Positions 1-42,424 of a stretch of DNA of 42,424 nucleotides are shown here, one piece after another (within the stretch, counting starts at the first letter, position 1; each line of letters begins with the position of its first letter). The DNA is from a virus (taxonomy: Duplodnaviria; Heunggongvirae; Uroviricota; Caudoviricetes). The stretch is from positions 1 through 42,424 of IMG/VR virus record IMGVR_UViG_2563366953_000006, one strand, 5' to 3'. Made by a program: the position numbers and the translations under genes. Under the pieces are notes generated by a model. That model searched no databases. It saw nothing but the letters and a program-made list of their open reading frames with translations, and had not been told where the DNA came from.

Positions 1-39
1 ATGGCACTCATGAATCTGGTATACTTACCGTTACACATT

Positions 40-402
40 GGGGCTGATTCTGGATTCGACGGGATTTGCGAAACCCAAGGTGCATGCCGAGGGGCGGTTG
101 GCCTCGTAAAAAGCCGCAAAAAATAGTCGCAAACGACGAAAACTACGCTTTAGCAGCTTAATAACCTGCTTAGAGCCCTCTCTCCCTAGCCTCCGCTCTT
201 AGGACGGGGATCAAGAGAGGTCAAACCCAAAAGAGATCGCGTGGAAGCCCTGCCTGGGGTTGAAGCGTTAAAACTTAATCAGGCTAGTTTGTTAGTGGCG
301 TGTCCGTCCGCAGCTGGCAAGCGAATGTAAAGACTGACTAAGCATGTAGTACCGAGGACGTAGGAATTTCGGACGCGGGTTCAACTCCCGCCAGCTCCAC
401 CA
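40..402 (+). ncRNA. ssrA: tmRNA (SsrA), complete, ending in CCA
   Basis: Begins GGGGCTGATTCTGGATTCGACGGG and ends GGGTTCAACTCCCGCCAGCTCCACCA; contains the tag-peptide coding stretch GCAAACGACGAAAACTACGCTTTAGCAGCTTAA. Recognised from memory of enterobacterial ssrA (363 nt). Confidence 0.93.
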
Positions 403-539
403 ATCATGATTGGACGGTGTAAGGACAACACCAACAAAAACAGGAAGTTAGCAGTCTCAGCAGGACACCGACCAGACGGTGATGAGACAAAAAAGGATAC
501 GCAAAGGAGCCGCGGCTCTCGAGTGACACAAAAGCCCGC
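372..539. repeat. Left copy of imperfect direct repeat (attL-like): 3' end of ssrA plus about 135 bp downstream
   Basis: Near-identical to 41489..41655; includes a 36-bp perfectly shared block GGGTTCAACTCCCGCCAGCTCCACCAATCATGATTG, with scattered mismatches elsewhere. Confidence 0.8.
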
Positions 540-560
540 TTATGCGGGCTTTTTGTTTTT
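531..560 (+). terminator. Rho-independent terminator downstream of ssrA
   Basis: Hairpin GCCCGC-TTAT-GCGGGC followed by TTTTTGTTTTT. Confidence 0.6.
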
Positions 561-636
561 CCCTTAAGTTCCTAGCCGCTTATCTATAACTATGGAAAAA
601 TGTTAACCCTGACTGTATGTTAACAAAGGGATGTAT

Positions 637-1845
637 ATGTCGGTTTTTCATAACTGGCTGCTTGATATCGCAAGCGGGAATTACTTTATCTACATCAAAC
701 GCCTTTCTGCAAACGACACAGGCGCAACAGGTGGCCATCAGGTCGGACTTTATATCCCCTCAAATATCGTTGAAAAGCTTTTTCCATCTATCAATCATAC
801 TCGCGAACTGAACCCTTCAGTCTTCCTTACTGCGCATGTATCATCCCATGATTGCCCTGATACCCAAGCACGCGCAATTTATTACAACAACCGTTATTTT
901 GGTAAGACCCGAAACGAAAAAAGAATTACGCGCTGGGGGAGAGGAAGTCCATTACAGAACCCTGAAAATACAGGAGCCCTGACAATTCTTGCCTTCAGGT
1001 TAAACGAACAGAACACTGACTGTTCCGAGGTAGATATATGGGTCTGCGTCAATCCCGATGAAGAGGATATCATCGAGTCTGCTATTGGCGAAATCATACC
1101 TGGAACCCTAATTTCCGGCCCTGCCGGACAAATTTTGGGCGGATTGTCTCTTCAGCAAACTCCAGTAAATCATAAATATGTTATTCCTGAAGACTGGAAG
1201 AAGCGTTTTCCTTCTGGAAACGAAATTATTCAATATGCTGCTGGCCATTATGCTAAAAACTCCAAGGATCCAGATGAGCAACTGATTGACCGTCGGCGTG
1301 TCGAGTATGATATTTTTCTACTCGTCGAGGAATTACATGTTCTTGATATTATTAAGAAAGGATTCGATTCTGTAGATGAGTTTATTGCATTAGCCAACTC
1401 TGTCAGTAATCGACGTAAATCAAGGGCAGGTAAATCACTTGAACTTCACCTAGAGAAGCTTTTTATCGAGCACGGACTACGGCATTTCTCCACTCAGGCA
1501 GTTACTGAAGGTAATAAAAAACCAGATTTCCTGTTTCCTTCAGCAGAGGCATATCATAACGTTGAATTTCCTGTAGAAAACTTACGTATGCTGGCAGTAA
1601 AGACCACCTGCAAAGATCGCTGGCGTCAGATACTGAATGAAGCAGATAAAATCCATCAGGTACATTTATTTACGCTGCAAGAAGGTGTTTCTTCAGCACA
1701 ATACCGAGAAATGAAAGATGCGGGTGTCAGACTCGTTGTACCATCAACTTTACATAAAAAATACCCAGAAGCAGTTAGAGAAGAATTAATAACGCTCGGA
1801 GCATTCATTACTGAGCTGATAGAACTTTACGCTGAACTATCATAG
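637..1845 (+). CDS. ecoRIIR: Type IIE restriction endonuclease, EcoRII-like (CCWGG)
   Basis: Protein MSVFHNWLLDIASGNYFIYIKRLSANDTGATGGHQVGLYIPS... is near-collinear with R.EcoRII as recalled (about 400 aa). Start taken at the second ATG (637), which has better spacing from the AGGGA Shine-Dalgarno; the ORF track starts at 631. Confidence 0.8.
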   Translation: MSVFHNWLLDIASGNYFIYIKRLSANDTGATGGHQVGLYIPSNIVEKLFPSINHTRELNPSVFLTAHVSSHDCPDTQARAIYYNNRYFGKTRNEKRITRWGRGSPLQNPENTGALTILAFRLNEQNTDCSEVDIWVCVNPDEEDIIESAIGEIIPGTLISGPAGQILGGLSLQQTPVNHKYVIPEDWKKRFPSGNEIIQYAAGHYAKNSKDPDEQLIDRRRVEYDIFLLVEELHVLDIIKKGFDSVDEFIALANSVSNRRKSRAGKSLELHLEKLFIEHGLRHFSTQAVTEGNKKPDFLFPSAEAYHNVEFPVENLRMLAVKTTCKDRWRQILNEADKIHQVHLFTLQEGVSSAQYREMKDAGVRLVVPSTLHKKYPEAVREELITLGAFITELIELYAELS

Positions 1846-1879
1846 GCTGACTCCCGGCTTAAAAGGCCGGGAGGTGTTC
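1846..1879. terminator. Bidirectional hairpin between convergent R and M genes
   Basis: CTCCCGGC-TTAAAA-GGCCGGGAG inverted repeat between the two stop codons. Confidence 0.5.
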
Positions 1880-3313
1880 TCAAGGCAGCCCAGTCTTACC
1901 AGCATCAGCAGAAACAGCTTTGAGGATATAGGGTTCCAGAAGTCTGGCAACGGCTTCAAATACTGGCACCACAACGGAGTTACCGAACTGCCGATATGAC
2001 TGAGTATCTGAAACCGGAATACGGAATGGTTTCCCTCCAGGTTTTTCAAACCCCATAAGGCGTGCGCACTCTCGGGGAGTCAGCCTGCGTGGTCGACGAG
2101 CCTGGTTACTCTCATTCATAAAGTCAGCCTCTCCCGTTGCCATATCCCAACCACGATCAATAAGAATTTCTGATCCGTCTTTGTGATATCTGGCAGAAAG
2201 TGTGCGTGCAATGCTTTCCTTATTCTCAGGATTGACCAACCCAAAGCCAAAACCATTCCCCTTGGCTGCATGCTTTTTGGCGTAGTTATAAAGGTACTCC
2301 CATAGTTTTGGCGTAAGTATATATTTACTGTCGACTACAGGCTCCAGCAATTCACCAAATGATGGGCGGTGTTCCGGATAAAAACGACTGATATCACGCA
2401 AGGTAAACCCCTTGTGAATATTCAGATCTCGTCTAAATCCGACCAGAACAATGCGTTCACGATGCTGAGGCAAAAAATGCTTCCCATCGATAATCTTTGG
2501 ATCGTTTTTTCCCATTTCTGCAGCATCGGCAACTTCGTAGCCCAGCTCGTCAAGGGTCTCCATAATGACTTTGAAAGTTTTACCCTTATCATGGCTCTTC
2601 AGATTTTTGACATTTTCCAGCACAAAAATTGCCGGTTTTTTTGCTCGTATAATACGTGCCACGTCAAAAAAAAGTGTTCCTTGTGCTTCACATTCAAAAC
2701 CATGCGCACGACCAAGTGAGTTTTTCTTACTAACACCAGCAAGGCTAAATGGCTGGCACGGGAACCCCGCAAGAAGCACATCATGATCCGGCACATGCTC
2801 ATCAATATATGCATAAGCATCCGTTTCCAATACATCGGTTTTATCACTCAGCGTGACTTCCCGAATATCGAGATTGAATTTATGCACCTGTTCATCGTTA
2901 AACCAGTTGGCCTTGTATGTACGCACAGCATCTTTATTCCATTCACTGGTAAAAACACACTGGCCTCCAATGGCCTCAAAACCTTTCCGTATCCCTCCAA
3001 TTCCAGCAAATAAGTCAATGAAGCGGAAAGCATATTCCGGATGGTTTGCAGGTGGTTCTGGTAGCATCTTACGCAGAAGAGACTCTTCTACTGAAGTCAA
3101 CGATTTTGGTAAACACTTGCCATTAATCCAGCGGTTAATGGTTTCACGGCTCCACTCATTTTTTCCGACTTTTCTCAGTAATTCAGCCACATACTTCTGA
3201 TCATAGATTTCCAGCACTTTCTCGATAAGCTTTTTATCATTTTCCTGTCGCAGCTTTTCTTCCGCCTCGGCTTCCTTCAGCAGATGCTGTGCCAACACTT
3301 CAAATTCAGACAT
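1880..3313 (-). CDS. ecoRIIM: DNA cytosine-5 methyltransferase, Dcm / M.EcoRII family
   Basis: Contains [17 protein letters not shown] (motif I), [11 protein letters not shown] (PC catalytic motif), ENVKNL and [10 protein letters not shown]; collinear with Dcm/M.EcoRII. Start placed at MSEFEV (3313), preceded by GGAGG; the ORF track extends to 3355. Confidence 0.88.
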
Positions 3314-3619
3314 AATTCCTCCAAGGGGTCTAATGGGTGAAACTCTATCACTCATTCAACCCAGAAGGAAATGTTTTATCTGGATATTTAAACAGTGACT
3401 ACAACGTAATCTAGCACTGGTGATGCTTTGTTAGGCATAGAGAATCATTCTATATACGACTAATGACAGAAAAACAGCAGACAAGTAGTTTGTTCATAAA
3501 TTAACGCATACTACGTGCCTACGGTTTTCGAGACCGGTCCAATCATCAAACGAAACATAAAATTAGCTCACATTATGAGGAAAGGTATCTTTTTGCGCTA
3601 TGTAAATTCAAAGGGTTAG

Positions 3620-4489
<870 letters not shown>

Positions 4490-4546
4490 GTCTTTAAGTG
4501 ATAAGCATAAACCGCAGCACGATCTTGCATACGACGTGCTACGGTT

Positions 4547-5101
4547 TCATTTATCTCCGACCGGAAACTTCTTATACAGTGTCGATATACCAACATCATA
4601 GATGATCGCCACCTTCTGGCGAGGAACGCCTGATGCAATTAATCGCCCGGCCTGCGCCCATTGTTCTGGTGTAAGTTTGGGACGACGTCCACCAATTCGT
4701 CCCTGTGCGCGAGCAGCTTCCAGTCCAGCTTTTGTTCGTTCAACAATCAGTTCTCGTTCCATTTCAGCCAGGGCACCCATCACATGAAAGAAAAAACGCC
4801 CCATCGGTGTGCTGGTATCAATAGCATCCGTCAGGCTGCGCAAATTAACGCCACGTTCGCGCAACTCCTCAACCAGAATGACCAGATGCCGCATGCTACG
4901 CCCTAGCCGATCCAGCTTCCAGACAACCAGAGTGTCACCTGCCGATAATGTCCTGAGCAGTTTTTTCAGTCCCGGCCTTTCGGACTTTGTACCGCTTATC
5001 TTGTCTTCAAAAATCAGCTCGCATCCTGCACAGTTCAGCGCATTACGTTGTAGATCTGTGTTCTGGTCATTTGTTGACACACGTACATAGCCAATAAGCA
5101 T
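4547..5101 (-). CDS. pin: Serine DNA invertase, Gin/Pin/Cin/Hin family
   Basis: MLIGYVRVSTNDQNTDLQ...LVVWKLDRLGRSMRHL...GRIGGRRPKL is a near match to e14 Pin / Mu Gin as recalled; lies next to an invertible tail-fibre segment. Start at MLIGY (5101). Confidence 0.9.
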   Translation of the reverse strand: MLIGYVRVSTNDQNTDLQRNALNCAGCELIFEDKISGTKSERPGLKKLLRTLSAGDTLVVWKLDRLGRSMRHLVILVEELRERGVNLRSLTDAIDTSTPMGRFFFHVMGALAEMERELIVERTKAGLEAARAQGRIGGRRPKLTPEQWAQAGRLIASGVPRQKVAIIYDVGISTLYKKFPVGDK

Positions 5102-5127
5102 GGTAGATCTCCCTGACAAAAGCAGGA

Positions 5128-5541
5128 ATGATGCCATTTGCTCGTTATTTCTGCATTTTCATAAACGTTGGTTTGGGAGAAGCGGCAAAACGGGATGTAG
5201 GAACAGGGGAAAATCAGATACCGGATATGGCTTCTTTTGCCAGTGGTGATGGATGGATGAAATTACCCAACGGTAAAATCCTGCAATATGGTCGAGGTGC
5301 GGTTACGCCGACATTATCGACGCAAACAATGAGAATTACATTCAGCATCCCTTTTCCTAAAAAAGTGGACTGCGCCATGCTTACTCATTCTGGTGATGGT
5401 GGTGCACCTTTAGGTGCTGGACGGGGATTCGTGATGACCGCAGAAGGTCCAACATTAACCGGTTTTAATTCCGCTTACAGAACTGCATCAACCAGTTCCA
5501 CAGTATCGATGAATTACAGTTGGTGGGCTGTTGGTGAGTAA
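5128..5541 (+). CDS. Alternate tail-fibre C-terminal cassette (Sv'-like), silent in this orientation
   Basis: The frame continues through the crossover site (NVGLGEAAKR) so that inversion would fuse it to the constant N-terminus of the tail fibre; it has no independent promoter or RBS context. Confidence 0.6.
   Translation: MMPFARYFCIFINVGLGEAAKRDVGTGENQIPDMASFASGDGWMKLPNGKILQYGRGAVTPTLSTQTMRITFSIPFPKKVDCAMLTHSGDGGAPLGAGRGFVMTAEGPTLTGFNSAYRTASTSSTVSMNYSWWAVGE
5157..5182. repeat. Invertase crossover site (gix/pix-like), left
   Basis: TTTTCATAAACGTTGGTTTGGGAGAA; its reverse complement matches the site at 7078..7103 over TTCTCCCAAACCAA-GTTT. Confidence 0.7.
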
Positions 5542-5552
5542 TTTTATTAAGG

Positions 5553-6005
5553 GTGATTTATATGAACGAATATGTTTATAGCGCAAGGCATAATGCTTTT
5601 TTCCCTGTGGATATGATTGATAAATATAAATCAGAGGGATGGGATTTATCAGATGCTAAAGAGGTGAATCAAAATATTATCAGTGAATTTATGGCTGAAC
5701 CGCCACAAGGAAAAATCCGTATTGCCGGAGGTGATGGGCAGCCCGCGTGGGCAGATATTCCTCCACCCACGCATGAAGAACTTATTGAAATTACTGAATC
5801 AGAAAGACAGCTACTAATTAACCAGGCCAACGAATACATGAACAGTAAGCAATGGCCCGGTAAAGCCGCTATTGGTCGTCTGAAAGGTGAGGAACTGGCG
5901 CAATATAATTTGTGGCTGGATTATCTGGATGCACTGGAGCTGGTTGATACCTCCAGTGCACCAGATATTGAATGGCCTACGCCTCCGGCAGTTCAGGCCA
6001 GATGA
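5553..6005 (+). CDS. Tail-fibre assembly protein (Tfa, U'-like), alternate
   Basis: C-terminus LWLDYLDALELVDTSSAPDIEWP is the Tfa-family signature; sits inside the invertible segment on the opposite strand to its partner. Confidence 0.75.
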   Translation: MIYMNEYVYSARHNAFFPVDMIDKYKSEGWDLSDAKEVNQNIISEFMAEPPQGKIRIAGGDGQPAWADIPPPTHEELIEITESERQLLINQANEYMNSKQWPGKAAIGRLKGEELAQYNLWLDYLDALELVDTSSAPDIEWPTPPAVQAR

Positions 6006-6579
6006 CATCCGGCGCGGTGCTGGTATCTGTTGCCGTCACCGCGTCAATGTAATCCAGCACAGCGTTAAGGCTGGTTGTTTCTGCCTGCGTCAGTTTACGT
6101 CCGGCCTGCAATTTCAGCTGAATCAGACTGATTGAAGCCATTGCAGTATTAATCAGTGACTGGCGCTGTGCTTCTGCTACATCTACTGCGGCGCTATGCT
6201 GTGCTTCGGTATCCGTCACCCATTTCTCACCATCCCATTTATCGTATGGCGTTAACGGGGCGATAGTGGTTGTATTATCAGGGTAATCACCCGGAGCTGT
6301 GATTTCTTTTGATTCTCCTGTTTCGGTGCTATATACCGTTTCACCGCGATGATCTGGCACATATTCCCATGAGTTAAAATCTGCAGAACGGCAAATTGCA
6401 TAACCAGCTTTATATGAGCCAGGAGCATCTAAACAGGAACATGCCGGAATACCGACGCCAACCGCAAGATATTCAGTTGATGTGGAAATATATTCCCGCG
6501 TTTCACCATCATAATTATAAATAGTAATGTCTCCCGCTTTTATGGCAATGAGTTCGTTATTTAATACGGCTTTATTCAT
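5977..6579 (-). CDS. Tail-fibre assembly protein (Tfa, U-like), expressed orientation
   Basis: C-terminus AVLDYIDAVTATDTSTAPDVIWPELP (Tfa family); immediately downstream of the tail-fibre gene. Confidence 0.8.
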   Translation of the reverse strand: MNKAVLNNELIAIKAGDITIYNYDGETREYISTSTEYLAVGVGIPACSCLDAPGSYKAGYAICRSADFNSWEYVPDHRGETVYSTETGESKEITAPGDYPDNTTTIAPLTPYDKWDGEKWVTDTEAQHSAAVDVAEAQRQSLINTAMASISLIQLKLQAGRKLTQAETTSLNAVLDYIDAVTATDTSTAPDVIWPELPEA

Positions 6580-7379
6580 CAGGCAGCCCTCACGATATAA
6601 TTAAAGGCAATGTTACGAGGACGGTTTTCGTTTGCAGTTGGAACAATTCTTGAAGCATCAAGGCCAATCACTTTTGGGTAAACACCGCCCTCGGACCTTT
6701 CTGTCACCATACTTCTGACTAAGGAGAAATAACTATTGTTCGTTGAGGGGTTCAAAGGCACTACTGCCCCCTTAAACGAGCCTACTGATTCCCATATTGA
6801 ATAATTTTCGGTGTTTACAGTCTTGAACTCACCATAGATATTACGTATGGCATCGCCCTGAGCTGATAATATTGCCCTCCCCGTATCCATACCACGTCCG
6901 TCATCCCAGCCACGAATAAACTCACCACGTAAATCAGGCAATTTATTTGTCGGATAAGCCTTTGCCAGTTCCGGGTATTCTTCAGCAGAAAAAGCCGCGC
7001 CGTTGCATTTCAGCCAGCCTGTTGGCGGAGTGGCGGAAGGCCATGGAACAGGGACACCAACGGGTAATGCAGAGCCTTCTCCCAAACCAAGGTTTTCGAG
7101 AGCCGTTTTCACCGTGCCATCCGATTTGATATCGCTAAACGGATTCTTGCGGCTTAACAGCAGCGCACGAAGCGCGGTAAGCAGCTGGTCATGCCGCCCC
7201 TTCTCCAGGCTGGCACCGGATGCCTCCACAACGCTGCAAAGCTCCTCCTGCAACATGTCAAAGTAGTCATCATCCAGATCGGTGGCAGGCGTGCCGGTCT
7301 GGGGGTTACCACGGGTAAAACCGTTCTTACCCGCGCCGAACTTATCCTTCTGCGCGGTTTTCGTGTCTATACGATGCAT
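6579..7379 (-). CDS. Tail fibre protein (constant N-terminal part plus variable collar-type C-terminus, S-like)
   Basis: Lies between the DUF2313 baseplate gene and Tfa; C-terminal region [24 protein letters not shown] resembles the phage tail-collar domain; the crossover site is at codons ~93-100. Confidence 0.8.
7078..7103. repeat. Invertase crossover site (gix/pix-like), right, inside the tail-fibre gene
   Basis: TTCTCCCAAACCAAGGTTTTCGAGAG, inverted relative to 5157..5182; both sites encode the peptide GLGE in their respective reading frames. Confidence 0.7.
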
Positions 7380-7382
7380 GGA

Positions 7383-7967
7383 TTACTCCGGATATTTAAA
7401 AATCACATAGGTATGCGACGGGCAGAGTTTGTTAAGCACACATTCGACAACGGTGTCCCCCCAGAAGCGCAGCGCGGAATCACAGGGATCGCCACATGTC
7501 ATCCAGGTGGTGTTGGTGGCGGCTGGCATGTTGACCTGCCAGTAATACCGCCATTCCGGCGCATTCACCGCGTCAGTACAGGCCGATGAGCAGGTGAACG
7601 TGCTTTTGTCGTATCGCGTGATGGTGGCGTCTGGTCTGCCCAGGGCAGCAAGCTGTGCAAGATAAAAATCCTCATTGATGCCGCCCGCCAGGTTAACCTT
7701 CGCATCCAGCCGTTGCTGACGCTGGCGAAGGGTCTGCGTCCCTGCCGGAATACATTCATCCGGCAGGCCGCACAGACGCTCCCAGCGGTTTATCAGTTCG
7801 GTGGTGGTGCGCGGATCCAGCTCCTGCATCAGGGCATCCGCACGCTGATGAACACGGGTTAATGACGGTGCCGCACCGGCAATCGCCGGATCGCTGGCTG
7901 ACCACGCCGGACCGGGCGGCAACAGTGCTGACAACAGACGGATGTAATCATCGTTTGTCACGTCCAT
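7383..7967 (-). CDS. Baseplate/tail protein, Mu gp48-like (DUF2313, YmfQ-like)
   Basis: Position between the J-like baseplate gene and the tail fibre, and size (~194 aa), as in Mu-like tail modules; family assignment from memory. Confidence 0.6.
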
Positions 7968-9016
7968 GAAATCGCCCCCAGAACCGCCAGTTCATTTTTC
8001 GCAATGGTGATATTGTCCGCCGGTGCAAGCAACTGATGGCTGTATTCCCCGTTCGCACCGGAAATCGCTTCACTGATACGTGACACCTTCAGTTCTCCCT
8101 GCGGATAACCATCACGCAGCAGGAACGAACGCAACTCCGCGGTGATGGCAGCCCGTATTTCCGGTGTGTCCGGCGTCACACGGATATGAAAATCCACCGT
8201 ATGTGCCACCGGCCTGAACACATACAAATCAGAGCCTGCCACCGGGGCCAGTGGCCCGATATGTTGTCTTGCCGCCGTTTCCGTTGATTCTTCCGGAATG
8301 GGATTAATCAGGTCACTGCTGGCAATCATCACACCGACAGTCCCCGTTCCCATCCAGTGTCGGTATGTCCATGCGCGGGTAATGCCAGGCACTTCTTTAG
8401 CCCAGACGACATAGTCCCCGTCAGCCCCGCCCTGCGGCGTCCAGTAATACCGCTCAATGACGCGGGCGCGCCACGTTTCCAGCTCTTCAGTATCAAATCC
8501 GCCTGTCAGGGTGTCAGCCACACCGGAAGACGGCAGACCATTCACCGGCGTGACCAGGATTAATGCCGTACCGTCGTCAGCGTTACCGACCGCACCTGCA
8601 CTTGAGCAGGCGATCGGCACGCGCAGGACACCACCGGAGCTGATTGCATCGTCAGTTGTCGTGTACTGCACCAGGTCATCGCGCTGAATAACACTCCCGG
8701 CAGTCACCTTCAGGCCATCGCTGACACCTTCCCAGCGCATATACCCGCTGGCAACCGTGGCTCCCTTGCGCGGACACCGTTTCATCGCAGCATGTCGCGC
8801 CAGCCAGGACTCATCGCACAGGTCAGGCAGCATATTCATTGCCAGATAATCGATGTAACCGTAGACCGTATGCAGCGCCGCCGCATACACCTTTGCCCGC
8901 ACGTCTTCATCCATGCGCCGGAGCGTGTCGCTGACGTCCAGCCTGGCGAATAAATCGTTACGGAGCATACTGATATTTTCTGCCAGCGTCGGGCGCTGAA
9001 ATTCACTGTCCGCCAT
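7958..9016 (-). CDS. Baseplate J-like protein (Mu gp47-like)
   Basis: Size (352 aa) and position in a conserved Mu-like baseplate gene order. Confidence 0.65.
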
Positions 9017-9431
9017 GCGTTATCGCACTCCACAGATCATCAAAAGAAATCATTACTGTTCCATCACGACGCCAGAGGGTGATACTGTTACCCAGCTCAT
9101 TAATCCCGGTGCGGCGGATATCCAGATCAATACGGGACACCACGCCGTCATCAGTCATCCATTGCAGGCATTCGCGGATATATCCCCTTACCGTCTGCAC
9201 CAGCTGATTGGTCAGTTTACTGCGCTGAAGCAACCACAGTCGGGAGCCGTAACGGTCATTCTGTACCGCAGGCCAGGTATCCCCCCACCATCCCATCGGG
9301 ACGTCGGCATTGTCATCAGGCTCCGCCCGCCGCCAGGTGAACAGGGAAATCACCACGGCGCGGGTCAGCGGATCCAGCGGTGCGCTGGCGCAGGTGCGTT
9401 TACCGTTCACCGTCAGCCACAGTTCCATCAT
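9003..9431 (-). CDS. Baseplate protein, Mu gp46-like (gp25/GPW-like)
   Basis: 142-aa ORF overlapping its neighbours in the conserved baseplate order. Confidence 0.55.
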   Translation of the reverse strand: MMELWLTVNGKRTCASAPLDPLTRAVVISLFTWRRAEPDDNADVPMGWWGDTWPAVQNDRYGSRLWLLQRSKLTNQLVQTVRGYIRECLQWMTDDGVVSRIDLDIRRTGINELGNSITLWRRDGTVMISFDDLWSAITHGGQ

Positions 9432-9976
9432 GCCTCCATCGCTTTATCAGGTTTGTCGGTGTTACTGCCCTGACCGTTCTCTCTGTGACGATGCCCGTTA
9501 TAGGCAAGCCGCATCGCTGACATGGTGGTGCCGCCGGAGTCGCACAGGTCTTTCACCTGTCCGGTCACTTCCAGATCCATTTCAAAACGTGCTTCAGGTG
9601 CATTGCGAAACGTGATCGTTTTCCCTGCACCGTCCACCACGATCCCCTCCCGGGTCAGCGTCACGGACTGCCCCTGATCGTCATAGACAGCCACCTCACC
9701 CGTTTGCAGCCCTTTCAGGCGGTAGCGCCGGTCCGACACCGTAACAACCACCGCATGAGAACGGTCGCCATCCGGAAACAACACCACCGCTTCCGCACCG
9801 CTGTTTGCCCTTGCGGTAAAACCGTAGGGTTCAAGATGTTCAACCCCGGCTTTGGGTTCACCGGCAATCAGGGACACATCCACGGTCTGACATTTCGTGG
9901 CGGCACTGATGCTTTTCACCACTGCCCGCCCAATCAGGCCGAGAAGTTGTCGCTGCATGGCTTCAATCGTCCTCAT
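9428..9976 (-). CDS. Baseplate assembly protein V-like / spike (Mu gp45-like)
   Basis: 182 aa, position between the hub-like and gp46-like genes. Confidence 0.55.
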   Translation of the reverse strand: MRTIEAMQRQLLGLIGRAVVKSISAATKCQTVDVSLIAGEPKAGVEHLEPYGFTARANSGAEAVVLFPDGDRSHAVVVTVSDRRYRLKGLQTGEVAVYDDQGQSVTLTREGIVVDGAGKTITFRNAPEARFEMDLEVTGQVKDLCDSGGTTMSAMRLAYNGHRHRENGQGSNTDKPDKAMEA

Positions 9977-11055
9977 CAGAACGGGTCCTCCTGTACTCTG
10001 GCTTTTTTCTTTTTCCGCGCGCCGGGGGCTTCGGGTTCAGGCAGATAAGCATCAGGCGGGCCGACACGGATTTCCGTCAGGGTGCCGTTCTGGTCCTGAG
10101 TAAACGTGACTTCCGAAACAAGCAGTTCGGTATTGTCGAAACCACAGACCGGATCGAAGACAATCACCCGCTGGTTGGGCTGCCACAGCGTATCGTTACC
10201 CTGTCGCCAGCCCTGCACCACATAGGTGGTTTCATCCGTCCGCGCCGCCCGTTTTCGGGCTTCAAAGTCAGCACGCGCAATACAGCCTGCCCCCGTGGCC
10301 TGCCCTGTCTGCCTGATATACATCGGACGGTAACGGGCAATAAATGCGTCCTCTGTGCGGGCCCGCAGCGCGGTGGTGGTGGCCTCACCGAAATCATCGT
10401 CGTTTCCGGCACGCTGCCCCACCACCTGGTAAACAGAAAACCGCTCCCGGATACTCTTCTCCGTATCACAGGAAAGGATGTTTTCCCCAAGTACCAGCGC
10501 GGTATGTGCCCGCGTTGAGCCAATACCGCCAATCACCAGCCTGCCGTGCGGGTCGTCGTAAGCCAGCGCCTGCTGCTGACCGAGTATTTTGTTGATTACC
10601 TCAATCACCGTTTCACCGTGATCAGGCTGAACATCAGGAATAACACCCGACGGCGCACCGCTGTTCACCACCTCAATGCCGAAAGGCGCAGCAAGCGCCT
10701 GCGCAATCTGCACCAGCGAGCGTCCGTTAAACTGTGTCGGTTCGGCTGCACAGTCAATCAGGTCAGCCGTCAGACTACGTCCGGCAATACCGGTGCTGAC
10801 CGAACGGGCATCGTAACGAACGGGCGTCGCCTCCACCCAGCCGGTGATCACCAGCTCATCACCAATCAGCACTTCCACTTTTGAACCGTTTTTAATGCGC
10901 GGCTGAAGCGTGGTGATACCCTCATCTCCCGGCCACTGGCGAGTGATCTCCACACTAAAATCCCGCGCCAGCCGTTCAATACCGGCACCGATGCGCACCG
11001 ATGTCCAGCCATTCCACTCCCGGCCATTTACCCGTAGCGTGACATTGTCGTTCAT
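9976..11055 (-). CDS. Tail/baseplate hub protein (Mu P / gp44-like, gpD-like)
   Basis: 359 aa, follows the DNA circularisation protein as in Mu. Confidence 0.55.
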   Translation of the reverse strand: MNDNVTLRVNGREWNGWTSVRIGAGIERLARDFSVEITRQWPGDEGITTLQPRIKNGSKVEVLIGDELVITGWVEATPVRYDARSVSTGIAGRSLTADLIDCAAEPTQFNGRSLVQIAQALAAPFGIEVVNSGAPSGVIPDVQPDHGETVIEVINKILGQQQALAYDDPHGRLVIGGIGSTRAHTALVLGENILSCDTEKSIRERFSVYQVVGQRAGNDDDFGEATTTALRARTEDAFIARYRPMYIRQTGQATGAGCIARADFEARKRAARTDETTYVVQGWRQGNDTLWQPNQRVIVFDPVCGFDNTELLVSEVTFTQDQNGTLTEIRVGPPDAYLPEPEAPGARKKKKARVQEDPF

Positions 11056-12380
11056 TGCACTGGCACCTTCAGAGGGATCACCGGCACAAAGCCGGGATGC
11101 GTAATGGCATTACGCCGGATAATGTCCGCGTCACGCGCCGCGTTATCAAACCAGGTCGCCGCCAGCACCAGCGCGGGTAAAACCTCATCCGGCGTGCGCT
11201 GAATGATCCGTGCAGACTGTTCAAGGCGCGTGTTGATATCCGCATTCAGATCTGCTTTCACCCGGCGCAGCGCCAGAAACAGCGCATCACTGGTTGTACG
11301 GGACAACTCCTTATCAATTGCCGTATTCAGTGTGTCGCGAATGTCGGTCAGTTCTTCCCACGTTGGCAGGTCAACCGTGTTTTTCACCGCCGGTGCATTG
11401 TTCAGTGCCGGATGCGTGACAGAAGGCCAGCCGGTGCTCTGCGCGGGTGTTGTTGACTGCCCTACTGTGGCATTCTGCATCACCGCGGAAGTTGTGGGCG
11501 CAGGCAATCGTGTGACGGCATACGCCGCTTCGCTGATTGCGGTCGTACGAAGGGTGCTGGCAACCACGTTACGCTGCTGCGTCGCCGTGGCGGTAGTTTT
11601 ACTGTCCGTTTTCCAGACGCCGCGCGGTTGCAGATCGCTGCCGAGGCTGACACCGGAAAGCGTTTTGATCATGGTGACCAGGTCGCTGGCGTTACCATAA
11701 AGGCGTTTCCCGGTACGCCACATTTTCTGCACCTGCTCAACGAAATTTTTGCCTGACGATGGTGGCGGCAGAAGTACCGAGATATCCCCCTGCAACAGCC
11801 TGGCGGCATCCGATACGGCAGAATCCACCACTTTCATCGCATCAGAAACATACCCAAGCATTGTGCTGGCATTACCGACGACGTCGTTCTGCACAAAATC
11901 TGCCACGCCATCGATACTGAAACCACTGAAGCTGTCACTGATGCAGTCATCCAGTGCAGAACAGGATGACATCAGCGTCTGCGCCGTCGCCGCACCTGAA
12001 GTGGGGTAAGAGAGTTCTCCCGCTTCGACAAACTTCAGGTCAAAGCGGACAATACGCCCTTCACTCTTCGATGTGCTGACCCGAACTTCCCCGTCAACAC
12101 AGACTTTCAGCTCACCGTAAGTCGGATGGACAAGCGTGCCGGGACCGGGTTTATTCAGCGCGTCAATCAGGCGATCGCGCTGGTCAAAGCAGTCATCTCC
12201 CACCACATAAGCTGTGATGGACGGGCGGAAAGTGATTTTCCCCAGGTCTTCGGTATAGGGTTTGTCGCGGTTCGGGTATTCGTGCGTTTCCACACGACGA
12301 CCGATTCCCGCACTTTCTTCTTCAACCTTAAACGGCACACCGCGAAATGACGCGTCCTGAAGTCTGTCTTTCCACGTCAT
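11052..12380 (-). CDS. DNA circularisation protein N-like (Mu gp43-like), tail-associated
   Basis: N-terminus MTWKDRLQDASFRGVPF is typical of the Mu N family; start placed at 12380 (GGAG 7 nt upstream) rather than the track start 12422, which falls inside a hairpin. Confidence 0.65.
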   Translation of the reverse strand: MTWKDRLQDASFRGVPFKVEEESAGIGRRVETHEYPNRDKPYTEDLGKITFRPSITAYVVGDDCFDQRDRLIDALNKPGPGTLVHPTYGELKVCVDGEVRVSTSKSEGRIVRFDLKFVEAGELSYPTSGAATAQTLMSSCSALDDCISDSFSGFSIDGVADFVQNDVVGNASTMLGYVSDAMKVVDSAVSDAARLLQGDISVLLPPPSSGKNFVEQVQKMWRTGKRLYGNASDLVTMIKTLSGVSLGSDLQPRGVWKTDSKTTATATQQRNVVASTLRTTAISEAAYAVTRLPAPTTSAVMQNATVGQSTTPAQSTGWPSVTHPALNNAPAVKNTVDLPTWEELTDIRDTLNTAIDKELSRTTSDALFLALRRVKADLNADINTRLEQSARIIQRTPDEVLPALVLAATWFDNAARDADIIRRNAITHPGFVPVIPLKVPVQ

Positions 12381-12394
12381 ATAAACTCCGTACA

Positions 12395-12417
12395 TAAAAA
12401 ATCCCACCGGAGTGGGA
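12395..12417 (-). terminator. Intra-operon hairpin/attenuator between the tape-measure and N genes
   Basis: Minus-strand CCCACTCCGGTGGG followed by ATTTTTT. Confidence 0.4.
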
Positions 12418-12440
12418 CTCATTAACAGATTAATTTTTCA

Positions 12441-14276
12441 TTACCTGCCAAAGCGCGTATAGCCAACATCATGGCTGACATCAAAACCGCTGGATCGCGT
12501 TTCCATAACCCGCATACCCGGAGGCGAATTCACAAAAGAGACCTTGATCTCACCATCAACTTTTGGCGCAGAAGCTTTGTTAATCATGAAGGGATTCGGG
12601 CCTGTGGCACCGGAGGCGTTGTTTGACTGAGCCGGATCTACCGCCTGATAAGGTGTGTATCCCCGTGCCGGTATTCCCGTCCCATAAGCATCATAAGCAC
12701 CCGCGCCCCACTGCGCAGAGTTAATGGCATCGACCGTGTCACCGGAACTGTCGGTAAACCACTCAATAATTGGCTTCAGTTTGTCCCACATATCCTGAAA
12801 CCACTTAACAACCGGTCCCCAGTTATTGATTACCATCCCCAGCGGCGACCAGGCAAAAACCTTCTTCAGAAGTTCCCGGCCAGCCTCAAAATAAGGACCA
12901 ATGGTTTCCCAGAGCTTCTTGAAATAAGGTCCGACAACATCCCAGTTAGTGATAATTAATCCCGCAGCCAGGGCTATCGCCGTCGCAATCATTCCAATCG
13001 GCGTCATCGACATGATCCTGCTGACAATACTGATGGCACCGCCAACGCCCATCAATCCCAGTTTCAGAATCGCAAGACCGGCAGCAAGCCCGACGACGCC
13101 GCGAATAACCCGGGGATTTTCATCCGCAAACTTCGTGAATTTTTCCCCTAACTCCCCCAGCCATTGCGTGATATTTTTGGCGTCACCAGAAAATGCGCCG
13201 CCAATAGCCGCAAGGCCGTTAGTTGCGGTCCCCGTCATTGCCTCCCACAGGTTGGACAGCGTACCAAGCTGGGCCTGAACACGTTTATTCAGGCTGGCCT
13301 GTTTATTCATCTTCTGCTGGATCTGATCGTAGCCATCCTTTCCTTTATCGATTAGTGCATTGACCACCTGAAGGGTTTCGGCATCATCACCAAATATTGC
13401 CTTAAGTACACCTGTTCGCTTAACGTCGGTCAGTTTTCGCAGCTTTGCCAGTTGCCTGAACATGTTATCAAGACCGCCAAAACTTCCTTTGCCGTCAGTA
13501 AAATCGAGCTGTACCCCGAGTTTCTGGCGGGCCATGATTTTATTGACGTCCCTGATTTTCTTAACGCTTAATCCGGACTGGATAACTTTTCGCAGGGCGT
13601 TACCTGCCGACTCCCCGTTCATCCCCATCTGATCCATCATGACGCTGATGGGGGCAAGGCTCTGTGCAGCCTGAAGACCGTCCTTGTTCACCATCTTCAG
13701 AACAGAGCTGGTTTTAGTGAAGAAGGACAACATGTTGGTATCGTCAACACCCAGATAAAACGCCTTCTGGATAGTGTCGAACAGCCCCATCATGTCTTCT
13801 GACGCCGTTCCGGTAGCATCCTGCATCTTTGCAGCAAACTCAGCAGCCGCTTCCGGTGTTTTTTTCAGTTGTACCGCAAGATAAGCTGTCGCTTTACCCA
13901 CACCGCCAAGAATGTTTTCTGCCGGGATCCCCTGACGCACCAGCATCTGCATCATGTTCTGGAAATCAGCCGTTGTACCGGGTAGCTGGTTACCCAGGCC
14001 AATAGCCAGTTTATTGATGTCCTGAAAGCTCTTTCCAACCTCGCCGTTCGCATCCATCATGGCGACTTTCAGCCCGGTAGCGGCGTTTTCCTGATCAGCA
14101 TAAGATTTCAGGGAAAGCGTCAGACCCGCTGCCAGTCCGCCACCAAGCGCCAGCCCACCCTGTGACGCTTCTTCCGCCTGGCGTTTAAATCCCCGGATTT
14201 TCTTTTGCATTTTCGACAGCGCGGGAGAAAGCCTGTCGACACCGGTGATCAACGCCTTAAGCTCAAATTCAGCCAT
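12441..14276 (-). CDS. Tail tape-measure protein
   Basis: 611 aa, Ala/Gly-rich with a predicted hydrophobic C-terminal part; lies between the chaperone and baseplate genes. Confidence 0.8.
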   Translation of the reverse strand: MAEFELKALITGVDRLSPALSKMQKKIRGFKRQAEEASQGGLALGGGLAAGLTLSLKSYADQENAATGLKVAMMDANGEVGKSFQDINKLAIGLGNQLPGTTADFQNMMQMLVRQGIPAENILGGVGKATAYLAVQLKKTPEAAAEFAAKMQDATGTASEDMMGLFDTIQKAFYLGVDDTNMLSFFTKTSSVLKMVNKDGLQAAQSLAPISVMMDQMGMNGESAGNALRKVIQSGLSVKKIRDVNKIMARQKLGVQLDFTDGKGSFGGLDNMFRQLAKLRKLTDVKRTGVLKAIFGDDAETLQVVNALIDKGKDGYDQIQQKMNKQASLNKRVQAQLGTLSNLWEAMTGTATNGLAAIGGAFSGDAKNITQWLGELGEKFTKFADENPRVIRGVVGLAAGLAILKLGLMGVGGAISIVSRIMSMTPIGMIATAIALAAGLIITNWDVVGPYFKKLWETIGPYFEAGRELLKKVFAWSPLGMVINNWGPVVKWFQDMWDKLKPIIEWFTDSSGDTVDAINSAQWGAGAYDAYGTGIPARGYTPYQAVDPAQSNNASGATGPNPFMINKASAPKVDGEIKVSFVNSPPGMRVMETRSSGFDVSHDVGYTRFGR

Positions 14277-14436
14277 GTGTGCGTTTCTCCTGCTCTATCC
14301 TGTTTGCCTGACTGACCAGCAAGGGAATTTCACTGATCGGCATATTCAGCAATTCGAAGGGATTAATGCGCCAGTAGCTGGCGCAGTCAAAGAAGCGATC
14401 AGTGAGGTATTCAGCCGTCAGGCCTGGAGGAAAAAA
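14269..14436 (-). CDS. Frameshift extension of the tail assembly chaperone (-1 frame)
   Basis: The -1 frame ORF (14269..14451) overlaps the chaperone 3' end; slippery T_TTT_TTC lies at plus-strand 14430..14436, and the extension continues PPGLTAEYL... Confidence 0.55.
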   Translation of the reverse strand, partial: FFPPGLTAEYLTDRFFDCASYWRINPFELLNMPISEIPLLVSQANRIEQEKRTHG

Positions 14437-14687
14437 CCAGCCACAAGCCACGCCGCTGCATTCAGGTCTGCCGGAGACATCTGGTCGACAGAGCTTTGCG
14501 GCACTTTCGCCAGCCGCACAATGTATTTCGACACCACATGCGCCAGAAGTCTGACGGACTCATCCTGATTCATCTGGTAGGGATACCCCAGCTCGCGGAC
14601 ATCCTTCCCGGTGGGTTCATCAAACTCCAGTACGGAGAGTGTCTCACCATGAGCGATAATCGGTTTCTTTAACTCAAGCTCTTTCAT
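14418..14687 (-). CDS. Tail assembly chaperone (Mu gp41-like), short form
   Basis: 89-aa ORF between the tube and tape-measure genes; overlaps a -1-frame ORF with a slippery heptamer in the overlap. Confidence 0.7.
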   Translation of the reverse strand: MKELELKKPIIAHGETLSVLEFDEPTGKDVRELGYPYQMNQDESVRLLAHVVSKYIVRLAKVPQSSVDQMSPADLNAAAWLVAGFFLQA

Positions 14688-15043
14688 TACTGGTAATCCC
14701 CTTCTTCACCGTGGAACTCAAGATCAACCGTGCCTTCTTCGGCATTATGGTTCGCTTCTCCGTGCAGCCAGGCGGACGACAATACATAGACCTGACCGTT
14801 CGCCAGCTCGGCAGTGATAGTCATCTCATCAGACGAGGTGATTTTGTTCACCGGAAAATTCTTCGGCACCTTGAAAGTCCCTTTGACATAAGGCGCACGG
14901 TGAGTTTCCTTGCGGTCCACTGAACCGTCCAGGCCGATGATGTCATCATTGACCGTCCTGTTCATGGGCACCTCAATGCCGCCGGTCAGCGATAGCTGTT
15001 GACCGTCAATTTTGAAATAACAGGTTCCCCCGATACGGGCCAT
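14687..15043 (-). CDS. Tail tube protein (Mu M / gp40-like)
   Basis: 118 aa, directly downstream of the sheath gene. Confidence 0.7.
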   Translation of the reverse strand: MARIGGTCYFKIDGQQLSLTGGIEVPMNRTVNDDIIGLDGSVDRKETHRAPYVKGTFKVPKNFPVNKITSSDEMTITAELANGQVYVLSSAWLHGEANHNAEEGTVDLEFHGEEGDYQ

Positions 15044-16539
15044 TATGCAGACTCCTCTGAATACTGAAGACGGAACTGGTTAACCACGGCAAAGACACGC
15101 AACTGGTTAACATAGTCAGGCGGGAACAGCGTGTTCAGGCGGTTCGGATCGCTGGCATCACGCTCCACAACCAGGTACTGCTTAAACAGTTCGTAGTTTT
15201 CCACGATCCCCGCACGCTCAAGCTGACGGTAGGTTGCCAGCAGTTCCCCTTTGATCACCGCCGGTGTGACAATCGCCTGACCGGGACCAAAGCGGGTACC
15301 GTCGCTGGCAAGCTTGTGACGCCCGTACTTACTGGTAATGACGGATTTCAGTTTGCGCAGTACATACGCGCTGGTATGCAGCGTCTCGCTGTCGAGGTAG
15401 CTGTTATCCGCAACACCGTAAGCGTTTTTCCTGTACGTGGTGACATCACGCTGAATGCGCAGCACCCCGCTTTCGACATACGCCGTTGCCACGCCATGAG
15501 ACAGCAGGGTCTGTTGTTCGGTCATCGTGAACCGTTTCCCCTTCGGCGCAGGCAGCATACCCACCAGTTCACCGGTCTGCGTGGGACGTGCCGGATCGTT
15601 GCGAATAAACACCGCTGCGCGGGCGGTACGGCTTGCCGCCAGCTCGTCGGCAGGCGTCTGGGTCTCTTTTTCGTATCCCGCCAGGGTAATGTGCTGCTGG
15701 TTAAACTGGTCACCTGCGGTCACCAGTTCTGACAGCGTGCCGATCTTTGCCGTATACACATGACCATACAGCTGACGCGCATAGCTCCAGCGACCGCTGG
15801 TATCGTTCATCTCGGTCACCAGCGTGTTAACGGAGGCCGTGTCGTTGAACGGCAGGCCAATATAATCAAACGGCTCATCCGCCATTGCAGCCACCGCACC
15901 GGTGAGAACCGGAGCGCCCGTTCCGGCGCTCCCCGTCGCCACGGCAATCTGTACGCCCGCTGGCAGCACTTCGCCCCCACCAAAGCCGTAGTAATTGAGG
16001 CTGACAGGAATTTCATTCCCGCAAAGCCCCTTATGACGCGCGGTCAGTGTGACCACGCCAGCCGAAGATGAGGCAGTAAACGGCAGGGTCGGAACGGCAT
16101 TGATGGCATCCTGGATACTGCTGGCAATCGTCGCGACGTTATCGCCGTTGGTCACCGGTGCCTGCACGCGGGTACGTCCCACATAAACATTCACCGTGCC
16201 GGTTTCGGTTGCCGCGCCGGTCACCGTCAGCGTAACCGTTGCCGCCGCGCCTGTGGATTCAGGAACGGCAATCACATACAGCTCGCCAAACGGGTCAGTC
16301 TGGCGATAAGCCTCGACCATACGCGCCAGCTGACTTCCCGCACCACAAATCTGGCGTGCATAGTCTGCCGACGGCATCAGTACCAGACTGTTGGCAACAA
16401 TCTCTGCACCGTTATTCGCATGACCAATCAGCAGCGATGCTCCGCTGTCCTGTGCAGTATTCGCCGCCGAGTTATCCATTTCCGCATAAAACAACGGAAC
16501 CAGCGTATTCGACGGAATGGTGTTAAAGCTTATCGTCAT
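15043..16539 (-). CDS. Contractile tail sheath protein (Mu L / gp39-like)
   Basis: 498 aa, followed by tube and chaperone genes in the standard order. Confidence 0.8.
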   Translation of the reverse strand: MTISFNTIPSNTLVPLFYAEMDNSAANTAQDSGASLLIGHANNGAEIVANSLVLMPSADYARQICGAGSQLARMVEAYRQTDPFGELYVIAVPESTGAAATVTLTVTGAATETGTVNVYVGRTRVQAPVTNGDNVATIASSIQDAINAVPTLPFTASSSAGVVTLTARHKGLCGNEIPVSLNYYGFGGGEVLPAGVQIAVATGSAGTGAPVLTGAVAAMADEPFDYIGLPFNDTASVNTLVTEMNDTSGRWSYARQLYGHVYTAKIGTLSELVTAGDQFNQQHITLAGYEKETQTPADELAASRTARAAVFIRNDPARPTQTGELVGMLPAPKGKRFTMTEQQTLLSHGVATAYVESGVLRIQRDVTTYRKNAYGVADNSYLDSETLHTSAYVLRKLKSVITSKYGRHKLASDGTRFGPGQAIVTPAVIKGELLATYRQLERAGIVENYELFKQYLVVERDASDPNRLNTLFPPDYVNQLRVFAVVNQFRLQYSEESA

Positions 16540-16693
16540 CGGTATTCACCTTTTTATTCACGCGCCGGATATCACCCGCTGCTTCACGGCGCAGCCAGTA
16601 GTTGTTCTCGTCAACATTTCGCCCTTCGGCGGGCAAAAGGTCGCCGCGGGCAGGGTCAGGAACTGACCGCCCTTTAACAGGTTTCACAAACAT
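16523..16693 (-). CDS. Small hypothetical protein (~56 aa) between the gp37-like and sheath genes
   Basis: Hand-derived ORF MFVKPVKGRSVPDPARGDLLPAEGRNVDENNYWLRREAAGDIRRVNKKVNTDDDKL filling an otherwise empty gap; below the ORF-track size cutoff. Confidence 0.3.
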   Translation of the reverse strand: MFVKPVKGRSVPDPARGDLLPAEGRNVDENNYWLRREAAGDIRRVNKKVNTDDDKL

Positions 16694-16701
16694 GAAGATT
16701 C

Positions 16702-17262
16702 TCAGGAAGGAAGGGTTATTTCGGTGTGATGTTCGATATCGCCGTCAGGCCCGTTACCGGGATCGAGATAATCAACATCAATCGCCAGCGTTCGCAGTTC
16801 ATCCAGACTGTTCAGGTCATCCTGCTGGCGGGTATCGTCTTCGGTCAGCTCGCTGATGATCGAAAAATCGAACTGATAAATCAGCTCATGACGATTCAGA
16901 TCCAGCAGCGTGCCGCCGTCATAGTTAATCGGGTTACCGCACGCTTCCGGGTTCCAGCCCAGCAGGGCCTTAAAGAGCATCTGCCGGACATCGTCCACCA
17001 CATCATACGAAGCAAACTGACCGCGCTCATCACGCCCGTTACTCAGTATGACAACCACGGAGAAGCCCTCTTTCAGCTCCTGCCAGTAGTCGGTCTGGCT
17101 TTTGTTTTCTCCCGGAGAATCATCCCCCGGTACCACATACGCCGCCGGGAGTCTCAGCTTTCCGACCTCCGGCAGATTTTTGAACTGTGCCGCGCCTGCC
17201 ACCCGGTTCTCAAAATACGGGCAGCGGGCACGCAGCGCAGCAATAACAGGCGTCAGTTTCAT
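16702..17262 (-). CDS. Tail completion/terminator-like protein (Mu gp37-like, DUF1834)
   Basis: 186 aa, positioned between the head-completion genes and the sheath. Confidence 0.5.
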   Translation of the reverse strand: MKLTPVIAALRARCPYFENRVAGAAQFKNLPEVGKLRLPAAYVVPGDDSPGENKSQTDYWQELKEGFSVVVILSNGRDERGQFASYDVVDDVRQMLFKALLGWNPEACGNPINYDGGTLLDLNRHELIYQFDFSIISELTEDDTRQQDDLNSLDELRTLAIDVDYLDPGNGPDGDIEHHTEITLPS

Positions 17263-17765
17263 CTGTGTCGTCGCTCCGGCTTCAGTGATTTACGCAATTC
17301 CCGCGCCAGAAAATAGCGTGTCCAGCTGCGGTTCTTTTCAAGCGTTTCCACCATGAAGTTATTACGTGGAGCCAGTCGCCAGCCGCTGCCACCGGATGCA
17401 CCACGATGATGGCTGCGACGACGCTTTGCCCCTCGCCTCACGCCATAGAACAAAAAAGCCGGATAAAAATCACCGGTGATACGGCGGTTTCCCTCTCCAT
17501 TACGCTGGTTAGGGGCTATACGTGCCATAAAACCAGGGCGATGTTTACTGGCTCTGGGTACCATGTAACCAATCGAACGAGCCAGGCGTCCGGTCTGATA
17601 ACCGGGGTTTTCACCCGGTGCCGACCGCGCACGGCGCATCACCAGCCGACGGGCATCACGCATATGACGCTGACCAATCGTGACAAACGCCCGCCGGACA
17701 CGGGCGCGGTTAAAGCGCATCTCCGCGGGCTGCTGAACATCAACGTGCAAAAAGGAAGTCGTCAT
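17259..17765 (-). CDS. Virion morphogenesis / tail completion protein (Mu G-like)
   Basis: 168-aa basic protein overlapping its neighbours in the head-tail joining region. Confidence 0.45.
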   Translation of the reverse strand: MTTSFLHVDVQQPAEMRFNRARVRRAFVTIGQRHMRDARRLVMRRARSAPGENPGYQTGRLARSIGYMVPRASKHRPGFMARIAPNQRNGEGNRRITGDFYPAFLFYGVRRGAKRRRSHHRGASGGSGWRLAPRNNFMVETLEKNRSWTRYFLARELRKSLKPERRHR

Positions 17766-18150
17766 TGTTGCCTCCGTGACTCTGCCTACATTCGCCCAGC
17801 TCCGTACACTCCAGCAGCAGAAAGCGCCGCGCCCCGTTCAGATCGCGCTGACGTTTCACCCGGTACACACTGTCACCGCAGACCACCTCATAATCAGCGG
17901 TGATCCCCCGGCGGTAACGAATGGTGATGTAATGGGTGATGGCGTCCCCGGTCTGCGCGGTTTCCTGCCAGGTGGTGGCACTGGTCTGGACAACCTTCGC
18001 CCATGTCCGGAACGCAACCGGGTATTGAGGCTCCACGCCAAAGTTATCCGCGGGCATATCCACCCGCTGGCGGATCAGGACGCGTTTATTCAGTTCACCG
18101 GGGTCCGGCAGAATGTAGGTTGCGCTGGTCTGCGCCTGACGAATTTTCAT
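17740..18150 (-). CDS. Head-tail adaptor / head closure protein
   Basis: 136 aa, position downstream of the connector gene. Confidence 0.5.
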   Translation of the reverse strand: MKIRQAQTSATYILPDPGELNKRVLIRQRVDMPADNFGVEPQYPVAFRTWAKVVQTSATTWQETAQTGDAITHYITIRYRRGITADYEVVCGDSVYRVKRQRDLNGARRFLLLECTELGECRQSHGGNNDDFLFAR

Positions 18151-18470
18151 TGCGGGAAATACCTGTACGGGCCGACAAGCCAGTTAAAGCTCATTGGCAA
18201 CTCCATTTTCTCAACGTCTGTAACCGACGAGCGATTTTCGTAAAAATGGCTGATAAGCATCAGCATCCCCAGACGAATATCATCCGGCAGGTGCAGCCCG
18301 TCCGGATCGCTGTCCGGAATGGTTTCATCCGGAGCATAGAGCTTCCGGTTCAGATACGTTTCCGTCCGCTTTTGCGCCGCACAGGCCAGCAGTTGCAGAT
18401 GGCGGTCATCAGCATCGAAATCCTCATCCAGCCGGAGTTGGGCTTTAATCTCTTCCATTGTCAGAAGCAT
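18147..18470 (-). CDS. Head-tail connector (gp6-like DNA-packaging/connector protein)
   Basis: 107 aa; N-terminus MEEIKAQLRLDEDFDADD is typical of the gp6-like connector family. Confidence 0.55.
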   Translation of the reverse strand: MLLTMEEIKAQLRLDEDFDADDRHLQLLACAAQKRTETYLNRKLYAPDETIPDSDPDGLHLPDDIRLGMLMLISHFYENRSSVTDVEKMELPMSFNWLVGPYRYFPQ

Positions 18471-18472
18471 AC

Positions 18473-18673
18473 TCAGCCCTCTTTACTGGTCGTGGCTTTT
18501 TTCTCTTTTGCCGCTTTACTGCTTTTTGCACTGGTTCCGCGCTCTGCTAACCCGGCCTGAAGTGCAATCTCCTGCACCCGGGCAGGAAGCGCCCCGTCGT
18601 CATACTCACCGGCCCGAATGACCTCAACACGCATACCGTCCGGTGACCATTTCAGATCTTGTTTCAGGATCAT
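18473..18673 (-). CDS. Small hypothetical head-associated protein
   Basis: 66-aa ORF immediately after the capsid gene with a Lys/Ser-rich tail; function not assignable. Confidence 0.4.
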   Translation of the reverse strand: MILKQDLKWSPDGMRVEVIRAGEYDDGALPARVQEIALQAGLAERGTSAKSSKAAKEKKATTSKEG

Positions 18674-18723
18674 GATTCTTCACCCGTCAGAACAGGGGGG
18701 CGCGGTTCCACGCCCCTGAGTGA

Positions 18724-19929
18724 TTACGCCGCTGCAATCTTCAGCAGTTTGATGGCCTGCGAATCGACCAGCATCCCGCCGGTGCGCTTGGTGGTATAAA
18801 AACCGACAAACGGTTTATTGGTGTACGGGTCACGCAGAATGCGGGTGCCGATACGGTCAACGATGGTGTAACCCCGTTTGAAGTTACCAAATGCAATGGC
18901 TTTCGCATCAGCGGCGATATCCGGCATCTGTTCGTTTTCAGCGATACCGTAACCCGCCAGAGAGGACGGCTGCCCCAGTTCCAGCCCCGGACGCCACAGA
19001 TAGTTACCCTCGGTGTCTTTCAGCAGACGGATGGCAAACAGGCTGTTGTTGTTCATCATGAACTTCGCGCCAGTGCGGTGTGCCTTACGCAGCGTGTAAA
19101 TCAGTTTGATAATGGCGTCTGCAGTCACCGAGGTCGCTTCGCCGGATACAATATGCTGAAGTTTGCCGAACGCCCGGACCTTGTCGGTTTCATCAGTGGA
19201 TTCATACGCCAGGAACCCTTTCGGCTTCTTGGTGCCATCGCCTGAGGTAAAGGCAATTTCTTCCTGTTCGGCAAATTCGGTTGCCAGCTCGCTGTTGATC
19301 CAGGCCTCCACGTTGAAGAAGGCATCGTCCAGCATTTTCTGGGTAGCCTGCGGGTTGCCGTAGATTTCCCCCATGAGAGGTTCAATCAGCTCCAGTCTGG
19401 AGGTGGCAGTCTGGGATCGCGTATCCGTTTCCCCCACCCATCCGGAAGCCGTACCGCCCAGATTCACCAGTTTTTTGTAGTCGGAACCGCCAACGGTGAT
19501 CACCGTGGCTTCCTGACGCATCACCACTTCATCTTTCAGCAGGTTAAGAATGTTGCGATCCAGTTCTTCCGGCACGGCGTAGCCACCGTCTTCATCGGTA
19601 CCCACCTGCAATGCCTTACGCTCCAGATCGCGCAGACCGTCTTCACGGCCTTTACGCAGGAAGCCCACAAACGCCTCTTTATGCTCGGTGGCCAGTTTAT
19701 TTTGCGCTCCACCTGCCGGACGTTTCAGCTCAAGCAGCTCTTTTTCAAGGTCGCTTTTGAGATTTTCCAGCTCGCTGAGTTTCCCGTTCAGGGTTTCCAC
19801 CTGCCCGGCAAGCTTGCCTTTTTCCTGCTCAATCGCATCCACGCGCTTGTCGTTCTTTGCTTTGAAGTCGTCAAACTTCTGCTGCAGCTCCTGCGCGACC
19901 TGTTCGACATCTTTAATATCAACCGCCAT
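18724..19929 (-). CDS. Major capsid protein, HK97 fold, with N-terminal coiled-coil delta domain
   Basis: 401 aa; N-terminal ~100 aa is strongly coiled-coil (LNGKLSELENLKSDLEKELLELK); follows portal and protease in HK97 order. Confidence 0.85.
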   Translation of the reverse strand: MAVDIKDVEQVAQELQQKFDDFKAKNDKRVDAIEQEKGKLAGQVETLNGKLSELENLKSDLEKELLELKRPAGGAQNKLATEHKEAFVGFLRKGREDGLRDLERKALQVGTDEDGGYAVPEELDRNILNLLKDEVVMRQEATVITVGGSDYKKLVNLGGTASGWVGETDTRSQTATSRLELIEPLMGEIYGNPQATQKMLDDAFFNVEAWINSELATEFAEQEEIAFTSGDGTKKPKGFLAYESTDETDKVRAFGKLQHIVSGEATSVTADAIIKLIYTLRKAHRTGAKFMMNNNSLFAIRLLKDTEGNYLWRPGLELGQPSSLAGYGIAENEQMPDIAADAKAIAFGNFKRGYTIVDRIGTRILRDPYTNKPFVGFYTTKRTGGMLVDSQAIKLLKIAAA

Positions 19930-19943
19930 CGTATTTCTCCTGA

Positions 19944-20630
19944 TTAGAAGTTCAGATTTTTCAGTGCATTCAGTGCAGAGCCCACATCCTCAGCGTCGCG
20001 CAGGGACAGTGCGCCATAGCCCCCGGCCATGAATGCTTTGGCCTGGGTACGGGAGAGTCCGACATCACGCAGGACTCTTTCGATTTTTTTCTGTTCGGGG
20101 ATTTCCCCGCGGGCCAGCGCGTTCTTGACGTCGCTGATCCGCGCCTCGTCGTTAGACGGAAACGTCACCAGACTGACTTCCCAGAGGTCGATTTCTTTCA
20201 GCAGAAAGGCTTCTTTCGTCCGGTCGTATTCCCAGTCCTTCAGGACGTACCCAATAGAAAGGCCGGTTAACGAACCGGCCTTCATGTGTGCATGTGCGCG
20301 TTTTGCCAGGGGATCATCATCAATGAGCAACCGCCCCCTGACGTAAAGCCCGACATCGTCTTCCTTCATTTCGGTGTAAACACCGATGGGCTCATCCATG
20401 CGGTGCTGCCAGAGCAGCGCAGGTAACGCTTTTCTGTCACTCCACGCCCGCAGGGACGCAGCAAATGCCCCGGACATCACCACATCATCGTGACTGTCCT
20501 TTACACCAAAGACGGAGCCATATCCTTCAAACTCACCGGAGTCACTGACAGATTTCAGACTCAGCGGTACATCAAGACGTTTTTTCGTCTGCATTGGCGT
20601 TATCCTTCTGCTTACCGGCTTTACTGCCAT
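19944..20630 (-). CDS. Prohead maturation protease (HK97 family)
   Basis: Lies between the portal and capsid genes. True start may be MQTKK at 20594; the track start 20630 overlaps the portal gene. Confidence 0.75.
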   Translation of the reverse strand: MAVKPVSRRITPMQTKKRLDVPLSLKSVSDSGEFEGYGSVFGVKDSHDDVVMSGAFAASLRAWSDRKALPALLWQHRMDEPIGVYTEMKEDDVGLYVRGRLLIDDDPLAKRAHAHMKAGSLTGLSIGYVLKDWEYDRTKEAFLLKEIDLWEVSLVTFPSNDEARISDVKNALARGEIPEQKKIERVLRDVGLSRTQAKAFMAGGYGALSLRDAEDVGSALNALKNLNF

Positions 20631-21813
20631 CGGAGGGTTTCGTGGTCATGTTCATCGGTGTGAGATAGACATCACCACCGGGACGCGGATTCATATCTTC
20701 CAGGTCGCGGCAGTCATTGGGAGAGTAAATTCCCCAGTTAATCCCGGTGGCGTAGGCTTCAAAACGGGACTTCATATCCCCGCGCAGTAACGCCCCGGCG
20801 TTAAATTTGGCGTAATAAACACCCTGCTTACTTTTTCGTACCAGTCCGGTGTTGATCCGCTGCTCAATGCGGGTCAGATACGGCACCAGTGAATAGTTGA
20901 TAAATCCGAGCCCCAGCTCTTCGATATTGTTGAAGGTGGCGCGATCGGTGTTCTGCACCATGTGCAATGGCACACGGAACAGACGACAAATTTCTTCAAG
21001 CTGAAACTTGCGGGTTTCCAGGAACTGGCTGTCCTCTGCGTTCAACGCCATCGACTTCCAGTCCAGCCCCATCTCAAGGATCATCGGGCGGTGAGCATTG
21101 CCAAGCCCGGTATGACGCTCCTCAAAATCTTTCTTCAGGCGCTCATAAGCCTGATCTGACAGCGTCTGCTCTGTACGCAACACACCCGACGTCACCGCGC
21201 CATTGCTGAACAGTCTGGCCCCGTGCTCTTCGGTCGCTGCCGCCAGCGATATTGCCTCGCGGGCATAGGCGATGGGATTCAGCCCCACCAGTCCGTCCAG
21301 CGTCAGCGTGCGCACATGCCAGATACCCTCCTGGCTCAGTACATCCGTGGAGCCATCCGGGAATGTGACCTGATAGACCGGCTCCCAGCTACTGTTAAGC
21401 TTCGGTACCACACAGCCGGGATCGACGGGCAGCAGTTCAGCCACTTCGCCAAATGCTTTCACTTTGTAGGCGTAAAAGTTTCCCCGCAGGCACAGACAGG
21501 TGACCACCAGCTCCCAGAACTCCTGCGGCGTCATATAGCCATTGGGATGCGTGGAGATCAGCTTATGCAGACGTTCGCCGGTGGCTCTCTGCTTCAGGCT
21601 GCCGTTCAGGTGATACAGGTTGCAGGGCAACATCCCGACCGACTCCGCCAGCACCCTGACACAGGAAAAAACCGCCGTCAGTCGCATGGCCCGCTGGCTG
21701 CTGATCTGCTTTCCGGTATAGGTGTCGTAGGACAACCCGATAGCATCCGCCAGCTCTGCTGGCGTGGTCACCGGTGCGTCACTTTTTCGTTGAAATAATC
21801 CCGAAAAGAACAC
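20572..21813 (-). CDS. Portal protein (HK97 family)
   Basis: 413 aa, downstream of the large terminase and upstream of the protease. Confidence 0.85.
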   Translation of the reverse strand: MFFSGLFQRKSDAPVTTPAELADAIGLSYDTYTGKQISSQRAMRLTAVFSCVRVLAESVGMLPCNLYHLNGSLKQRATGERLHKLISTHPNGYMTPQEFWELVVTCLCLRGNFYAYKVKAFGEVAELLPVDPGCVVPKLNSSWEPVYQVTFPDGSTDVLSQEGIWHVRTLTLDGLVGLNPIAYAREAISLAAATEEHGARLFSNGAVTSGVLRTEQTLSDQAYERLKKDFEERHTGLGNAHRPMILEMGLDWKSMALNAEDSQFLETRKFQLEEICRLFRVPLHMVQNTDRATFNNIEELGLGFINYSLVPYLTRIEQRINTGLVRKSKQGVYYAKFNAGALLRGDMKSRFEAYATGINWGIYSPNDCRDLEDMNPRPGGDVYLTPMNMTTKPSDGSKAGKQKDNANADEKTS

Positions 21814-21995
21814 TATTTACCTCCGCCGACAGACGACTGTGTACGGTCGAGATATCGCGCCACCAGCCACGACCAGAACAGGCACAACGCCCCGGCAACA
21901 ACAAACCCCGCCGGGGGATAAATCAGCCAGGCACCATACGACAGCAAAAGCGCCCCCAGCACGCCCACCAGAGGCGCGAGAATCAGCATGATCAT
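21813..21995 (-). CDS. Small hydrophobic protein (two predicted TM helices)
   Basis: 60 aa, [49 protein letters not shown]; between the terminase and portal genes. Confidence 0.45.
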
Positions 21996-22006
21996 AATTA
22001 CCTCAG

Positions 22007-23740
22007 TTAAAGCGAGCGGATCCCATAGGACTCAATGTGGTCAGACAGCGTGTCTTCTTTCTCGTACAGCATGGCTCTGCCAACCGCCATAATCAGCGCA
22101 ACTGCACCGTCGATTTTGTTTTCCGCCTGCTCTTTGACGGGCTTCACCACATCATCGTTACCCGGAATGGTTTTGCCGACCACGTTGCCGATACACCAGG
22201 TCATGATGGGATTGCCATCATGATGAAAGCGCCCCGATTCAATTGCCGCTTCCAGCTCTTTCATCGGGTCGGACATGTTGGTGTAGTTCTGAATGATAGT
22301 GATGGGGTTCAGGTCTTCATCAGCAAGGTCATGTGACAACCCGGTCGCCCCGAAGGGGTCGATGGGTGACTCACTGACCGGGCTGATTTTGTTCGCCGCT
22401 TTGGCCACCTCGAGGATGTAGCGATAATCCACCTCCGCACCATCGGTAACGGTCAGAACCCCCATCTCCACCCATTTCTGAAAGCGTTCGGCTGTCCGGC
22501 GATCTTCATTTTTCTCAACGCTGTACACCGTGTCATACGGTACCCAGAAGCACGGAGCCACACTGTAGTAATGCGTTTTACCGTCAATCTCGCGGGTATA
22601 AAGTCGCGCCATACTGTTCATATCCAGCTTACGCGCCAGGTCAAAGGCCAGGATGCACGGTTGCCCCTCGAACTGCTCAAGGGACAGTGATTTATCCTCG
22701 CAGCTCTGCCAGCTCACCAGGTTGAAATACGCCGAACGCGCCGACACCCAGATATTGAGGTGCTTTGTTTTAAAGACGTTTGCCAGACGGGCGTTATTTT
22801 TCGCACGCTGCTGCTGACTTAACAAAAATTCGCGATAAACCGACACGCCAATATTCGGGTTAGCTTTTTCCAGCACCTGCGGGTCGGTCCAGTCGTCACC
22901 TTCATCAACGGTATAGATGATCCCGAACAGTTCATCGTTAGGCACCGAGCCGTTGAGCATCTCGATAACTTCCCGCCGCTTGTCGTAGCACGGCCCCTCA
23001 ATGTTGTACCCGGCAGTAGTAATGGCCCACATCAGTGGCTGACGTCGCGCCCCCATCCCGGTAAGCATCGTGGTGTAAAGCGCATCTGTGGCGTGCTCGT
23101 GATATTCATCCACCACCGCACAGTGGGGTGATGAACCATCACCGGGGTTACCAATCAGCGGTTCAAAACGCGCACCATCCTCCGGACGGTTCATGTTTGA
23201 GGCGTTAACCTCAATCCCGAACGCTTCCGTCAGCATGGGTGTGCGTTTACACATCAGTCTTGCCGGACGAAAGACTTCCCATGCCTGTTTCTCCGTCGTG
23301 GCACCGGAATACACTTCCGCGCCGAACTCGTTATCACAGGCAAAACAATACAGGGCGACACCGGCAGAGATTGCCGATTTGCCGTTCTTACGGGGGATTT
23401 CGGTATACACCTCCCGGAAGCGGCGCAGCCGGGAGCCTTTATTGACCCAGCCAAACGCGCAGCAGATCACAAAGAGCTGCCACGGCTCCAGCGTGATGGG
23501 CATCCTCTTAAATGCCCACTCACCCTTGGTGTGCGGCAACAGCTGAATAAATTTGGCGGCCCGTTCAGCCAGGTCCTTGTCGAAGCGGTAACGAAACGAC
23601 TTACTTTTTTCCGCCATCAGGTCATCAAGATGGCGCTGGCAGGCCTGAATCACAAACTGGCAGGCCACAATCTTTCCGCGCACGACATCCCGGGCATACT
23701 GATTGGCAGCATTTACGTTGGGGTAAGATTTCCGGCTCAT
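22007..23740 (-). CDS. Terminase large subunit
   Basis: 577 aa, follows the small subunit with an ATGA overlap; length and position fit TerL. Confidence 0.85.
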
Positions 23741-24240
23741 GATTCGATGATTTTCAGAAACGGGTTAGTGGCTTTCTTCTTCCCCGCCAGGCCAATCAGA
23801 CGCTGGCGGCTGCTGGGGTCGAGTCCGAGCATTGCCCCCGTACTGCTCATCTCGGACTCCTGTTCTTTTTTGGCGGTCAGCTCCGGATTTTTGACCATAC
23901 CGCCCATTGCACCGGTGATGGTGTTGCCCTGTCTGGCAATATTTTTCACGGCACGTCGCCAGAACTCGTAGGCCACGCACCACCGCTCAAGAACCGCGAG
24001 GTCAGTCACGCACAGCAGGCCCTGACCGCAGAGTTCTTTAGTTGTCAGTTGCCACATGATCGTAGCGAGAGGGAGATCTTCTTCAGCGAACCACTCCGGT
24101 GGCTCAACACCTTTGATGGGCGTAAAAACAGGTTCATCTTTATTCAGGGCTCGCTTGCCGGGGTTTCCGGCCAGCGCCTTGCGCGCCGTTGGCTTGGGGC
24201 GACGCCCGGAACGCCCCGCCGTTCCAGCCATATGCGGCAC
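23737..24240 (-). CDS. Terminase small subunit (P27 family-like)
   Basis: 167-aa basic protein immediately upstream of TerL. Confidence 0.7.
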
Positions 24241-24356
24241 TCCTGGTTAAATTTCATTTTTCGCGGGTATAAAAAAACGATGGGGCGGGCAGTCCGGAAG
24301 ACGTCAGGTCACAGGGATGTGACCCGCCCCTCCCCTCAGACAGTTGAGAGTTATTA

Positions 24357-24707
24357 TCACTTTAACCGTTCACGGGCCGTCTTCGCCTTATGACACGGCC
24401 AACACAGACTCTGCAGATTACAGTCGGCATCAGTGCCGCCATGCGCTTTAGGGATGATGTGGTCAACGGTTTTCGCCTCACGCACCACACCGGCACGCAG
24501 ACATAACTGACATAAACCTTTGTCACGCTTCAGCACACGCGCGCGGATAGCGTCCCACTTCGAACCATAACCGCGCTGATGACGGGACTGACCTGGCTTG
24601 TATTGCTTCCAGCCTTCGCTTTTGTGGCTTTCGCAGTAGCCTGACGGGTCTGTGGTTGTAGAGCGGCAGCCGCGAACACGGCAGGCTTTTGGGGTTCGTG
24701 GTGGCAT
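24357..24707 (-). CDS. HNH endonuclease (terminase-associated)
   Basis: C-terminal HNH motif ...CQLCLRAG...DHIIPKAHGGTDADCNLQSLCWPCHKAK; lies directly upstream of the terminase genes as in HK97-like phages. Confidence 0.85.
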   Translation of the reverse strand: MPPRTPKACRVRGCRSTTTDPSGYCESHKSEGWKQYKPGQSRHQRGYGSKWDAIRARVLKRDKGLCQLCLRAGVVREAKTVDHIIPKAHGGTDADCNLQSLCWPCHKAKTARERLK

Positions 24708-24786
24708 TGGTAAGCTCCAATAAAAAAGCCACCATCGATTGCTAGTGGCTTGGCATCTACTAATGTTACTAATGTGAAGAGTAGGT

Positions 24787-25545
24787 TTATTTTTTCTTCT
24801 TATTTAACTTATCTAAATTGACGGGATCTTTCCCTGTGGCAGCTAAACACCAAAAAGAATAACTCTTTTGCATGACATAGGTTCTAATTCTCTCTAATGT
24901 TTCATTATATTTTTTCTCAACAACCTGTATCGCATGTTCAAATAAATTAATCATATCAACATGCTCGTCCTCGACACCAATCATGCTCAGTTGTTTTCTA
25001 TCTGTCACTGCTTGATAAAATGTTTTCCCATTTTTCCTTATTAGTAACAATGAAGTTTCTGCTGACTCATAGTCTTGGTTGCCGCTATGTGCTGCAAAAT
25101 TATGCCTGTAGTTAATAATACAGTCATGCAACCCAAAATATTCAGAATCAAGCCAATCACGCTCCATCTTTAACTTTCTCCCTTTAGCTTCAGAGAAAGC
25201 TTTACCATAAAACGTTAGGCTTGCCACAAATAACGCTCTAATTTCACTTGATAAATCTAGATCAAGTATATTCCCGTATAACTTGCCATCTGTCCTTAAT
25301 TCGTTTCTCCCTGCCAGTTCATTAGCTATTTGGTACCACTCTTTAGCACTTTTTAAGTCCCTATGAATTAGGGACAGTGAAGATGCTCTATCGGCAATAC
25401 GCCCACTCAATTTTATGCGATCTACAATTTCATTATTGAATGTATAAACCGCTTTAAATTCCCCCGTTTCGGAATCAATATAATATTCAACATCTAACCC
25501 TTCATATGATTCACACCCGGGACCTTCTAATTTTTTTCTTTTCAT
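24787..25545 (-). CDS. AT-rich orphan gene, hypothetical 252-aa protein (moron; candidate accessory/defence function)
   Basis: Single ORF sitting between Rz and the HNH/terminase block; composition visibly more AT-rich than the flanking phage genes; no recognisable family from sequence. Confidence 0.6.
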   Translation of the reverse strand: MKRKKLEGPGCESYEGLDVEYYIDSETGEFKAVYTFNNEIVDRIKLSGRIADRASSLSLIHRDLKSAKEWYQIANELAGRNELRTDGKLYGNILDLDLSSEIRALFVASLTFYGKAFSEAKGRKLKMERDWLDSEYFGLHDCIINYRHNFAAHSGNQDYESAETSLLLIRKNGKTFYQAVTDRKQLSMIGVEDEHVDMINLFEHAIQVVEKKYNETLERIRTYVMQKSYSFWCLAATGKDPVNLDKLNKKKK

Positions 25546-25626
25546 ATAGAATATTCATATACGTTTCAATTCTCAGTCAGCATAGTAGAAAAAAAAGATG
25601 TCCAGATCCATACATCGAAAGCAATT

Positions 25627-26091
25627 TTATTTTTCACACTGACTAGAGATATAGTCCTGCAATGCTCTTATCTGTTTATAACTGATTTCAATTCTCTCTC
25701 TGAGGGTGAAATAATCCCGTTGAGCGGTGTCAGTAAGTCGGGGGGCGGTAGCATCATCCAGGCTGGTGGTAATGGTCGTTGATTGCACTCTCGGGCAACT
25801 AGCGGCGAGGAACAGCCGCTTAGTGCCAACAGCAACATCACGCTGAAGCTGTTCAATAGTTGCTTTAGCATTTGCAAGTTCTCCGGTGTATTTCGCATCG
25901 AGCGCAGAAACATCACGCTGGCGCTGCTGCATCTCAGTAATGGTGGCGTTCGCCTGGCTGAGTTTTTCCTTCGCTTTATCGCGCTGTTCTTTGTAGGCGA
26001 TGGCGTTATCACGATAATGATTAACAGCCCATGATAGGCAGACGATGGTGCAGATAACCAGAGAGGACAGAATCGCAGTTACTCTACTCAT
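25627..26091 (-). CDS. Rz-like i-spanin
   Basis: N-terminal TM helix ([23 protein letters not shown]) then coiled-coil; immediately after the endolysin; contains an embedded +1-frame lipoprotein ORF. Confidence 0.8.
25668..25838 (-). CDS. Rz1-like o-spanin (lipoprotein) embedded in Rz
   Basis: [14 protein letters not shown]... has a lipobox (LSGC) and is proline-rich; fully nested in the Rz gene in another frame. Confidence 0.7.
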
Positions 26092-26566
26092 ATAGCTGAA
26101 TTTCTCTGACCGTTCCGCCCGATTCTTTGAATTTTTCAATCAGGCTGTCAACCTTATGTTCGAACTGACCATAACCAGCGCCCGGCAATGACGCCCAGAT
26201 ATTGCTGCAACGATCAATAGCCTGACGGATATCGCCGCGATCAATCATCGGTAAAGCACCACGCTCTTTAATCTGCTGCAATGCCACAGCATCCTGGCTT
26301 TTTGGAGAGAAGTCTTTCAGCCCAAGCTGCTTACGGTAAGCATCCCACCAGCGTGAAAGAAGCTGATAACGTCCTGCGGCTGTTGATTTAAGTTTCGGGT
26401 TTAGCGTGACAAGTTTGCGAGGGTGATCGGAGTAATCAGTGAACAGTTCACCTCCGACAATAACGTCATAACCGTGGTTACGTGTCGGTTGTCGCCCGTT
26501 ATCCGTTCCTTCTGACCATGCCACCATATCGAGGAAAGCTTTACGCTGGGAATTTAGTACCTGCAT
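26084..26566 (-). CDS. Endolysin, lambda R-like lytic transglycosylase
   Basis: [132 protein letters not shown] is near-identical to lambda R as recalled. Confidence 0.92.
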
Positions 26567-26569
26567 AAA

Positions 26570-26896
26570 TTACTCCTTAGAGCCACCAAACTTATTACCG
26601 ATTACTCTCATTGCAGCCCCACGAATAGCATCGACCCCGATCAGCCCAACGCCGCCACCAATGGCAACAGAAAGAGATTTAGGCCATCCGACATACTCAA
26701 GAGCGGATGCAAAAGTCAGCGTCAGAGCACCACAGAGCAAAATCTCGAGCGTTTTTCGTTTCCAGCCACCACCACCGCCAAAATAGGCAATGCGCAAGCC
26801 AGCCATAACGATCGACATAATCACTGCGCCCAGCGGTGTGTCTCCACGCCACCAGCTCTGGACCAACTCCAGCCAGGTATTTGGGTTATGAGGCAT
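26570..26896 (-). CDS. Holin
   Basis: 108-aa membrane protein with hydrophobic segments and a charged C-terminus, directly upstream of the endolysin. Confidence 0.75.
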   Translation of the reverse strand: MPHNPNTWLELVQSWWRGDTPLGAVIMSIVMAGLRIAYFGGGGGWKRKTLEILLCGALTLTFASALEYVGWPKSLSVAIGGGVGLIGVDAIRGAAMRVIGNKFGGSKE

Positions 26897-27039
26897 TTGT
26901 AGTTATCTCTCACCTCGCTGATACAGCAGGTGCAAATTGAGGGAACATCATGTACCGCAAATCAGAAGCGGAAACATCAAAGAAGCCGAACCGATGGAGA
27001 ACTGCGGAATAGGCCAGGACCAACGAATCCCCAGCCACA

Positions 27040-27075
27040 GAAACGACAAAACCCGCTCGACGGCGGGTTTAAGCT
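27040..27075 (-). terminator. Candidate late-operon terminator (tR'-like) upstream of the holin
   Basis: Minus-strand hairpin AAACCCGCCGTCGAGCGGGTTT followed by TTTGTCGTTTCTGTGG. Confidence 0.4.
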
Positions 27076-27192
27076 GTGTGGCGAAGTAACCACTCTTAAC
27101 AGATTACAATGTTTTTTGCGGACCGCGCTAATGATTTCCTCTTTTTTTTGTTGTATTTTTCACACGGTTGCTAAAATTATTTCGGATCGATA

Positions 27193-28134
27193 ATGAGTAC
27201 AGAAAATAAGAATAAAACCAGGCGAGTGAGAGTTGGTTTTTTCACTGGTAATGGAAGCAAAAAAGATGGCACATCTGCTGCAAAACTAGCCTTTGAGCAA
27301 ATGACCACAGCAGATACTGTAACTTTTCCAATAACTTACACAACAGACACCCCAAATCGAGGGTTAAAGTTAGTTATTCTTCAAAAAGATACCACACTGC
27401 AATGTTACTTTGGTTACGTATCGTGGAGAAGGGAATGCCTACTACCGTTCATCGAGGATGCTACAGGTAGTGAGAGAACAATTCCTTTAAATGATAAAGA
27501 TTCTGTAGTTGAAAGAACATATTTTATCTATTACTACGAAACGGACTTATTAGCTATGACCCTCAACCATATAGGGCCCAAAGTAAATGATCTGGCATTC
27601 ATTTTGTATAACAAAACTGATTTAAAAAGCGTCACTTTTGAAGCCATTTGGAAACAAGAGAGCATGAAGGAACTGCTTGAGGACGGAAATATCCTACGTA
27701 GTTTCGATCTTATAGTTGCTGCTCCAAGAAACTTTAACAAAGCTAATTATAAGATTAAAAACCCTTTAGCTAATGAAATTATTGACATGGTTGTTGGTAT
27801 GGGCGGGTCGCATCTAAGATTAAATATGCGAGGTCGGATTCGCCCGAAAAAACAAGGGTTTAACTATCTAAAAACTTCTGTCACCGATGCTATTAAGGAA
27901 CTACTTGAACTTTTTCCAAAAGGTTCTGGAGGTCTAAAAATTAAAAAAATTGATGTAACAGAGCCATCCAATAGAACGCCCAAAAGTCTACTTGACCAAG
28001 TATTGGTCAGTACAAAGACAATCATTGTCAAAAGCGGTTATCCATCCGATTCTGATATCAGAACGGCGATGATATCTGCTAAAATTGATAACGCGAACTA
28101 TCTTGCACAGTATGAGCTCGCTAGCAGAGACTAA
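27193..28134 (+). CDS. Hypothetical 313-aa soluble protein, first gene of an AT-rich two-gene cassette (candidate defence/abortive-infection sensor)
   Basis: ORF on the strand opposite to all late genes, in the Q-to-lysis moron position; no Walker A motif and no recognised domain; followed 9 bp later by a 4-TM protein gene. Confidence 0.65.
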   Translation: MSTENKNKTRRVRVGFFTGNGSKKDGTSAAKLAFEQMTTADTVTFPITYTTDTPNRGLKLVILQKDTTLQCYFGYVSWRRECLLPFIEDATGSERTIPLNDKDSVVERTYFIYYYETDLLAMTLNHIGPKVNDLAFILYNKTDLKSVTFEAIWKQESMKELLEDGNILRSFDLIVAAPRNFNKANYKIKNPLANEIIDMVVGMGGSHLRLNMRGRIRPKKQGFNYLKTSVTDAIKELLELFPKGSGGLKIKKIDVTEPSNRTPKSLLDQVLVSTKTIIVKSGYPSDSDIRTAMISAKIDNANYLAQYELASRD

Positions 28135-28155
28135 TAACCAAGCATGGAGGACACA

Positions 28156-28605
28156 ATGAGAGAATTAGCCACTTTTCTCTGGAAATGCGTCCTCTGGATT
28201 CTGTTGACCTATGCAGCGACAAAACTGTTTAAACCGATGAAGCATGCTGACGTACTCACAACAGCGGGGGTGCTCTCGACTATATCAGGCATCCTGTTTG
28301 GTTTTGTTCTGGCTGCAATATCTATATTTAGTAGTGCAAACAGCGATAAGGAAGGAGCAATTAATGCCCTTAAGCAAAACAACGTGTTACCAACTCTGGT
28401 AAATAGATTACTTTCAACAGGGTTAACTCTCATCGTCGCATGTATATTTCCATTGATAGCGATGTTTCTACCTGATGATGTTATTGTTGCGGGCAAACCT
28501 ATTGATTTCCTGTTCATACTGTTAGGCTTATCCTCCCTTATAATTTCGCTATATACCTTCGGAAGGTGTTGGTTAGTGTTACGAAAAATCTTCCCCCACT
28601 TGTGA
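28156..28605 (+). CDS. Small polytopic membrane protein (4 predicted TM helices), second gene of the cassette (candidate membrane effector)
   Basis: Four hydrophobic stretches (res ~8-27, 38-62, 88-108, 120-146 of the 153-aa track ORF); start placed at MRELATF (28156), preceded by GGAGG; track start is 28144. Confidence 0.65.
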   Translation: MRELATFLWKCVLWILLTYAATKLFKPMKHADVLTTAGVLSTISGILFGFVLAAISIFSSANSDKEGAINALKQNNVLPTLVNRLLSTGLTLIVACIFPLIAMFLPDDVIVAGKPIDFLFILLGLSSLIISLYTFGRCWLVLRKIFPHL

Positions 28606-28640
28606 CAGGTTGGCCTCATATGGGGCCAACCTGTGCAACC

Positions 28641-29009
28641 CTAAGCGTCCATTTCAAGGTTAACATCCAACATTGAAAGGCAACCATCAATAAATCCTTC
28701 GGCTAGTTGTATTTCTATGCGTACCAATTTTTCATCCTTTCCACGCACCTTTGCAATCTTACGCTTGGATATTCTGTATAAATAATGTGCCACAAGCAGC
28801 GAGTGCTCATCTGGCTTTTTTTGCTTTAGACGAGCAAGACAACCTTCAATAATTAATGCATCACTATCTGAACAAGCCTGACGTGTTTTGCTTGTGTAGG
28901 GAAGAAGCCCCTTAAACCCAGCAGCTATAGGCGAATAGTCTACTCCAGAACTATCACTCGCCGCCCATGCTCCCCAACGCTCCAGAACCATCTGAATATC
29001 ACGCATCAA
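28641..29009 (-). CDS. Antitermination protein Q-like (small Q family)
   Basis: 122-aa protein at the junction of early and late regions, upstream of the lysis genes; resembles the short prophage Q family as recalled. Confidence 0.55.
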   Translation of the reverse strand: MMRDIQMVLERWGAWAASDSSGVDYSPIAAGFKGLLPYTSKTRQACSDSDALIIEGCLARLKQKKPDEHSLLVAHYLYRISKRKIAKVRGKDEKLVRIEIQLAEGFIDGCLSMLDVNLEMDA

Positions 29010-29023
29010 CTTTCTCCACCAAA

Positions 29024-30019
29024 TCAGGCCAACACCCCAATCGCCAGCGCGCGATCGATAAAACGAAATATCAGCTCCAGTTGGGAGCCATACTTCTCTT
29101 CAAATGCCACGGTATCCGCATGCAGCTCGTCGTGATGCTTTCTGCACAAAGGCAACACAAAGAGGTCATGCGCTTTTGTACCCATTCCACCCTGACCGTG
29201 ACCTATCAGGTGGTGGGGATCATCAGCAGGCTTTCCACAACATGCACACGGCTGTGTCTTAACCCAGCGCGTGTACTTTTCATTAACCCAGCGGCGGCGT
29301 TTTGGGCGTAACATAAAAGACTCCAGCGACTCCGGATCCACTTTCAGCGCCAGCACCTTTTTCGCTTTATCCTGGATAATGCTGGTGGCAGGAACCGAAG
29401 GCACAAGGTCACTTTCCCGGGTGACCGCCTGCACAACAGGCTTCGGTAATCTCAGTGCCTTACGGGCTGCACTTTCCGGTAAGGCATCCGCCAGGTCATT
29501 ACGAATCAGCCACCAGCACAGTTCCGGTATTGTCACAACGTGACTATCATCAAAACCGAGATCCCGACGCACAACAGACAACACCCAGCGGGCACAGTTA
29601 TCCGTTGCCATTGATTCCAGCCGTTCCGTGAACTGATCGCGCAGCTGGTTATCGCAGTGCCAGCACAAACGGATTGCGCCCGGAGCGTGTCGCATTGTTG
29701 TCATGTTCTCGCTGTGCCAGTCGGAATGAGGCCACTGGCAGCCTTTTTCACGAAGTAACCAGCTTTCAAGACATTCCACGCCACCAGCACGACGGATCAC
29801 TGCCTCATTGCGGAATACGGCCCGAACGGCAGGATCATCCGCCAGCGGTTGTGATGCCGCCGGAACGGCACCACTGGCGAAAGATGAATAACGTTCCGGC
29901 TCAGGCTCCAGCAGGACACGCCCCTGCATAAACAGGGGCATCAACTCTGAACCTGGCCTGAACAATACGATCCCCATACGCGGGGCAATTTCAGGGGTCA
30001 GTAGTGCTCTCACGGTCAC
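29024..30019 (-). CDS. DUF968-family prophage protein with C-terminal HNH-like Cys/His cluster
   Basis: 331 aa; C-terminus CACCGKPADDPHHLIGHGQGGMGTKAHDLFVLPLCRKHHDELH; conserved partner of Q in lambdoid prophages (family assignment from memory). Confidence 0.55.
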   Translation of the reverse strand: MTVRALLTPEIAPRMGIVLFRPGSELMPLFMQGRVLLEPEPERYSSFASGAVPAASQPLADDPAVRAVFRNEAVIRRAGGVECLESWLLREKGCQWPHSDWHSENMTTMRHAPGAIRLCWHCDNQLRDQFTERLESMATDNCARWVLSVVRRDLGFDDSHVVTIPELCWWLIRNDLADALPESAARKALRLPKPVVQAVTRESDLVPSVPATSIIQDKAKKVLALKVDPESLESFMLRPKRRRWVNEKYTRWVKTQPCACCGKPADDPHHLIGHGQGGMGTKAHDLFVLPLCRKHHDELHADTVAFEEKYGSQLELIFRFIDRALAIGVLA

Positions 30020-30020
30020 C

Positions 30021-30818
30021 TCAATGAACGGTATCGAGCAGCTTTAACAGCTCAGAGAATCGGGATTCGAAGAAATGCGGCTGCGTCTCGCGCGGATTTG
30101 CGGGACTGGTGATGTTCTTGCCGAACATGCAGCCTTTCGCTGTCAGCGACCAGAATTTTTTGATGTTGTTAATCGCGGTACGGCTGTATCGTTCGCGCTG
30201 CTCGACGATCCCCAGCTTCACCATCTGGTGATATGCCTGATTAGCCGTCAGGCGGATACCATACTGTTTCAGCAGTGCACTCAGTGACAGCGTAGGGCGA
30301 CTTGAGCCATCGTGTGCATCAGCAGGAGCATCAATGGCATAGCGCGGTGCCAGATTCGGTAAGCCAACAGCCTCCTGAAGTTTCTGACAGGCTCCAAGCA
30401 CTGAAGAGTTAGACAGATTTAACTCCCGGCGCATAAAGTCCAGCAGAATCACGCCAGCCTGCATCTTGTCAGCAGCCTGTCCGGATAATTTTTCAGGTGC
30501 GCTGGTTACCATGTCGAAAGTACGGATCACCTTCAGATGGAATGACGGGCTGATCCACATTGCATAGGCATACACCAGTTCTTTGCAGACATACGTCCCC
30601 TGGTTATTTCCACCACGAATAACGTTAACTGGCTCTATATTGACCGAGTTGCAAATCTGCAACTCGCTTATTAAACGTTCAGTTTGCTCATTGCGGAGCC
30701 AGAATGCAGGCTTATGCTTATCCAGAGAACCGGCAGCCCTGTGCAGATCGTTCAGGCTGTAACGCCCATAAGCATCACGACGAACTTCAATACCATCAAT
30801 GACCATCAGATTATTCAT
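30021..30818 (-). CDS. KilA-N domain protein (antirepressor-like)
   Basis: N-terminus MNNLMVIDGIEVRRDAYGRYSLNDLHRAAG matches the KilA-N DNA-binding domain pattern. Confidence 0.6.
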   Translation of the reverse strand: MNNLMVIDGIEVRRDAYGRYSLNDLHRAAGSLDKHKPAFWLRNEQTERLISELQICNSVNIEPVNVIRGGNNQGTYVCKELVYAYAMWISPSFHLKVIRTFDMVTSAPEKLSGQAADKMQAGVILLDFMRRELNLSNSSVLGACQKLQEAVGLPNLAPRYAIDAPADAHDGSSRPTLSLSALLKQYGIRLTANQAYHQMVKLGIVEQRERYSRTAINNIKKFWSLTAKGCMFGKNITSPANPRETQPHFFESRFSELLKLLDTVH

Positions 30819-30837
30819 ACTTCGTTTCTCCTCTTAA

Positions 30838-31227
30838 TCAGGCGGCTGCACCCGCCGGTTTCTCGTACTTACTGATAGTGATCTCGACCTTCCCTTCCGG
30901 GATAACCGGTCCCCACTCCACCAGCATTCTTTTCACCTGACTGTCGTCTTCCCACACACCCGCGTGGGTCAGGGCGTCAAACAGCGCCTTGTTATAGTTG
31001 TCCAGATCGCGGATCCGGTTATCCGGAGGAAACAACACGATCTCCACTGAAGCAGGTGCCGACGTTGGTTTCGGCAGACGACGTAACTGCTCAACTATTG
31101 CTGCGCACGCCGCGCTCTGGAATTTTCGCCCCGCCGCGCTTATCAGGCTCTTACCAGCAAACGCCCCTTTGTTGGGGTGTCGCCAGTACGTGTTCACGCT
31201 GGGCGGAAAAGGCAGGATCAGCTTCAT
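30838..31227 (-). CDS. rusA: Holliday-junction resolvase RusA
   Basis: 129 aa with the RusA catalytic region DLDNYNKALFDALTHAGVWEDDSQV. Confidence 0.8.
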   Translation of the reverse strand: MKLILPFPPSVNTYWRHPNKGAFAGKSLISAAGRKFQSAACAAIVEQLRRLPKPTSAPASVEIVLFPPDNRIRDLDNYNKALFDALTHAGVWEDDSQVKRMLVEWGPVIPEGKVEITISKYEKPAGAAA

Positions 31228-31550
31228 GCTTTCAGGCCTCTCTCATGTAACCAGTGGGTTGCACGCAGCCTTGCGTTTTCCTCACCGGCAAGCAGTGAGC
31301 GGATAATCCCGACCGCCTCGCTGTCGTCGTCCTTCACCGCGGTATGAAGCGTTATCCCCCGGGCCACGCCACGCTTTATCGTGATGACGCCTTTTTTCTC
31401 CAGTGCGCGAAGATGCTCCACCGCTGCATTCACTGAACGGTATCCCAGCATGGTTGCCACCTCCTGATTGGTTGGCGGGAAGCCACGTTCTTTCTGGTAA
31501 GAAATCAGCATATCCAGCACCTGCTGCTGGCATTGAGTTAATGTCGTCAT
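31224..31550 (-). CDS. LexA-type winged-helix DNA-binding protein lacking the peptidase domain
   Basis: LTQCQQQVLDMLISYQKERGFPPTNQEVATMLGYRSVNAAVEHLRALEKKGVITIKRGVARGI aligns with the LexA N-terminal domain; the protein ends after ~108 aa. Confidence 0.65.
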   Translation of the reverse strand: MTTLTQCQQQVLDMLISYQKERGFPPTNQEVATMLGYRSVNAAVEHLRALEKKGVITIKRGVARGITLHTAVKDDDSEAVGIIRSLLAGEENARLRATHWLHERGLKA

Positions 31551-32200
31551 GCCGCCATCTCCCTGACCAGTTTTTCTGCCTGCTGGCGAACCTGCGCCAG
31601 AAACGCCTCACCACATGCCTCAAGTTCATCGCGCCCGATGTAGCTGATTGCCGGTCCCTTCCAGGTCTTGTCGAAAACAGCAATAGCACCAGCGAAGAAA
31701 GCGCCTGTCGGCACCTGCTTCTCATCTTTCGGGATAAACCAGGCAGGCAGTTCAAAACCAATACGCCCGCGAATAAAAGCAATATGATCTGCATCTTCCG
31801 GCCACCACACTTCGCTGGTGGCAGCTTTGATCAGGAAAACATAGCGCCCGCCTTTATCACGCATGGCACTGGCATGTTTCATGATGTAACGCATGCCGGT
31901 GATGTATTGCCCCTCATGCTGACTGGCGCGGCTGTATGGGGGATTACCAAAGGCAGCACCTTTAAGCTCCGCAAGACGTTCTGACCAGTCATGCGCCAGC
32001 GCATTGTCTTCCGCCGTGTAATACGCGGTACATTTGGCGTTATCACCGTCAGTAAACAGATCCAGAACAAACGGGCCAAACAGAGTGTTAATTCCCCAGA
32101 AAATGTTATCCGGCGTGCGCCACTGATCGCCCACTTCCTTCAGTTCATGGGCTGGTTTGTTCCGTAGTTCCACCAGCGCCTGGCAATATTTATTACTCAT
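31547..32200 (-). CDS. Phage DNA N6-adenine methyltransferase (orphan, Dam-like)
   Basis: GNPPY motif (AFGNPPYSRAS); start placed at MSNKYCQ where TAATG overlaps the upstream stop; track start is 32233. Confidence 0.75.
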   Translation of the reverse strand: MSNKYCQALVELRNKPAHELKEVGDQWRTPDNIFWGINTLFGPFVLDLFTDGDNAKCTAYYTAEDNALAHDWSERLAELKGAAFGNPPYSRASQHEGQYITGMRYIMKHASAMRDKGGRYVFLIKAATSEVWWPEDADHIAFIRGRIGFELPAWFIPKDEKQVPTGAFFAGAIAVFDKTWKGPAISYIGRDELEACGEAFLAQVRQQAEKLVREMAA

Positions 32201-32694
32201 TAAGCCCCCACGTAATTCCCTGACAGATACCACTCATCACCCGATACAGCGCGCTTGCTGCTTTTCCGTAAACACTGCTCACGACGCGCCAGAAAATTGT
32301 TTCGTTCTGGCTGGGAGTGGCTTTCACGGAATGCCGCCATCCACACCGTTGCAGCACGACGGTATAAGCCCCTGGACTCCAGTTCTTCAGCCTGGCGGGT
32401 CAGGCACAAAATCACCCGGGGGTCGTTAGTGCCGACATAGAAATTGCGCACAGCTCTGGTTTCACGAACAGATTGTGGTTCCGGCTCCTGCGCTCTCTCA
32501 GTCAGGCGCGGGAAATGTCTGCGTGTATCTCCTTCACAACGGTGAGCCACACGCCCACTCTGACGTAACTTGCTTGCTGACTGCAGAACGCGCTGCCGTG
32601 AGTAACCAGCAAAAGCATCCGCAATGTCTCCGGAAGTACACCCCGGATGGGCTTCAATGAATTTCTGAACTTCATTCAAAAGACTCATAATCAC
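32200..32694 (-). CDS. Hypothetical protein, possibly PerC-like regulator
   Basis: 164 aa, translationally coupled to both neighbours; weak recalled resemblance to PerC family (ELESRGLYRRAATVW). Confidence 0.35.
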   Translation of the reverse strand: MIMSLLNEVQKFIEAHPGCTSGDIADAFAGYSRQRVLQSASKLRQSGRVAHRCEGDTRRHFPRLTERAQEPEPQSVRETRAVRNFYVGTNDPRVILCLTRQAEELESRGLYRRAATVWMAAFRESHSQPERNNFLARREQCLRKSSKRAVSGDEWYLSGNYVGA

Positions 32695-33632
32695 CCCCTG
32701 AATCCTGCCGGGATCTGGCTGTAGTCCACGTTGTCGTAACTGGCTTTGAAGTACGGGTCTTCGCGTTTTTCTGTGTGCGTGCTGACGGACGGCGATAAGC
32801 GCAGGGAAAGCTCATCCCATTTTTCCCGCAACTTCGACGGGCTGAGCACGTTACGGCACCAGAACGGATCGCGGCTGACGCGGCTGTACATCTCGCAGAT
32901 TTGTTTGTGAGTACGACCATCCTGCACACACATCAGGCGAATTTCGTTTGCCCAGGCTGTCCAGTTAGGTTCTTTGGGACGAACCACCTCGCCGTCACAT
33001 TCGGCGGCCTGCTCGTACAGGGCGATGATTTTTTTCCAGAGCCACTGTGCGCAGGTCAAATCATCCTGCGTTCCCCACTGGCGCTTTTTAGGGCTGAATA
33101 CAACCGCATCAGGATGGCGAGTTAAAAAATCCTGTTCATCCGTCTGCGTGTCCGGTTGCGAAGCGTCCGGACGAGAAGTTTTTTTATCTGATGGATCATG
33201 TTTTGATTTTACTGACGGATCCCCGCCAGATTCTGACGGGTGAAAACCCGCTTTTTTGCCAGATTTCGACGCATCAAATTTTGACGGGTCAGATTTTGAT
33301 GCGTCAGATTTTGACGGGTCAGAATCTGACAGTTGAGAAAATGCCGCTGCCTGAAGCTTCGCAACGTTAAGCTGATAAACATTCGACGCATTGCGGTTAC
33401 CCTGGCGACGCGCCTTACGCGTTAACCAGCCTTCTGCTTCCAGCCGTGCGATAGCCGTTCTGACGGTACTCATCCCCGCGCCAATCTGGCGTGCAATGGT
33501 TTCAATTGATGGCCAGCACACACCTTCGTCATTACTGAAATCAGCCAGGCGGGCCATAATTGCCACGCTGGATAACTTCATGCCTGACGCAGCGCAACCA
33601 TCCCATACATAGCCGGTTAATTTAGTGCTCAT
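32691..33632 (-). CDS. Replication initiator (O-like), N-terminal HTH with internal low-complexity repeat encoded by iterons
   Basis: N-terminal HTH-like region WPSIETIARQIGAGMSTVRTAIARLEAEGWLTR; central SDSDPSKSDASKSDPSKFDASKS repeat coincides with DNA direct repeats. Confidence 0.65.
   Translation of the reverse strand: MSTKLTGYVWDGCAASGMKLSSVAIMARLADFSNDEGVCWPSIETIARQIGAGMSTVRTAIARLEAEGWLTRKARRQGNRNASNVYQLNVAKLQAAAFSQLSDSDPSKSDASKSDPSKFDASKSGKKAGFHPSESGGDPSVKSKHDPSDKKTSRPDASQPDTQTDEQDFLTRHPDAVVFSPKKRQWGTQDDLTCAQWLWKKIIALYEQAAECDGEVVRPKEPNWTAWANEIRLMCVQDGRTHKQICEMYSRVSRDPFWCRNVLSPSKLREKWDELSLRLSPSVSTHTEKREDPYFKASYDNVDYSQIPAGFRG
33200..33335. repeat. Iteron-like direct repeats (candidate replication origin) inside the initiator gene
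   Basis: Repeated units of the form GATTTTGACGGGTCAGA / GATTTTGATGCGTCAGA, at least 4-6 copies. Confidence 0.6.
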
Positions 33633-33641
33633 GACCGACCT

Positions 33642-33980
33642 CTATTTCCCTGAATTTACGACGAAACTGTTCGAGCGGGCTGAAGCACTCATGCTCATAG
33701 CCTTCGCGGAGGTAGATAACCCGTTGTGTTTCCGGCTCCCAACGAATGACTCTGACGGGTACTCCGTAGTGATCTTTGAACCAGCGGTTAACTTGTCGCA
33801 AAGGACTGTCTCCTTCTGCCGGTTGAAATCACCCACAGCCCACTCTGCAAAGCTGTGGGTTACAATTTCCCTGTCACCTGGTACATTCACTGCATAGCAA
33901 TATTCCACCTTCGCTTTTCCACCCGGTACAGGAAGCGCAATCAGTTGCGAGCGACGGTAGTGTGTTGTTAAACTGTTCAT
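33642..33980 (-). CDS. Hypothetical early protein
   Basis: 112-aa ORF that exactly fills the gap between the CII-like and replication genes on the early-operon strand; preferred over the antisense ORF 33625..33897. Confidence 0.4.
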
Positions 33981-34534
33981 GCGTTAGTTTCTCCACAACC
34001 AGAAGCAATCGACGCCACGACGCCCGGAGCTGCACACTCGCGGGCGTCATTACTTTCTGAAATGCAAAAGATTTTGTAGACAAGTGCTGCATGCTCCTGC
34101 AGCTTCGAAATTGAGAGATACAGCTCGTCGTTAATTGCTGTCTTCTCATGCGGTTCCACTACACCGTCTTCGATTGCTGAACGAATCTGTTTTGAATAAC
34201 TGCCGATCTGTTCAATGACTTCCAGCAGACGCTGGTTAATATCGGCGTTGTCCACATCCTCGACGTCAGGAAGAGACACAAAGACGCCATTTGCAGACTG
34301 CGCCACAGCATCAGCAATGAAGTGAGTGCCACCAGCACGCTGTAAAACCATTGCCCATCCCAGCGGGAAAATCTGATCGCCATCTGCACGAAGGCGGTTG
34401 AATAAAGCGTTTTCTGTTACATCGAGCCAGTCAGCCGCTTCAGCGTAACCACCCGGCAACGCCGCGATAGTTTTTCTGACAGCTTTCACGTACCACTCAG
34501 GCTGTTTTTCTATTTTCCAGTGATGCTTACCCAC
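33977..34534 (-). CDS. Early regulatory protein, possibly CII-like (CP76 family)
   Basis: 185-aa protein directly downstream of the cro-like gene; family assignment from memory is weak. Confidence 0.4.
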
Positions 34535-34787
34535 GGTTCACCTCCTGTTCCTGTGGTTTAAACCCATTCTGGTTTTGGCTAGATTGAAAACGTGCCGGAT
34601 AAAGAATCTGCATTTCGCTGACTTCACCCTTAAAAAAATTGGCTAAACGTTCTGCAAGCTCGATAGATGGAATCTGCTCCAGCCTCTCAATACGACTCAA
34701 CGTCGCTGGATTGACTTGAACACCCGCAGCAACATGCTGCAAAGTGAAACCATGCGCCTTACGCACATTTCGTAATGGTGATTGCAT
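34527..34787 (-). CDS. Cro-like HTH repressor (XRE family)
   Basis: 86 aa, HTH GFTLQHVAAGVQVNPATLSRIERLEQIPSIELAERLANFF; divergent from the cI-like gene. Confidence 0.75.
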   Translation of the reverse strand: MQSPLRNVRKAHGFTLQHVAAGVQVNPATLSRIERLEQIPSIELAERLANFFKGEVSEMQILYPARFQSSQNQNGFKPQEQEVNRG

Positions 34788-34884
34788 ATGCCCTCCAAAT
34801 ATTGCGCGTTATGCATGTTATTTCACGCAATTATTTTGCGCAAGTTGATTTGCTTATCACGCAATAAAGAAATGTAATAAACGC
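34788..34884. promoter_or_regulatory. Immunity-region operator/promoter region between divergent cro and cI
   Basis: Repeated half-sites TTGCGCG / TCACGCAA / TTGCGCAA / TCACGCAA forming inverted-repeat operators within a 97-bp AT-rich intergenic region. Confidence 0.6.
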
Positions 34885-35577
34885 ATGAACATAGGAAACC
34901 GAGTCAGACAACTTCGCCAAGCGAAGAACATGAAAATCGCCGATCTCGCTGAAGCGATAGGAGTAGATGCGGCGAACATCTCGCGCTTAGAAACGGGTAA
35001 GCAAAAACAATTTACCGAACAAACACTGAGTAATATTGCCAAGAGCTTAGGTGTTGATATTGCTGATCTCTTTACCTCTGCCCACAAAAGTAATACTGTA
35101 TATAAAAACAGTAATAATGAGGATGTTGCGCAGGTGAAGGATGTGTTCCGTATTGAAATGCTGGATATCAGTGCCAGTGCGGGAAATGGCCTTATCCAGG
35201 GCGGTGATGTCATTGATGTGATTCATGCCATCGAATACAGAACTGATAATGCTGTATCAATGTTCGGCGGACGACCAGCCAATCACATCAAAGTTATCAA
35301 CGTTCGTGGGGACAGTATGTGTCCAACCATTGAGCCAGGAGATCTCATCTTCGTTGATGTCAGCATCAATCAGTTTGATGGTGATGGTATATATGTCTTT
35401 GGTTTTGATGATAAAATATACGTTAAAAGACTTCAAATGATTCCTGACAAACTGCTGGTGATTTCTGATAACCAGATTTACCGTGAATGGGGAATTACTA
35501 GCGAAAACGAACACCGATTCATGGTCTTTGGAAAGGTCTTAATCAGTCAGTCGCAAACCCTTAAGAGACATAATTAA
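34885..35577 (+). CDS. CI-like repressor (N-terminal HTH plus C-terminal S24 LexA-like peptidase)
   Basis: HTH at N-terminus (IADLAEAIGVDAANISRLETGK); C-terminal VRGDSMCPTIEPGDLIFVD...YVKRL carries the Ser/Lys dyad. Confidence 0.88.
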   Translation: MNIGNRVRQLRQAKNMKIADLAEAIGVDAANISRLETGKQKQFTEQTLSNIAKSLGVDIADLFTSAHKSNTVYKNSNNEDVAQVKDVFRIEMLDISASAGNGLIQGGDVIDVIHAIEYRTDNAVSMFGGRPANHIKVINVRGDSMCPTIEPGDLIFVDVSINQFDGDGIYVFGFDDKIYVKRLQMIPDKLLVISDNQIYREWGITSENEHRFMVFGKVLISQSQTLKRHN

Positions 35578-35594
35578 CCTCAATATCCCATCCA

Positions 35595-35622
35595 TCGGCC
35601 ACCGAAAGGTGGCTTTTTATTA
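35595..35622 (+). terminator. Rho-independent terminator after cI
   Basis: GGCCACCGAAAGGTGGC followed by TTTTTATT. Confidence 0.6.
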
Positions 35623-35629
35623 CCTATAA

Positions 35630-35670
35630 ATTTGCATATCTCGCAAATATCACTTGCATATCTCGCAATT
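35630..35670. promoter_or_regulatory. Tandem 15-bp direct repeats (candidate operator/promoter for the plus-strand early operon)
   Basis: TTGCATATCTCGCAA occurs twice, 9 bp apart, just downstream of the cI terminator. Confidence 0.45.
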
Positions 35671-35875
35671 TAATTTTATCTTTTGTTCCAGACCAACTAC
35701 AGGATTACAACAAAATCTGGTTGCAACACGGTGCATGTGTCGTAAGCAGTCAGTAAATGTCAAAAACGAACAGGCAGGACGCCCACGAAGTAGCCGCCTG
35801 GGGCATATGAAGTCCAGGATGATTCGTTGAGTCATGTTGTGCCACTAGGCACTCATGTTAAAGCAGGTGTATGAA

Positions 35876-36151
35876 ATGAAAGTCCAGATTTTAAACAATA
35901 ACTGTGAAGTCGTTTGGTCATACGACATAGCCGCCCCTGTAGATCAGAGCGGCGATAGCTGGACCAATGGGAAACATCAGATTATGGCTGGAGTTGTGTT
36001 CTCTTTACGCCGTGCTTTGGAACAGGCTGAAGTATTTCCATCAGACCCTGAATGGAAATGGCCTTTTTCTATTTGTCCAAATTCGGAGAGCACATTTCAG
36101 AAAATTGGTCAGAAAGTCGCACTCGAAGAGCATCAGCCAACTGTTTCCTGA
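35876..36151 (+). CDS. Hypothetical small protein (early plus-strand operon)
   Basis: Start at MKVQIL with AGGTG 7 nt upstream; overlaps a convergent minus-strand ORF so only one may be real. Confidence 0.3.
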   Translation: MKVQILNNNCEVVWSYDIAAPVDQSGDSWTNGKHQIMAGVVFSLRRALEQAEVFPSDPEWKWPFSICPNSESTFQKIGQKVALEEHQPTVS

Positions 36152-36314
36152 TTTTTTCAGGTAACTCGTCGGCATCGCAGAAACAACAACGCTCGATCAT
36201 GTTGAAAGCCGATTCGTAGAACTGTTTCTGCTGAGTGTCGCTGAGACAGGAAAAGAGCGACGTTACGATGATTTTATTAATTGCATTATCAAGTTCTTTT
36301 TCATCAAAAGTCAT
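36069..36314 (-). CDS. Hypothetical small acidic protein
   Basis: 81-aa ORF with AAGGA RBS-like sequence 8 nt upstream; overlaps the 3' end of the plus-strand ORF. Confidence 0.3.
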   Translation of the reverse strand: MTFDEKELDNAINKIIVTSLFSCLSDTQQKQFYESAFNMIERCCFCDADELPEKIRKQLADALRVRLSDQFSEMCSPNLDK

Positions 36315-36419
36315 TTGATTTTCCTTTTATGTATACGGGCTTAAAAGGATACCACCGAGCCTGAAGTGGTGAAAAGACAGGCACATAACAGCTAAGTATT
36401 TTCAACCAGAGAGAATCCT

Positions 36420-36745
36420 TAGCGTTGTGGTGAATGCGGCTCAGCGCACGCGGGTTAAGGTTGAGGCTGACAGTCGACCTTCTGTGGATACCCACCCGCC
36501 TGGTGTGCAACCTTCGCCAGGCACCGGGAGGCACCCGGCACCACAACTTTATGCTGTGTGTAGTCCTGGCGGTACCAGTTTGTACCCTTGCTTCCGGCTG
36601 GTACCGTCCTTTTTTGCAAAACAGAGAAGAGCATCACCGGACGACGGGCTCATAACCCAATCCATCCGGGCGGCTGCCACCGCAGGTGTTCTTCTCTGTT
36701 TTGTGGAGAAACCAACCGACCTTGCAGGGTCGATATGATGAGGAG
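36420..36745. other. GC-rich structured non-coding region (candidate ncRNA or regulatory site)
   Basis: No convincing ORF; 14-bp perfect inverted repeat CAAAACAGAGAAGA (36617..36630) / TCTTCTCTGTTTTG (36690..36703) plus CGGTACCAG/CTGGTACCG and other short palindromes. Confidence 0.4.
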
Positions 36746-36752
36746 CAGCAAA

Positions 36753-37115
36753 ATGGCTAGCGAACGCAGTACTGATGTGCAGGCATTTATCGGGGAGCTG
36801 GACGGCGGCGTATTTGAAACCAAAATCGGCGCAGTTCTCAGTGAGGTCGCTTCCGGTGTGATGAACACGAAAACCAAAGGGAAGGTCTCACTCAATCTGG
36901 AAATCGAACCGTTTGATGAGAACCGTGTGAAAATCAAACACAAACTCTCATATGTTCGCCCAACTAACCGCGGGAAAATTTCCGAAGAAGACACCACCGA
37001 AACGCCGATGTATGTCAATCGCGGTGGTCGCCTGACTATTCTGCAGGAAGACCAGGGACAATTACTGACTCTTGCCGGTGCACCTGACGGAAAACTCCGC
37101 GCAGCAGGTCATTAA
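36753..37115 (+). CDS. Hypothetical prophage protein, YfdP-like
   Basis: Start at MASERSTDV with GAGGAG upstream; followed by YfdQ/YfdR/YfdS-like genes in the CPS-53 order as recalled. Confidence 0.45.
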   Translation: MASERSTDVQAFIGELDGGVFETKIGAVLSEVASGVMNTKTKGKVSLNLEIEPFDENRVKIKHKLSYVRPTNRGKISEEDTTETPMYVNRGGRLTILQEDQGQLLTLAGAPDGKLRAAGH

Positions 37116-37179
37116 TATCGTTTTTAATTAACTGATTATTTATCTCATCACTGAATATTTTATATAGTGAGGACTTATT

Positions 37180-38004
37180 ATGTCTCAGAACTTAGACGTA
37201 ACCGCAATTAATCAAATCCATGCCCTTATTTCTGCTCAGGGTGTTAATGAAATTATCAGTAAGATTGGTGCCGATGCTGTGGCATTGCCTGAGAATTTCC
37301 GCATTCATGATCTGGAAAAATTTAATTTAAATCGTTTCCGTTTCCGTGGTGCGCTTTCCACTGCCAGCATCGATGACTTTACCCGTTATTCTAAAGATCT
37401 TGCAGATGAAGGCACCCGCTGCTTTATCGATGCCGATAATATGCGTGCCGTCAGTGTGCTTAACCTGGGTACTATTGATGAACCAGGTCACGCAGATAAC
37501 ACCGCCACTCTCAAACTGAAAAAGACAGCACCGTTCTCTGCTCTGTTGTCTGTTAATGGCGAGCGTAACTCCCAGAAATCACTGGCAGAATGGATTGAAG
37601 ACTGGGCCGACTACCTTGTGGGCTTTGATGCTAATGGTGACACCATTCAGGCAACAAAAGCGGCTGCGGCGGTCCGTAAAATCACGATTGAAGCAAACCA
37701 GACTGCTGATTTTGAAGATAATGACTTCAGCGGCAAACGCTCCCTGATGGAGTCTGTCGAAGCGAAGACCAAAGACATTATGCCAGTGGCATTTGAGTTT
37801 AAATGCGTTCCGTTTGAAGGTCTGAAAGAACGTCCGTTTAAATTACGCCTCAGCATTATCACTGGCGATCGTCCGGTACTGGTTCTGCGCATTATTCAGT
37901 TGGAAGCGGTGCAGGAAGATATGGCTAACGAATTTCGTGATCTGCTTGTTGAGAAATTCAAGGACAGCAAAGTAGAAACCTTTATTGGGACTTTCACCGC
38001 CTGA
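37180..38004 (+). CDS. Hypothetical prophage protein, YfdQ-like (DUF2303)
   Basis: 274 aa, same length and operon position as YfdQ of the CPS-53 prophage; identity not verified. Confidence 0.5.
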
Positions 38005-38132
38005 TTTCATTACTGCAAATGCCCCTGCGGGGGCATTTATGGAAACGTAATTGACTCAATAATCGCCTGAAGGCGAGGGTTTTCTTTAACCAAAATTCAG
38101 CGCGGTGCAGCGCATATAACGTGGAGAACAAA

Positions 38133-38669
38133 ATGTCATTTATTAAAACTTTTTCCGGGAAGCATTTTTATTATGACAGGATAAATAAAGACAACATCGA
38201 TATTAACGATATCGCGGTTTCCCTTTCAAATATCTGTCGCTTTGCCGGCCATCTTTCACACTTCTACAGCGTCGCCCAACATGCGGTGCTTTGCAGCCAG
38301 CTGGTACCGCAGGAATTTGCTTTTGAAGCGTTAATGCATGATGCAACAGAAGCGTATTGCCAGGACATCCCGGCTCCACTGAAACGCCTTCTTCCTGACT
38401 ATAAACGGATGGAAGAAAAAATAGACGCCGTAATCCGTGAGAAATACGGGTTACCCCCGGTTATGAGTACACCCGTGAAATATGCCGATCTCATCATGCT
38501 GGCAACCGAGCGCCGCGATCTCGGGCTTGATGATGGCTCTTTCTGGCCTGTGCTGGAAGGTATCCCGGCAACAGAGATGTTCAACGTGATTCCACTGGCT
38601 CCAGGCCATGCCTACGGGATGTTTATGGAACGCTTTAACGAATTATCGGAGTTACGCAAATGCGCATAA
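38133..38669 (+). CDS. HD-domain phosphohydrolase, YfdR-like
   Basis: H..HDATE pattern (HAVLCSQL...ALMHDATEAYCQDIP) typical of HD-domain nucleotidases; start at MSFIKTF with GGAG upstream. Confidence 0.6.
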   Translation: MSFIKTFSGKHFYYDRINKDNIDINDIAVSLSNICRFAGHLSHFYSVAQHAVLCSQLVPQEFAFEALMHDATEAYCQDIPAPLKRLLPDYKRMEEKIDAVIREKYGLPPVMSTPVKYADLIMLATERRDLGLDDGSFWPVLEGIPATEMFNVIPLAPGHAYGMFMERFNELSELRKCA

Positions 38670-39022
38670 ATGTTTTCGAAATGGAAGGGTTTCTTCGCGG
38701 GAAATGTGTACCGCAAGATCTGAAAGTGAACGAAACAAATGCTGAGTACCTGGTACGTAAATTCGACGCGCTTGAAGCTAAATGTGCGGCACTGGAAAGC
38801 AAAATAATACCAGTGTCAGCTGAACTGCCACCAGCAAATGAAAGTGTTCTGTTATTTGATGCTAACGGAGAAGGCTGGCTGATTGGCTGGCGTTCTCTCT
38901 GGTACACCTGGGGACAAAAAGAAACCGGAGAATGGCAGTGGACATTTCAGGTCGGGGACCTTGAAAACGTCAATATCACTCACTGGGCAGTAATGCCGAA
39001 AGCACCAGAGACTAAGAAATGA
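38660..39022 (+). CDS. Hypothetical prophage protein, YfdS-like
   Basis: 120 aa, overlaps the upstream gene stop; order matches the CPS-53-like block. Confidence 0.45.
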   Translation: MRINVFEMEGFLRGKCVPQDLKVNETNAEYLVRKFDALEAKCAALESKIIPVSAELPPANESVLLFDANGEGWLIGWRSLWYTWGQKETGEWQWTFQVGDLENVNITHWAVMPKAPETKK

Positions 39023-39234
39023 GCGTGATAAAAACTCATACAGGAATTGTTATCACCCGAGACGGTGAAAAGCGGATGAAATTACATTCCACTGAAACGT
39101 CCTGGGTTGCCGGACGTTGTGAATCCTACGACAAAAAGACTGGTTACCGTTGGGGGGCACCTAACATGCGTCGCCGTCTGCTACTGGACAGCATCAGGCC
39201 AATAAAACAGGTAGCAACCAGGGAACAAAATTAA
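39019..39234 (+). CDS. Hypothetical small protein
   Basis: 71 aa, ATGA-coupled to the upstream gene. Confidence 0.4.
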   Translation: MSVIKTHTGIVITRDGEKRMKLHSTETSWVAGRCESYDKKTGYRWGAPNMRRRLLLDSIRPIKQVATREQN

Positions 39235-39293
39235 TTATCAGGACTGGAATTTGATATTACTGCCCGTGTGCAGCGGGCTAAGTGGAGAAACAT

Positions 39294-39500
39294 ATGCTGA
39301 ACCTCGATTGTGTTCCAATCTCAACTTATTGCAAAGAAACTGGCGAAACTCCTGAAGCAATAAACAAACGTGTACAGCGCGGTGTTTGGCGTGAAGGTGT
39401 TCAGGTTTTAAAGGTTGAAGGCGTTAAGGAGAGGTGGATTGATCTTAGTGAGGTTGCAAAATGGGCCAGACAAAACTGCTCAAACTACCGCGCGGCGTAA
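39294..39500 (+). CDS. Excisionase-like protein (Xis)
   Basis: 68-aa protein immediately upstream of and overlapping the integrase; the EAINKRVQRGVWREGVQ segment resembles lambda Xis ETVRRWVRE; GGAG RBS. Confidence 0.5.
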   Translation: MLNLDCVPISTYCKETGETPEAINKRVQRGVWREGVQVLKVEGVKERWIDLSEVAKWARQNCSNYRAA

Positions 39501-40633
39501 CAATCAGGAAACACCGCCTGGGCGAAACGATCAATATAACTTTCACCTATAAAGGAGTTAAATGTCGTGAGCCTCTTTCCAATCTGGAAGTAATACCAAA
39601 GAACATAAAATACGCCGAGCGCACACTCGGCGAAATTCATAATAAGATCGAAAGGGGAACATTCATTTATGCGGAATATTTTCCCCGTTCTGCTCGTTTG
39701 AAAATTTTTGGTAATGCTGCTGCAGGCAAAACGGTAAAAATGTACCTGGACGAATACCTTGAAATCTGCGAAACGAGAAAACTTTCACCCTCTACGATTG
39801 GTGGTTATAAAAAATGCCGTAGTGCGTTAGCCTCACTCCACATTTGCCCTGCAAGTGAATTAACACCAGCAATCCTGAAAGCGTGGATTCAAAGCCAGAA
39901 AACGACCTTAAAAACAATTCGCAACCAGTTATCTTTCCTGCGGTCAGCACTTGATGAAGCCGTAACCGATGGGGTACTTCAAATTAACCCCGTATCGTTG
40001 GTAACTGCTTCGCGCTACCAAAGTGATAAGTCAGAAGCAGAAAGCAGCTACGTGGTTGATCCGCTATCACCAGCAGAAGTTGATGCATTACTAGCAGCAG
40101 CCGGAAACAAACAATGGGAAAATCTGTTCCGGTTCGCTATACATACAGGCCTGCGTAGTTCTGAATTATGTGCCCTTCGATGGCGTGATATCGACTTTGT
40201 TGGAAAAACTGCCCATGTCCAGAGCGCAAGTGTTGTCGGTGTTATCAAAGGGACAAAGACAAAAGCAGGTACTCGGAAAGTTGAACTGACAGAAGAGGCA
40301 ATGTTGGCGCTGATAAATCAGAAGCCATTTACATTCATGAAGGATGCTACTGTCTTTGAAGATCCAAAGACCAATAAGCCTTGGGCAAGTGCTGATGCAA
40401 TTAGGAAAAAAGCATGGGTGCCAACATTGCGAAAAGCAGGTATTCGTTACAGAAACCCATATCAAACCAGGCATACATTCGCCACCAGCCATATCAGCCG
40501 AGGAGCAAACCTGTTTTGGCTTGCAGCTCAAATGGGGCATAAAGGGCCGGAGATGCTTTTCAGGCACTATGGTTCGTATCTTAAAGAGTATGATAACTTT
40601 ACATCGATAAATCATTTGCATAATCATAATTAA
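39461..40633 (+). CDS. Tyrosine site-specific integrase (phage integrase family)
   Basis: 390 aa; C-terminal catalytic residues in TGLRSSELCALRW..., YQTRHTFAT and MGHKGPEMLFRHYGSYL (R...H..R...Y); adjacent to the right repeat. Confidence 0.9.
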   Translation: MGQTKLLKLPRGVTIRKHRLGETINITFTYKGVKCREPLSNLEVIPKNIKYAERTLGEIHNKIERGTFIYAEYFPRSARLKIFGNAAAGKTVKMYLDEYLEICETRKLSPSTIGGYKKCRSALASLHICPASELTPAILKAWIQSQKTTLKTIRNQLSFLRSALDEAVTDGVLQINPVSLVTASRYQSDKSEAESSYVVDPLSPAEVDALLAAAGNKQWENLFRFAIHTGLRSSELCALRWRDIDFVGKTAHVQSASVVGVIKGTKTKAGTRKVELTEEAMLALINQKPFTFMKDATVFEDPKTNKPWASADAIRKKAWVPTLRKAGIRYRNPYQTRHTFATSHISRGANLFWLAAQMGHKGPEMLFRHYGSYLKEYDNFTSINHLHNHN

Positions 40634-40640
40634 TATTTAA

Positions 40641-40670
40641 TAATCCCCGCATTTTTAAAATCGGGGATTT
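40641..40670 (+). terminator. Hairpin downstream of int (possible terminator or int-binding arm site)
   Basis: ATCCCCG-CATTTTTAAAAT-CGGGGAT inverted repeat. Confidence 0.35.
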
Positions 40671-40674
40671 AAAG

Positions 40675-41454
40675 TTGATTACAATTACATTCGACAAACT
40701 AATCACCTACATATCTTCAGTTGGTACTTTCATTTCAGCAATTGCTGCATTATATGCAATATGGTTAACGATATTTCAAAGAAGGCTCTCTTATAAACCC
40801 AATTTAGTGATAGACACTTTAAATGTCAAGATGAATGTTAACGATTTCAACGGTTTTCATGTTGATATCTTACAAGCCCCTACGCTTCCACAAACAAAAT
40901 TTTCAAACATAGGATTGGGGGCGGCAATTTCACTTAGATATCATTGGGATTTTAATTATAAAAAAAACATAAATCTATACTTAGAGTTGTTTTCGAAAAA
41001 ATTCAAAAAAGAAGATAAATCTTTTACAACCGACTCCCAGTATGGAATGTTCAAAATAATAAAAGAAAGAAAAGTATATATGTACAATACTTTATCGACA
41101 CCTTACGATATTGATTTTTCGTTACCATATAGTATAGATAAGAAGTCAAAAAACATTTTTGTACCAACCGCGGCAATTGATATTCTATTGAATATAGCAT
41201 ATCTTTCACATAGACTTAAATTAGTCGGTTCTTCATCATTCACTGGTCCAAAATTAATTATTGAATATCAAGATATAGAGGGTAAAACTAAAAAAGTCAC
41301 TTGGCAAACAAAATTGGAACGTGGAGTGGCACGTTTCAGTGGTGATAATATGGAGGCAGATTTTGCACTACGGTTTACACCTGTACCAGAGAAATGGACT
41401 ACAAAAGGTCTAGAGAAGATACGCAAAAGCGCCGCAAACGCCATGTTCAGATAA
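40675..41454 (+). CDS. AT-rich cargo gene: hypothetical 259-aa protein with N-terminal TM anchor
   Basis: Lies between int and the right repeat; very AT-rich; apparent TTG start; N-terminal hydrophobic helix ITYISSVGTFISAIAALYAIWLTIF; no recognised domain. Confidence 0.5.
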   Translation: MITITFDKLITYISSVGTFISAIAALYAIWLTIFQRRLSYKPNLVIDTLNVKMNVNDFNGFHVDILQAPTLPQTKFSNIGLGAAISLRYHWDFNYKKNINLYLELFSKKFKKEDKSFTTDSQYGMFKIIKERKVYMYNTLSTPYDIDFSLPYSIDKKSKNIFVPTAAIDILLNIAYLSHRLKLVGSSSFTGPKLIIEYQDIEGKTKKVTWQTKLERGVARFSGDNMEADFALRFTPVPEKWTTKGLEKIRKSAANAMFR

Positions 41455-41488
41455 ATATATAATTAAAACAACAGGTTAATATTTTTCA

Positions 41489-41655
41489 GACACGGGTTCA
41501 ACTCCCGCCAGCTCCACCAATCATGATTGAACGGTGCAAGGACAACACCAACAAAAACAGGAAGTTAGAAGTCTCAGCAAGACACCGACCAGACGGTGAG
41601 GAGACAAAAAAGGATACGCAAAGGAGCCGCGGCTCCTGGTGACATGAAAGCCCAC
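41489..41655. repeat. Right copy of imperfect direct repeat (attR-like), carrying a partial duplicate of the ssrA 3' end
   Basis: Direct repeat of 372..539 with about 10 mismatches; lies just downstream of the integrase and the AT-rich cargo gene. Confidence 0.8.
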
Positions 41656-41671
41656 AGATGTGCAATGCCGT

Positions 41672-42424
41672 TCACTTAAGCGGAGCGGTGCTGCGTTTCA
41701 CCGGATAACGGGTTTTTGATATCTTAACTGCCCTCGGCCTTGATGGTCGGGGGCGTTTTGTTATGAACACAACTTCCAGAGCACCCCGCAGATGCTCCAG
41801 TCGTTTCGGGATGGTCCCCGGTGATGCCGTATTTCCCAGCACTATCATTTCTGTCGCGATAAACTGGAACGCGAACTTAAAGCTGATTTCTGACGCCGCT
41901 TTTTTGTGTTTCTCAGCCGCTTTTGTTGCCTCACGCCGTATCAGGTTGTAAGCCAGCAACATGCCCCACACCTCCTGTTCCAGCAGCTCAACCTTACGGC
42001 TTCTCAGCACCAGGGCATTGTTCAGCAGGCTGCTTTTCAGGTTTCTGAACCCGACTTCGATTTCCCATCGTGAATGGTAAAGTTCCGCTACCTCTTTTGC
42101 TTTGTAGCGGTCTGCCGGGAGTGATGTCAGCACCGTTTTCTCCACACCTTTCACCTCATAAGTCACCGCCCGGGCGTACCAGAACTCTGGCAGTGCAGGA
42201 TTCTTTTTCCTCGCCTGCAGCGACACCTTCAGTTTCAGAAGCCTGTCTCCGGGACCGTAACTTTCTTCTGTTTCTGCCGCGATATTCTTCCACGCAGGCA
42301 GTAGCCAGTGGCGGTTACAACCCTGCTGGTTCAGCGTCAGCAGCAGGTCTGCGCTGTAAAAGAGCTTGTCAAACAGCGTAATGGAGTTATCCGGGATGGT
42401 GGCGAGCATGGAGTGAGCCAGCAC
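41672..42424 (-). CDS. IS4-family DDE transposase, C-terminal part (5' end lies beyond the window)
   Basis: C-terminal YHSRWEIEVGFRNLKSSL matches the IS4-family Y-(2)-R-(3)-E-(6)-K signature; the ORF runs off the window edge. Confidence 0.7.
   Translation of the reverse strand: MLAHSMLATIPDNSITLFDKLFYSADLLLTLNQQGCNRHWLLPAWKNIAAETEESYGPGDRLLKLKVSLQARKKNPALPEFWYARAVTYEVKGVEKTVLTSLPADRYKAKEVAELYHSRWEIEVGFRNLKSSLLNNALVLRSRKVELLEQEVWGMLLAYNLIRREATKAAEKHKKAASEISFKFAFQFIATEMIVLGNTASPGTIPKRLEHLRGALEVVFITKRPRPSRPRAVKISKTRYPVKRSTAPLK

Follow-up and report, generated by a model that had tools for sequence, protein, structure and literature searches.

A prophage in the ssrA 3' end of Escherichia coli bounded by long imperfect repeats that include a phage-borne homologue of the ssrA trailer

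Attachment sites that restore a tRNA or tmRNA gene upon integration are said to have been treated in general terms by Campbell in 1992 and by Williams in 2002 and 2003, and the attP of Haemophilus phage HP1 reportedly shows a 182-bp identity spanning tRNA genes. General gene-restoring att sites in tRNA and tmRNA genes are also covered by Islander (PMC4383910). In e14 and phage 21, which integrate at icd, the element's own imperfect copy of the 3' gene end, more than 100 bp long, replaces the end of the target, leaving long imperfect repeats, and excision swaps the icd and icdC alleles (PMC13626634; Hill et al. 1989, cited there). Two elements that target ssrA, the tmRNA gene, are closer at hand. 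The first is CP4-57, a P4-like cryptic prophage of strain K-12, whose integrase is reported to be only ~17% identical to that of the second, phage LLS (PQ299149), a lambda-like siphovirus (PMC12315714). The authors of the LLS study reported only a 29-bp identity with ssrA; the extended imperfect homology was not described (Genome Res 2025, PMC12315714).

The stretch of viral DNA analyzed here (hereafter the window) is 42,424 nt long and carries an intact ssrA gene at 40–402 (+; ARAGORN, Rfam), regenerated at attL, which encodes the tag peptide ANDENYALAA (ARAGORN) and scores 292.8 bits over the full RF00023 model (Rfam). The 26-nt 3' end of ssrA occurs exactly twice in the window, and still only twice when up to three mismatches are allowed, against zero copies expected from 100 shuffles; the repeat is therefore not due to chance. 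A repeat finder paired 367–518 with 41484–41635 at 95%, and local alignment of 367–537 with 41484–41653 gave 159 of 170 identical columns (93.5%) plus one 1-nt gap, with mismatches at left-copy positions 371, 375, 413, 420, 452, 463, 483, 521, 522, 529 and 530. An earlier note on this DNA, which described a repeat of ~167 bp and ~94% identity reaching past the 3' end of ssrA, is thus borne out. Only 36 nt of the repeat (367–402) lie inside ssrA, with ~135 nt past its 3' end, and weaker similarity runs on as far as the boundary of an insertion sequence (IS) at 41662/41663. The left copy (attL, 367–537) comprises the ssrA 3' end and a phage-borne trailer copy; the right copy (attR, 41484–41653) comprises a displaced, phage-derived ssrA 3' fragment (41484–41519) followed by the native chromosomal trailer.

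The longest perfect block within the repeat is 376–412/41493–41529. The earlier note had recognized this block, at a length of 36 bp that we revise to 37 bp, and had taken it for the likely crossover core. To its right, imperfect homology extends for about 125–145 nt at about 92% identity. When phage-type bases were called against the attB of strain ECA64 and both att sites of strain R12, attR was found to carry phage-type mismatches to the left of the block (41488 and 41492), and attL phage-type bases from 413 rightward, so that phage-type differences flank the block on both sides. At the start of the right repeat, ~9 nt that include the two attR mismatches are missing in empty sites and are phage-derived. 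The integrase crossover is thus bounded to the 37-bp block, with the T-loop TTCAACT (380–386), flanked on both sides by the halves of the T-stem, as the probable overlap region.

The repeats lie 41,117 bp apart, and the interval between them reads as a single element: one complete, potentially active E. coli prophage in the 3' end of ssrA, in keeping with the earlier claim of a prophage bounded by att-derived direct repeats at this gene. Its excisionase (39282–39500, +; phrog_2917, E = 1.6e-45), which overlaps the start of the tyrosine integrase gene (39461–40633, +; Pfam Arm-DNA-bind_2, Phage_int_SAM_5 and Phage_integrase), lies at the right end, not the left, and the 850 bp between the end of the integrase gene and attR hold an ORF of 259 aa with no assigned function (40675–41454, +; phrog_7259). 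This ORF gave no match in Pfam or PADLOC; its product is 26% identical to that of LLS gene 31, which occupies the equivalent position (BLASTP). The gene adjoining ssrA at the left end encodes an EcoRII-type restriction endonuclease (631–1845, +; Pfam EcoRII-N and EcoRII-C), followed by a C5-cytosine methyltransferase (1880–3355, −; Pfam DNA_methylase and DNA_meth_N); both are annotated by PGAP in related genomes and constitute restriction-modification cargo. Additional cargo is a PD-T4-3 (GIY-YIG) anti-phage defence gene (3665–4489, +; PADLOC PDLC04031, E = 2.9e-140; Pfam LEM-3_GIY-YIG). For annotation, the true prophage ends are thereby placed, with the crossover within 376–412/41493–41529, and the gene beside ssrA proves to be cargo (EcoRII) rather than an integrase.

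Adjoining the tail-fibre genes is a Pin-type serine invertase (4547–5137, −; Pfam Resolvase and HTH_7; pinE in strain R12). The prophage body (5977–39234), delimited from ORFs and the PGAP annotation of the 98.8%-identical R12 prophage, encodes tail fibres, a contractile tail, an HK97-type head and a P27-family terminase, together with lysis genes, a Q antiterminator, a CI/Cro-type immunity region, yfdP/Q/R-like early genes and an O-like replication initiator with iterons (32691–33632; PHROG). Terminase, portal, capsid, sheath, tape measure, baseplate, lysis, Q, replication and repressor genes are all uninterrupted ORFs, a complete set of phage modules that agrees with the R12 annotation. Regulation is lambdoid, and the e14-type genes ymfL, ymfQ and ymfR are also present.

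Turning to the chromosomal side, ECA64 and five other genomes have the order smpB–ssrA–trailer–IS–ypjA with the prophage absent. The in-silico excision product (1–412 joined to 41530–42424, 1307 bp) matches the ECA64 empty site at 1302 of 1307 positions, with five mismatches and no gaps, the outcome of the comparison with an empty ssrA locus that the earlier note had proposed. That note had also regarded a right-hand repeat in prophage-free genomes as evidence against an att site. The right tail does lie beside ssrA in these six genomes, but any attB looks so, and its presence there is no evidence against an att site. Of 5426 complete E. coli genomes, 4215 contain the ~150-bp right-hand trailer, with a median of one copy and mostly 90–95% identity to the phage copy. 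Its single copy in K-12, 20 kb from ssrA, adjoins ypjA where CP4-57 ends; in O157 it likewise adjoins ypjA, there at the far side of another island; and in E. whittamii it has an intact ssrA on one side and the core genes glaH/lhgO on the other. The ~150 bp past ssrA in the right repeat is therefore native chromosome.

These observations bear on sequential integration at ssrA, a reading that the earlier note had offered. Spelled out, it would make the right repeat the left arm of an older, related ssrA element, later truncated, with the neighbouring IS marking its decay. ssrA is a hotspot for integration, trailer copies number up to four in some E. coli genomes, and tandem arrays do exist elsewhere, as in three IMG/VR loci (L038, L064 and L089) where the pseudo-ssrA head of another element precedes the phage arm. 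The window, however, holds just two ssrA 3' copies and no second integrase; between attR and the IS there is neither an integrase nor a phage remnant; and the right tail is the native trailer of most E. coli, found beside core genes in E. whittamii. The ECA64 IS, moreover, is bordered by a clean 10-bp duplication, beyond which come the other half of a terminator and then ypjA. Because the right tail is ordinary native chromosome, sequential integration is unsupported, and we consider it very improbable; long att repeats at ssrA need not signal tandem islands.

The left-hand tail, by comparison, is phage-borne, as the earlier note had surmised in suggesting a long attP homology arm. In R12, whose prophage is 98.8% identical (the best genome match) and whose chromosomal context differs, the attL tail matches the window and the attR tail is a different host allele. 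Among the other lysogens compared (R12 locus L005, L002 and the IMG/VR loci L064, L079 and L089), the tail past 412 is constant apart from single SNPs, regardless of the host flank, and this arm is fixed in the phage across 259 genomes with the ssrA–EcoRII junction. The same layout is contiguous in the free phage LLS, where xis and int are followed by an ORF, a 39-bp ssrA pseudogene and a trailer homologue of ~150 bp that includes a terminator; this region is 91% identical to window positions 364–554 over 191 bp, and the two integrases are 86% identical (BLASTP). The attP of the window phage is itself a reconstruction from attL and attR, backed by this relative.

Phages classically pick up flanking host DNA by aberrant excision, and the arm might accordingly be a recent, one-off capture by imprecise excision, making this prophage a variant of the specialised-transducing type. 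As such a capture would allow, the arm begins with ~120 nt that closely match the trailer of an E. ruysiae genome, with near identity. Against it, the arm is fixed in the 259 genomes that share the ssrA–EcoRII junction, homologous arms occur in LLS and many IMG/VR contigs, and the arm differs by 6–10% from most E. coli host trailers, so that any capture must be old. We therefore attach next to no credence to a recent event.

Taken together, an account in which an intact ~41-kb prophage occupies ssrA through an attP that carries the ssrA 3' end plus a trailer homologue appears highly probable. We propose that a temperate phage with lambdoid regulation, a contractile tail and e14-like ymf genes would use its own tyrosine integrase and excisionase, with host factors, to insert into the T-arm/acceptor region of ssrA. 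Its attP would bring a replacement for the final ~26–36 nt of ssrA, as well as a homologue of the native ssrA trailer (~150 nt) with its intrinsic terminator. Strand exchange inside the 37-bp identical block, probably at the T-loop, would rebuild ssrA at attL in a near-native 3' context, with a terminator intact just upstream of the restriction-enzyme gene, and would move the original 3' fragment and native trailer 41 kb away to attR. Separately, an IS4-family element with a preference for GC-rich hairpins has split the right-hand native terminator. Because the phage carries its own ssrA 3' end, trailer and terminator, long imperfect repeats arise at its ends; the repeat is attP/attB homology that reaches past the crossover.

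The arrangement belongs to a known kind, a gene-restoring attP at a tRNA or tmRNA gene, with extended homology of the replacement type. As in HP1 and other gene-restoring att sites, attP homology extends far past the crossover and the target RNA gene is regenerated, and, as in gene-restoring sites generally, the far end of the element can be recognized by the displaced fragment; unlike in HP1, most of the homology lies outside the gene, and it is imperfect. The long imperfect repeats also recall e14 and phage 21, whose target is protein-coding and whose gene copy is codon-constrained, whereas the target here is an RNA gene with a non-coding trailer and terminator. LLS shares the order xis, int, ORF of no known function and attP, yet it is a siphovirus with other cargo beside attP, whereas the window prophage has a contractile tail, EcoRII and PD-T4-3. 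Like the window prophage, CP4-57 targets ssrA and moves the native trailer to attR beside ypjA, and we found its attR pseudo-copy to lack T357, in agreement with the published account (PMC10107115). Its attL arm is unrelated, however, consisting of a short hairpin and its own terminator (class AAATTCTCCATCGGTG...), and CP4-57 therefore has no long repeat. Excision of CP4-57 damages ssrA, whereas excision of the window prophage should restore the wild-type gene, since none of its mismatches falls within the crossover block.

The phage-borne homologue of the native ssrA trailer (403–558, +) is predicted to form four hairpins, based on a terminator scan, RNA folding and covariation. It folds at −46.8 kcal/mol (z = −2.88), and the terminator scan identifies the last hairpin as an intrinsic terminator (stem 530–553 plus a T-run). 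The hairpins covary with pairing kept (70 and 30 homologues), and one has a nearly invariant ACCAGA/ACCGGA loop. The terminator stems of phage and native trailers differ by compensatory changes (GCCCGC/GCGGGC versus GCCCAC/GTGGGC); such changes between phage and host suggest a constraint under which the replaced segment would stay functional. In Rfam, only the tmRNA passes the gathering threshold, with no family for the trailer, and all matches from a permissive search of 403–600 were sub-threshold and centred on the terminator region. When ssrA 3' ends were sampled from viral contigs without bias, every one of the main recurring downstream-arm classes had, by eye, a terminator-like hairpin and T-run within ~40–150 nt. 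CP4-57-type and P2-type elements restore ssrA by means of short arms of unrelated sequence, which, together with the position of the K-12 trailer 20 kb from ssrA, indicates that the long trailer is not needed for tmRNA function.

Why the trailer is retained may be approached in two ways. The arm may be kept for recombination, either as a P' arm with integrase arm-type, IHF or Xis sites or as a RecA substrate promoting integration, excision or the exchange of alleles, with host trailers being repeatedly "painted" by phage copies when crossovers fall inside the long homology. Since the integrase has an arm-binding domain, arm-type sites must exist near attP, and no more than ~30 bp lie between the end of the ORF (stop at 41454) and the core on the int side. 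Within the trailer, GACGGTGnnnGGAC/GAGACAA forms a direct repeat whose copies are 62 bp apart, and the 170-bp repeat, at 94% identity, has the length required for RecA-dependent deletion. Long att repeats at e14 icd/icdC do give chimeric excision products (PMC13626634), and in the other genera examined, Leclercia (L017) and K. indica (L010), phage or island genes follow the trailer, which may be element-borne there. Protein-binding sites, however, would not predict hairpins that covary with pairing kept, and phage Ayreon, which has the trailer alone without an ssrA fragment, and a K. indica island carry the trailer with only distantly related integrases (22–32% local identity), which are unlikely to share arm-type sites. 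On balance we hold recombination to be an unlikely reason for the arm, albeit one compatible with the account of integration proposed above.

Alternatively, and tentatively, the ~125-nt segment from the CCA end to the terminator could be a conserved, structured RNA element, not described so far, at the ssrA locus of enterobacteria, with three covarying hairpins plus the terminator, which several phage lineages with only distantly related integrases have copied into attP. A functional trailer, whether in 3' processing or stability of pre-tmRNA or as a regulatory RNA akin to tRNA 3'ETS sponges, would explain its preservation by phages, and the long repeat would then be a sign of functional mimicry, not a by-product. 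A covarying ssrA trailer that lacks an Rfam family and is common to many ssrA-targeting phages is the only part of this work that may open a new question.

Finally, the IS beyond the right repeat (41663–42424, −; its end reads CAATGCCGTTCACTTAAG) is cut by the end of the window, which holds only its left ~760 bp; the sequence beyond is inferred from ECA64. Its transposase ORF (41672–42424, −) has a DDE_Tnp_1 domain (Pfam), and the full-length ECA64 copy (99.6% identical DNA, 1430 bp) scores 261.8 bits against NCBIfam transpos_IS4_1 (cut-off 115), which upholds the earlier assignment to the IS4 family. The accompanying idea of a decayed neighbouring island fails, as the element is a clean insertion followed by ypjA in ECA64. 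In the ECA64 copy, the terminal inverted repeats span 18 nt (15/18 identity), and the target duplication of 10 bp (CACAGATGTG) occupies 6170–6179 and 7610–7619 of the ECA64 locus (L001). In the window, the left copy of this duplication (41653–41662) falls within the hairpin of the native ssrA terminator, GCCCACAGATGTGGGC, which is intact in K-12 and O157; the IS is thus a simple insertion that splits the native terminator and not an island remnant. In this lysogen, the phage-supplied ssrA terminator is intact and the native one is split. At an IS4-family element in ATCC 8739, the duplication is 11 bp.

A full-length tmRNA gene (ssrA) occupies 40–402 (+); it encodes the tag peptide ANDENYALAA and scores 292.8 bits in Rfam. 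A repeat search of the window identified a direct repeat at 367–518 and 41484–41635 (95% identity), which local alignment widens to 367–537 (attL) and 41484–41653 (attR), with 159 identities over 170 columns plus one gap (93.5%) and a single long perfect block of 37 bp (376–412/41493–41529). The earlier note's description of long imperfect repeats at ssrA is thus accurate, give or take one or two bases. A single complete prophage fills the interval between them, 41,117 bp from the start of one repeat to the start of the other. Att sites built this way are already known, and ssrA is an established integration hotspot; Haemophilus phage HP1 offers one analogy. The closest analogy is e14 and phage 21 at icd, where the prophage is flanked by a long imperfect replacement copy, icdC (PMC13626634).

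The tail of the right-hand repeat is native chromosome, the original right neighbor of ssrA, displaced by elements entering that gene; four lines of evidence agree on this. First, the order smpB–ssrA–trailer–IS4 element–ypjA, in which the trailer is the ~150 nt 3' of ssrA including its terminator, occurs without the prophage in six complete E. coli genomes, among them strain ECA64, at 99.2–99.6% identity to 41484–42424. Second, the empty-locus comparison called for in the earlier note bore this out: in silico excision, joining 1–412 to 41530–42424 (1307 bp), yields a sequence that aligns to ECA64 with no gap and 5 mismatches. Third, 4215 of 5426 E. coli genomes contain the ~150 bp 3' of ssrA, generally as one copy and mostly at 90–95% identity to the phage copy. 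Finally, in K-12 the segment borders ypjA at its 3' end and marks the distal boundary of CP4-57, a cryptic prophage at ssrA; in O157 it marks the distal boundary of an island other than CP4-57; and in E. whittamii it separates an intact ssrA from glaH/lhgO, which are core genes. Outside Escherichia, the genes downstream of the trailer in Leclercia (phage tail protein) and K. indica (integrase) belong to elements, so the trailer may be element-borne there. The contig scan was made with one exact 23-base pattern, which skews its sample toward the trailer's conserved hairpins H2/H3.

The IS4-family element beyond the right repeat begins at 41663 and continues past the window end. Its ECA64 copy spans 1430 bp, with inverted repeats CAATGCCGTTCACTTAAG and CTTAACTGATCGGCATTG and a 10-bp duplication (CACAGATGTG) that falls within the native terminator hairpin GCCCACAGATGTGGGC; the remaining terminator half and ypjA follow directly. 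The element is a simple insertion and not, as the earlier note suggested, the mark of a decayed island; consequently, the non-lysogenic form of the strain has a split ssrA terminator; in the lysogen, a terminator scan located an intact, phage-supplied terminator at 530–553. The same element occupies another GC-rich hairpin in ATCC 8739, between copM and silE, with an 11-bp duplication, and in E. albertii it apparently lies in the same ssrA terminator, the E. albertii and E. coli insertions being apparently independent. Across these sites (41653–42424; L001 6170–7619; L008 2500–3960; L009), the element enters GC-rich, terminator-like hairpins, with 10–11-bp duplications inside the hairpin.

Turning to the left repeat, its trailer copy is phage-borne. 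The same prophage occurs in strain R12 (98.8% identity), where the attL tail is that of the window and the attR tail represents another host allele, beside glaH. The closest relative is the free Escherichia phage LLS (PQ299149), whose integrase is 86% identical and whose genome runs without a break through xis, int and an ORF into an ssrA pseudogene of 39 bp and then a trailer homolog of ~150 bp with a terminator, a stretch 91% identical to 364–554 over 191 bp. The authors describing LLS reported a 29-bp identity with ssrA only (PMC12315714). The R12 attL match and the contiguous LLS arrangement directly support the long attP homology arm put forward in the earlier note; the alternative it offered, sequential integration at ssrA, is unneeded and is contradicted by the count of the 26-nt ssrA 3' end, of which the window has exactly two copies (and 100 shuffles none). 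In three IMG/VR loci (L038, L064, and L089), the trailer arm of this phage, with its EcoRII junction, follows the pseudo-ssrA head of another element (TTGCATACGACGTGGCTGCGGTTTCAAC) and not ssrA, implying that a second element later entered the ssrA regenerated at attL to form a tandem array.

The phage-type mismatches of attR (41488 and 41492) sit left of the perfect block and the phage-type bases of attL start at 413, which confines the crossover to 376–412. Within this interval, Int and host factors would exchange strands, and the 7-nt T-loop (380–386), which lies between inverted halves of the T-stem, is the likeliest overlap region, because such integrases are known to prefer symmetric tRNA stem-loops, as Williams (2002) reportedly described. 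Xis-aided excision should give back wild-type ssrA, since the attR mismatches lie outside the perfect block. CP4-57 differs in that its attR copy lacks T357, as seen both in our comparison and in published work (PMC10107115).

The arms following ssrA 3' ends were read by eye in an unbiased sample from viral contigs, and each main recurring class was read as having a terminator-like hairpin and T-run within ~40–150 nt. Arms of the CP4-57 and P2 types are short and bear no relation to the trailer, so a trailer copy is not needed for tmRNA function. The trailer is nevertheless conserved and structured. Among 70 distinct copies, pairing is retained in 97.5% of cells, versus ~45% in slid controls, and 8 pairs are changed on both sides, values reached in 0 of 500 shuffles. 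In 30 copies including divergent relatives, double changes occur at 25 of 31 pairs and pairing is retained in 88.7% of cells, in an alignment made with a covariance model and fitted to the model structure, which favors pairing. In one hairpin the loop is preserved even as the stem varies: CACCG-ACCAGA-CGGTG in the window, CTCTG-ACCAGA-CAGAG in PhiR12_1, and GGTG-ACCGGA-CACC in locus L166. The window trailer folds with z = −2.88. We consider it plausible that the phage, in carrying this trailer, reproduces an RNA context that is functional in the host; the arm may also serve in recombination, either as an arm proper or as a substrate for RecA.

Overall, the trailer (403–558; L003, L005, L006, L007, L146, L159, L166, and others) comprises four hairpins with compensatory changes over about 100 copies, and versions of it are present in several phage lineages. 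Gathering and permissive Rfam searches matched it to no family, and a search for a native pre-tmRNA trailer returned nothing relevant; this covarying ssrA trailer without an Rfam family is the single lead that merits pursuit. The trailer contains no conserved ORF: a candidate peptide from the ATG at 406 was rejected because, in the alignments, its frame runs for 27 codons in K-12 and for 4 in the Klebsiella/Leclercia variants before reaching a stop. Phage Ayreon, with an integrase of ~32% local identity to that of the window, carries a trailer homolog without an ssrA fragment, and thus may integrate within the trailer.

Sequenced E. coli genomes with this prophage number in the hundreds, and PGAP annotation of the R12 copy includes all modules (tail fibers, contractile tail, HK97-type head, P27-family terminase, lysis, Q, replication, and repressor), with several e14-type ymf genes. 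The ORF adjoining ssrA (631–1845), first expected to be the integrase, proved to encode EcoRII endonuclease. With its partner C5-methyltransferase (1880–3355, −) and the single-gene GIY-YIG defense system PD-T4-3 (3665–4489), it forms an attL-proximal defense cargo block (631–4489) with a GC content of ~0.44, versus 0.55 in the structural genes. The recombination module lies at the prophage end opposite ssrA and comprises an excisionase (39282–39500; phrog_2917), a tyrosine integrase with an arm-binding domain (39461–40633), and a 259-aa ORF of unknown function with a hydrophobic N-terminus (40675–41454; phrog_7259), whose stop lies 30 bp short of the right repeat. LLS has a 26%-identical ORF in this slot between int and attP (L006 2665–3480), so the position is conserved.

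Two plus-strand ORFs of 313 and 153 aa (27193–28605; phrog_7651 and phrog_8552, function unknown) lie where GC content drops to 0.39, with the Q antiterminator gene on one side and the lysis genes on the other; their orientation is opposite to that of the flanking genes, and they look like a moron. Pfam and PADLOC gave no match for these ORFs (27193–28134 and 28144–28605) or for the 259-aa ORF. Within the O-like replication initiator gene (32691–33632, −), five tandem 15-bp units resembling CAGATTTTGACGGGT (33260–33334) are probably origin iterons, by analogy with lambdoid phages. Finally, a Pin-type invertase (4547–5137) adjoins tail-fiber and assembly ORFs of opposed orientation (4547–6600), an arrangement that suggests host-range switching by inversion; the tail-fiber assembly genes of this region are fragmented in the R12 annotation.

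Follow-up and report, generated by a model that had tools for sequence, protein, structure and literature searches.

Described Relatives of the Locus

The closest described relative of the locus is the EcoRII restriction-modification (R-M) system of enterobacterial plasmids (PDB 1NA6/3HQF/3HQG; M.EcoRII), in which the genes for an endonuclease of 404 aa (R) and a methyltransferase of 477 aa (M) are convergent and separated by a spacer of ~33–34 nt containing a hairpin. The pair described here, located in a 42,424-nt stretch of viral DNA that was analyzed in full (the window), has the same gene order, spacer hairpin and protein lengths. The proteins align with their plasmid counterparts without gaps, and the two systems share the functional residues, the methyltransferase motifs, the hairpin stem and the region upstream of M. 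The two differ in sequence (79.6% nucleotide identity; 86–87% amino acid identity for R and 91% for M, with saturated synonymous divergence) and in their carriers: plasmid EcoRII resides on conjugative plasmids, whereas the present pair is found on chromosomal prophages and satellites of E. coli, and the DNA beyond window positions 569–3395 is unrelated. The pair is intact and relates to classic EcoRII in an ordinary way.

A second relative is the chromosomal Dcm-Vsr system of E. coli. Dcm belongs to the same NCBIfam subfamily as M (NF007772) and has the same expected CCWGG target; it is expected to protect against R, and dcm-vsr to supply Vsr repair in trans. In contrast to Dcm, with which it shares just 66% identity (K-12 protein), M has an endonuclease as its partner, lacks an overlapping vsr and lies on a mobile element. 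A precedent for an EcoRII-family R-M system on a temperate phage is the EcoRII-C/Vsr/methylase module of Burkholderia phage KL3. However, KL3 gp45 matches just the C-terminal domain (residues 171–397, 39% identity), and the module includes vsr, has its three genes on one strand and belongs to a P2-like phage of a different host. Outside the R-M system proper, the next gene encodes essentially the same protein as PD-T4-3/CMoRE (PDB 9U75, 9U7U).

The position of these genes recalls the moron or b-region slots of lambdoid phages, where the cargo is likewise low in G+C, situated between attP and the tail fibers, and variable among relatives. The slot may be compared with the lambda b region and the P2/P4 defense hotspots; there is no difference of substance from either, and the prophage cargo exemplifies a known pattern.

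The Prophage and Its Accessory Slot

The window holds a complete E. coli prophage of 41.1 kb, delimited on both sides by copies of the ssrA 3′ end (152-nt repeat). Its landmarks are as follows.

40–402, + strand: ssrA (tmRNA) gene, intact, the integration target (ARAGORN, tag ANDENYALAA; Rfam RF00023, 292.8 bits, model 1–374/374)
367–518, + strand: attL, the ssrA 3′ end plus 116 nt downstream (direct repeat; LLS alignment)
530–553, + strand: intrinsic terminator with a 10-bp stem and T-run, between ssrA/attL and the R gene (terminator scan; dG −22.3 kcal/mol, z −5.4)
4547–5137, − strand: Pin-type serine invertase, start of the tail-fiber module (Pfam Resolvase + HTH_7; RefSeq pinE)
39461–40633, + strand: prophage tyrosine integrase, far end of the element (Pfam Arm-DNA-bind_2 + Phage_integrase; PHROG 1; RefSeq)
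41484–41635, + strand: attR, the duplicated ssrA 3′ end (tmRNA pseudogene) plus flank (direct repeat)

The two copies of the att repeat are 95% identical over their 152 nt, and a perfectly identical stretch of ~37 nt at 376–413 is the likely crossover core. For the 99% identical strain R12, RefSeq annotates a full complement of phage genes (integrase, regulation, replication, lysis, head and tail). Phage LLS, an isolated relative whose annotated attP/tmRNA pseudogene aligns with attL, shows the same order of int, hypothetical gene, attP, cargo, invertase and tail fiber, with other genes as the cargo. Homology to LLS spans 364–554, the terminator at 530–553 being the last common element. The R-M pair therefore lies inside the att repeats in an accessory slot between attP and the tail fibers, which confirms its earlier description as prophage cargo at the ssrA junction. 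The G+C content of the cargo is 43%, as opposed to 51% in the remaining prophage. A count of CCWGG sites, which the first-pass annotation had proposed as a check, gave 90 in the prophage (~80 expected; median spacing 336 bp) and 93 in the whole window (76 ± 8 expected). Avoidance of the site by the prophage was rejected, as both counts exceed expectation. Among non-coding RNA families, Rfam found tmRNA alone near the R-M system.

The Endonuclease and the Methyltransferase

Between the terminator and the CMoRE gene, the R-M cassette consists of five elements.

569–630, + strand: R upstream region, presumed R promoter (TATAAC..ATGGAAAAATG, AAGGG Shine-Dalgarno)
631–1845, + strand: R gene, 404-aa type IIE restriction endonuclease of the EcoRII family (Pfam; 1NA6 alignment; PADLOC REase_II, 775 bits)
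1851–1873, no strand assigned: G+C-rich hairpin between R and M (34-nt spacer), presumed to terminate in both directions, no U-tract
1880–3313, − strand: M gene, 477-aa C5-cytosine methyltransferase of the M.EcoRII type; DNA_meth_N repressor-type domain at the N terminus
3314–3395, − strand: M promoter/operator-like region, right end of the R-M cassette (contains CCAGA-N13-TCTGG)

The R gene has an alternative start at 637, which is the one chosen in RefSeq. Its product combines an N-terminal B3-like effector domain with a C-terminal PD-(D/E)XK catalytic domain, and Pfam places EcoRII-N (PF09217) at residues 18–165 (E = 4e-61) and EcoRII-C (PF09019) at residues 229–393 (E = 2e-71). It matches R.EcoRII over residues 1–403 (PDB 1na6; E = 3e-243) as well as the separate domain chains 3hqf and 3hqg, and the gapless alignment to 1NA6 shows 86.1% identity with 56 substitutions. 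When the functional residues of R.EcoRII (Golovenko et al., 2009; PMC2770665) were compared, 28 of the 28 catalytic, recognition and base-flipping residues checked were found to be kept. These include the active site (E271/D299/K324/E337, at the same positions), the residues recognizing the CC:GG half-site (K328-D329-R330 and N260) and the pocket for the flipped base (R222/E225/Y226/F229/R265/A266), together with the effector-domain contacts to CCWGG (N28/H36/Q37/Y85/R94/E96/R98) and to phosphates (Y41/R81/K92/T93/T100/R101). R is accordingly EcoRII-like, and it is predicted to cleave unmethylated CCWGG, to need at least two sites and to be blocked by 5mC at the inner C. In principle, the 56 substitutions could alter activity or allostery despite the intact functional residues.

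For M, the longer open reading frame extends from 1880 to 3355 on the − strand (491 aa). The start at 3313, the end coordinate of the first-pass annotation, is better than this ORF end: it is an ATG with GGAGG upstream, yields the 477 aa of M.EcoRII and is the RefSeq start in strain R12. The protein contains DNA_meth_N (PF18284, E = 7e-27) and DNA_methylase (PF00145, E = 5e-78) domains, scores 927 bits against the NF007772 model of the Dcm/M.EcoRII subfamily (cut-off 710) and aligns without gaps to plasmid M.EcoRII at 90.6% identity, in agreement with the near-collinearity noted at first for both proteins. Identical alleles of the two proteins are WP_000110239 and WP_001288444. The methyltransferase motifs FAGIG (102), PCQ (185–187, with Cys186), ENV (233), QHRER (283), RECA (414) and GNS (444) are all present. 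In C5-methyltransferases, the target-recognition domain is located between motifs VIII and IX. Over this interval (residues 290–410), M differs little from its plasmid counterpart (pN 0.042, dN/dS 0.011), and its expected target, judged from the sequence, is the inner C of CCWGG. The earlier assignment of the system to the CCWGG type is supported by this nearly unchanged segment and by the published specificity and catalytic residues of R.EcoRII, all of which R has kept; inactivating mutations were found neither in the active site of the endonuclease nor in the methyltransferase motifs.

Spacer Hairpin and Regulatory DNA

The convergent R and M genes are separated by a 34-nt spacer with the hairpin CTCCCGGC/GCCGGGAG, whose folding energy on the two strands is −22.8 and −21.5 kcal/mol (z −2.5 and −2.8). 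The stem is kept in a plasmid EcoRII system (pACN001-A), although the flanks differ. The first-pass annotation had described a hairpin terminator shared by two convergent genes. The gene arrangement and the hairpin stand, but the hairpin has no U-tract and was missed by the consensus terminator scan, so its function as a terminator is presumed.

Upstream of R, homology to plasmid EcoRII begins at 569, with 42 of 63 positions identical downstream of this point and ~41% identity further upstream; the segment 569–630 is presumed to be the R promoter. On the other side, ~80 nt upstream of the M ATG are kept, identity then falls to ~42%, and plasmid homology stops at 3395. The consensus scan called no promoter upstream of R or M. 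A controller (C) protein was rejected as there is no small HTH ORF between or beside the two genes. Likewise, a transposon-like insertion of the cassette was rejected, no direct or inverted repeats of at least 9 nt flanking 569–3395.

The Neighboring CMoRE Gene and the Block Boundary

Two further elements complete the cargo.

3716–4489, + strand: PD-T4-3/CMoRE, GIY-YIG type IV restriction endonuclease for 5hmC and glucosyl-5hmC DNA, second defense gene of the block
4509–4547, no strand assigned: hairpin downstream of CMoRE, right boundary of the common block, window 1–4547 (dG −20.9 kcal/mol, z −3.5)

The gene product matches PADLOC PDLC04031 over positions 1–256 of 256 (E = 2e-140), is nearly identical to PDB 9u75 (E = 4e-172) and ~98% identical to the O157:H7 enzyme. 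Its translation reads GWYVYRL...FYVGKG...ATDDDELL, in which the GIYxY-YIG motif (Y17/Y19/Y31) and the acidic loop are present, the motif being used as it is defined for CMoRE in PMC12923530. Since the gene adjacent to the R-M pair is PD-T4-3/CMoRE, the cargo is a two-system defense block, and the pair and CMoRE form a small phage-defense cargo of known kinds. The first-pass annotation ended one gene short and overlooked CMoRE. According to the CMoRE paper, the enzyme neither binds nor cuts 5mC DNA; it is thus compatible with the expected 5mC product of M, a substrate compatibility counted among the support for the preferred explanation given below. The text of that paper makes no mention of prophage, neighboring genes or genomic context.

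Window positions 1–4547 are ~99% identical among genomes with different downstream prophage backbones, and homology breakpoints fall at 4547 in three of the compared sequences (L009, L010 and L011). CMoRE occurs in 838 genomes, as opposed to 262 for R, and prophage remnants in O157 and O6 retain CMoRE-pin while the R-M pair is absent.

Distribution, Carriers and Divergence

Of 5426 complete E. coli genomes, 262 (263 records; ~5%) carry the R gene at ≥99% identity. In just 131 of the 262 carriers is R contiguous with an intact ssrA, and the ssrA junction is therefore not a fixed property of the cassette. The cassette was found on mobile elements only. R occurs on several phage backbones and, without CMoRE, on one sampled P4-like satellite, where the R-M pair lies downstream of a P4-like primase. 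Strain 0H25 has a CP4-57-like island in front of the prophage; the block there has remained with the prophage and is not adjacent to ssrA. A circular phage genome of 43.7 kb, deposited as a “plasmid” (NZ_CP081794; L003), carries the block together with an integrase that differs from that of the window. A further “plasmid” of 30 kb (NZ_CP104634) was considered as an episomal phage form and rejected, as it contains the chromosomal genes ecp, pao and ykgM and is probably a chromosomal fragment.

Approximately 34 viral contigs in IMG/VR carry R at 99–100% identity, and IMG/VR proviruses include the block. A search of 50,697 phage records yielded neither a virion sequence in which a phage of the window's type carries the block nor a cultured phage with a close full-length EcoRII, the matches being just the KL3 EcoRII-C and two metagenomic fragments at ~40%. 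A literature search for ssrA-associated or prophage EcoRII in E. coli returned nothing specific. Compared with plasmid EcoRII, R has a dN/dS of 0.046 and M one of 0.034, at a dS of ~1.7; the R-M pair is a separate old lineage under purifying selection.

Dcm, Vsr and the Value of the Pair to a Lysogen

As had been stated for the adjacent DNA, vsr is missing, and a tblastn search of the entire window yielded no Vsr homolog (best E = 0.13), so that a vsr gene in or near the R-M system was rejected. Across the family, the EcoRII-proper clade lacks vsr, and the gene adjoins M in 38 of the 51 more distant relatives. Its lack is thus normal for this clade and no peculiarity of the ssrA locus, and the distribution suggests that the EcoRII-proper clade relies on the dcm-vsr of the host.

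Of the 5426 E. coli genomes, 5368 (98.9%) have dcm-vsr, and Vsr would therefore be supplied in trans and addiction blunted. The first-pass annotation had pointed out that lysogeny would deliver methylation along with restriction. The pair is indeed prophage cargo, but methylation by M would be largely redundant in the ~99% of E. coli that already have dcm-vsr. Furthermore, most coliphages grown on Dcm-positive E. coli are already methylated at CCWGG, and the practical defense range of the R-M pair may consequently be narrow.

Weighing the Explanations

The best explanation, to which a probability of about 85% is assigned, is that the pair is a functional CCWGG-specific EcoRII-family type IIE R-M system carried as accessory cargo in the attP/tail-fiber slot of an ssrA-integrated temperate phage. 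Type II R-M systems including EcoRII kill the host upon their loss (reviewed in PMC3874152), and a pair serving chiefly as an addiction (post-segregational killing) module that stabilizes the prophage, not as a defense against incoming DNA, would also fit the confinement of the cassette to mobile elements. Such a role is improbable, since a solitary Dcm lessens the host killing that follows the loss of EcoRII (PMC3874152) and, with dcm-vsr as frequent as it is, addiction would be effective in very few hosts; moreover, the pairing of the cassette with a dedicated anti-phage nuclease fits a defense role. A different specificity (e.g., CCNGG, like SsoII/Ecl18kI), or an inactive endonuclease leaving an effectively orphan methyltransferase, is hardly credible. 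The 56 amino acid differences from R.EcoRII and the fold shared with the distant relatives Ecl18kI and PspGI would allow for either, but these relatives match R at just E ~1e-4 (3e-243 for EcoRII), the central T:A readout residues of the effector domain (N28, Q37, Y85 and R98) are unchanged, as is every C-domain residue of the pocket, of recognition and of catalysis, and R is under strong purifying selection and ≥99% conserved in 263 records.

It is highly improbable that the R-M(-CMoRE) block is no phage cargo and instead a separate small islet resident at ssrA, with different phages integrating beside it. The window contains just two att copies, which enclose the block and the whole phage; a third copy between CMoRE and pin, which would make the block an islet in the window, was sought and not found. 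While the near identity of 1–4547 across different downstream backbones, its sharp breakpoint and the imperfect att-like direct repeats flanking the block in circular L003 are what an islet would produce, L003 is itself a circular phage genome containing the block, the block adjoins the phage and not ssrA in strain 0H25, phage LLS shows that the slot belongs to the packaged genome, and the IMG/VR proviruses include the block.

Proposed Mechanism and Significance

For this locus, the analysis shows that the genes are intact, that the residues are conserved, where the pair lies and how it is distributed, and that selection on it is purifying; the specificity, expression, regulation and defense phenotype of the R-M pair are predictions, as follows. 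M would use Cys186 to methylate the inner cytosine of CCWGG at C5, with SAM as the methyl donor, while its N-terminal DNA-binding domain probably represses M's own conserved promoter, an autoregulation presumed from the EcoRII literature. R would form an autoinhibited dimer whose N-terminal B3-like effector domains must first bind additional unmethylated CCWGG sites, upon which the C-terminal PD-(D/E)XK domains would cleave both strands, with the central A:T pair flipped out. Lysogens would thereby restrict, through the R-M pair, incoming DNA without CCWGG methylation, such as that of dcm-negative donors or under-methylated lytic phages. The hydroxymethylated or glucosylated cytosines of T-even-type phages are reported (PMC12923530) to evade R-M systems, and these phages would be covered by CMoRE. 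As nearly every E. coli host has Dcm and Vsr, the phage would enter new hosts without self-restriction and would not have to carry a vsr gene itself.

The textbook plasmid enzyme EcoRII thus has an old sister lineage on temperate phages of E. coli and on one sampled P4-like satellite. On the prophages sampled here, a type IV nuclease for hypermodified cytosine usually accompanies the R-M system, and one block would therefore cover both unmodified and T-even-type DNA. The locus also offers a natural case for asking what an R-M system gains when nearly every host has an isospecific orphan methyltransferase (Dcm). Current concepts are unchanged; the practical value lies in annotation, in the prediction of host range for phage therapy and in cloning with dcm-negative DNA.

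Possible Mobility of the Block

It is conceivable, if unlikely, that the block at ~375–4547 is a discrete integrase-less cassette and moves between temperate-phage backbones via recombination at tmRNA-3′-like att sites, not by ordinary mosaic homologous exchange. Such movement would resemble the accretion of cis-mobilizable elements. Mobility is suggested by three findings: at least three different backbones, which between them have two different integrases, carry the block at ~99% identity; two imperfect direct repeats of ~90–150 nt, each composed of a hairpin, T-arm-like sequence and CCACCAATCATGATTGG, flank it in NZ_CP081794; and its right breakpoint elsewhere, at 4547, is the exact start of the T-loop-like sequence in those repeats.

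Identity and specificity of the enzymes

The EcoRII-like restriction-modification pair that the first-pass annotation had placed at 631-3313 is real and correctly positioned. The features of this region are:

40-402, intact ssrA (tmRNA) gene; ARAGORN, and Rfam RF00023 (292.8 bits, full model)
631-1845, + strand, EcoRII-family restriction endonuclease (R), 404 aa; Pfam EcoRII-N and EcoRII-C
3355 or 3313 to 1880, - strand, C5-methyltransferase (M), convergent with R; Pfam DNA_meth_N and DNA_methylase
34-nt spacer between the stop codons of R and M, hairpin CTCCCGGC/GCCGGGAG
3716-4489, + strand, PD-T4-3/CMoRE; matched end to end by PADLOC PD-T4-3 (E 2e-140)

For M, 3313, the end coordinate of the first-pass annotation, is a better start than 3355: it is an ATG with GGAGG ahead, its product of 477 aa equals M.EcoRII in length, and it is the RefSeq choice in a genome that is 99.8% identical. 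In a phmmer search of PDB sequences, R matches R.EcoRII (1na6) over residues 1-403 (E 3e-243) and also the N and C domains that were crystallised separately, while Ecl18kI and PspGI, its CCNGG and CCWGG relatives, are matched only at E ~1e-4. The alignment with R.EcoRII is gapless at 86.1% identity (effector domain 84.9%, catalytic domain 87.0%). The plasmid reference comes from pACN001-A, in which R shares 98.8% identity with crystallised EcoRII; M aligns with the M of this plasmid gaplessly at 90.6% identity and with K-12 Dcm at only 66%.

In EcoRII, the active site comprises E271, D299, K324 and E337, the CC:GG readers are K328, D329, R330 and N260, and the flipped central bases are held in a pocket of R222, E225, Y226, F229, R265 and A266 (Golovenko et al., 2009, PMC2770665). 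Base and phosphate contacts of the effector domain are made by N28, H36, Q37, Y41, R81, Y85, K92, T93, R94, E96, R98, T100 and R101 (PMC2770665). All 28 functional residues (these sets and Y308) are unchanged in R. M retains motifs I, IV (PCQ, Cys186), VI, VIII, IX and X and scores 927 bits against the NCBIfam Dcm/M.EcoRII subfamily (cut-off 710). Inactivating catalytic changes, a concern of the first-pass annotation, were found in neither gene. C5-methyltransferases have their target-recognition domain in the stretch that separates motif VIII from motif IX, and in M this stretch is almost invariant relative to the plasmid enzyme (pN 0.042, dN/dS 0.011). Since it is nearly invariant and the functional residues of R are unchanged, we strongly infer CCWGG specificity for both enzymes.

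Relatives and the absence of vsr

Compared with the plasmid genes, dS is ~1.7, with synonymous sites saturated, and the dN/dS values are 0.046 (R) and 0.034 (M); the pair is an old lineage under purifying selection. Chromosomal R at least 99% identical occurs in 263 E. coli records, which come from 262 of 5426 complete genomes, and the plasmid type (~80% identical) in hundreds of enterobacterial plasmids. Scanning a single genome from each species gave 282 relatives of R, the closest outside E. coli being at most 88% identical. The system is common, RefSeq and PADLOC already label it in generic terms, and nothing about its mechanism is surprising.

Gene layout and vsr were surveyed in the best 80 of the 282 relatives (L012-L091). 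Among these, 29 loci have an R at least 73% identical. No vsr was found at any of the 29, and 28 show the convergent R-to-M layout; the remaining one is a fragment of 540 nt, from which no layout can be read. A vsr homologue lies beside M at 38 loci, in every one of which R is at most 71% identical. The lack of an adjacent vsr pointed out by the first-pass annotation is thus normal for EcoRII proper, and the distribution suggests that this clade may have lost vsr in hosts providing dcm-vsr. One relative, in Rouxiella silvae (L046, NZ_MRWD01000055.1, 909-5217; R 66% identical, accompanied by vsr and M), has a tmRNA gene at a distance of ~750 nt and is an independent example, from a different genus, of an EcoRII-type system next to ssrA.

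Carriage by a prophage at ssrA

The assignment of the pair to prophage cargo at the ssrA junction is borne out by a 152-nt direct repeat (367-518 and 41484-41635, 95% identical) that encloses 41.1 kb. The repeat consists of the final 36 nt of ssrA and 116 nt downstream, and aligns with the annotated attP/tmRNA pseudogene of coliphage LLS, an isolated phage with the same layout but unrelated cargo. The annotation of the near-identical E. coli strain R12 describes the interior as a complete prophage, in the order R, M, GIY-YIG protein, pin invertase, tail fibres, Mu-like baseplate/tail, HK97-type head, terminase, lysis genes, Q, replication genes, cI/cro and integrase. On the circular phage genome the tail fibres are therefore followed by cargo, attP, a 259-aa ORF and int, which presumably makes the cargo position equivalent, by analogy, to the lambda b region. 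The cargo has a G+C content of 43% vs 51% in the remaining prophage.

Carriage by phage of the block, that is the pair together with CMoRE, is further supported by three observations on sequence records. The block is part of a circular phage genome of 43.7 kb that was submitted as a plasmid (L003, NZ_CP081794.1); in strain 0H25 it stays with the prophage behind a CP4-57-like island, not directly at ssrA; and ~34 IMG/VR viral contigs carry R at 99-100% identity. Among the IMG/VR loci listed, R starts exactly 630 nt from the contig end in eight, as in the window. No close full-length EcoRII was found among 50,697 deposited phage genomes, and the literature yielded a single phage precedent, the EcoRII-C/Vsr/methylase module of Burkholderia phage KL3.

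A second defence system in the cargo

The first-pass annotation missed CMoRE; the cargo is a two-system defence block. The product of 3716-4489 is ~98% identical to the sequence of the E. coli O157:H7 CMoRE structure 9u75 (E 4e-172) and shows the Y17/Y19/Y31 'GIYxY-YIG' motif and an acidic loop. CMoRE has been characterised as a type IV endonuclease of the GIY-YIG class; it degrades DNA containing 5hmC or glucosyl-5hmC and neither binds nor cuts 5mC or unmodified DNA (PMC12923530), and is therefore compatible with M-type methylation. Its targets are the T-even phages, in which hmC or glucosyl-hmC replaces cytosine and resists restriction-modification systems (PMC12923530). PD-T4-3 is protective in its native host too.

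CMoRE occurs in 838 genomes and in none of the best 80 relative loci of R. In O157 and O6 prophage remnants it is found with pin and tail fibres, without the pair, and homology to the window begins at 3519; the cassette 569-3395, containing the pair only, was thus added separately and lies between att flank and CMoRE module.

Non-coding DNA of the cassette

Homology to the plasmid system spans 569-3395 (79.6%), and no repeats flanking this cassette were found. As described in the first-pass annotation, the genes converge on a hairpin (-22.8 kcal/mol on one strand and -21.5 on the other; z -2.5 and -2.8), whose stem is kept in the plasmid EcoRII system with diverged flanks. It has no U-tract and received no call from the consensus terminator scan, so the plausible role as shared terminator is one we only infer. 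Upstream of M, conservation with plasmid EcoRII extends for some 80 nt from the start codon and takes in CCAGA-N13-TCTGG; beyond this stretch similarity drops to background (~42%). Autogenous repression by M.EcoRII has been reviewed recently (PMC12707154), and the conserved upstream region and DNA_meth_N domain would fit such control.

Host background and proposed mechanism

Nearly all complete E. coli genomes, 5368 of 5426, already possess the host locus dcm-vsr. By established EcoRII/Dcm biology, new lysogens would be protected beforehand by Dcm, so that delayed R expression would be unneeded, and Vsr repair of 5mC deamination would come in trans. Post-segregational killing would be blunted, and restriction would be limited to DNA entering unmethylated or under-methylated at CCWGG. 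Delivery of restriction and methylation by lysogeny, as first proposed, needs qualifying: Dcm makes the methylation largely redundant. The site count suggested at first pass gave 90 CCWGG sites in the prophage (median spacing 336 bp) with no avoidance; unmethylated, this DNA would offer a multi-site enzyme an excellent substrate. The earlier reading is supported overall, with corrections on Dcm redundancy, clade-typical vsr absence and the two-system block.

The standard EcoRII mechanism is the best-supported one for the pair on present comparisons. M would place a methyl group on the inner C of CCWGG, and the R dimer would remain autoinhibited unless its effector domains engage additional unmethylated sites, whereupon the catalytic domains would flip the central pair and then cut. 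CMoRE would add a second layer against hypermodified phages.

Contexts and mobility of the block

R is contiguous with intact ssrA in 131 genomes, half of the carriers. At the sampled ssrA loci, window 1-4547 is common at ~99% and the backbone downstream of 4547 differs, with either lambda-type stf/tfa or pin and a Mu-like tail. In strain DS26-1 (L093, NZ_CP035879.1, 6007-8683), the pair is at least 99% identical, lacks CMoRE and follows the primase-helicase gene of a P4-like satellite that also has Icd-like and ash genes; in this one strain, the satellite is a second kind of mobile carrier for the pair. A 30-kb 'plasmid' with the block is probably a chromosomal pao/ecp fragment.

In L003, which has a different integrase, the block lies between imperfect direct repeats (11424-11580 and 15586-15745, ~70% over ~160 nt), each consisting of the hairpin ACCGCAGC..GCTGCGGT, tmRNA T-arm-like sequence and CCACCAATCATGATTGG. 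Window 4509-4547 keeps only the hairpin half and abuts the pin stop codon. These repeats and the window remnant may be a trace of att-site accretion. The att-like pair and the sharp breakpoint at 4547, the only thread here with some novelty, hint at movement of the block as a cassette through recombination between att sites, which we nevertheless consider unlikely.

Insertion sequences break the block in some carriers (IS3 family in strain F8, IS1A in two pig isolates). The F8 element (L010, 7555-8783) has entered the spacer between M and CMoRE, near window 3673; this spacer therefore tolerates insertions.

Other features of the prophage

Past attR, window 41636-42424 diverges from R12, which runs on into glaH, and ends in a truncated DDE transposase ORF (41672-42424, PF01609). 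The 259-aa ORF between integrase and attP (40675-41454, +) belongs to PHROG 7259, of unknown function, and had no Pfam, NCBIfam or PADLOC match; the unannotated gene 31 of LLS holds the matching position. Two opposite-strand ORFs between the lysis cassette and Q (27193-28134 and 28144-28605, +; 39% G+C at 27-28 kb) had no Pfam or PADLOC match and hit only PHROGs 7651 and 8552, of unknown function; they occupy a typical moron position and may be further cargo. A phage Dam-type N6-adenine methyltransferase is encoded at 31547-32233 (-; PF05869, E 1e-45), so lysogens carry two phage-borne methyltransferases. Tandem repeats at 33260-33334 (15-nt period, CAGATTTTGACGNGT-like), inside ORF 32691-33632, look like replication-origin iterons. 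Within 4547-6600, the tail-fibre segments after pin match R12 in both orientations (L001, 24780-26634), consistent with an invertible host-range segment in different states.

Follow-up and report, generated by a model that had tools for sequence, protein, structure and literature searches.

Inversion of a DNA segment is known to switch host range in the G segment of phage Mu and the C segment of phage P1, and the P segment of the e14 element of Escherichia coli K-12, together with its invertase PinE, has been known since 1985. The e14 system was described in 1985 by Plasterk and van de Putte and in 2004 by Mehta et al. (both cited through PMC4272514). In K-12 cultures both orientations of the segment coexist, as found by sequencing and by PCR (PMC4272514), and the crossover repeat reported for the P segment, which is inverted by PinE and by PinQ, is TTGGTTTGGGAGAAGG / CCTTCTCCCAAACCAA (PMC12529663).

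The locus described here lies in a 42,424-nucleotide stretch of viral DNA which, taken as a whole, is referred to below as the window. The switch is of an already known and ordinary kind, the e14 P segment flipped by Pin, and in this copy it is very probably a Pin-catalysed tail-fibre inversion switch, presumably assisted by Fis and an enhancer, in an E. coli prophage, a complete SfV/e14-like myovirus. The prophage is integrated at ssrA; terminase, portal, capsid, sheath, tape measure, baseplate, integrase and repressor were all found, and the structural genes are 97-98% identical to those of the Shigella phages SfII, SfI and SfV. ON470584, the “phage” record closest in its structural genes, was rejected as evidence for the module in virions because it is a partial prophage prediction that includes chromosomal genes; its truncated fibre adjoins the invertase and mcrA. 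The features of the locus are listed below with their strands.

4547..5101 (-): pin, serine DNA invertase, 184 aa (Resolvase and HTH_7 domains, identity to PinE)
5012..5083 (-): presumed Fis-dependent recombinational enhancer, pin nt 19-90 (placed by homology)
5128..5168 (+): short leader MMPFARYFCIFINV, which begins outside the segment and runs in frame into whichever cassette is silent
5156-5181: pin-proximal crossover site L, TTTTCATAAACG TT GGTTTGGGAGAA, central dinucleotide at 5168-5169
5169..7089: invertible segment, 1921 bp between crossover dinucleotides (from in-silico inversion and natural inversions)
5169..5541 (+): silent alternative fibre C-terminus, Gp53-like_C (Pfam PF21882, 2.4e-13)
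5562..6005 (+): silent TfaP-type tail-fibre assembly chaperone, 147 aa (Pfam Caudo_TAP, 3e-31)
5977..6579 (-): expressed TfaE-type tail-fibre assembly chaperone, 200 aa (Pfam Caudo_TAP, 1.2e-32)
6579..7088 (-): expressed variable fibre C-terminus, residues 98-266 (Pfam Collar, 1.8e-15)
7077-7102: fibre-proximal crossover site R, TTCTCCCAAACC AA GGTTTTCGAGAG, central dinucleotide at 7089-7090, within codon Leu97
7091..7379 (-): constant N-terminal part of the fibre, residues 1-96 (outside the segment; StfP identity)

Crossover sites, cassettes and inversion

The crossover sites are 26-bp sequences, written here as 12 + 2 + 12, which stand in inverted orientation and contain an inverted repeat with arms of 20 nt each (5163-5182 and 7076-7095) at 95% complementarity. 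The pattern TTCTCCCAAACCAA[G/C]GTTT occurs in exactly two copies in the whole window, on opposite strands, and in none of 100 shuffles. The degenerate invertase-site consensus likewise matches only these two sites in the window, against 0.01 matches expected, while TTNTCNNAAACCNNGGTTTNNGANAA matches each of them with one mismatch and has no third match within the window. Extra sites like those of the Min/p15B multi-inversion systems were sought throughout the window, using both the site core and the degenerate consensus and allowing up to 3 mismatches, and none was found; a system of that type was dropped from consideration because the search returned only the two crossover sites. The limits 5157-7103 in a preliminary description of the locus are offset by 1 nt from the site limits given here, which is immaterial.

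Both sites are base for base those of the K-12 e14 P segment (26/26 each), the pin-proximal site corresponding to the K-12 site on the pinE side and the fibre-proximal site to that on the stfP side. Compared with gix of the Mu record and cix of the P1 record, they align and show the same half-site pattern; the preliminary description had named such an alignment as a check on its inverted 26-bp sites that encode GLGE. The coding claim holds as well: GLGE is in frame at both sites, within ...ENLGLGEGS of the 266-aa fibre and within ...INVGLGEAAK of ORF 5128-5541.

The crossover dinucleotide lies inside codon Leu97, so the constant part of the fibre amounts to 96 aa plus one base. This part is 96% identical to residues 1-105 of K-12 StfP and has a dN/dS of 0.03-0.07, and the fibre gene follows the gp48/YmfQ baseplate gene (7383-7967; Pfam match Phage_Mu_Gp48) in the late operon. 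The variable parts are about 169 aa in the expressed state and, in the silent cassette, 119 aa after GLGE. A Caudo_TAP protein follows each C-terminus, in agreement with the earlier proposal of an alternative 119-aa C-terminus with its own Tfa. The two tfa genes are convergent and overlap by 29 nt, and the start of the TfaE-type gene overlaps the fibre stop (ATGA). The expressed chaperone is 91% identical to K-12 TfaE; the silent one is 54% identical to K-12 TfaP, chiefly in its C-terminal half. With a dN/dS of about 0.06 for the Gp53-like_C cassette and 0.06-0.15 for its chaperone, the substitution pattern indicates that the silent cassette is under strong purifying selection.

The PDB relatives of the expressed fibre C-terminus are the tips of short and long tail fibres. 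The stretch of this tip at 6630-6880 has no match in the closest full-length relatives (loci L001-L007), but it is not new, since 154 E. coli genomes have it at 95-100% identity.

When the segment is inverted in silico at the central dinucleotide, the fibre frame is kept, as the preliminary description had predicted for both orientations: the 266-aa Collar fibre with its TfaE-like chaperone gives way to a 220-aa Gp53-like_C fibre with the second chaperone, and a fused 220-aa CDS is in fact annotated in strains with the flipped orientation. Both assembly and annotation of such regions vary with the orientation that was sequenced, and the fused fibre CDS may be given as one of 266 aa, as one of 220 aa or as a pseudogene. 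The same module is annotated (pinE, tfaE, gp53-like) in thousands of E. coli genomes, and public assemblies contain it in both orientations. Homologous segments in E. coli genomes, again in both orientations, measure 1863-1881 bp between the arms. An observation of one orientation only would have contradicted an active switch; instead, among complete E. coli genomes the window's orientation is found in 62 and the flipped one in 60, and there are near-isogenic pairs that differ by the inversion. CH423 and CH458 have the same sequence on either side of the segment, and within it one is the exact reverse complement of the other (0 mismatches); O157 FRIK944 and strain 7784 likewise show an exact segment inversion with 0 mismatches and identical flanks; in both pairs the breakpoints fall in the repeat. 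Where relatives have inverted naturally, the break at the pin-proximal site lies inside TTGGTTTGGGAGAAG. The evidence for both orientations thus comes from relatives that have the same sites, and since the sites are identical and the enzyme near-identical, the segment probably inverts in this particular strain too.

The invertase gene and its presumed enhancer

The product of pin has the composition of the invertase subfamily: it is a 184-aa serine recombinase with an N-terminal catalytic domain (Pfam Resolvase, 1e-51) that includes the active-site serine, Ser9 in the motif MLIGYVRVS, and a C-terminal helix-turn-helix (HTH_7, 4.9e-13). It is 94.6% identical to K-12 PinE (10 of 184 residues differ), 81.7% to P1 Cin and 77.3% to Mu Gin, so the Pin/Gin-type invertase that was first proposed to adjoin the segment is indeed there. 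The gene has a Shine-Dalgarno sequence, AGGGAG, about 7 nt upstream of its start, and its dN/dS against relatives is 0.07-0.10. A simple consensus scan of 4400-7600 gave no sigma-70-like promoter for pin; in the same interval, promoter and terminator counts were not above those of shuffles, with nothing convincing 5' of pin or of the leader ORF.

The presumed enhancer is placed by homology: the P1 enhancer, annotated at cin nt 19-90, lines up with pin nt 19-90 with no gap. This stretch of pin shares 70/72 positions with K-12 pinE, 55/72 with P1 and 54/72 with Mu gin. Two candidate 15-bp Fis cores of the form G-N13-C, at 5066-5080 (GTGTCAACAAATGAC) and 5017-5031 (GTGCAGGATGCGAGC), occupy conserved positions (pin nt 22-36 and 71-85) and lie 49 nt apart from start to start; the spacing of Fis sites in such enhancers is 48 bp. 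By homology, inversion here would depend on Fis and the enhancer.

Proposed action of the switch and alternative readings

In the e14-type switch as it is understood here, Pin dimers would bind both 26-bp sites, the bound sites would synapse with the enhancer in the first 90 nt of pin, and Pin would make its cuts at the central TT/AA, within codon 97 of the fibre gene, where the strands would be exchanged. The constant 96-aa baseplate-attachment part would be read from the late tail operon in either state, leading at present into the Collar-domain C-terminus and the TfaE-type chaperone, and after a flip into the Gp53-like C-terminus and the TfaP-type chaperone. Virions released by a population of lysogens would then carry one or the other of two receptor-binding tips. 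These tips differ in domain type, the domains being unrelated, and purifying selection acts on both; by analogy they may bind different receptors, with a consequent change of host range. To our knowledge, host-range switching of this kind has been demonstrated for Mu G and P1 C only and never in the e14 family, because the K-12 e14 is defective. The present copy, in a complete prophage, could be used for a test of host-range change by an e14-type switch that is beyond the reach of the K-12 element.

One alternative reading denies the inverted repeat any function in recombination and takes it for a coincidence, or for the result of conserved GLGE coding in paralogous fibre genes. Both arms are coding and specify the same peptide, as this reading would predict, but no match would be expected by chance, the repeat is part of a longer dyad of 26 bp whose two flanks, the non-coding pin side included, show the invertase half-site pattern, and natural inversions break exactly at the repeat, which refutes the proposal and leaves it a vanishingly small probability. 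It is also very unlikely, if less extremely so, that the locus is a frozen relic, in which the architecture has been inherited and flipping has ceased with pin unexpressed or inactive or the enhancer degraded. The consensus scan that gave no pin promoter and the 10 residues by which Pin departs from PinE are compatible with such a relic. However, the sites are the same as those that invert in K-12, pin is intact and under purifying selection at the dN/dS given above, the enhancer region retains its near-identity to that of pinE, and the silent cassette and chaperone are intact, with a dN/dS of about 0.06. In addition, the isogenic pairs with 0 mismatches show that flipping is very recent among relatives of about 92-94% identity, and other Pin-type invertases can act in trans, as PinQ does on e14 (PMC12529663).

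A more substantial alternative, though still an unlikely one, is that the switch serves mainly to defend the lysogen against other phages, through a truncated fibre fragment, the counterpart of K-12 StfE2, that would mask outer-membrane receptors and block adsorption of T2-like phages; a flip would exchange the C-terminal fragment to which the leader beside pin is joined. In the present orientation the leader and the silent cassette together form ORF 5128-5541. Kirigo et al. (2025) report that inversion in e14 creates a chimeric StfE2, composed of the stfE leader and the StfP C-terminus, which blocks T2 adsorption (PMC12529663). The window has kept the leader (MMPFARYFCIFINV; the K-12 counterpart, the start of stfE, is MPFACYFFIFINV), which is now joined to a cassette of the Gp53-like_C type, the domain type of the StfP C-terminus, and in RefSeq an ORF matching 5128-5541 is annotated as a CDS in relatives. 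Against this, the prophage is complete, so that a role in the virion fibre is the simplest reading; the ATG of the leader is badly placed for translation, with AGGA directly abutting it, and no promoter for the leader ORF was predicted in the scan of 4400-7600. The leader also overlaps the crossover site and the region upstream of pin, so its conservation need not mean that it is coding, and in a P2-like carrier of the module it is out of frame with the cassette. The Gp53-type protein of the window is 57% identical to K-12 StfP overall, with 96% over the first 100 aa, while the Gp53-like part is distant. Defence could, moreover, supplement a host-range switch instead of replacing it. It is conceivable, but improbable, that the two outputs are coupled, a flip both swapping the tip and joining the unused cassette to the leader (5128-5168) for expression in the lysogen as a receptor-masking fragment; by such masking, which is claimed for the StfE2 of the defective e14, protection against superinfection would in an intact prophage change along with host range.

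Comparison with known systems

The G segment of Mu has the same architecture as the segment described here, with the constant part of the fibre outside and two convergent cassettes of tip and chaperone inside. In both, the invertase gene lies downstream of the segment and shares its strand with the fibre operon, and the gix half-sites TTCCTGTAAACC and TTATCCAAAACC show the same pattern as the window sites. The Mu segment is longer (about 3 kb against 1.9 kb), its central dinucleotide is TC/GA instead of TT/AA, its constant part, 170 aa in an S protein of 504 aa, exceeds the 96 aa of the window, and its fibre tips have a domain content unrelated to that of the window tips. The C segment of P1 shares the central dinucleotide TT/AA, and its inner half-site TTCTCTTAAACC may be compared with TTCTCCCAAACC of the window. 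The P1 segment, of 4.2 kb, has cin on its other side relative to Sc, and in the S protein of 987 aa the constant part takes up about 454 aa, again against 96 aa.

The same module of invertase and segment is carried by the P2-like Peduovirus magyaro (KC618326) and pro483, at about 88% nucleotide identity over pin and the whole segment. In these carriers the homology to the window stops at the fibre-side crossover site, and the constant part, about 349 aa long, is instead an N-terminus of the P2 H type (Pfam Phage_tail_fib). Their outer half-sites (TTCTCGCATACC) differ from those of the window, and the leader on the pin side is out of frame with the cassette. The early remark that a constant part of about 96 aa is unusually short stands when the comparison is with Mu, P1 or the P2-like carrier, but does not stand within the e14 family, where this is the standard StfP N-terminus.

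The nearest relative is the P segment of K-12 e14, and the preliminary assignment to the e14 type agrees with the identical sites, the PinE-like enzyme and the gene order. Differences from the K-12 reference are nevertheless evident. The segment of the window is flipped relative to it, so that expression falls to the Collar/TfaE cassette; no nucleotide similarity to K-12 stfP and tfaP is detectable in the Gp53-like cassette or in the N-terminal half of its chaperone; and the tip of the Collar cassette differs at 6630-6880. The K-12 element is defective and lies in icd, whereas the prophage of the window is complete and lies at ssrA, and the cargo beside pin consists in the window of a GIY-YIG gene and an EcoRII-type restriction-modification system and in K-12 of mcrA. 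Common to both are the gene order ymfQ, stf, tfa, tfa', stf', pin, the domain pair Gp53-like_C and Collar, the 29-nt overlap of the convergent tfa genes, and the short (about 96-aa) StfP N-terminus downstream of ymfQ, with in-frame fusion at LGLGE. With sites that match at 26/26 positions, a PinE-type enzyme, the StfP N-terminus and two cassettes each with a Tfa, the locus belongs with the e14 P segment.

Crossover sites and the two cassettes

The segment (5169-7089, 1921 bp) presents one fibre tip and one chaperone for expression and holds an alternative pair silent, with its genes arranged as follows, listed from left to right along the plus strand.

Genes in and beside the invertible segment
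4547-5101, minus strand: serine recombinase gene (pin), 184 aa, Resolvase and HTH_7 domains
5128/5167-5541, plus strand: ORF with a Gp53-like_C fibre tip as its body (domain match)
5562-6005, plus strand: chaperone gene, Caudo_TAP (domain match)
5977-6579, minus strand: chaperone gene, Caudo_TAP, 200 aa (domain match)
6579-7379, minus strand: fibre gene, 266 aa, Collar domain (domain match)
Beyond the fibre gene: baseplate genes Mu gp48/YmfQ, gp47, gp46, gp45

The convergent chaperone genes share 29 nt at their 3' ends (5977-6005), precisely the overlap seen between tfaP and tfaE of K-12, and their C-terminal ~45 residues are related (...LDY[IL]DA...DTS.APD[IV].WP); both strands are thus under constraint in the middle of the segment. 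Directly adjoining pin is a gene for a 274-aa LEM-3-like GIY-YIG domain protein (3665-4489), which is kept beside pin in all close relatives retrieved (L002-L007).

The preliminary description had claimed a pair of inverted sites, both encoding GLGE in frame, and both observations are confirmed. The top inverted repeat within 4000-9000 has 20-nt arms (5163-5182 and 7076-7095) that are 95% complementary, and the sites can be written as 12 + 2 + 12, namely TTTTCATAAACG-TT-GGTTTGGGAGAA on the pin side (5156-5181) and TTCTCCCAAACC-AA-GGTTTTCGAGAG on the fibre side (7077-7102). The confirmation follows from the two occurrences of the site core in the 42-kb window, as against none in 100 shuffles, and from a search of the window with a degenerate invertase-site consensus, which matches only these two sites. 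The sites also align with known crossover sites: they have the half-site pattern of gix in the Mu record and cix in the P1 record, share the TT/AA centre of cix, and are both identical to those of K-12 e14 at 26/26 positions.

The enhancer that had been expected in the 5' part of the invertase gene is placed by homology at 5012-5083, where it would act as a recombinational enhancer. The Cin enhancer is annotated in the P1 record at nt 19-90 of cin, and in this region the four invertase genes (window, P1, Mu and pinE) align gap-free, the window matching P1 at 55/72 positions, Mu at 54/72 and pinE at 70/72. Two G-N13-C 15-mers, whose positions (nt 22-36 and 71-85) are conserved, are candidate Fis cores, and the TAATG motif described between the Fis sites for hin (PMC3798978) is present between these putative sites in the window.

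In the fibre-side site, the central dinucleotide falls within codon Leu97 of the fibre gene. When 5169-7089 is reverse-complemented in silico, residues 1-101 (...ENLGLGE) are kept and the frame runs into the Gp53-like cassette, so that the 266-aa fibre is replaced by a 220-aa protein, followed after 20 nt by the second chaperone gene with the Shine-Dalgarno sequence AGGGTGA ahead of it. Each orientation therefore constitutes a complete fibre-plus-chaperone operon, in agreement with the proposed swap of fibre C-terminus and chaperone.

Orientation and selection among relatives

The stretch 4400-7500, as found and with the segment flipped, was compared with 5,426 complete E. coli genomes. As the segment accounts for 62% of the query, a single-strand match with a coverage of at least 80% requires the same orientation. 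Among relatives ~92-94% identical to the window, the window's orientation occurs in 62 genomes and the flipped one in 60. The hospital isolates CH423 and CH458 (chromosomes of 4,740,904 and 4,740,891 bp) carry the locus at the same position; another pair of this kind consists of O157:H7 FRIK944 and strain 7784. When loci of 7,089 and 7,075 bp spanning the match were compared, the members of each pair did not differ outside the segment, and within it one was the exact reverse complement of the other, without a mismatch across 1881 and 1863 bp; the breakpoints fall within TTGGTTTGGGAGAAG / CTTCTCCCAAACCAA. The observation of a single orientation only, which would have spoken against the preliminary description, was thus not made.

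A cassette that is never expressed is expected to drift toward a dN/dS of 1. In comparisons with two relatives, the silent fibre tip has a dN/dS of 0.06 and its chaperone one of 0.06-0.15, similar to pin (0.07-0.10) and the constant fibre part (0.03-0.07); the low values of the silent cassette support regular use of both orientations.

Prophage setting and alternative readings

The window is E. coli chromosome with a prophage integrated at the tmRNA gene ssrA (40-402). Direct repeats of 152 nt, 95% identical (367-518 and 41484-41635), mark the attachment sites and enclose a complete prophage that has an integrase (39461-40633), CI-like repressor, terminase, portal, capsid, sheath, tape measure and baseplate; its structural genes are 97-98% identical to those of Shigella phages SfII, SfI and SfV. 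The e14 element of K-12 is integrated in icd instead. Unlike K-12 e14, the present element looks able to make virions, which makes a virion-level role for the switch plausible.

Inside the repeats, at the pin end, are an EcoRII-type restriction endonuclease with EcoRII-N and EcoRII-C domains (631-1845) and a 491-aa C5 cytosine methyltransferase (1880-3355). The corresponding position holds mcrA in K-12 e14 and nothing or a lipase gene in other relatives, and has the appearance of a hot-spot for cargo with restriction functions. Elsewhere, overlapping CAGATTTTGACGGGT-like direct repeats of 15-bp period (33260-33334, within ORF 32691-33632) resemble lambdoid origin iterons inside a replication-initiator gene. 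ON470584.1 (vB_EcoM-689R6; loci L011 and L012) was rejected as a phage record, being a partial prophage prediction with the chromosomal genes mnmA, hflD and nudJ; its truncated fibre gene adjoins an invertase and mcrA, and the assembly was probably interrupted or wrongly joined where the invertible segment lies.

According to a 2025 proposal, it is the host that e14 inversion serves: the product, StfE2, combines a leader with a fibre tip and prevents T2 from adsorbing (PMC12529663). The window has an equivalent leader ORF (5128-5168), now joined to the Gp53-like tip. Such a defence is nevertheless an unlikely account of this segment, to be considered as a minor, possibly additional role, since the ribosome-binding spacing at the leader is poor, no promoter is predicted for the leader ORF, the P2-like carrier KC618326 has a disrupted leader frame, and the prophage is intact. 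That the segment is a frozen relic is more improbable still, given both orientations and exact inversions in relatives, the e14-identical sites, a Pin 94.6% identical to PinE of K-12 e14, the conserved enhancer region and the low dN/dS of the silent cassette. A chance repeat has a negligible probability, in view of the shuffles, the consensus search and natural breakpoints inside the repeat. The interpretation of the segment as an invertible fibre switch is supported, and inversion may switch host range.

Relation to known invertible segments

The constant fibre part had been called unusually short. At 96 aa it is indeed short in comparison with Mu S (170 of 504 aa), P1 S (about 454 of 987 aa) and KC618326 (Peduovirus magyaro), but it is exactly the N-terminus of e14 StfP (96% identity), and is therefore a trait of the lineage rather than an anomaly of the window. 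KC618326 carries the same invertase-plus-segment module at ~88% identity; homology ends at the fibre-side site, beyond which a P2 H-type N-terminus of ~349 aa serves as its constant part. In this phage (locus L010, ~3440-3490 and 5317-5342), the outer half-site TTCTCGCATACC of the pin-side site matches the fibre-side site, and the e14-type outer half-site TTTTCATAAACG persists as a relic 4 nt away, which suggests that recombination at or close to the crossover sites has carried the module from one phage lineage to another.

The feature is a member of an already known system, the e14 P segment/Pin family, located in an intact prophage. In K-12 e14 the genes run ymfQ, stfP, tfaP, tfaE, stfE', pinE, with the same domain pair, Gp53-like_C in StfP and Collar in the StfE fragment; the 200-aa chaperone is 91% identical to TfaE, and the published P-segment repeats TTGGTTTGGGAGAAGG and CCTTCTCCCAAACCAA share their core with those of the window (PMC12529663). 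The window's segment is inverted relative to the K-12 reference, so that its Collar/TfaE cassette is the expressed one. The window's Gp53-like cassette represents an allele other than that of K-12, without nucleotide match over 5183-5850, and its Collar tip (6630-6880) is another allele, found also in 154 other E. coli genomes. In K-12 cultures, both orientations are present together (PMC4272514; PMC12529663).

Follow-up and report, generated by a model that had tools for sequence, protein, structure and literature searches.

HepS (STM14_3211), encoded by the Salmonella prophage Gifsy-1, is a proven solo HEPN effector of abortive infection. Its tetramer is auto-inhibited until the siphovirus tail-tip protein J opens it, and the opened form cleaves tRNA anticodon loops (PMC13043305). 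Tha-1 and Tha-2, from S. aureus prophages, provide a proven HEPN abortive-infection defence that is likewise triggered by a tail protein. The 301-aa Tha protein begins with a long unstructured N-terminal region, and during induction it is kept silent by Ith, a small protein encoded by an overlapping antisense gene (PMC11087260). [quoted passage not shown] HEPN domains carry an insert between helices 2 and 3, and a beta-hairpin follows right after the motif in Csx1 (Anantharaman et al., 2013; PMC3710099).

Here, a prophage cargo gene from a viral DNA sequence of 42,424 nucleotides (the window) is compared with these systems. HepS, Tha, and the cargo protein are alike in their logic, which combines a solo gene, carriage as prophage cargo, and a HEPN-type motif. 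The likeness to HepS is that the cargo gene is stand-alone, partnerless (45 loci, 135 neighbours), and prophage-borne. However, the cargo protein is unlike HepS and Tha in sequence or architecture, Tha being compared by description. The PSI-BLAST-level similarity by which its authors define the HepS family is also absent from the cargo protein, a comparison made with HepS as described, and the LT2 Gifsy-1 record contains no ORF with the R100 and H105 of HepS. A Tha-like antisense inhibitor was considered and rejected because antisense ORFs of at least 35 aa vary in position and sequence among 10 loci.

The toxin HepT (DUF86) resembles the cargo protein in its four-helix core, which is predicted for the latter, and in the placement of the motif at the end of helix 3. 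However, HepT is always paired with an AMPylating MNT antitoxin, whereas the cargo gene has no partner. The HepT signature RNxxxHxY is absent as well: the cargo motif, RHNFAAHSG, has no Tyr, and there is no DUF86 match in Pfam. Membership in the HEPN/MNT (HepT-MntA) systems was rejected, given the lack of a conserved neighbour and of a DUF86 match. A regular-expression search of 0.86 Mb of family loci, meant to supply a further HEPN profile, found no DUF86-type proteins. The lactococcal HEPN proteins AbiD/F, AbiJ, AbiU2, and AbiV, together with the families described by Anantharaman et al. (2013), are stand-alone or simple, borne on mobile elements, and mediate abortive infection. Yet no Pfam model of the lactococcal Abi proteins or of other stand-alone HEPN families matches the cargo protein or its relatives.

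The cargo ORF and its prophage backbone

By the annotation of a near-identical region in E. coli FREC5, this E. coli prophage is of the e14/SfI-like type: its head is HK97-like, its tail is contractile, and it carries ymf genes. The original prediction, which was made from the window alone, described a 252-aa AT-rich ORF with a GC content below that of its neighbours, placed between the lysis cassette and the HNH/terminase block. Both parts of this description hold. The ORF lies exactly at 24787..25545 (-), and its neighbours match the description, every one of them on the minus strand (Table 1). Its GC content is 0.354 (GC3 0.31), compared with 0.54 for terL, 0.57 for HNH, 0.47 for Rz, about 0.50-0.55 for the flanks, and a window mean of 0.50. 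Among 834 sliding windows of 759 nt, 15 equal the low GC of the ORF or fall below it, and all 15 belong either to the island formed by the cargo ORF or to a second island beside the integrase gene.

Table 1. Features of the cargo locus and of the surrounding prophage, in window coordinates.
Feature	Position	Strand	Details and basis
EcoRII-type endonuclease	631..1845	(+)	EcoRII-N, EcoRII-C
C5 cytosine methyltransferase	1880..3355	(-)	
LEM-3-like GIY-YIG protein	3665..4489	(+)	
terL, large terminase	22007..23740	(-)	
terS, P27-type small terminase	23737..24240	(-)	Terminase_4
HNH endonuclease	24357..24707	(-)	Cassette boundary; Pfam HNH, E=5e-15
Terminator-like hairpin and T-run	24717..24751	(-)	9-bp stem, between ORF stop and HNH start; scan and sequence
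Replaceable cassette	24727..25626		Segment differing among otherwise syntenic prophages; junction alignments, six slot versions
Cargo ORF	24787..25545	(-)	ATG start, 252 aa, 29 kDa; ORF list
Predicted four-helix up-down bundle	24871..25401	(-)	Helices 49-80, 96-115, 134-151, 196-225
Candidate HEPN-type Rx5H motif	25087..25107	(-)	R147-H148-N149-F150-A151-A152-H153; conservation and AlphaFold2 models
Predicted N-terminal beta-strand region	25411..25545	(-)	Residues 1-45; strands 4-7, 13-23, 30-36 in the model
Upstream spacer	25546..25626	(-)	AT-rich, 81 nt, after Rz stop; sequence
Rz-type spanin (PF03245)	25627..26139	(-)	Cassette boundary; Pfam, E=2e-40
Rz1-like lipoprotein ORF	25668..26012	(-)	Embedded in Rz, +1 frame; lipobox LSGC
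Endolysin	26084..26566	(-)	
Holin	26570..26896	(-)	
Antiterminator Q	28641..29009	(-)	

In E. coli FREC5, the product is annotated under the RefSeq entry WP_001407090.1 as a 'hypothetical protein'. It matches PHROG 8440 (E=3e-117), whose function is unknown, and scans against Pfam (E<=1), NCBIfam, and PADLOC returned zero matches. With PADLOC-DB 2.0.0, 0 families were found at E<=1, and the protein therefore corresponds to no catalogued defence component. Literature searches for its accession and for its PHROG identifier turned up no mention in main texts. The protein is soluble, with a pI of 7.0 and a maximal 19-aa hydropathy of 1.08, and searches for a signal peptide, a lipobox, and a transmembrane segment found none.

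The cargo gene has the orientation of the late operon. The promoter scan and the sequence of the 81-nt spacer, 25546..25626 (-), gave no confident sigma-70 promoter or Shine-Dalgarno sequence. Promoter scans performed at chance level, with nothing upstream of the window ORF and one weak site in a Citrobacter locus. On the downstream side, the hairpin proper (about 24726..24751) falls within the variable cassette.

A replaceable cassette between Rz and HNH

The original prediction held that the position of the ORF is a cargo hotspot and proposed comparing related prophages for variability of the slot. This comparison bears the prediction out, as prophages with the same Rz and HNH/terminase backbone hold different slot genes across six versions. 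When both junctions of the six versions are aligned, similarity stops at the Rz stop codon and restarts at TTTTTATTGGAGC / ATGCCACCACGAACCCCA of HNH, about 13-20 nt ahead of the HNH start. From these two limits, it follows that the unit is a replaceable cassette of roughly 900 bp. In E. coli prophages with the same backbone, the slot is filled by DUF6979 plus a 67-aa ORF, KilA-N plus an 85-aa ORF, a 287-aa DUF6236 protein, or two unrelated ORFs. In some E. coli prophages, the slot is occupied by iss, and SfI has yet another gene, a 124-aa ORF. A PADLOC scan of this alternative cargo gave only a weak PDC-S22 match, for the KilA-N protein. Since the alternative cargo includes no catalogued defence system, the slot is a cargo hotspot and not a proven defence hotspot.

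Neither conservation across the phage family nor homology to a lysis or structural protein was found for the cargo gene. Among 5,426 complete E. coli genomes, 23 carry it, every copy being intact and at least 99.6% identical, versus about 1,066 of the same genomes for the HNH backbone gene. This corresponds to about 2% of the prophages with the HNH backbone. One of the 23 copies lies with its HNH neighbour on a plasmid record of 100,861 bp (NZ_CP104632.1, 81506..82890), which could be a phage-plasmid or carry a prophage inserted in a plasmid.

The ends of the cassette also differ among versions. Cargo versions of the slot (window about 24714..24751, loci L001 and L010) each end in their own GC-rich hairpin. 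In the SfI/DUF6979 version, a different hairpin stands at the same place and is followed by the same TTTTTATTGGAGC. This stretch is common to the slot versions after the hairpin and carries the ribosome-binding site of HNH. Because different hairpins lead into the same TTTTTATTGGAGC, the cassette may be joined to the backbone by recombination at the T-run and ribosome-binding site.

In lambda, bor is located between Rz and cos. The cargo gene resembles the lambda bor and iss morons in its slot, its deviant composition, and its organisation as a discrete cassette with its own terminator-like hairpin. Lambdoid morons are recognised by discrete insertion between conserved backbone genes, deviant base composition, patchy presence among related phages, and a terminator and/or promoter of their own. 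The first three features and a terminator-like hairpin are found here, the promoter scan having given no site for the ORF. These observations support the assignment of the ORF as a horizontally acquired prophage cargo gene ('moron') in a variable slot between the lysis and HNH/terminase genes.

Family distribution and genomic contexts

Contrary to its initial description as an orphan, the cargo protein has 197 homologues in 90% clusters and 898 in 50% clusters at E<=1e-3. Nearly all members have 220-260 aa and a single domain, and all are named 'hypothetical'. PHROG 8440 alone covers the family, for which there is no Pfam, NCBIfam, or PADLOC model, and a Pfam scan of 65 members (E<=5) returned only scattered noise. 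The family is distributed over gamma- and beta-proteobacteria and a few other phyla. Its hosts are mainly environmental and include Methylomonas, Thiobacillus, Massilia, and Pseudomonas. The homologous gene has a GC content 10-19 points under that of its flanks in 8 of 10 other hosts.

The contexts of the family are diverse. Three other lambdoid backbones carry the gene in the same Rz-to-terminase slot, at 50-60% identity, and one of them has a lambda-type GpA terminase and no HNH. In Escherichia phage 2H10 (NC_049950.1; L003, 4905..5624), a 29%-identical version lies between int and xis. The divergent 2H10-type version is also found about 1.6-2 kb from the ends of at least 12 IMG/VR viral contigs (L083-L096), a near-end position that is also that of Tha in staphylococcal prophages. 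In all, 38 IMG/VR viral contigs contain a family gene. In Pseudomonas prophages, the gene is on the opposite strand, inside early-left regions. A filamentous prophage (inovirus) of Vibrio cyclitrophicus encodes a 33%-identical homologue just after a zot-like gene. This homologue (L002, 7482..8219) belongs to Vibrio phage 10N.286.54.E4_PE002 (PQ189351.1), a 10.9-kb Tubulavirales prophage; placed after the zot-like gene I homologue, it was labelled 'endonuclease' by the depositor, and its GC content equals that of its flanks. In Burkholderia, the family gene adjoins a Tlde1 toxin, and in chromosomal islets isolated family genes stand among housekeeping genes. The family thus hops as a single gene between unrelated mobile elements, among tailed prophages (in at least three accessory slots), filamentous prophages, and bare chromosomal sites.

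No partner accompanies the gene. Clustering of the neighbours within 5 kb at 45 loci revealed no family in common beyond closely related backbones, and a Pfam search of the 135 nearest neighbours found no recurring family and hence no conserved partner. With no neighbours shared across the 45 loci, the cargo gene travels alone and presumably works alone. In related Pseudomonas prophages (L021-L024, 7766..8329), the family gene is followed on the same strand by two small ORFs, one of about 81 aa and one of 63-89 aa, but these are probably not partners, because other lineages do not have them. There is no enrichment in defence islands, since the non-phage neighbours are mostly housekeeping genes. 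In an Ignavibacteriota MAG (L062, 3360..4163), a TIGR02391/Ymh protein, which belongs to an established HEPN family, is encoded 237 nt upstream of the family gene, and other single neighbours are Abi_alpha and an ABC-3C middle component. These instances are too few to count as enrichment.

Predicted fold and candidate active site

A confident AlphaFold2 monomer model built from a 65-sequence alignment (pLDDT 88.7, pTM 0.84) predicts a HEPN-like four-helix-bundle core behind an N-terminal strand region (Table 1). It also places a beta-hairpin, residues 160-185, directly after the R147-H153 motif. The N-terminus varies in length across the family and is the least conserved part of the family alignment; as modelled, its strands could possibly form a sensor or oligomerisation surface.

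The original prediction saw no recognisable motif in the protein. This stands with respect to database domains, none of which match, but not with respect to the family, in which an R-x5-H motif, H140, and Y113 are invariant. All 238 full-length members, at a median identity of 30% to the query, have R147 and H153, and the same is true of H140 and Y113. Across the same 238 relatives, D63, W70, K115, R123, and G155 are conserved at about 99%, and D141 is conserved at 90% or more in the 65-sequence alignment. In both AlphaFold2 models, the motif spans the C-terminus of the third long helix and runs into the beginning of the loop behind it. [quoted passage not shown] The modelled fold agrees with it in the up-down arrangement of its four helices and in the insert between helices 2 and 3. 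The motif departs from the commonest form, RNxxxH, in having a 5-residue spacer and the sequence RHN.

Similarity to established HEPN families was sought by several routes. The best structural matches to both models are the HepT (DUF86) structures 7ae2, 5yep, and 8xdj, with generic four-helix bundles within about one Z unit of the HEPN match. Foldseek against the PDB found nothing significant for the model. The family profile had no match among PDB sequences at E<=10. The sequence search of the PDB gave only a match to BRE5 (E 0.04), which was put down to chance. With hhalign, the family alignment scored a 0.3% probability against Ymh (PF09509), the sole HEPN family compared, whose alignment was built from the chance neighbour in L062. 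The Pfam, PDB, and Ymh comparisons show no profile or sequence similarity to any established family. The cargo protein is best described as HEPN-like in predicted fold and motif, but by sequence it is not a member of any defined HEPN family.

Other AT-rich cassettes in the window

Between antiterminator Q and the holin gene, a second AT-rich cassette (27193..28605 (+), GC 0.39) runs opposite to the late operon. Its products are a 313-aa protein (PHROG 7651, WP_001446998.1) and a multi-pass membrane protein of 153 aa (PHROG 8552), and no match to either was found in Pfam or PADLOC. In the lambdoid relative L014, the same Q-holin slot and strand hold KwaA and KwaB (Kiwa). Identity of the window cassette with Kiwa was rejected, as BLASTP shows no similarity, and the cassette is a candidate two-gene defence system.

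The lowest GC content in the window, down to 0.30 over 759 nt, is reached at about 40100..41700, right after the integrase gene (39461..40633). This stretch contains an ORF of 259 aa without a Pfam match (40675..41454 (+)), which, given this composition and the lack of a match, is read as another cargo gene beside the integrase. Past the tail-fibre genes, the left end of the window holds the EcoRII/methyltransferase group listed in Table 1, with the methyltransferase gene convergent with the endonuclease gene. This group resembles a restriction-modification system carried at the prophage end or just beside it.

Proposed function and alternative explanations

Single-gene defence is the leading hypothesis because the gene is solo, the predicted fold and the motif are HEPN-like, and an independent machine-learning prediction points the same way. 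Table S10 of DefensePredictor, a list of 1,041 uncharacterised predicted defence clusters from 3,000 E. coli genomes, contains the cluster WP_001407090.1 as a 'Putative novel defense gene' with a mean log-odds of 8.2 (strict cut-off 4). The overall experimental validation rate in that study was 45%, the WP_001407090.1 cluster being outside the units tested there. The motif strings of the family are absent, by exact-substring check, from the DefensePredictor tables of validated proteins. The gene also keeps defence-type company, with EcoRII restriction-modification in the same prophage region and with the relative L014 carrying the defence system Kiwa in its adjoining Q-holin slot. This phage lineage clearly ferries defence cargo.

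We consider it an even call that the cargo protein is an RNase of abortive infection, solo and HEPN-like, with a function like that of HepS or Tha. The predicted core would house a likely active site made up of R147-x5-H153 and H140, with the near-invariant D63, K115, and R123. From this arrangement and the analogy with the proven systems, we infer the RNase chemistry, the trigger, and the defence phenotype. The protein would be a metal-independent RNase that acts as a single-gene effector of abortive infection or superinfection exclusion. It would be kept inactive, probably as an oligomer, until a component of the infecting phage switches it on. It would then cut tRNA, mRNA, or rRNA, and the infected cell would yield no phage. 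More tentatively, and with somewhat less than even confidence, the cargo protein may be the founder of a new family, of about 900 clusters, whose members are HEPN-like immune nucleases encoded by solo genes. In this family, the N-terminal strands and the hairpin after the motif would form a beta-sheet sensor, the gene would move by single-gene hopping, and RNA cleavage triggered by phage proteins would defend lysogens.

A HEPN-like or other nuclease might instead serve the phage itself, or be a selfish toxin or addiction element, and have no part in host defence. For example, a late-expressed RNase could shut down host or competitor gene expression in lytic growth. The location of the gene favours such a role, since in the window and at loci L004, L014, and L016 it sits within the late operon and shares its orientation. 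At L014 and L016, HNH starts only 10-20 nt after the gene, which leaves no room for a terminator. The failure of the scan to detect a promoter for the gene and the absence of defence-island enrichment point in the same direction. However, the gene lies outside late operons in the Pseudomonas prophages and 2H10, often on the strand opposite to its neighbours, and it also occurs in a non-lytic filamentous prophage and in chromosomal islets. A core phage function is further opposed by its rarity among prophages with the HNH backbone. On balance, a phage-serving or selfish nuclease is unlikely, although it is one of the main rivals.

Generic bundle geometry, of the kind that scores close to the HEPN structures, could by itself produce the HEPN likeness. 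The protein would then be a non-catalytic helical bundle that serves as a sensor, adaptor, or regulator, with no role in RNA cleavage, which we regard as rather improbable. The invariant H140 and the largely conserved D141 might also be read, with H148 or H153, as the centre of a metal-dependent phosphohydrolase or nuclease. Such an HD-domain-like enzyme, acting on DNA or nucleotide signals, would suit the all-alpha core and the several His, Asp, and Glu residues conserved in it, but we rate it as quite improbable.

Two further explanations are highly improbable. A lysogenic-conversion or virulence factor of the Bor/Iss type, one of the options in the original prediction, would agree with the presence of iss in the same slot of some E. 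coli prophages. However, Bor and Iss are lipoproteins of the outer membrane, and their genes lie on the opposite strand, whereas the cargo protein is cytoplasmic and encoded on the late-operon strand. A virulence role is highly unlikely because a signal peptide, a lipobox, and a transmembrane segment are all missing from the protein and because the family resides mainly in environmental beta- and gamma-proteobacteria. An accessory role in lysis or in HNH/terminase-dependent packaging is equally improbable: the Rz-HNH position recurs in three backbones, but the gene is missing from about 98% of the prophages with the same HNH/terminase genes, and the family is also present in phages with different terminases, an inovirus, early regions, and chromosomal islets.

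Implications

A solo HEPN-like defence enzyme in this prophage would be unsurprising in kind, as prophage-borne solo HEPN effectors are already known. The location of its gene, inside the late operon of the phage that carries it, raises the question of self-immunity. Despite this location, a defence enzyme would need to spare that phage or be silenced for it, a problem to which HepS and Tha provide different answers. The hypothesis is cheap to test, since the protein is short and soluble and has clear candidate catalytic residues, H140, R147, and H153. The window also holds two more AT-rich cassettes and an EcoRII restriction-modification system. If the defence function is confirmed, a widespread single-gene family, one without a Pfam, NCBIfam, or PADLOC model, would join the anti-phage catalogue. 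The lysis-terminase junction of e14/SfI-like prophages would then be an additional cargo slot to mine.

Follow-up and report, generated by a model that had tools for sequence, protein, structure and literature searches.

The stretch of DNA analysed here (the window: 42,424 nucleotides, IMG/VR record IMGVR_UViG_2563366953_000006) is a lambdoid prophage whose rightward genes, early and late alike, are encoded on the minus strand. Its immunity region encodes a CI-like repressor on the plus strand (34885-35577), upstream of the locus considered below, and Cro-like, CII-like and O-like genes are found on the minus strand of the same immunity/early region. Two copies of TTGCATATCTCGCAA downstream of the CI-like gene (35625-35680, plus strand) resemble leftward operator sites, and the ORF next beyond this pair (35855-36151, 98 aa) does not resemble N. 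In the late direction, a DUF968/HNH gene (29024-30019, minus strand) precedes a gene for a 122-aa Q antiterminator of the QuuD/phage-21 type (28641..29009, minus strand; PF06530 Phage_antitermQ, E 7.7e-52; phrog_79), with the ATG at 29006 as its possible true start. Convergent with Q are two plus-strand genes, encoding a 313-aa protein (27193..28134) and a 153-aa membrane protein (28144..28605), the latter ORF beginning 9 nt downstream of the former gene. A gap of 296 bp separates the 313-aa gene from a holin gene of the lambda S family (26570..26896, minus strand; PF05106, E 5.7e-25), after which endolysin and Rz genes follow in the late direction; the annotation of E. coli genomes with identical sequence has a lambda-family holin and a glycoside hydrolase here. 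Immediately beyond the lysis genes, a 252-aa ORF (24787-25545, minus strand; phrog_8440, a family of unknown function; no Pfam or PADLOC match) is possibly a further accessory gene, set between the modules for lysis and packaging.

Within the gap upstream of the holin, the minus strand carries a hairpin at 27070..27049 (AAACCCGC-CGTCGA-GCGGGTTT) with an 8-bp stem, five pairs of which are G-C, and a 6-nt loop. Directly 3' of it stands TGTCGTTTCT, and 153 nt separate its 3' end from the holin ATG (26896) downstream. On the transcribed strand this is a G+C-rich stem-loop followed by a U run, the anatomy of an intrinsic terminator, and upstream on that strand stands a Q gene of a recognised family. 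As a single sequence it rises barely above chance: alone it folds at -12.0 kcal/mol (z -2.0 against shuffles, with equally good folding in 8 of 200), and a scan of 5 kb found seven terminator-like sites against 4.7 +/- 2.3 in shuffles. What sets it apart from chance is its conservation across relatives. All 34 unique variants of the element have a G+C hairpin and then a T run, with 16 different loop sequences between them; covariation in the stem was uninformative as a test because the stem hardly varies. In the window the tail reads UUUUGUCGUUU, an interrupted U-tract whose first three U can also pair with the AAA of the stem. The original prediction had reported a terminator-like hairpin with a U-tract about 150 bp upstream of the holin and likened it to a tR' element: the hairpin is indeed there, and its conservation behind Q genes supports the likeness. 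We conclude that 27070..27049 is the tR'-type terminator (27039..27070 with its T-rich tail, minus strand) of a phage-21-like, Q-dependent late control module.

That module occupies 27039..27131 on the minus strand and comprises, in order, a -35 element, a palindrome, an A-tract, a -10 element, a predicted start, a transcribed region and the terminator; the promoter-terminator element occurs once in the window. At its centre lies the conserved discriminator and initial transcribed region (27073..27100, minus strand), presumed to hold pause and Q-loading signals, and represented by the 28-mer GTTAAGAGTGGTTACTTCGCCACACAGC (27100..27073), which is found exactly in at least 119 viral contigs of IMG/VR and with one base different in E. 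coli K-12. Wherever there was enough upstream DNA, a PF06530-type Q gene lay upstream of the 28-mer on the same strand (103 of 103 loci). The distance from the Q stop codon to the motif falls into two classes: 53-60 nt in 26 of these loci, where the junction is empty, and 543-3786 nt in the remaining 77, where it holds cargo. In all 77 cargo-bearing loci, the promoter, palindrome and terminator stand together on the far side of the cargo.

The boundaries of the insertion in the window are given by comparison with the cassette-free phage 1720a-02. In blastn, window positions 27048-27147 and 28646-29100 match segments of that phage only 10 bp apart (locus L001, 1501-1600 and 1611-2065), and its module abuts the Q stop codon; the segment 27148..28645 of the window is therefore an insertion between Q and the module. 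It contains, on the plus strand, the promoter region of the cassette, its two genes and a 3' hairpin. A diverged version of both cassette genes occupies the same place in phage cdtI, E. coli G12 has an identical cassette with extra genes on the late side, and the arrangement of the window is present in 39 complete E. coli genomes. Further afield, prophages of Pectobacterium and Rahnella keep the palindrome, the A-tract, the TAnnnT hexamer and TAAGAGTGGT beside a cassette of this kind; these loci (L125 4680-5010, L127 4400-5010) lack the close terminator, and hence the short-RNA design is not universal in this Q family. The first terminator-like hairpin in Rahnella lies about 430 nt downstream.

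The comparative data also locate the promoter within the module. When 37 unique upstream sequences were right-anchored on GTTAAG, the hexamer immediately 5' of it (TAATCT in the window, 27101..27106, minus strand) showed T in 35 of 37, A in all, three variable positions and a final T in all. This TAnnnT pattern reads as the -10 signature of a sigma-70 promoter, with the predicted start at the A of GTTAAG[A]G seven nucleotides after it (about 27094, minus strand). The -35 (TTAGCG, 19-nt spacer) is weak. An A/T tract lies upstream of the -10, and an A-rich stretch at about -45 to -38 is kept despite the unrelated cargo beyond it. A consensus scan that required at least four of six matches in each hexamer called neither this promoter nor that of the cassette; the former was missed because its -35 is poor, and we therefore relied on the comparative data. 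Relative to the predicted start, the terminator hairpin falls at +25..+46 with the U-tract ending near +50. A convincing sigma-dependent pause element was not found downstream of the start; the candidates, TAAGAG at -4..+2 and TGGTTACTT at +3..+11, are weak. Readings of TGTAAT as the -10, or of TAnnnT as a pause element, were rejected, only the TAnnnT register being conserved and fitting the start mapped in K-12.

This start comes from the orthologous element of the DLP12 prophage in E. coli K-12 (GGTTTACGTACGTAAAAAATTGGTTATGCT-GTTAAGAGTGG...), whose Q clade, palindrome and cargo are not those of the window. Coordinates at the DLP12 locus differ between U00096.2 and U00096.3 by what we take to be 777 bp. 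A plus-strand start at U00096.2 576452 is among those listed in the accessible part of the Cappable-seq data that Ettwiller et al. (2016; PMC4782308) published as a supplement. After the shift, it coincides with the A of GTTAAG[A]G, seven nucleotides after a -10 of TATGCT, and is thus equivalent to position 27094 of the window; as a cross-check on the shift, the neighbouring listed start at 576081 then falls exactly 7 nt after TATTAT. The start at 576452 is weak (relative read score 1.7); short terminated RNAs of some 50 nt may be poorly represented in libraries of the Cappable-seq type. Among the starts listed in that part of the supplement, no plus-strand start falls in the 540 bp after quuD. 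The start at U00096.2 576081 (about 3859 in locus L124) is a strong one, with a listed score of 90, and is divergent from nmpC, about 370 nt upstream of the pR'-like start of DLP12. The supplements of an eLife 3'-end study and of SMRT-Cappable-seq held no entry for the DLP12 site, and a literature search on the conserved 19-mers and on quuD/essD late promoters returned nothing useful. On the evidence of the orthologue, then, a sigma-70 promoter appears to lie between Q and the terminator and to fire toward the late genes, as expected of a pR'.

To our knowledge, the pR'-tR' unit of this Q family has been dissected only in a distant relative, phage 21, whose late regulatory unit was reportedly the subject of a structural study by Yin et al. 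in 2019. We took the elements of that unit (Q21, pR', the Q-binding element or QBE, a sigma-dependent pause element and the terminator) from the curated record OL657228.1. There the -35 begins 7 nt after the Q stop codon and the start site lies 42 nt after it; the QBE consists of two direct 8-bp repeats between the -35 and -10, the pause element TAAGCTG occupies +2..+8, and the terminator spans +3..+50 of the pR' transcript. The window shares much of this geometry: The Q proteins belong to the same Pfam family, a DNA element (a candidate one in the window) is situated between the -35 and -10, about 50 nt separate the start from the end of the terminator, and the lysis genes lie downstream. In phage 21, as in the cargo-free relatives of the window, the late module stands directly after Q, whereas the window has 1.5 kb of cargo between the two. 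The differences are equally clear. The Q proteins are only distantly related (122 aa in the window against 162 aa in phage 21; phmmer E 0.002, a weak match, against the Q21 structures 6p18/6jnx), the -35 is weak in the window in contrast to TTGACA in phage 21, and the candidate binding site is an inverted repeat rather than direct repeats. Likewise, TAAGAG of the window resembles TAAGCT of phage 21 but stands at -4..+2, with no clear pause element at +2..+8.

The inverted repeat in question is the perfect palindrome GCGGTCCGC (27118..27126, minus strand; about -32 to -24 of pR'), which we consider a candidate Q-binding element. Clustering of the Q proteins at 70% identity divided 99 loci into four clades: clade 0, to which the window belongs (62 loci, nine cargo types and the empty state; palindrome GCGGTCCGC), clade 1 (33 loci, 12 cargo types; GCGTACGC), clade 2 (three loci, three cargo types; TTTACGnnCGTAAA) and clade 3 (one locus, one cargo type; GGAATTCC). 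The association of Q clade and palindrome is complete over the 99 loci, with the palindrome in the same position in all four clades; that of clade 0 occurs in 62 of 62 loci, in three of them with one base changed. What is transcribed, terminator included, is common to all four clades. A specificity element for Q would show such a pattern, and the palindrome at 27126..27118 may well bind Q. The association could also reflect linkage instead of binding; these loci do not separate the two, because no cargo is shared between different Q clades among the 24 cargo clusters.

Taken together, these features lead to the proposal that 27039..27131 is very probably the entire unit for late control in a lambdoid prophage with a QuuD/phage-21-type Q, upstream of which the cassette has been inserted. 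Without Q, RNA polymerase starting at pR' would make an RNA of about 50 nt ending at tR'; Q loaded near the promoter would let the polymerase pass tR' and enter the lysis genes (holin, endolysin and Rz). The predicted 56-nt RNA, with a 5' hairpin followed by the terminator, is itself structured (z -3.1), and this could instead point to a constitutive small-RNA gene, or to a terminator of early or Q transcripts, with the late genes controlled elsewhere; in cassette-free phages the terminator would indeed also end transcripts of the Q gene. We regard such an origin as very unlikely, in that a Q gene and late genes flank the element in every case, the palindrome upstream of it differs from one Q clade to the next, and its geometry copies the experimentally defined pR'-tR' unit of phage 21; an E-value search of Rfam over 26000-29500 matched no family. 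The element is an unstudied example of the well-known Q/pR'/tR' kind.

The position of this module bears directly on the relationship between late transcription and the cassette. Classical lambdoid pR' promoters follow Q closely, and here only 28640..28606 lies directly after Q; a late promoter at about 28640..28610 would send Q-modified transcripts antisense through both cassette genes. However, a cargo-specific hairpin, absent from cassette-free relatives, takes up the 35 nt that follow the Q stop codon, and the consensus scan called no promoter-like site there or anywhere on the minus strand from 28640 to 27148. Given in addition the conserved module beyond the cargo in every cargo-bearing locus and the listed K-12 start at the module rather than after quuD, we hold a late promoter beside Q to be extremely improbable. 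The original prediction had left the late promoter open between 27075..27192 and the vicinity of Q: The former location is favoured by our results and the latter loses ground. It had further suggested that, were the promoter near Q, Q-antiterminated late transcripts would run antisense across the cassette and couple its expression inversely to lytic growth, an idea it would have given up if the promoter and qut site mapped entirely within 27075..27192. The conserved -10, the palindrome, the K-12 start, the geometry shared with phage 21 and the place of the module directly behind Q in cassette-free relatives put the promoter and the candidate qut there; together with tR' they lie within 27039..27131. 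Because the late direction leads from the cassette to pR', transcripts modified by Q would start beyond the cassette and never cross 27148..28645, and the antisense proposal finds no support. The cassette genes themselves would be transcribed away from pR' from their own promoter, ending in a strong hairpin that faces Q.

This hairpin (28605..28634) has a 13-bp stem, is part of the inserted cargo and lies between the convergent Q gene and cassette, from the last base of the cassette stop codon to 6 nt from the Q stop. It folds at -27.1 kcal/mol on the plus strand (z -6.1) and at -21.4 kcal/mol on the minus strand (z -4.1), and lacks a U/T run on either strand. Owing to the missing U run, early transcripts expressing Q might continue antisense into the cassette. 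Such rightward early transcripts would pass the hairpin and proceed across the cassette until stopped by Rho or at tR', an arrangement that would coexist with the late control module. In its favour, many other cargos have bidirectional terminators here, whereas this hairpin lacks a U run on the minus strand, and Q lies on the same strand as the Cro-like, CII-like and O-like early genes, upstream of the cassette. Against it, an antiterminator like lambda N was not recognised, the pL-proximal 98-aa ORF belonging to a family of unknown function and not being arginine-rich; the polymerase might nevertheless be halted or delayed by a G+C-rich hairpin of 13 bp; and untranslated antisense RNA is a typical substrate of Rho. 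We consider read-through of this kind less likely than not.

Convergent transcription at the 3' end of Q has a counterpart in lambda, where paQ produces an antisense RNA that targets Q; in phage 21 a CII-dependent paQ is annotated within Q. The original prediction proposed the reverse, with late RNA antisense to the cargo, and the position of pR' excludes such an arrangement for late transcripts. Cassette transcripts that pass the hairpin at 28605..28634 would be antisense to Q in the lysogen, which recalls the paQ of lambda and phage 21.

The products of the cassette are not readily recognised by sequence. The 313-aa protein has no Pfam or PADLOC match; its homologues are found across Enterobacterales, and some of them are named DUF6731 or carry PF20505, making it a distant relative of that family, on which a literature search yielded nothing useful. 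A DUF6731-type gene occupies the same slot, antisense to Q, in Pectobacterium and Rahnella, and in three of the four loci read from these genera a homologous small ORF of about 150 aa follows it. In a structural comparison the top match of the 313-aa model (pLDDT 71.9, moderate confidence) was the RexA/RdgC fold; the model appears to have the split globular and dimerisation domains of the RdgC-related RexA fold, and its secondary structural relatives (CHL4, IML3, CENP-N and RdgC) are the same as those reported for RexA. The 153-aa partner belongs to phrog_8552, has no PADLOC match and only a sub-threshold match to DUF4064 in Pfam. By inspection it has four hydrophobic helices, as does the 144-aa RexB, so that a small polytopic membrane protein is encoded directly downstream of the RexA-like gene. 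The cassette thus parallels lambda RexA/RexB in that a gene for a soluble protein is followed by one for a small four-helix membrane protein, in being borne by a prophage and in being placed for expression in the lysogen. It differs from lambda rex, which lies in the immunity region downstream of cI, in standing at the junction of Q and pR' with a candidate promoter of its own (TTGTTG, 18-nt spacer, TAAAAT; 27148..27177, plus strand), read from the sequence and situated back to back with pR'. Neither cassette protein showed sequence homology to lambda RexA or RexB (hhalign probability 0.5%, BLASTP E 0.83). We therefore describe the cassette as RexAB-like in its architecture and modelled fold, not as a demonstrated member, and predict that it might act in exclusion.

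The slot that the cassette occupies is used widely. Long Q-pR' junctions (loci L004-L122) hold at least 24 distinct, unrelated cargo clusters besides the empty state, with a G+C content of 0.29-0.42 and with genes antisense to Q in nearly all types. Several match candidate defence systems in PADLOC, namely PDC-M68A (HNH), PDC-S33, PDC-S20 (KAP NTPase), PDC-M53A, which has a small membrane partner, and a HEC-04-like ATPase that adjoins a C5 methyltransferase; another is an Lc/NmpC-type porin. Most other cargos have a hairpin, often a bidirectional terminator, at their Q-proximal end, which suggests a general design that insulates the cargo from Q transcription and vice versa. With unrelated cargos between conserved flanks, signals of their own and atypical composition, the junction has the properties of a prophage hotspot for morons and defence genes. 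A limited literature search found no description of such a hotspot at the lambdoid Q junction. The label of candidate defence cassette given by the original prediction gains weight from this, since the 313-aa protein is modelled with the RexA fold and the slot also holds candidate defence genes.

Precedents for the arrangement are lc of phage PA-2 and nmpC of DLP12 in K-12, which occupy the same slot in the same orientation, antisense to Q, and, as in the window, point away from this conserved promoter-terminator element, which precedes the lysis genes. The gene order in DLP12 (quuD, nmpC in antisense, the element, essD) is the layout of the window, with the distinction that in PA-2 and DLP12 the cargo is a porin accompanied by another Q clade and palindrome, and in the window a two-gene RexAB-like cassette. 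A more far-reaching reading, to which we give little credence at present, is that the junction in QuuD-type prophages is a dedicated, orientation-constrained defence hotspot whose cargo is on in the lysogen and off at the onset of lytic growth. The cargo promoter would then adjoin pR' in the opposite orientation, no more than about 25 bp from the palindromic, clade-specific Q-binding site, and the cargo, such as the RexAB-like pair, could be switched off by occupancy of that site by Q or by traffic of RNA polymerase at the shared control region. A palindromic QBE would further imply that Q recognises DNA as a dimer, unlike the Q proteins of lambda and phage 21. Alternatively, the switch might depend on early-operon read-through past the U-less hairpin, not on late antisense RNA.

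Recognition of the late control module fixes the point at which late transcription begins in this prophage, and an appealing regulatory idea turns out to lack foundation. A further outcome is a precise, testable map of pR' and tR' (the -10, the start, the candidate palindrome and the terminator) for a widespread family of Q proteins that includes QuuD of K-12. The few base pairs between Q and pR' emerge as a frequently used slot, which accommodates porins, candidate defence genes and, in the window, a RexA-fold/RexB-like pair. This junction is useful both for the mining of defence genes and for understanding how cargo stays transcriptionally apart from the lysis genes.

Follow-up and report, generated by a model that had tools for sequence, protein, structure and literature searches.

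A tandem array of short palindromic repeats embedded in an O-like gene is very likely the origin from which an SfII/SfIV-like lambdoid prophage replicates, and it lies inside the gene of the initiator that would bind it. The array was found in a 42,424-nucleotide stretch of Caudoviricetes DNA (hereafter the window), whose tmRNA gene at the start and SfII/SfI-like structural genes indicate a lambdoid prophage integrated beside ssrA. Lambda is the textbook case of an origin placed within an initiator gene, so the array as such is unsurprising, and the embedded origin is a known kind of element; for this particular origin no description was found. In the literature on SfV, SfII and SfIV we found no described origin, and the SfIV genome paper mentions none.

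The initiator combines a winged helix with a lambda-O-like C-terminal domain

The gene containing the array (32691..33632) encodes 313 residues and was identified as a replication initiator from its open reading frame, its Pfam and PHROG assignments, its identity to SfIV and SfII genes, and its modelled layout. It lies on the minus strand, which the initial annotation left unstated. The sole Pfam match is the winged helix HTH_36 at aa 23-70, the PHROG assignment is to family 391, 'replication initiation O-like' (E = 1.5e-135), and gp41 of Shigella phage SfIV and its SfII counterpart ('O protein') are 98-99% identical to the gene. Public labels on these counterparts vary between 'replication protein', 'O protein' and 'primosomal protein'. 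Of 5426 complete E. coli genomes, 1576 contain at least 80% of the gene, which is annotated there just as a 'helix-turn-helix domain-containing protein'.

An AlphaFold2 model built from a 26-sequence alignment divides the protein into four parts, all encoded on the minus strand. Residues 1-98 (33339..33632) are predicted to form an N-terminal winged-helix DNA-binding domain with helices and a beta-hairpin wing (pLDDT 64-89), an assignment that also draws on Foldseek and on the covariation with the repeats described below. Foldseek of the model against the PDB gave matches for this domain only, to MarR/ArsR-type winged helices, and phmmer against PDB sequences likewise returned MarR-type winged helices for it. 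Winged helices of the MarR/ArsR type typically bind palindromes as dimers. The predicted recognition helix lies at about aa 54-66 (STVRTAIARLEAEG). Residues 102-159 (33156..33329) are without secondary structure in the model (pLDDT <50), residues 160-280 (32793..33155) form a helical C-terminal domain (pLDDT 73-96), and a flexible tail follows, ending with aa 296-313 (32694..32747; ...KASYDNVDYSQIPAGFRG). Because the unstructured segment is exactly the product of the repeats and the adjoining AT-rich block, 'linker' is a fair name for it, as the initial annotation had supposed in stating that the repeats encode a linker.

With lambda O, BLASTP gives an alignment of 216 aa at 31% (4e-26), best over aa 183-277, which shows that the C-domain of the initiator is homologous to that of lambda O; neither phmmer against PDB sequences nor Foldseek of the model against the PDB gave a match for this domain. 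At the N-terminus the two proteins part. Phage_rep_O (PF04492) matches the N-domain of lambda O, whereas the window initiator gives HTH_36 only, and by its Pfam profile it thus falls outside the lambda O family in this domain. The earlier description of the gene as O-like therefore holds for its C-terminal domain and not for its N-terminal one.

Six iterons adjoin a putative unwinding block

Tandem Repeats Finder located an array at 33260-33323 with a period of 15, 4.3 copies and a score of 86 (a period of 30 was also returned, with a score of 100), which gives the unit length and copy number of the repeats noted in the initial annotation; no array in the rest of the 42 kb scored >38. The pattern GTCARAWTYTGAC with ≤2 mismatches matched six times within 33225-33330, whereas the remaining 42.3 kb gave only four matches, all at the limit of 2 mismatches. 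Repeat finding, motif search and relatives together define five tandem iterons with a 15-bp period (33259..33329, no strand assigned), whose 11-nt cores lie at 33319-33329, 33304-33314, 33289-33299, 33274-33284 and 33259-33269. A sixth iteron (33226..33236, no strand assigned; TCAGAATCTGG on the minus strand) lies 33 bp past the tandem block and abuts the putative unwinding block. All six copies (33226-33329) are within the initiator open reading frame, as had been claimed for the tandem units. Counted along the gene, the cores begin at positions 304, 319, 334, 349, 364 and 397, so that the sites span nt 304-407, or codons 102-136, between the parts coding for the N- and C-domains; the array peptide SDSDPSKSDASKSDPSKFDASKS corresponds to residues 102-124. 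The minus-strand consensus is G-TCARAWTCTGA-C, a dyad-symmetric motif of 11-13 bp, and every iteron core is an inverted repeat.

An AT-rich block directly follows the iterons in the direction of transcription. Synonymous-site conservation and minima of GC content and stability delimit a putative DNA unwinding block at 33165..33245 (no strand assigned), which includes the sixth iteron and two GATC sites, at 33194 and 33218. Among 40-nt stretches within 2.6 kb, the one starting at 33174 has the lowest GC (0.25), and stability in the gene reaches its minimum over the 50 bp at 33170-33219 (dG -61.5, compared with a gene mean of -73.2, sd 3.7). The AT-rich flank that the initial annotation expected of an origin is thus present, with a modest AT richness: GC is 0.25-0.30 over 40 nt, a value equalled by about 1.5% of the window's 40-nt stretches. 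GATC is not enriched over the window as a whole (145 sites, 162 expected), and the two sites in the block stand out by their conservation alone. The phage encodes a Dam (N6-adenine) methyltransferase (31547..32233, minus strand; Pfam Dam, 1.4e-45), which could methylate both.

Other signals were sparse around the array. A promoter scan over 32000-35300 found nothing, and a terminator-like hairpin on the antisense strand (33237-33250) has not been kept in relatives. No DnaA box was found within 5 kb of the origin region, the motif TTWTNCACA occurring only at 25630 and 27156.

The replication module encodes no recognizable helicase loader

On the minus strand, the gene order is cro-like, CII/YmfL-like, a small ORF, the initiator, a PerC-like gene and dam, followed by genes for a LexA-DNA-binding-domain protein, RusA, KilA-N and DUF968; the cI repressor gene is divergent from this replication module. 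The gene directly downstream of the initiator (32200..32694, minus strand) encodes a PerC-like, YfdN-type protein with an N-terminal winged helix. By its Pfam (PerC), PHROG ('transcriptional activator') and RefSeq (yfdN) assignments, it is not a helicase loader. In most loader-less relatives, a methyltransferase comes after the initiator.

No homologue of P, DnaC or DnaB was found anywhere in the 42-kb window by Pfam or in tblastn searches that used lambda P together with four further P proteins, DnaC of E. coli and two DnaC-like proteins from phages, DnaB, and the 'P' of a Stx phage, and the SfIV annotation agrees. The absence of a P-like or DnaC-like gene, first noted beside the initiator, therefore extends to the whole window. 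It fits with a 2025 survey, in which 34 of 314 lambdoid phages carry an O homologue only; of such phages, the survey says 'none studied experimentally' and calls their replication 'not yet understood' (PMC12315714).

With no P, DnaC or DnaB gene in the phage, the host would have to provide both helicase and loader. We propose that dimers of the N-terminal winged helix would bind the six dyad-symmetric iterons; as 15 bp is about 1.4 helical turns, neighbouring dimers would be placed on roughly opposite faces of the helix. The initiator-iteron complex would then destabilise the adjoining AT-rich block (33170-33219), in which both GATC sites lie, and the lambda-O-like C-domain, together with the flexible C-terminal tail, would recruit the replicative helicase, with helicase and loader supplied by the host. 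The most likely adaptor in this scheme would be the tail, ...IPAGFRG, a copy of the conserved C-terminus of host DnaT.

The initiator tail resembles the C-terminus of host DnaT

At its end the initiator reads SQIPAGFRG, and 8 of these nine residues are identical to the C-terminus of E. coli DnaT (primosomal protein I), SQIPPGFRG. Each of the ~107 full-length DnaT orthologues that were retrieved has (S)EPDxxIPxGFRG at its C-terminus, in a few cases extended by AK, and some prophage tails resemble DnaT across about 18 residues (e.g. DINAISRPDTTIPPGFRG and DVNTVSEPDSQIPPGFRG). The likeness to DnaT is confined to this extreme C-terminal peptide. BLAST paired PNWTAWANEIRL weakly with PDWQPDADFIRL (E = 0.78), which hinted at homology across the whole C-terminal half. 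We rejected this, since a DnaT alignment compared by hhalign with C-domains of three types could be aligned in the tail alone (9-33 columns, E = 1e-5 to 7e-4). Neither the DNA-binding domain (PF17948) nor the trimerising N-domain of DnaT was found in the initiator by Pfam or by phmmer against PDB sequences. Because no folded DnaT domain is common to the two proteins, the annotation 'primosomal protein' is unjustified.

The tail behaves as a separable unit. It is found on three unrelated C-domains, namely the lambda-O-like domain of the window, Phg_2220_C in LLS, and a third type in mEp460 and ST64B, and the last 76 bp of the gene are 97-99% identical to phages whose genes otherwise differ. Other relatives carry lambda-O-like tails (...WNTPEGWRDVL or ...NTDWIYGIEEDL; lambda O itself ends in ...NTDWIYGVDL). 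We compared tail type with the neighbouring gene in a scan of genome contigs; viral contigs gave 80 near-identical loci (97-99%) and were unsuitable for the association test. A lambda-O-like tail was followed directly by a Phage_lambda_P gene in 4/4 individual look-ups and in 8/8 loci of the species scan, while none of ~50 loci with a GFRG-type tail had a P gene, all of these counts coming from phylogenetically related loci. In two GFRG-tailed loci (L020 and L177), a DnaC-like gene comes next, in the same order as host dnaT-dnaC. The tail cannot be the sole solution, because a third class of relatives (YeP2-like, ending in ...WNxIWKECxQR...) has neither a loader gene nor a GFRG tail. The variant GFRGAK is present on both sides, in the DnaT of certain genera and in a number of prophage initiators; in the data compared, the genera of host and phage failed to match.

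These patterns are consistent with the tail (...DYSQIPAGFRG) mimicking the C-terminus of host DnaT and serving loader-less lambdoid phages as an adaptor to DnaC-DnaB, or to another factor that reads the tail, although we hold this interpretation tentatively. We found nothing in the literature on the GFRG tail. Structural work on DnaT used or resolved the protein up to about residue 153. A review describes a DnaT-DnaC interaction as undocumented (PMC5778457), a 2026 cryo-EM paper proposes the N-domain of DnaT, and not its tail, as the recruiter of DnaB/DnaC (PMC13377028), and reviews as well as that study state that the way in which DnaT recruits DnaB-DnaC is not understood.

DnaT works in the PriA-PriB pathway (PMC13377028), and the tail might instead dock onto PriA or PriB rather than DnaC or DnaB, with no DnaB loading at the array and replication depending on recombination or on PriA-dependent restart. 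LLS, a Chi-rich phage with a related initiator, is dependent on recombination functions of its host (PMC12315714). We consider this alternative unlikely: the conserved layout of iterons and unwinding element speaks for sequence-specific initiation, and the two tail-bearing initiators that are paired with a DnaC-like gene repeat the pairing of dnaT with dnaC. Initiation at the array by the phage's own initiator is the interpretation we retain.

The layout matches that of lambda ori with a different spacing

Placement of the array agrees closely with that of lambda ori, to which the initial annotation had likened it. In both phages the origin lies within the initiator open reading frame, between the parts coding for the N- and C-domains, the repeats are dyad-symmetric and are followed, as transcription runs, by an AT-rich region, the peptide encoded by the origin is a linker, and the C-domains are homologous. 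The four iterons of lambda (39034-39118, nt 349-433 of O) are followed by the AT-rich region in the same order as here. The comparison with lambda thus held for the order of elements and for the position of the origin in an O-like gene, but not for the periodicity: lambda has four sites of 18-19 bp spaced at ~20-24 bp, whereas the window has six cores of 11-13 bp with a 15-bp period. Further differences are the N-domain (Phage_rep_O in lambda, HTH_36 here), the gene directly downstream (the P loader gene in lambda, the PerC-like gene here) and the end of the protein (...NTDWIYGVDL in lambda O, the DnaT-like tail here).

Iteron plasmids such as pPS10, F and R6K combine a winged-helix Rep with direct repeats at a period of ~22 bp and an adjoining AT-rich region. 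The window shares with them the winged-helix initiator, the directly repeated sites and the AT-rich neighbour, and differs in having no DnaA box within 5 kb, a 15-bp period, and sites inside the rep open reading frame. Because a 15-bp spacing is unlike both the ~20-24 bp of lambda and the ~22 bp of the plasmids, a wrapped O-some of the lambda type cannot be assumed here.

Among other phages, P22 and phage L also carry iterons inside the initiator gene, gene 18, with repeats specific to each family; phage L has six imprecise 11-bp repeats (PMC8022706). Unlike the window, they encode their own DnaB-type helicase, gp12, and their repeats are unrelated (TGTCCAACGGA in L). Stx phages resemble the window as lambdoid phages with iterons inside O that vary in number (PMC7466680), but have O/P systems of the lambda type with a P loader. 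The N-domain is 88% identical to that of LLS gp44, which has the same iterons, GATC block and GFRG-type tail in an initiator-only module, and differs in its C-domain, Phg_2220_C, which is not lambda-O-like. In the full text of the LLS paper the word 'iterons' occurs 0 times, and the passages available to us do not mention a DnaT-like tail (PMC12315714).

Sites bound by the initiator need not mark the start of replication. Iterons of plasmids and of lambda also mediate control and interference (PMC3349717, PMC4488673), and the array could in principle act in autoregulation, in the control of copy number or in excluding related phages, with the origin elsewhere. This is improbable, as the window has no other strong repeat array, the iterons are always coupled to the conserved AT-rich GATC block, and their position equals that of lambda ori. 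These features favour an origin at the array itself.

Constraint in the repeat zone acts on DNA

We compared graded relatives of the initiator N-domain and counted serine codons over eight genes. Inside the repeat zone, 97 of 108 serines are encoded by TCA or TCT, compared with 52 of 183 elsewhere in the same eight genes; for the window initiator alone, the counts are 13 of 14 in the zone and 4 of 22 elsewhere. Within 33165-33245, residues conserved between the window and a relative are almost always encoded by identical codons (18/19 in LLS, 23/23 in phiNP, 19/20 in 733R5 and 14/16 in YeP2), whereas in the N-domain only 34-51% of codons at conserved residues are identical in the same pairs. 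The reading frame of the repeats is not fixed either: the fifth copy in phiP27 (CTTCAGAATCTGGAC) lies in frame 2 and the other phiP27 copies in frame 0, and several database proteins read the same linker DNA frame-shifted (e.g. '...KKPVLTRQNLGDPSV'). Among close relatives, the number of repeats ranges from 1 to 10 units, in steps of 5 aa (15 bp) throughout.

A census of 71 initiator genes of different species gave a similar picture. Motif matches within genes fell at nt 270-520 in 319 of 321 cases. Of 251 pairs of neighbouring matches, 211 had a spacing of 15 bp and 31 a spacing of 48 bp. An outlying copy is present in relatives at the place of the sixth iteron, the core-to-core distance of 48 accounting for those 31 occurrences. 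The flanks contained 63 matches in 669.5 kb, which makes the zone ~190-fold denser, and the motif and spacing of the window recur in relatives from 64 of the 71 species.

Codon choice, synonymous sites, frame shifts, copy number in unit steps and the census together indicate that selection in the repeat zone acts on DNA, and we propose that the amino acid sequence of the linker is largely a by-product of the DNA sites. Slippage alone could have produced a low-complexity Ser/Asp/Lys-rich protein linker with no function as DNA, and both the spread in copy number between close relatives (1 to 10 units, each of 5 aa) and the predicted disorder of the encoded segment would agree with such an origin. 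We regard this explanation as highly improbable, given that the serine codons are nearly fixed (TCA, then TCT), that synonymous sites are frozen here only, that phiP27 carries a copy in a different frame and relatives tolerate frame-shifted translation, and that every unit is a DNA palindrome.

The iterons covary with the recognition helix of the initiator

If the repeats act as DNA sites, the best candidate reader is the N-domain of the initiator itself, because the iteron tracks the predicted recognition helix even where neighbouring genes differ. Loci with the helix ST(V/I)RT(A/T/S) (70 loci, including the window class STVRTA) have the iteron cG-TCAaAATCTGA-Cg, those with STVIT(A/L) (4 loci) have GT-TCAGAATCTGA-AC, and those with (T/N)TVSAA (6 loci) have TCAA-nnn-TTGA. 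A single locus with a more distant N-domain (L155) has TCAC-nnn-GTGA. The 15-bp period is retained in all four classes. Binding by another protein, such as the PerC-like neighbour, a CII-like regulator or a host factor, is suggested by the fact that both neighbouring genes code for DNA-binding proteins but is very improbable, as the iteron follows the initiator N-domain across loci with differing neighbours and the LLS, phiNP and 733R5 loci keep the same sites without a PerC-like gene.

Implications for lambdoid phage replication

These results define an origin architecture for a very common, unstudied replication module. The relationship between tail and loader gene provides a concrete, testable hypothesis for how DnaB may be loaded without a phage loader, and suggests a function for the conserved C-terminus of DnaT, for which our sources document no partner. 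If this hypothesis is true, initiator tails would be swappable modules that choose the loader, with a lambda-O-like tail paired with phage P and a DnaT-like tail with host or phage DnaC, and the tail of DnaT itself would be the missing link from the preprimosome to DnaB-DnaC.

DnaT-like tails and neighboring loader genes

The initiator encoded in the window ends in ...DYSQIPAGFRG (32694-32747, minus strand), a tail that is nearly identical to the conserved C-terminus of host DnaT. DnaT-like tails were also identified in related initiators at the fetched loci L004, L005, L007, L010-L012, and L018-L021 and in approximately 50 of the species-scan loci L102-L181, and across the window and related loci they are carried by three unrelated C-domains. 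No lambda-P gene was found downstream of the DnaT-like-tailed initiator in the window, in the L004-L021 set, or in the approximately 50 loci from L102-L181; an adjoining P gene was present in 12 of 12 relatives with a lambda-O-like tail. Public labels of close relatives of the initiator gene (32691-33632) disagree, ranging over 'primosomal protein', 'DNA replication protein O', 'GntR family transcriptional regulator', and 'helix-turn-helix domain-containing protein'. Similarity to DnaT was detected in the tail only, and by sequence comparison this short segment appears to be the sole basis for the 'primosomal' label.

Other tail types were also observed. A third class of initiator relatives, 335-374 aa in length, has the C-terminal motif ...WNxIWKECxQRxxGxxA and includes the initiator of L008 (YeP2; 2501-3517), with further members at L112, L114-L120, L133, L150, L151, L161, L165, L167, L171-L176, and L180. 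Near third-class initiators we found no P, DnaC, or DnaB genes, and the DnaT-like tail was likewise absent. The initiator of L164 (3777-4679) terminates in ...GGTDDDFI and is followed by a DnaC-like gene. This terminus seems to resemble the acidic C-terminal tail of SSB, and may be another copy of a host-protein tail.

Mosaicism within the initiator gene

Mosaic junctions were identified in the initiator gene (32691-32766, 32691-33187, and 33154-33631). Its final 76 bp (32691-32766) are common to SfV, mEp460, cdtI, and Stx2 phages at 97-99%. The mEp460_4F5 match is limited to the C-terminal half of the gene, and that of Citrobacter phage phiNP to the N-terminal half plus the iterons. Since the exchange point lies at the presumed origin, the N-domain and its own iterons would move as one unit. 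In the related database proteins P0055, P0093, and P0105, part of the linker DNA is read in a different frame (for example, SNLTHQNLTRQNLMRRNLAK), with the frame regained before the C-domain, reflecting either sequencing errors or a linker that tolerates any sequence. On the plus strand, antisense to the gene, the spacer separating the fifth and sixth iterons contains a hairpin resembling a terminator (33237-33250; CGGGTGAAAACCCG and then a run of T); conservation of its stem was not found in relatives.

Genomic context and candidate methylation control

The left end of the window carries a tmRNA gene (ssrA, 40-402) that specifies the tag ANDENYALAA, so the prophage appears to have integrated beside this gene. 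In a collection of 5426 complete E. coli genomes, 1576 contain at least 80% of the initiator gene and 2725 contain parts of it, with up to four copies in some genomes. The stop codon of the initiator overlaps the start of a PerC-like gene (32200-32694, minus strand), whose 164-aa product combines an N-terminal winged helix with a C-terminal PerC/ANR-like domain of the YfdN type. This gene is absent from LLS, phiNP, and 733R5, which have related initiators.

The window also encodes Dam (31547-32233), and in most loader-less relatives a gene for an adenine methyltransferase, either Dam or MT-A70, sits just 3' of the initiator. The AT-rich block contains two GATC sites with a spacing of 24 bp (33194-33197 and 33218-33221). 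Both are kept across genera, and GAT-CCG-TCA, encoding D138 P139 S140, is unchanged throughout a 26-sequence alignment. Together, the conserved GATC pair and the methyltransferase gene beside the initiator suggest that the presumed origin may be under the control of methylation.

Follow-up and report, generated by a model that had tools for sequence, protein, structure and literature searches.

A divergent STnc100-type core and a separate three-way-junction RNA in the early-left operon leader of an SfV/mEp460-type prophage

Short leader RNAs that arise by early termination ahead of a long operon are known from lambdoid phages, with the 6S RNA of lambda and StxS as short transcripts running from PR' to tR'. 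The RNase III hairpin of the lambda N leader is a long helix in a PL leader before the first gene, and operators of the thrS type are mRNA elements that copy a tRNA anticodon arm. Phage HK022, a lambdoid phage without N, carries structured early-leader RNAs (put) upstream of terminators (PMC9378689). The closest relatives of the locus analysed here are prophage sRNAs. Eleven STnc100 copies are transcribed in strain EDL933, one of them confirmed by Northern blotting (PMC5331693), and the Hfq-bound sRNA EcOnc27 overlaps an STnc100 copy downstream of stx2B (PMC12711010, PMC12370729). PasD1 and PasD2 of EPEC E2348/69 are Hfq-dependent prophage sRNAs of up to about 240 nt with targets detected by RIL-seq (PMC8550237); a tie in structure and ancestry between PasD and STnc100 has been reported (PMC8550237; bioRxiv 10.64898/2026.05.13.724894), the preprint describing common ancestry. 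The papers cited here for STnc100, PasD and EcOnc27 assign no function to any of them.

We analysed a window of 42,424 nt, positions 1 to 42,424 of the virus record IMGVR_UViG_2563366953_000006. The window opens with a complete tmRNA gene (40-402; 292.8 bits; tag peptide ANDENYALAA), which shows that the prophage is inserted at the ssrA attachment site. An initial annotation of the sequence had drawn attention to a GC-rich, structured stretch (36420-36745) upstream of a yfdP-like gene and had located it in an early-left operon. This location is supported by the operators TTGCATATCTCGCAA and the assigned PL promoter, which lie upstream on the plus strand, about 740 nt before the first of the two RNA modules described below. 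The prophage is of the SfV/mEp460 type, and both modules sit within its repressor-controlled early-left (PL) operon. The immunity region and this operon contain the following features:

34527-34787, minus strand: cro-like gene (ORF list)
34885-35577, plus strand: gene for a cI-like repressor of the LexA family (ORF list)
35597-35614: terminator 3' of the cI-like repressor gene (terminator scan)
35632-46 and 35654-68, plus strand: two repressor operators of 15 bp, TTGCATATCTCGCAA (repeat search)
35632..35682, plus strand: assigned PL promoter including the operators, with -35 TTGCAT (35654-59), -10 TATCTT (35677-82) and 17-nt spacing (sequence reading)
35855/35876-36151, plus strand: orf33-like gene (ORF list, PGAP)
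36717-32, 36740-45 and 36754-56, plus strand: small hairpin, Shine-Dalgarno sequence GAGGAG and yfdP start codon (sequence, ORF list)
36754-37115, plus strand: yfdP, followed by yfdQ and yfdR

Judging from the hexamers TTGCAT and TATCTT, PL probably fires rightwards from a start near 35690. The same arrangement of operators and PL was found in mEp460, and a third, related operator copy is present in the OR region (34850-64). The annotation of phage SfV shows the matching gene order, ending in xis and int; from this gene order and the placement of PL, the GC-rich stretch is assigned to the untranslated leader of a repressor-controlled early-left operon. The last 25 nt or so of the stretch that ends at the yfdP start codon are shared with prophage CPS-53 of E. 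coli K-12, in which both modules are absent, so that K-12 data are uninformative here; a literature search on yfdP yielded nothing relevant. Some further elements were recorded in the neighbourhood. An 81-aa ORF on the minus strand (36069-36314) is probably spurious because it runs into the 3' end of the orf33-like gene and is absent from the PGAP annotation. Shortly upstream of this ORF, the same strand has a terminator-like hairpin (36351-36370), ACCACUUCAGGCUCGGUGGU, with a U-rich tail. Two hairpins were noted in the intergenic region between yfdQ and yfdR (38004-38119), one of them perfect, AAAUGCCCC-UGC-GGGGCAUUU, and the other terminator-like. The immunity region of phage ST64B (locus L003, 1409-1597, minus strand) codes for a C4 antisense RNA and isrK, both above the Rfam cut-offs, and neither of them was found in the window at the Rfam gathering threshold.

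The composition and the folding of the stretch agreed with its first description. Its GC content is 57.4%, compared to 42.3% upstream, 46.0% downstream and 50.2% in the whole window, and the plus strand between 36380 and 36760 folds at -163 kcal/mol, compared to -128 +/- 5.7 kcal/mol for shuffled sequences (z = -6.08; all 100 shuffles folded less well). The inverted repeat that had been noticed, perfect over 14 bp, is present as CAAAACAGAGAAGA (36617-36630) pairing with TCTTCTCTGTTTTG (36690-36703) across 59 nt; it extends to 24 nt with 83% complementarity, and a perfect repeat of 14 bp in about 500 nt is expected by chance with a probability of 5e-4 as a rough estimate. The shorter palindromes are likewise real (36424-32/36539-47, 36570-78/36598-06 and 36391-03/36411-23). 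Comparison with relatives resolved the stretch into two separate RNA modules with a linker and a terminator between them, and pairing is kept across the relatives in both. The first part of the leader comprises these elements:

36391..36423, plus strand: leader hairpin directly 5' of the core, GCUAAGUAUUUUC / GAGAAUCCUUAGC (inverted repeat, minimum-free-energy fold)
36419..36552, plus strand: module A, a core of the STnc100/PasD family (Rfam RF02076, model R1, covariation)
36424-32 with 36539-47, plus strand: helix P1 (covariation)
36436-51, plus strand: hairpin P2, its loop ending in GCG as in the P2 loops of most relatives (covariation)
36457-63 with 36508-14, plus strand: predicted pseudoknot, AAGGUUG with CAACCUU in the P4 loop (loop-shuffle test)
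36484-95, plus strand: local hairpin
36498-05 with 36515-22, plus strand: helix P4 (covariation)
36524-38, plus strand: hairpin P5, CCGGG-AGGCA-CCCGG, invariant
36553..36567, plus strand: single-stranded linker, UGCUGUGUGUAGUCC (alignments)
36568..36615, plus strand: Rho-independent terminator with an 11-bp stem, GGCGGUACCAG / CUGGUACCGUC, a 19-nt loop and U6 at 36610-15 (inverted repeat, folds)

In a permissive Rfam scan, the STnc100 model (RF02076) matched positions 36394-36617 on the plus strand with 40.3 bits (E = 3.2e-7) and with all model positions from 1 to 206 aligned. Because this score is below the curated gathering cut-off of 47 bits, module A is missed by a gathering-threshold scan and by public annotation. 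The Rfam check proposed at the outset thus gave one convincing, sub-threshold match, and none for the second module. Both sequence blocks of the family, UGGUGAAU ... CACCGGGAGGCACCCGGCACCA, are present at 36428-35 and 36521-43, as are the closing helix, the 5' hairpin, the invariant 3' hairpin and the hairpin before it of the consensus structure (P1, P2, P5 and P4). A terminator stem (36568-78/36598-08) followed by U6 also stands a short distance 3' of the core. Many relatives have their own promoter next to the core, but module A lacks one there: ATCCTT occupies the expected -10 position, and the promoter scan found none on the plus strand. Model R1, which was built in this study, gave 66.6 bits (E = 1e-15) for the copy in the window, on the plus strand only. 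It detected no significant second core copy in the window, with E = 0.23 for 38004-38119, and the motif matches at 25662-76 and 26881-91 on the minus strand were discarded as further copies, being located inside the Rz-like and holin genes.

Compared to the described STnc100 RNAs (RF02076, including EcOnc27/sRNA103 of EHEC), module A shares the GGUGAAU and ACCGGGAGGCACCCGGCACC motifs, the closing helix, P2 and P5, the 3' terminator and the prophage location. It differs in the sequences of P2, P3, P4 and the pseudoknot and in a core that is about 14 nt longer, and its location is the PL operon, whereas those RNAs lie between Q or stx and the lysis genes. PasD, likened here by its published description only, lies near Q and lpxR, again unlike module A. 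From sequence and predicted structure, we classify module A as a divergent, differently placed member of the known prophage sRNA family STnc100. Among the functions initially suggested for the stretch (an sRNA, a nut-like or terminator element, or a recombination site), an sRNA-family element of the STnc100/PasD type and a Rho-independent terminator at 36568-36615 were therefore recovered, while a recombination site is disfavoured (see below).

BLAST searches showed the whole region at 98-100% identity in PhiR49_1 (100%), SfV, SfII and SfIV and at 77% in Salmonella phage ST64B, and the core alone in Cronobacter phage phiES15 and in P1-like phages. The Rfam model matched over positions 31-147 in phage P1, RCS47 and ST64B and over its whole length in phiES15, where the core occupies the corresponding place upstream of kil and gam. 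In phage P1, the C1-controlled ban operon contains a core that ends 36 nt short of tciA and is followed by no terminator. Phage mEp460 shows PL, terminator and second module as in the window, but carries a 'type II' core instead (locus L251, 1653-1790), which has the same helix P1 strands and a P5 of CCGG-AGAUCAGCA-CCGG and matches no Rfam family. The first core copy of phage P1 (NC_005856, about 2743-2850) resembles this type II core. Matches to the region were obtained in 2785 of 5426 complete E. coli genomes, covering at least 80% of it in 1739 of them. Several phage records have one to three hypothetical ORFs placed at 36427-36738.

A pattern scan of viral contigs yielded more than 120 loci, corresponding to 110 distinct and 69 non-redundant core sequences. 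As GGTGAAT and the P5 block were fixed in the pattern, the invariance of both is partly by construction; the two elements are independently present in the Rfam consensus and, with one change, in phage P1. RNAalifold analysis of 64 cores supported P2 and the closing helix P1, whose two outer pairs show 19 and 10 double changes, and P5 was invariant. When P4 was located in each sequence by a script, 59 sequences gave 45 different P4 stems. In 75% of the 59 sequences, pairing of the P4 loop with the strand directly following P2 outperformed at least 95% of loop shuffles. The resulting duplexes are of 39 different kinds, at a fixed position. We interpret this pairing between the P4 loop and the strand following P2 as a pseudoknot, as predicted from the aligned sequences. 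It is missing from the structure of the Rfam STnc100 alignment, and the word 'pseudoknot' is absent from the 2026 preprint on Pas sRNAs. A pseudoknotted domain of about 125 nt with invariant nucleotides exceeds the needs of a base-pairing sRNA, which hints at an additional or different role, such as the binding of a protein or ligand.

The elements flanking the core are conserved to different degrees. In place of the leader hairpin at 36391..36423, ST64B, phiES15 and phage P1 each have a different hairpin. The linker UGCUGUGUGUAGUC is kept in ST64B and phiES15 despite their differing terminators and may serve as a seed or as an Hfq-contact region; within the prophage, no complementarity to it beyond chance was found. 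The terminator at 36568-36615 escaped our consensus terminator scanner because of its loop limit of 8 nt. ST64B has a different but complementary stem and a U-tract at the same place, so the stem covaries with that of the window. The 19-nt loop suggests a terminator of weak to only moderate efficiency. An ops-like GGCGGTA in its stem was rejected, as it misfits the ops consensus. In many STnc100 relatives, a near-consensus sigma-70 promoter (TTGACN-17-TAAATT) ends about 8 nt before GGUGAAU, which places the start at helix P1, and the terminator follows 14-79 nt past the core (median, 27 nt). Their neighbours are holin/endolysin or nanS-p esterase genes downstream and Q-like, methylase or TerB-like genes upstream. 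This promoter-core-terminator arrangement is the layout of a short late-leader transcript. The stand-alone STnc100 copies upstream of holin/endolysin genes share it with lambda 6S RNA and StxS; the window resembles these in a short leader RNA formed by early termination before a long phage operon and differs in its promoter, PL being repressed in the lysogen while PR' is constitutive. Tandem arrangements also occur: loci L013, L017, L063, L092 and L124 each carry two or three STnc100 cores inside a stretch of about 1 kb, and those of L124 each have their own promoter.

The 14-bp repeat turned out to be part of neither the sRNA core nor the terminator. It is contained in the basal helix of module B, a conserved RNA in its own right, which was resolved into the following parts:

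36612..36708, plus strand: module B (folds, covariation, model R2)
36613-35 with 36685-07, plus strand: basal helix of 23 bp, containing the 14-bp repeat and beginning in the U-tract of the terminator
36637-41 with 36665-69, plus strand: arm 1, enclosing GGG-CUCAUAA-CCC at 36646-58
36670-83, plus strand: arm 2, GCGG-CUGCCA-CCGC

The repeat region is outside the main STnc100 core, and its motif ACGGGCUCAUAACCCAAUC recurs upstream of the cores in phage P1 and RCS47 and in more than 120 viral contigs. The folds of 56 distinct module B variants showed one architecture, a three-way junction, in which a basal helix of up to 23-24 bp starts from the preceding U-tract, arm 1 presents GGG-NUCAUAN-CCC and arm 2 is variable. 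In an alignment of 34 sequences, 88.5% of the cells were paired, compared to 44-51% with slid partners, 14 pairs change on both sides, and none of 500 shuffles reached the observed score. Model R2 scored the window with 108 bits on the plus strand and 26 bits on the minus strand, and it found ST64B (80 bits) and viral locus L017 (46 bits), both of which were outside its training set. The conserved pairing and the strand bias of R2 identify module B as a plus-strand RNA element. Rfam contained no matching family, and ARAGORN reported only the tmRNA in the window and no tRNA cloverleaf at module B.

Module B is present in ST64B and mEp460 and twice in phage P1. In a genome-wide scan for the motif, R2 confirmed 13 loci, 12 of them labelled as Enterobacterales or without a listed label and one labelled as Chryseobacterium; besides the latter and one locus without a listed label, the confirmed copies come from E. 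coli, Kosakonia, Enterobacter, Atlantibacter, Phytobacter, Citrobacter, Mixta and Yersinia. Other genome-wide motif matches were set aside as chance level, about 280 being expected for 16 fixed bases in 596 Gb. The first gene after module B varies between phages and is yfdP-, yfdR-, RdgC-like or excisionase-like (N-termini as read), which assigns the module to the leader and not to yfdP. A likeness of the 3' strand of the basal helix to boxA/boxC (UGCUCUUC...UGUGUGG in relatives, UGUUCUUC in the window) was considered weak, given the sequence in the window and the pairing of these bases.

Taken together, the favoured and in our view fairly probable explanation is a PL-operon leader with two conserved plus-strand RNAs, a terminated, trans-acting sRNA of the STnc100 type and a cis-acting module B on the read-through mRNA. 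After prophage induction, transcripts from PL would reach the terminator at 36568-36615, and those stopping at 36610-36615 would yield a small RNA with the 3' end typical of the family, consisting of linker, hairpin and U-tail. By analogy with the characterised relatives, this RNA may bind Hfq and act in trans by base pairing. The terminator would also limit transcription into yfdP-yfdQ-yfdR and, as in SfV, xis/int. Module B would be present solely in read-through transcripts, where its most likely role is a cis-acting one, directed at the downstream mRNA: it may mark a processing site, stabilise the 5' end or control translation. A 23-bp helix is long enough for RNase III, although cleavage is a purely conjectural step. 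Like the RNase III hairpin of the lambda N leader, module B contains a long helix in a PL leader, and like a thrS-type operator it carries a tRNA-like arm; it differs from both as a three-way junction whose tRNA-like loop lies about 100 nt upstream of the start codon.

Alternatively, module A may itself act in cis as a conditional terminator or antiterminator (put-, nut- or riboswitch-like) that binds RNA polymerase, a protein or a small molecule, with the sRNA as a by-product. This would suit a core placed directly upstream of a terminator in a PL leader, in a phage group in whose examined stretch no N-like gene was recognised, and the related cores in other long leaders (the phage P1 ban operon and the region between Q and the lysis genes) are in line with it. 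A multi-helix junction, a pseudoknot and invariant loops are also typical of RNAs that bind ligands or proteins. HK022 putL is likewise closely trailed by terminator-like hairpins; however, put is about 70 nt long with two stems and no such pseudoknot, its putL sequence is unrelated to module A, and the PL/PR region of HK022 matched neither Rfam STnc100 nor R1 or R2, so that homology of the STnc100 core with putL was rejected. When the 3' part of the core was compared with the 5' strand of the terminator in 73 relatives, their complementarity averaged 4.96, compared to 4.80 for shuffles, with no case at p <= 0.05, although the finder missed many terminators; with the same reservation about the imperfect finder, a classical riboswitch-type switch was rejected, as the 73 relatives show no conserved antiterminator pairing. 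Moreover, no partner gene is conserved (mEp460 lacks an orf33-like gene), and stand-alone relatives accumulate as terminated, Hfq-bound RNAs (PMC5331693, PMC8550237). On balance, we consider a cis-acting module A unlikely and retain the terminated sRNA as the preferred reading for this part of the leader.

A further proposal concerns the apex of module B. Over 14 nt (CGGGCUCAUAACCC) it has the same sequence as the anticodon stem-loop encoded by metZ, an initiator tRNA gene of E. coli, and the identity takes in both the CAU loop and the three G-C pairs that are typical of initiator tRNA. The module could thus be a mimic or decoy of the initiator tRNA anticodon arm that binds or titrates a factor recognising tRNA-fMet, for example a VapC-type anticodon-loop nuclease, MetRS or the 30S P site, and either protects the phage or controls translation of the first downstream gene. 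VapC of Shigella and Salmonella cleaves tRNA-fMet in the anticodon loop. A covarying stem always carries the motif at its tip, all diverged copies seen retain UCAU (CUCAUAA in the window, CUCAUUA in ST64B, UUCAUAU or GUCAUAU in phage P1), and some variants have a second loop, UCCUAA, similar to a CCU anticodon loop. The copying is, however, limited to the loop and three base pairs, with the remaining anticodon stem mismatched (C-A, A-A), and the invariance is partly by construction, since most homologues were retrieved by a pattern that fixed the tRNA-like motif. The resemblance could also stem from descent from a tRNA gene fragment, as phage P1 has tRNA genes and tRNA-like arms beside its copies, and a related stem in lambda lacks the motif. 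Such mimicry therefore appears improbable to us, and a cis element of the read-through mRNA remains our preferred view of module B. The holin gene start on the minus strand (26881-26896, AUGCCUCAUAACCCAAAU) has the 11-mer UCAUAACCCAA in common with the tRNA-like loop of module B; it is coding sequence, and the identity may be due to chance.

The related lambda stem is found immediately after tR' (about 44786-44909; locus L249, 987-1110) and is long, pairing CACAACAGGUAAGAGCAU...GUGCUCUUUCCGUUGUG (CACAACAGGUAAGAGCAUUG / CAGUGCUCUUUCCGUUGUG). Downstream of this stem, the sequence CUGAAU-UAAGCG-AAU-ACCGGAAGCAGAACCGG-AUCACC reads by eye like a reduced or vestigial STnc100 core. Neither the stem nor the core-like sequence was detected by R1 or R2, and the stem is without a tRNA-like arm. 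In phage P1 (NC_005856), structured RNA modules seem to be strung together on the plus strand between 1560 and 3160, within the ban operon leader, which measures about 2.6 kb between Pban and ban. This array contains two module B copies and at least two STnc100-like cores, together with repeated long stems beginning with AACAGGUAAG(G/A)G and a tRNA-like T-arm after trnT. Successive closing helices can also pair with each other, the 3' strand of the first with the 5' strand of the second. The minus-strand genes plp and upl are antisense to these RNA modules and may merit re-examination. It is conceivable, if doubtful, that STnc100-type cores and module B form one modular leader-RNA system of temperate enterobacterial phages (SfV/mEp460 PL, phage P1 ban and lambda post-tR'), with the core as a cis sensor or polymerase-binding domain and module B as a true mimic of the tRNA-fMet arm engaging a factor.

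Least credible, and in our view very unlikely, is a decayed protein-coding gene or a DNA-level site (recombination site, operator or bidirectional terminator), even though a 103-aa frame spans 36427-36738, the PGAP annotation of a 99.8%-identical E. coli genome names this frame a 'frameshifted hypothetical protein', and a repeat perfect over 14 bp is common in DNA-binding sites. As had been stated from the sequence, this sole long frame is not a credible gene, and the comparison with ST64B shows that it is not conserved: mismatches fall on codon positions 1, 2 and 3 in numbers of 19, 29 and 28, the indels, of 1, 1, 2 and 19 nt, are no multiples of three and disrupt the frame, and stop codons interrupt it in ST64B. 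The same data speak against the degraded ORF that had been named as a possible refutation of an RNA element. A DNA or recombination site is disfavoured because the pairing is maintained by G-U wobbles and compensatory changes and because R2 favours the plus strand as strongly as described above, as does R1; the cI operators, moreover, differ in sequence and lie elsewhere.

The region is usually unannotated or labelled as a frameshifted pseudogene, although it is present in about half of the complete E. coli genomes. Module A extends the STnc100/PasD family from late-operon 'moron' positions to a repressor-controlled early-left operon and supplies a predicted pseudoknotted fold that is missing from the Rfam STnc100 alignment. 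Module B is an uncatalogued RNA motif with an initiator-tRNA-like arm, which links the leaders of phage P1 and SfV-type phages and has a related stem in lambda. Neither Rfam nor the papers cited here describe module B, the pseudoknot or the links to the leaders of phage P1 and lambda. If it is true that either module acts in cis, this would bear on how lambdoid phages without N pass their early terminators.
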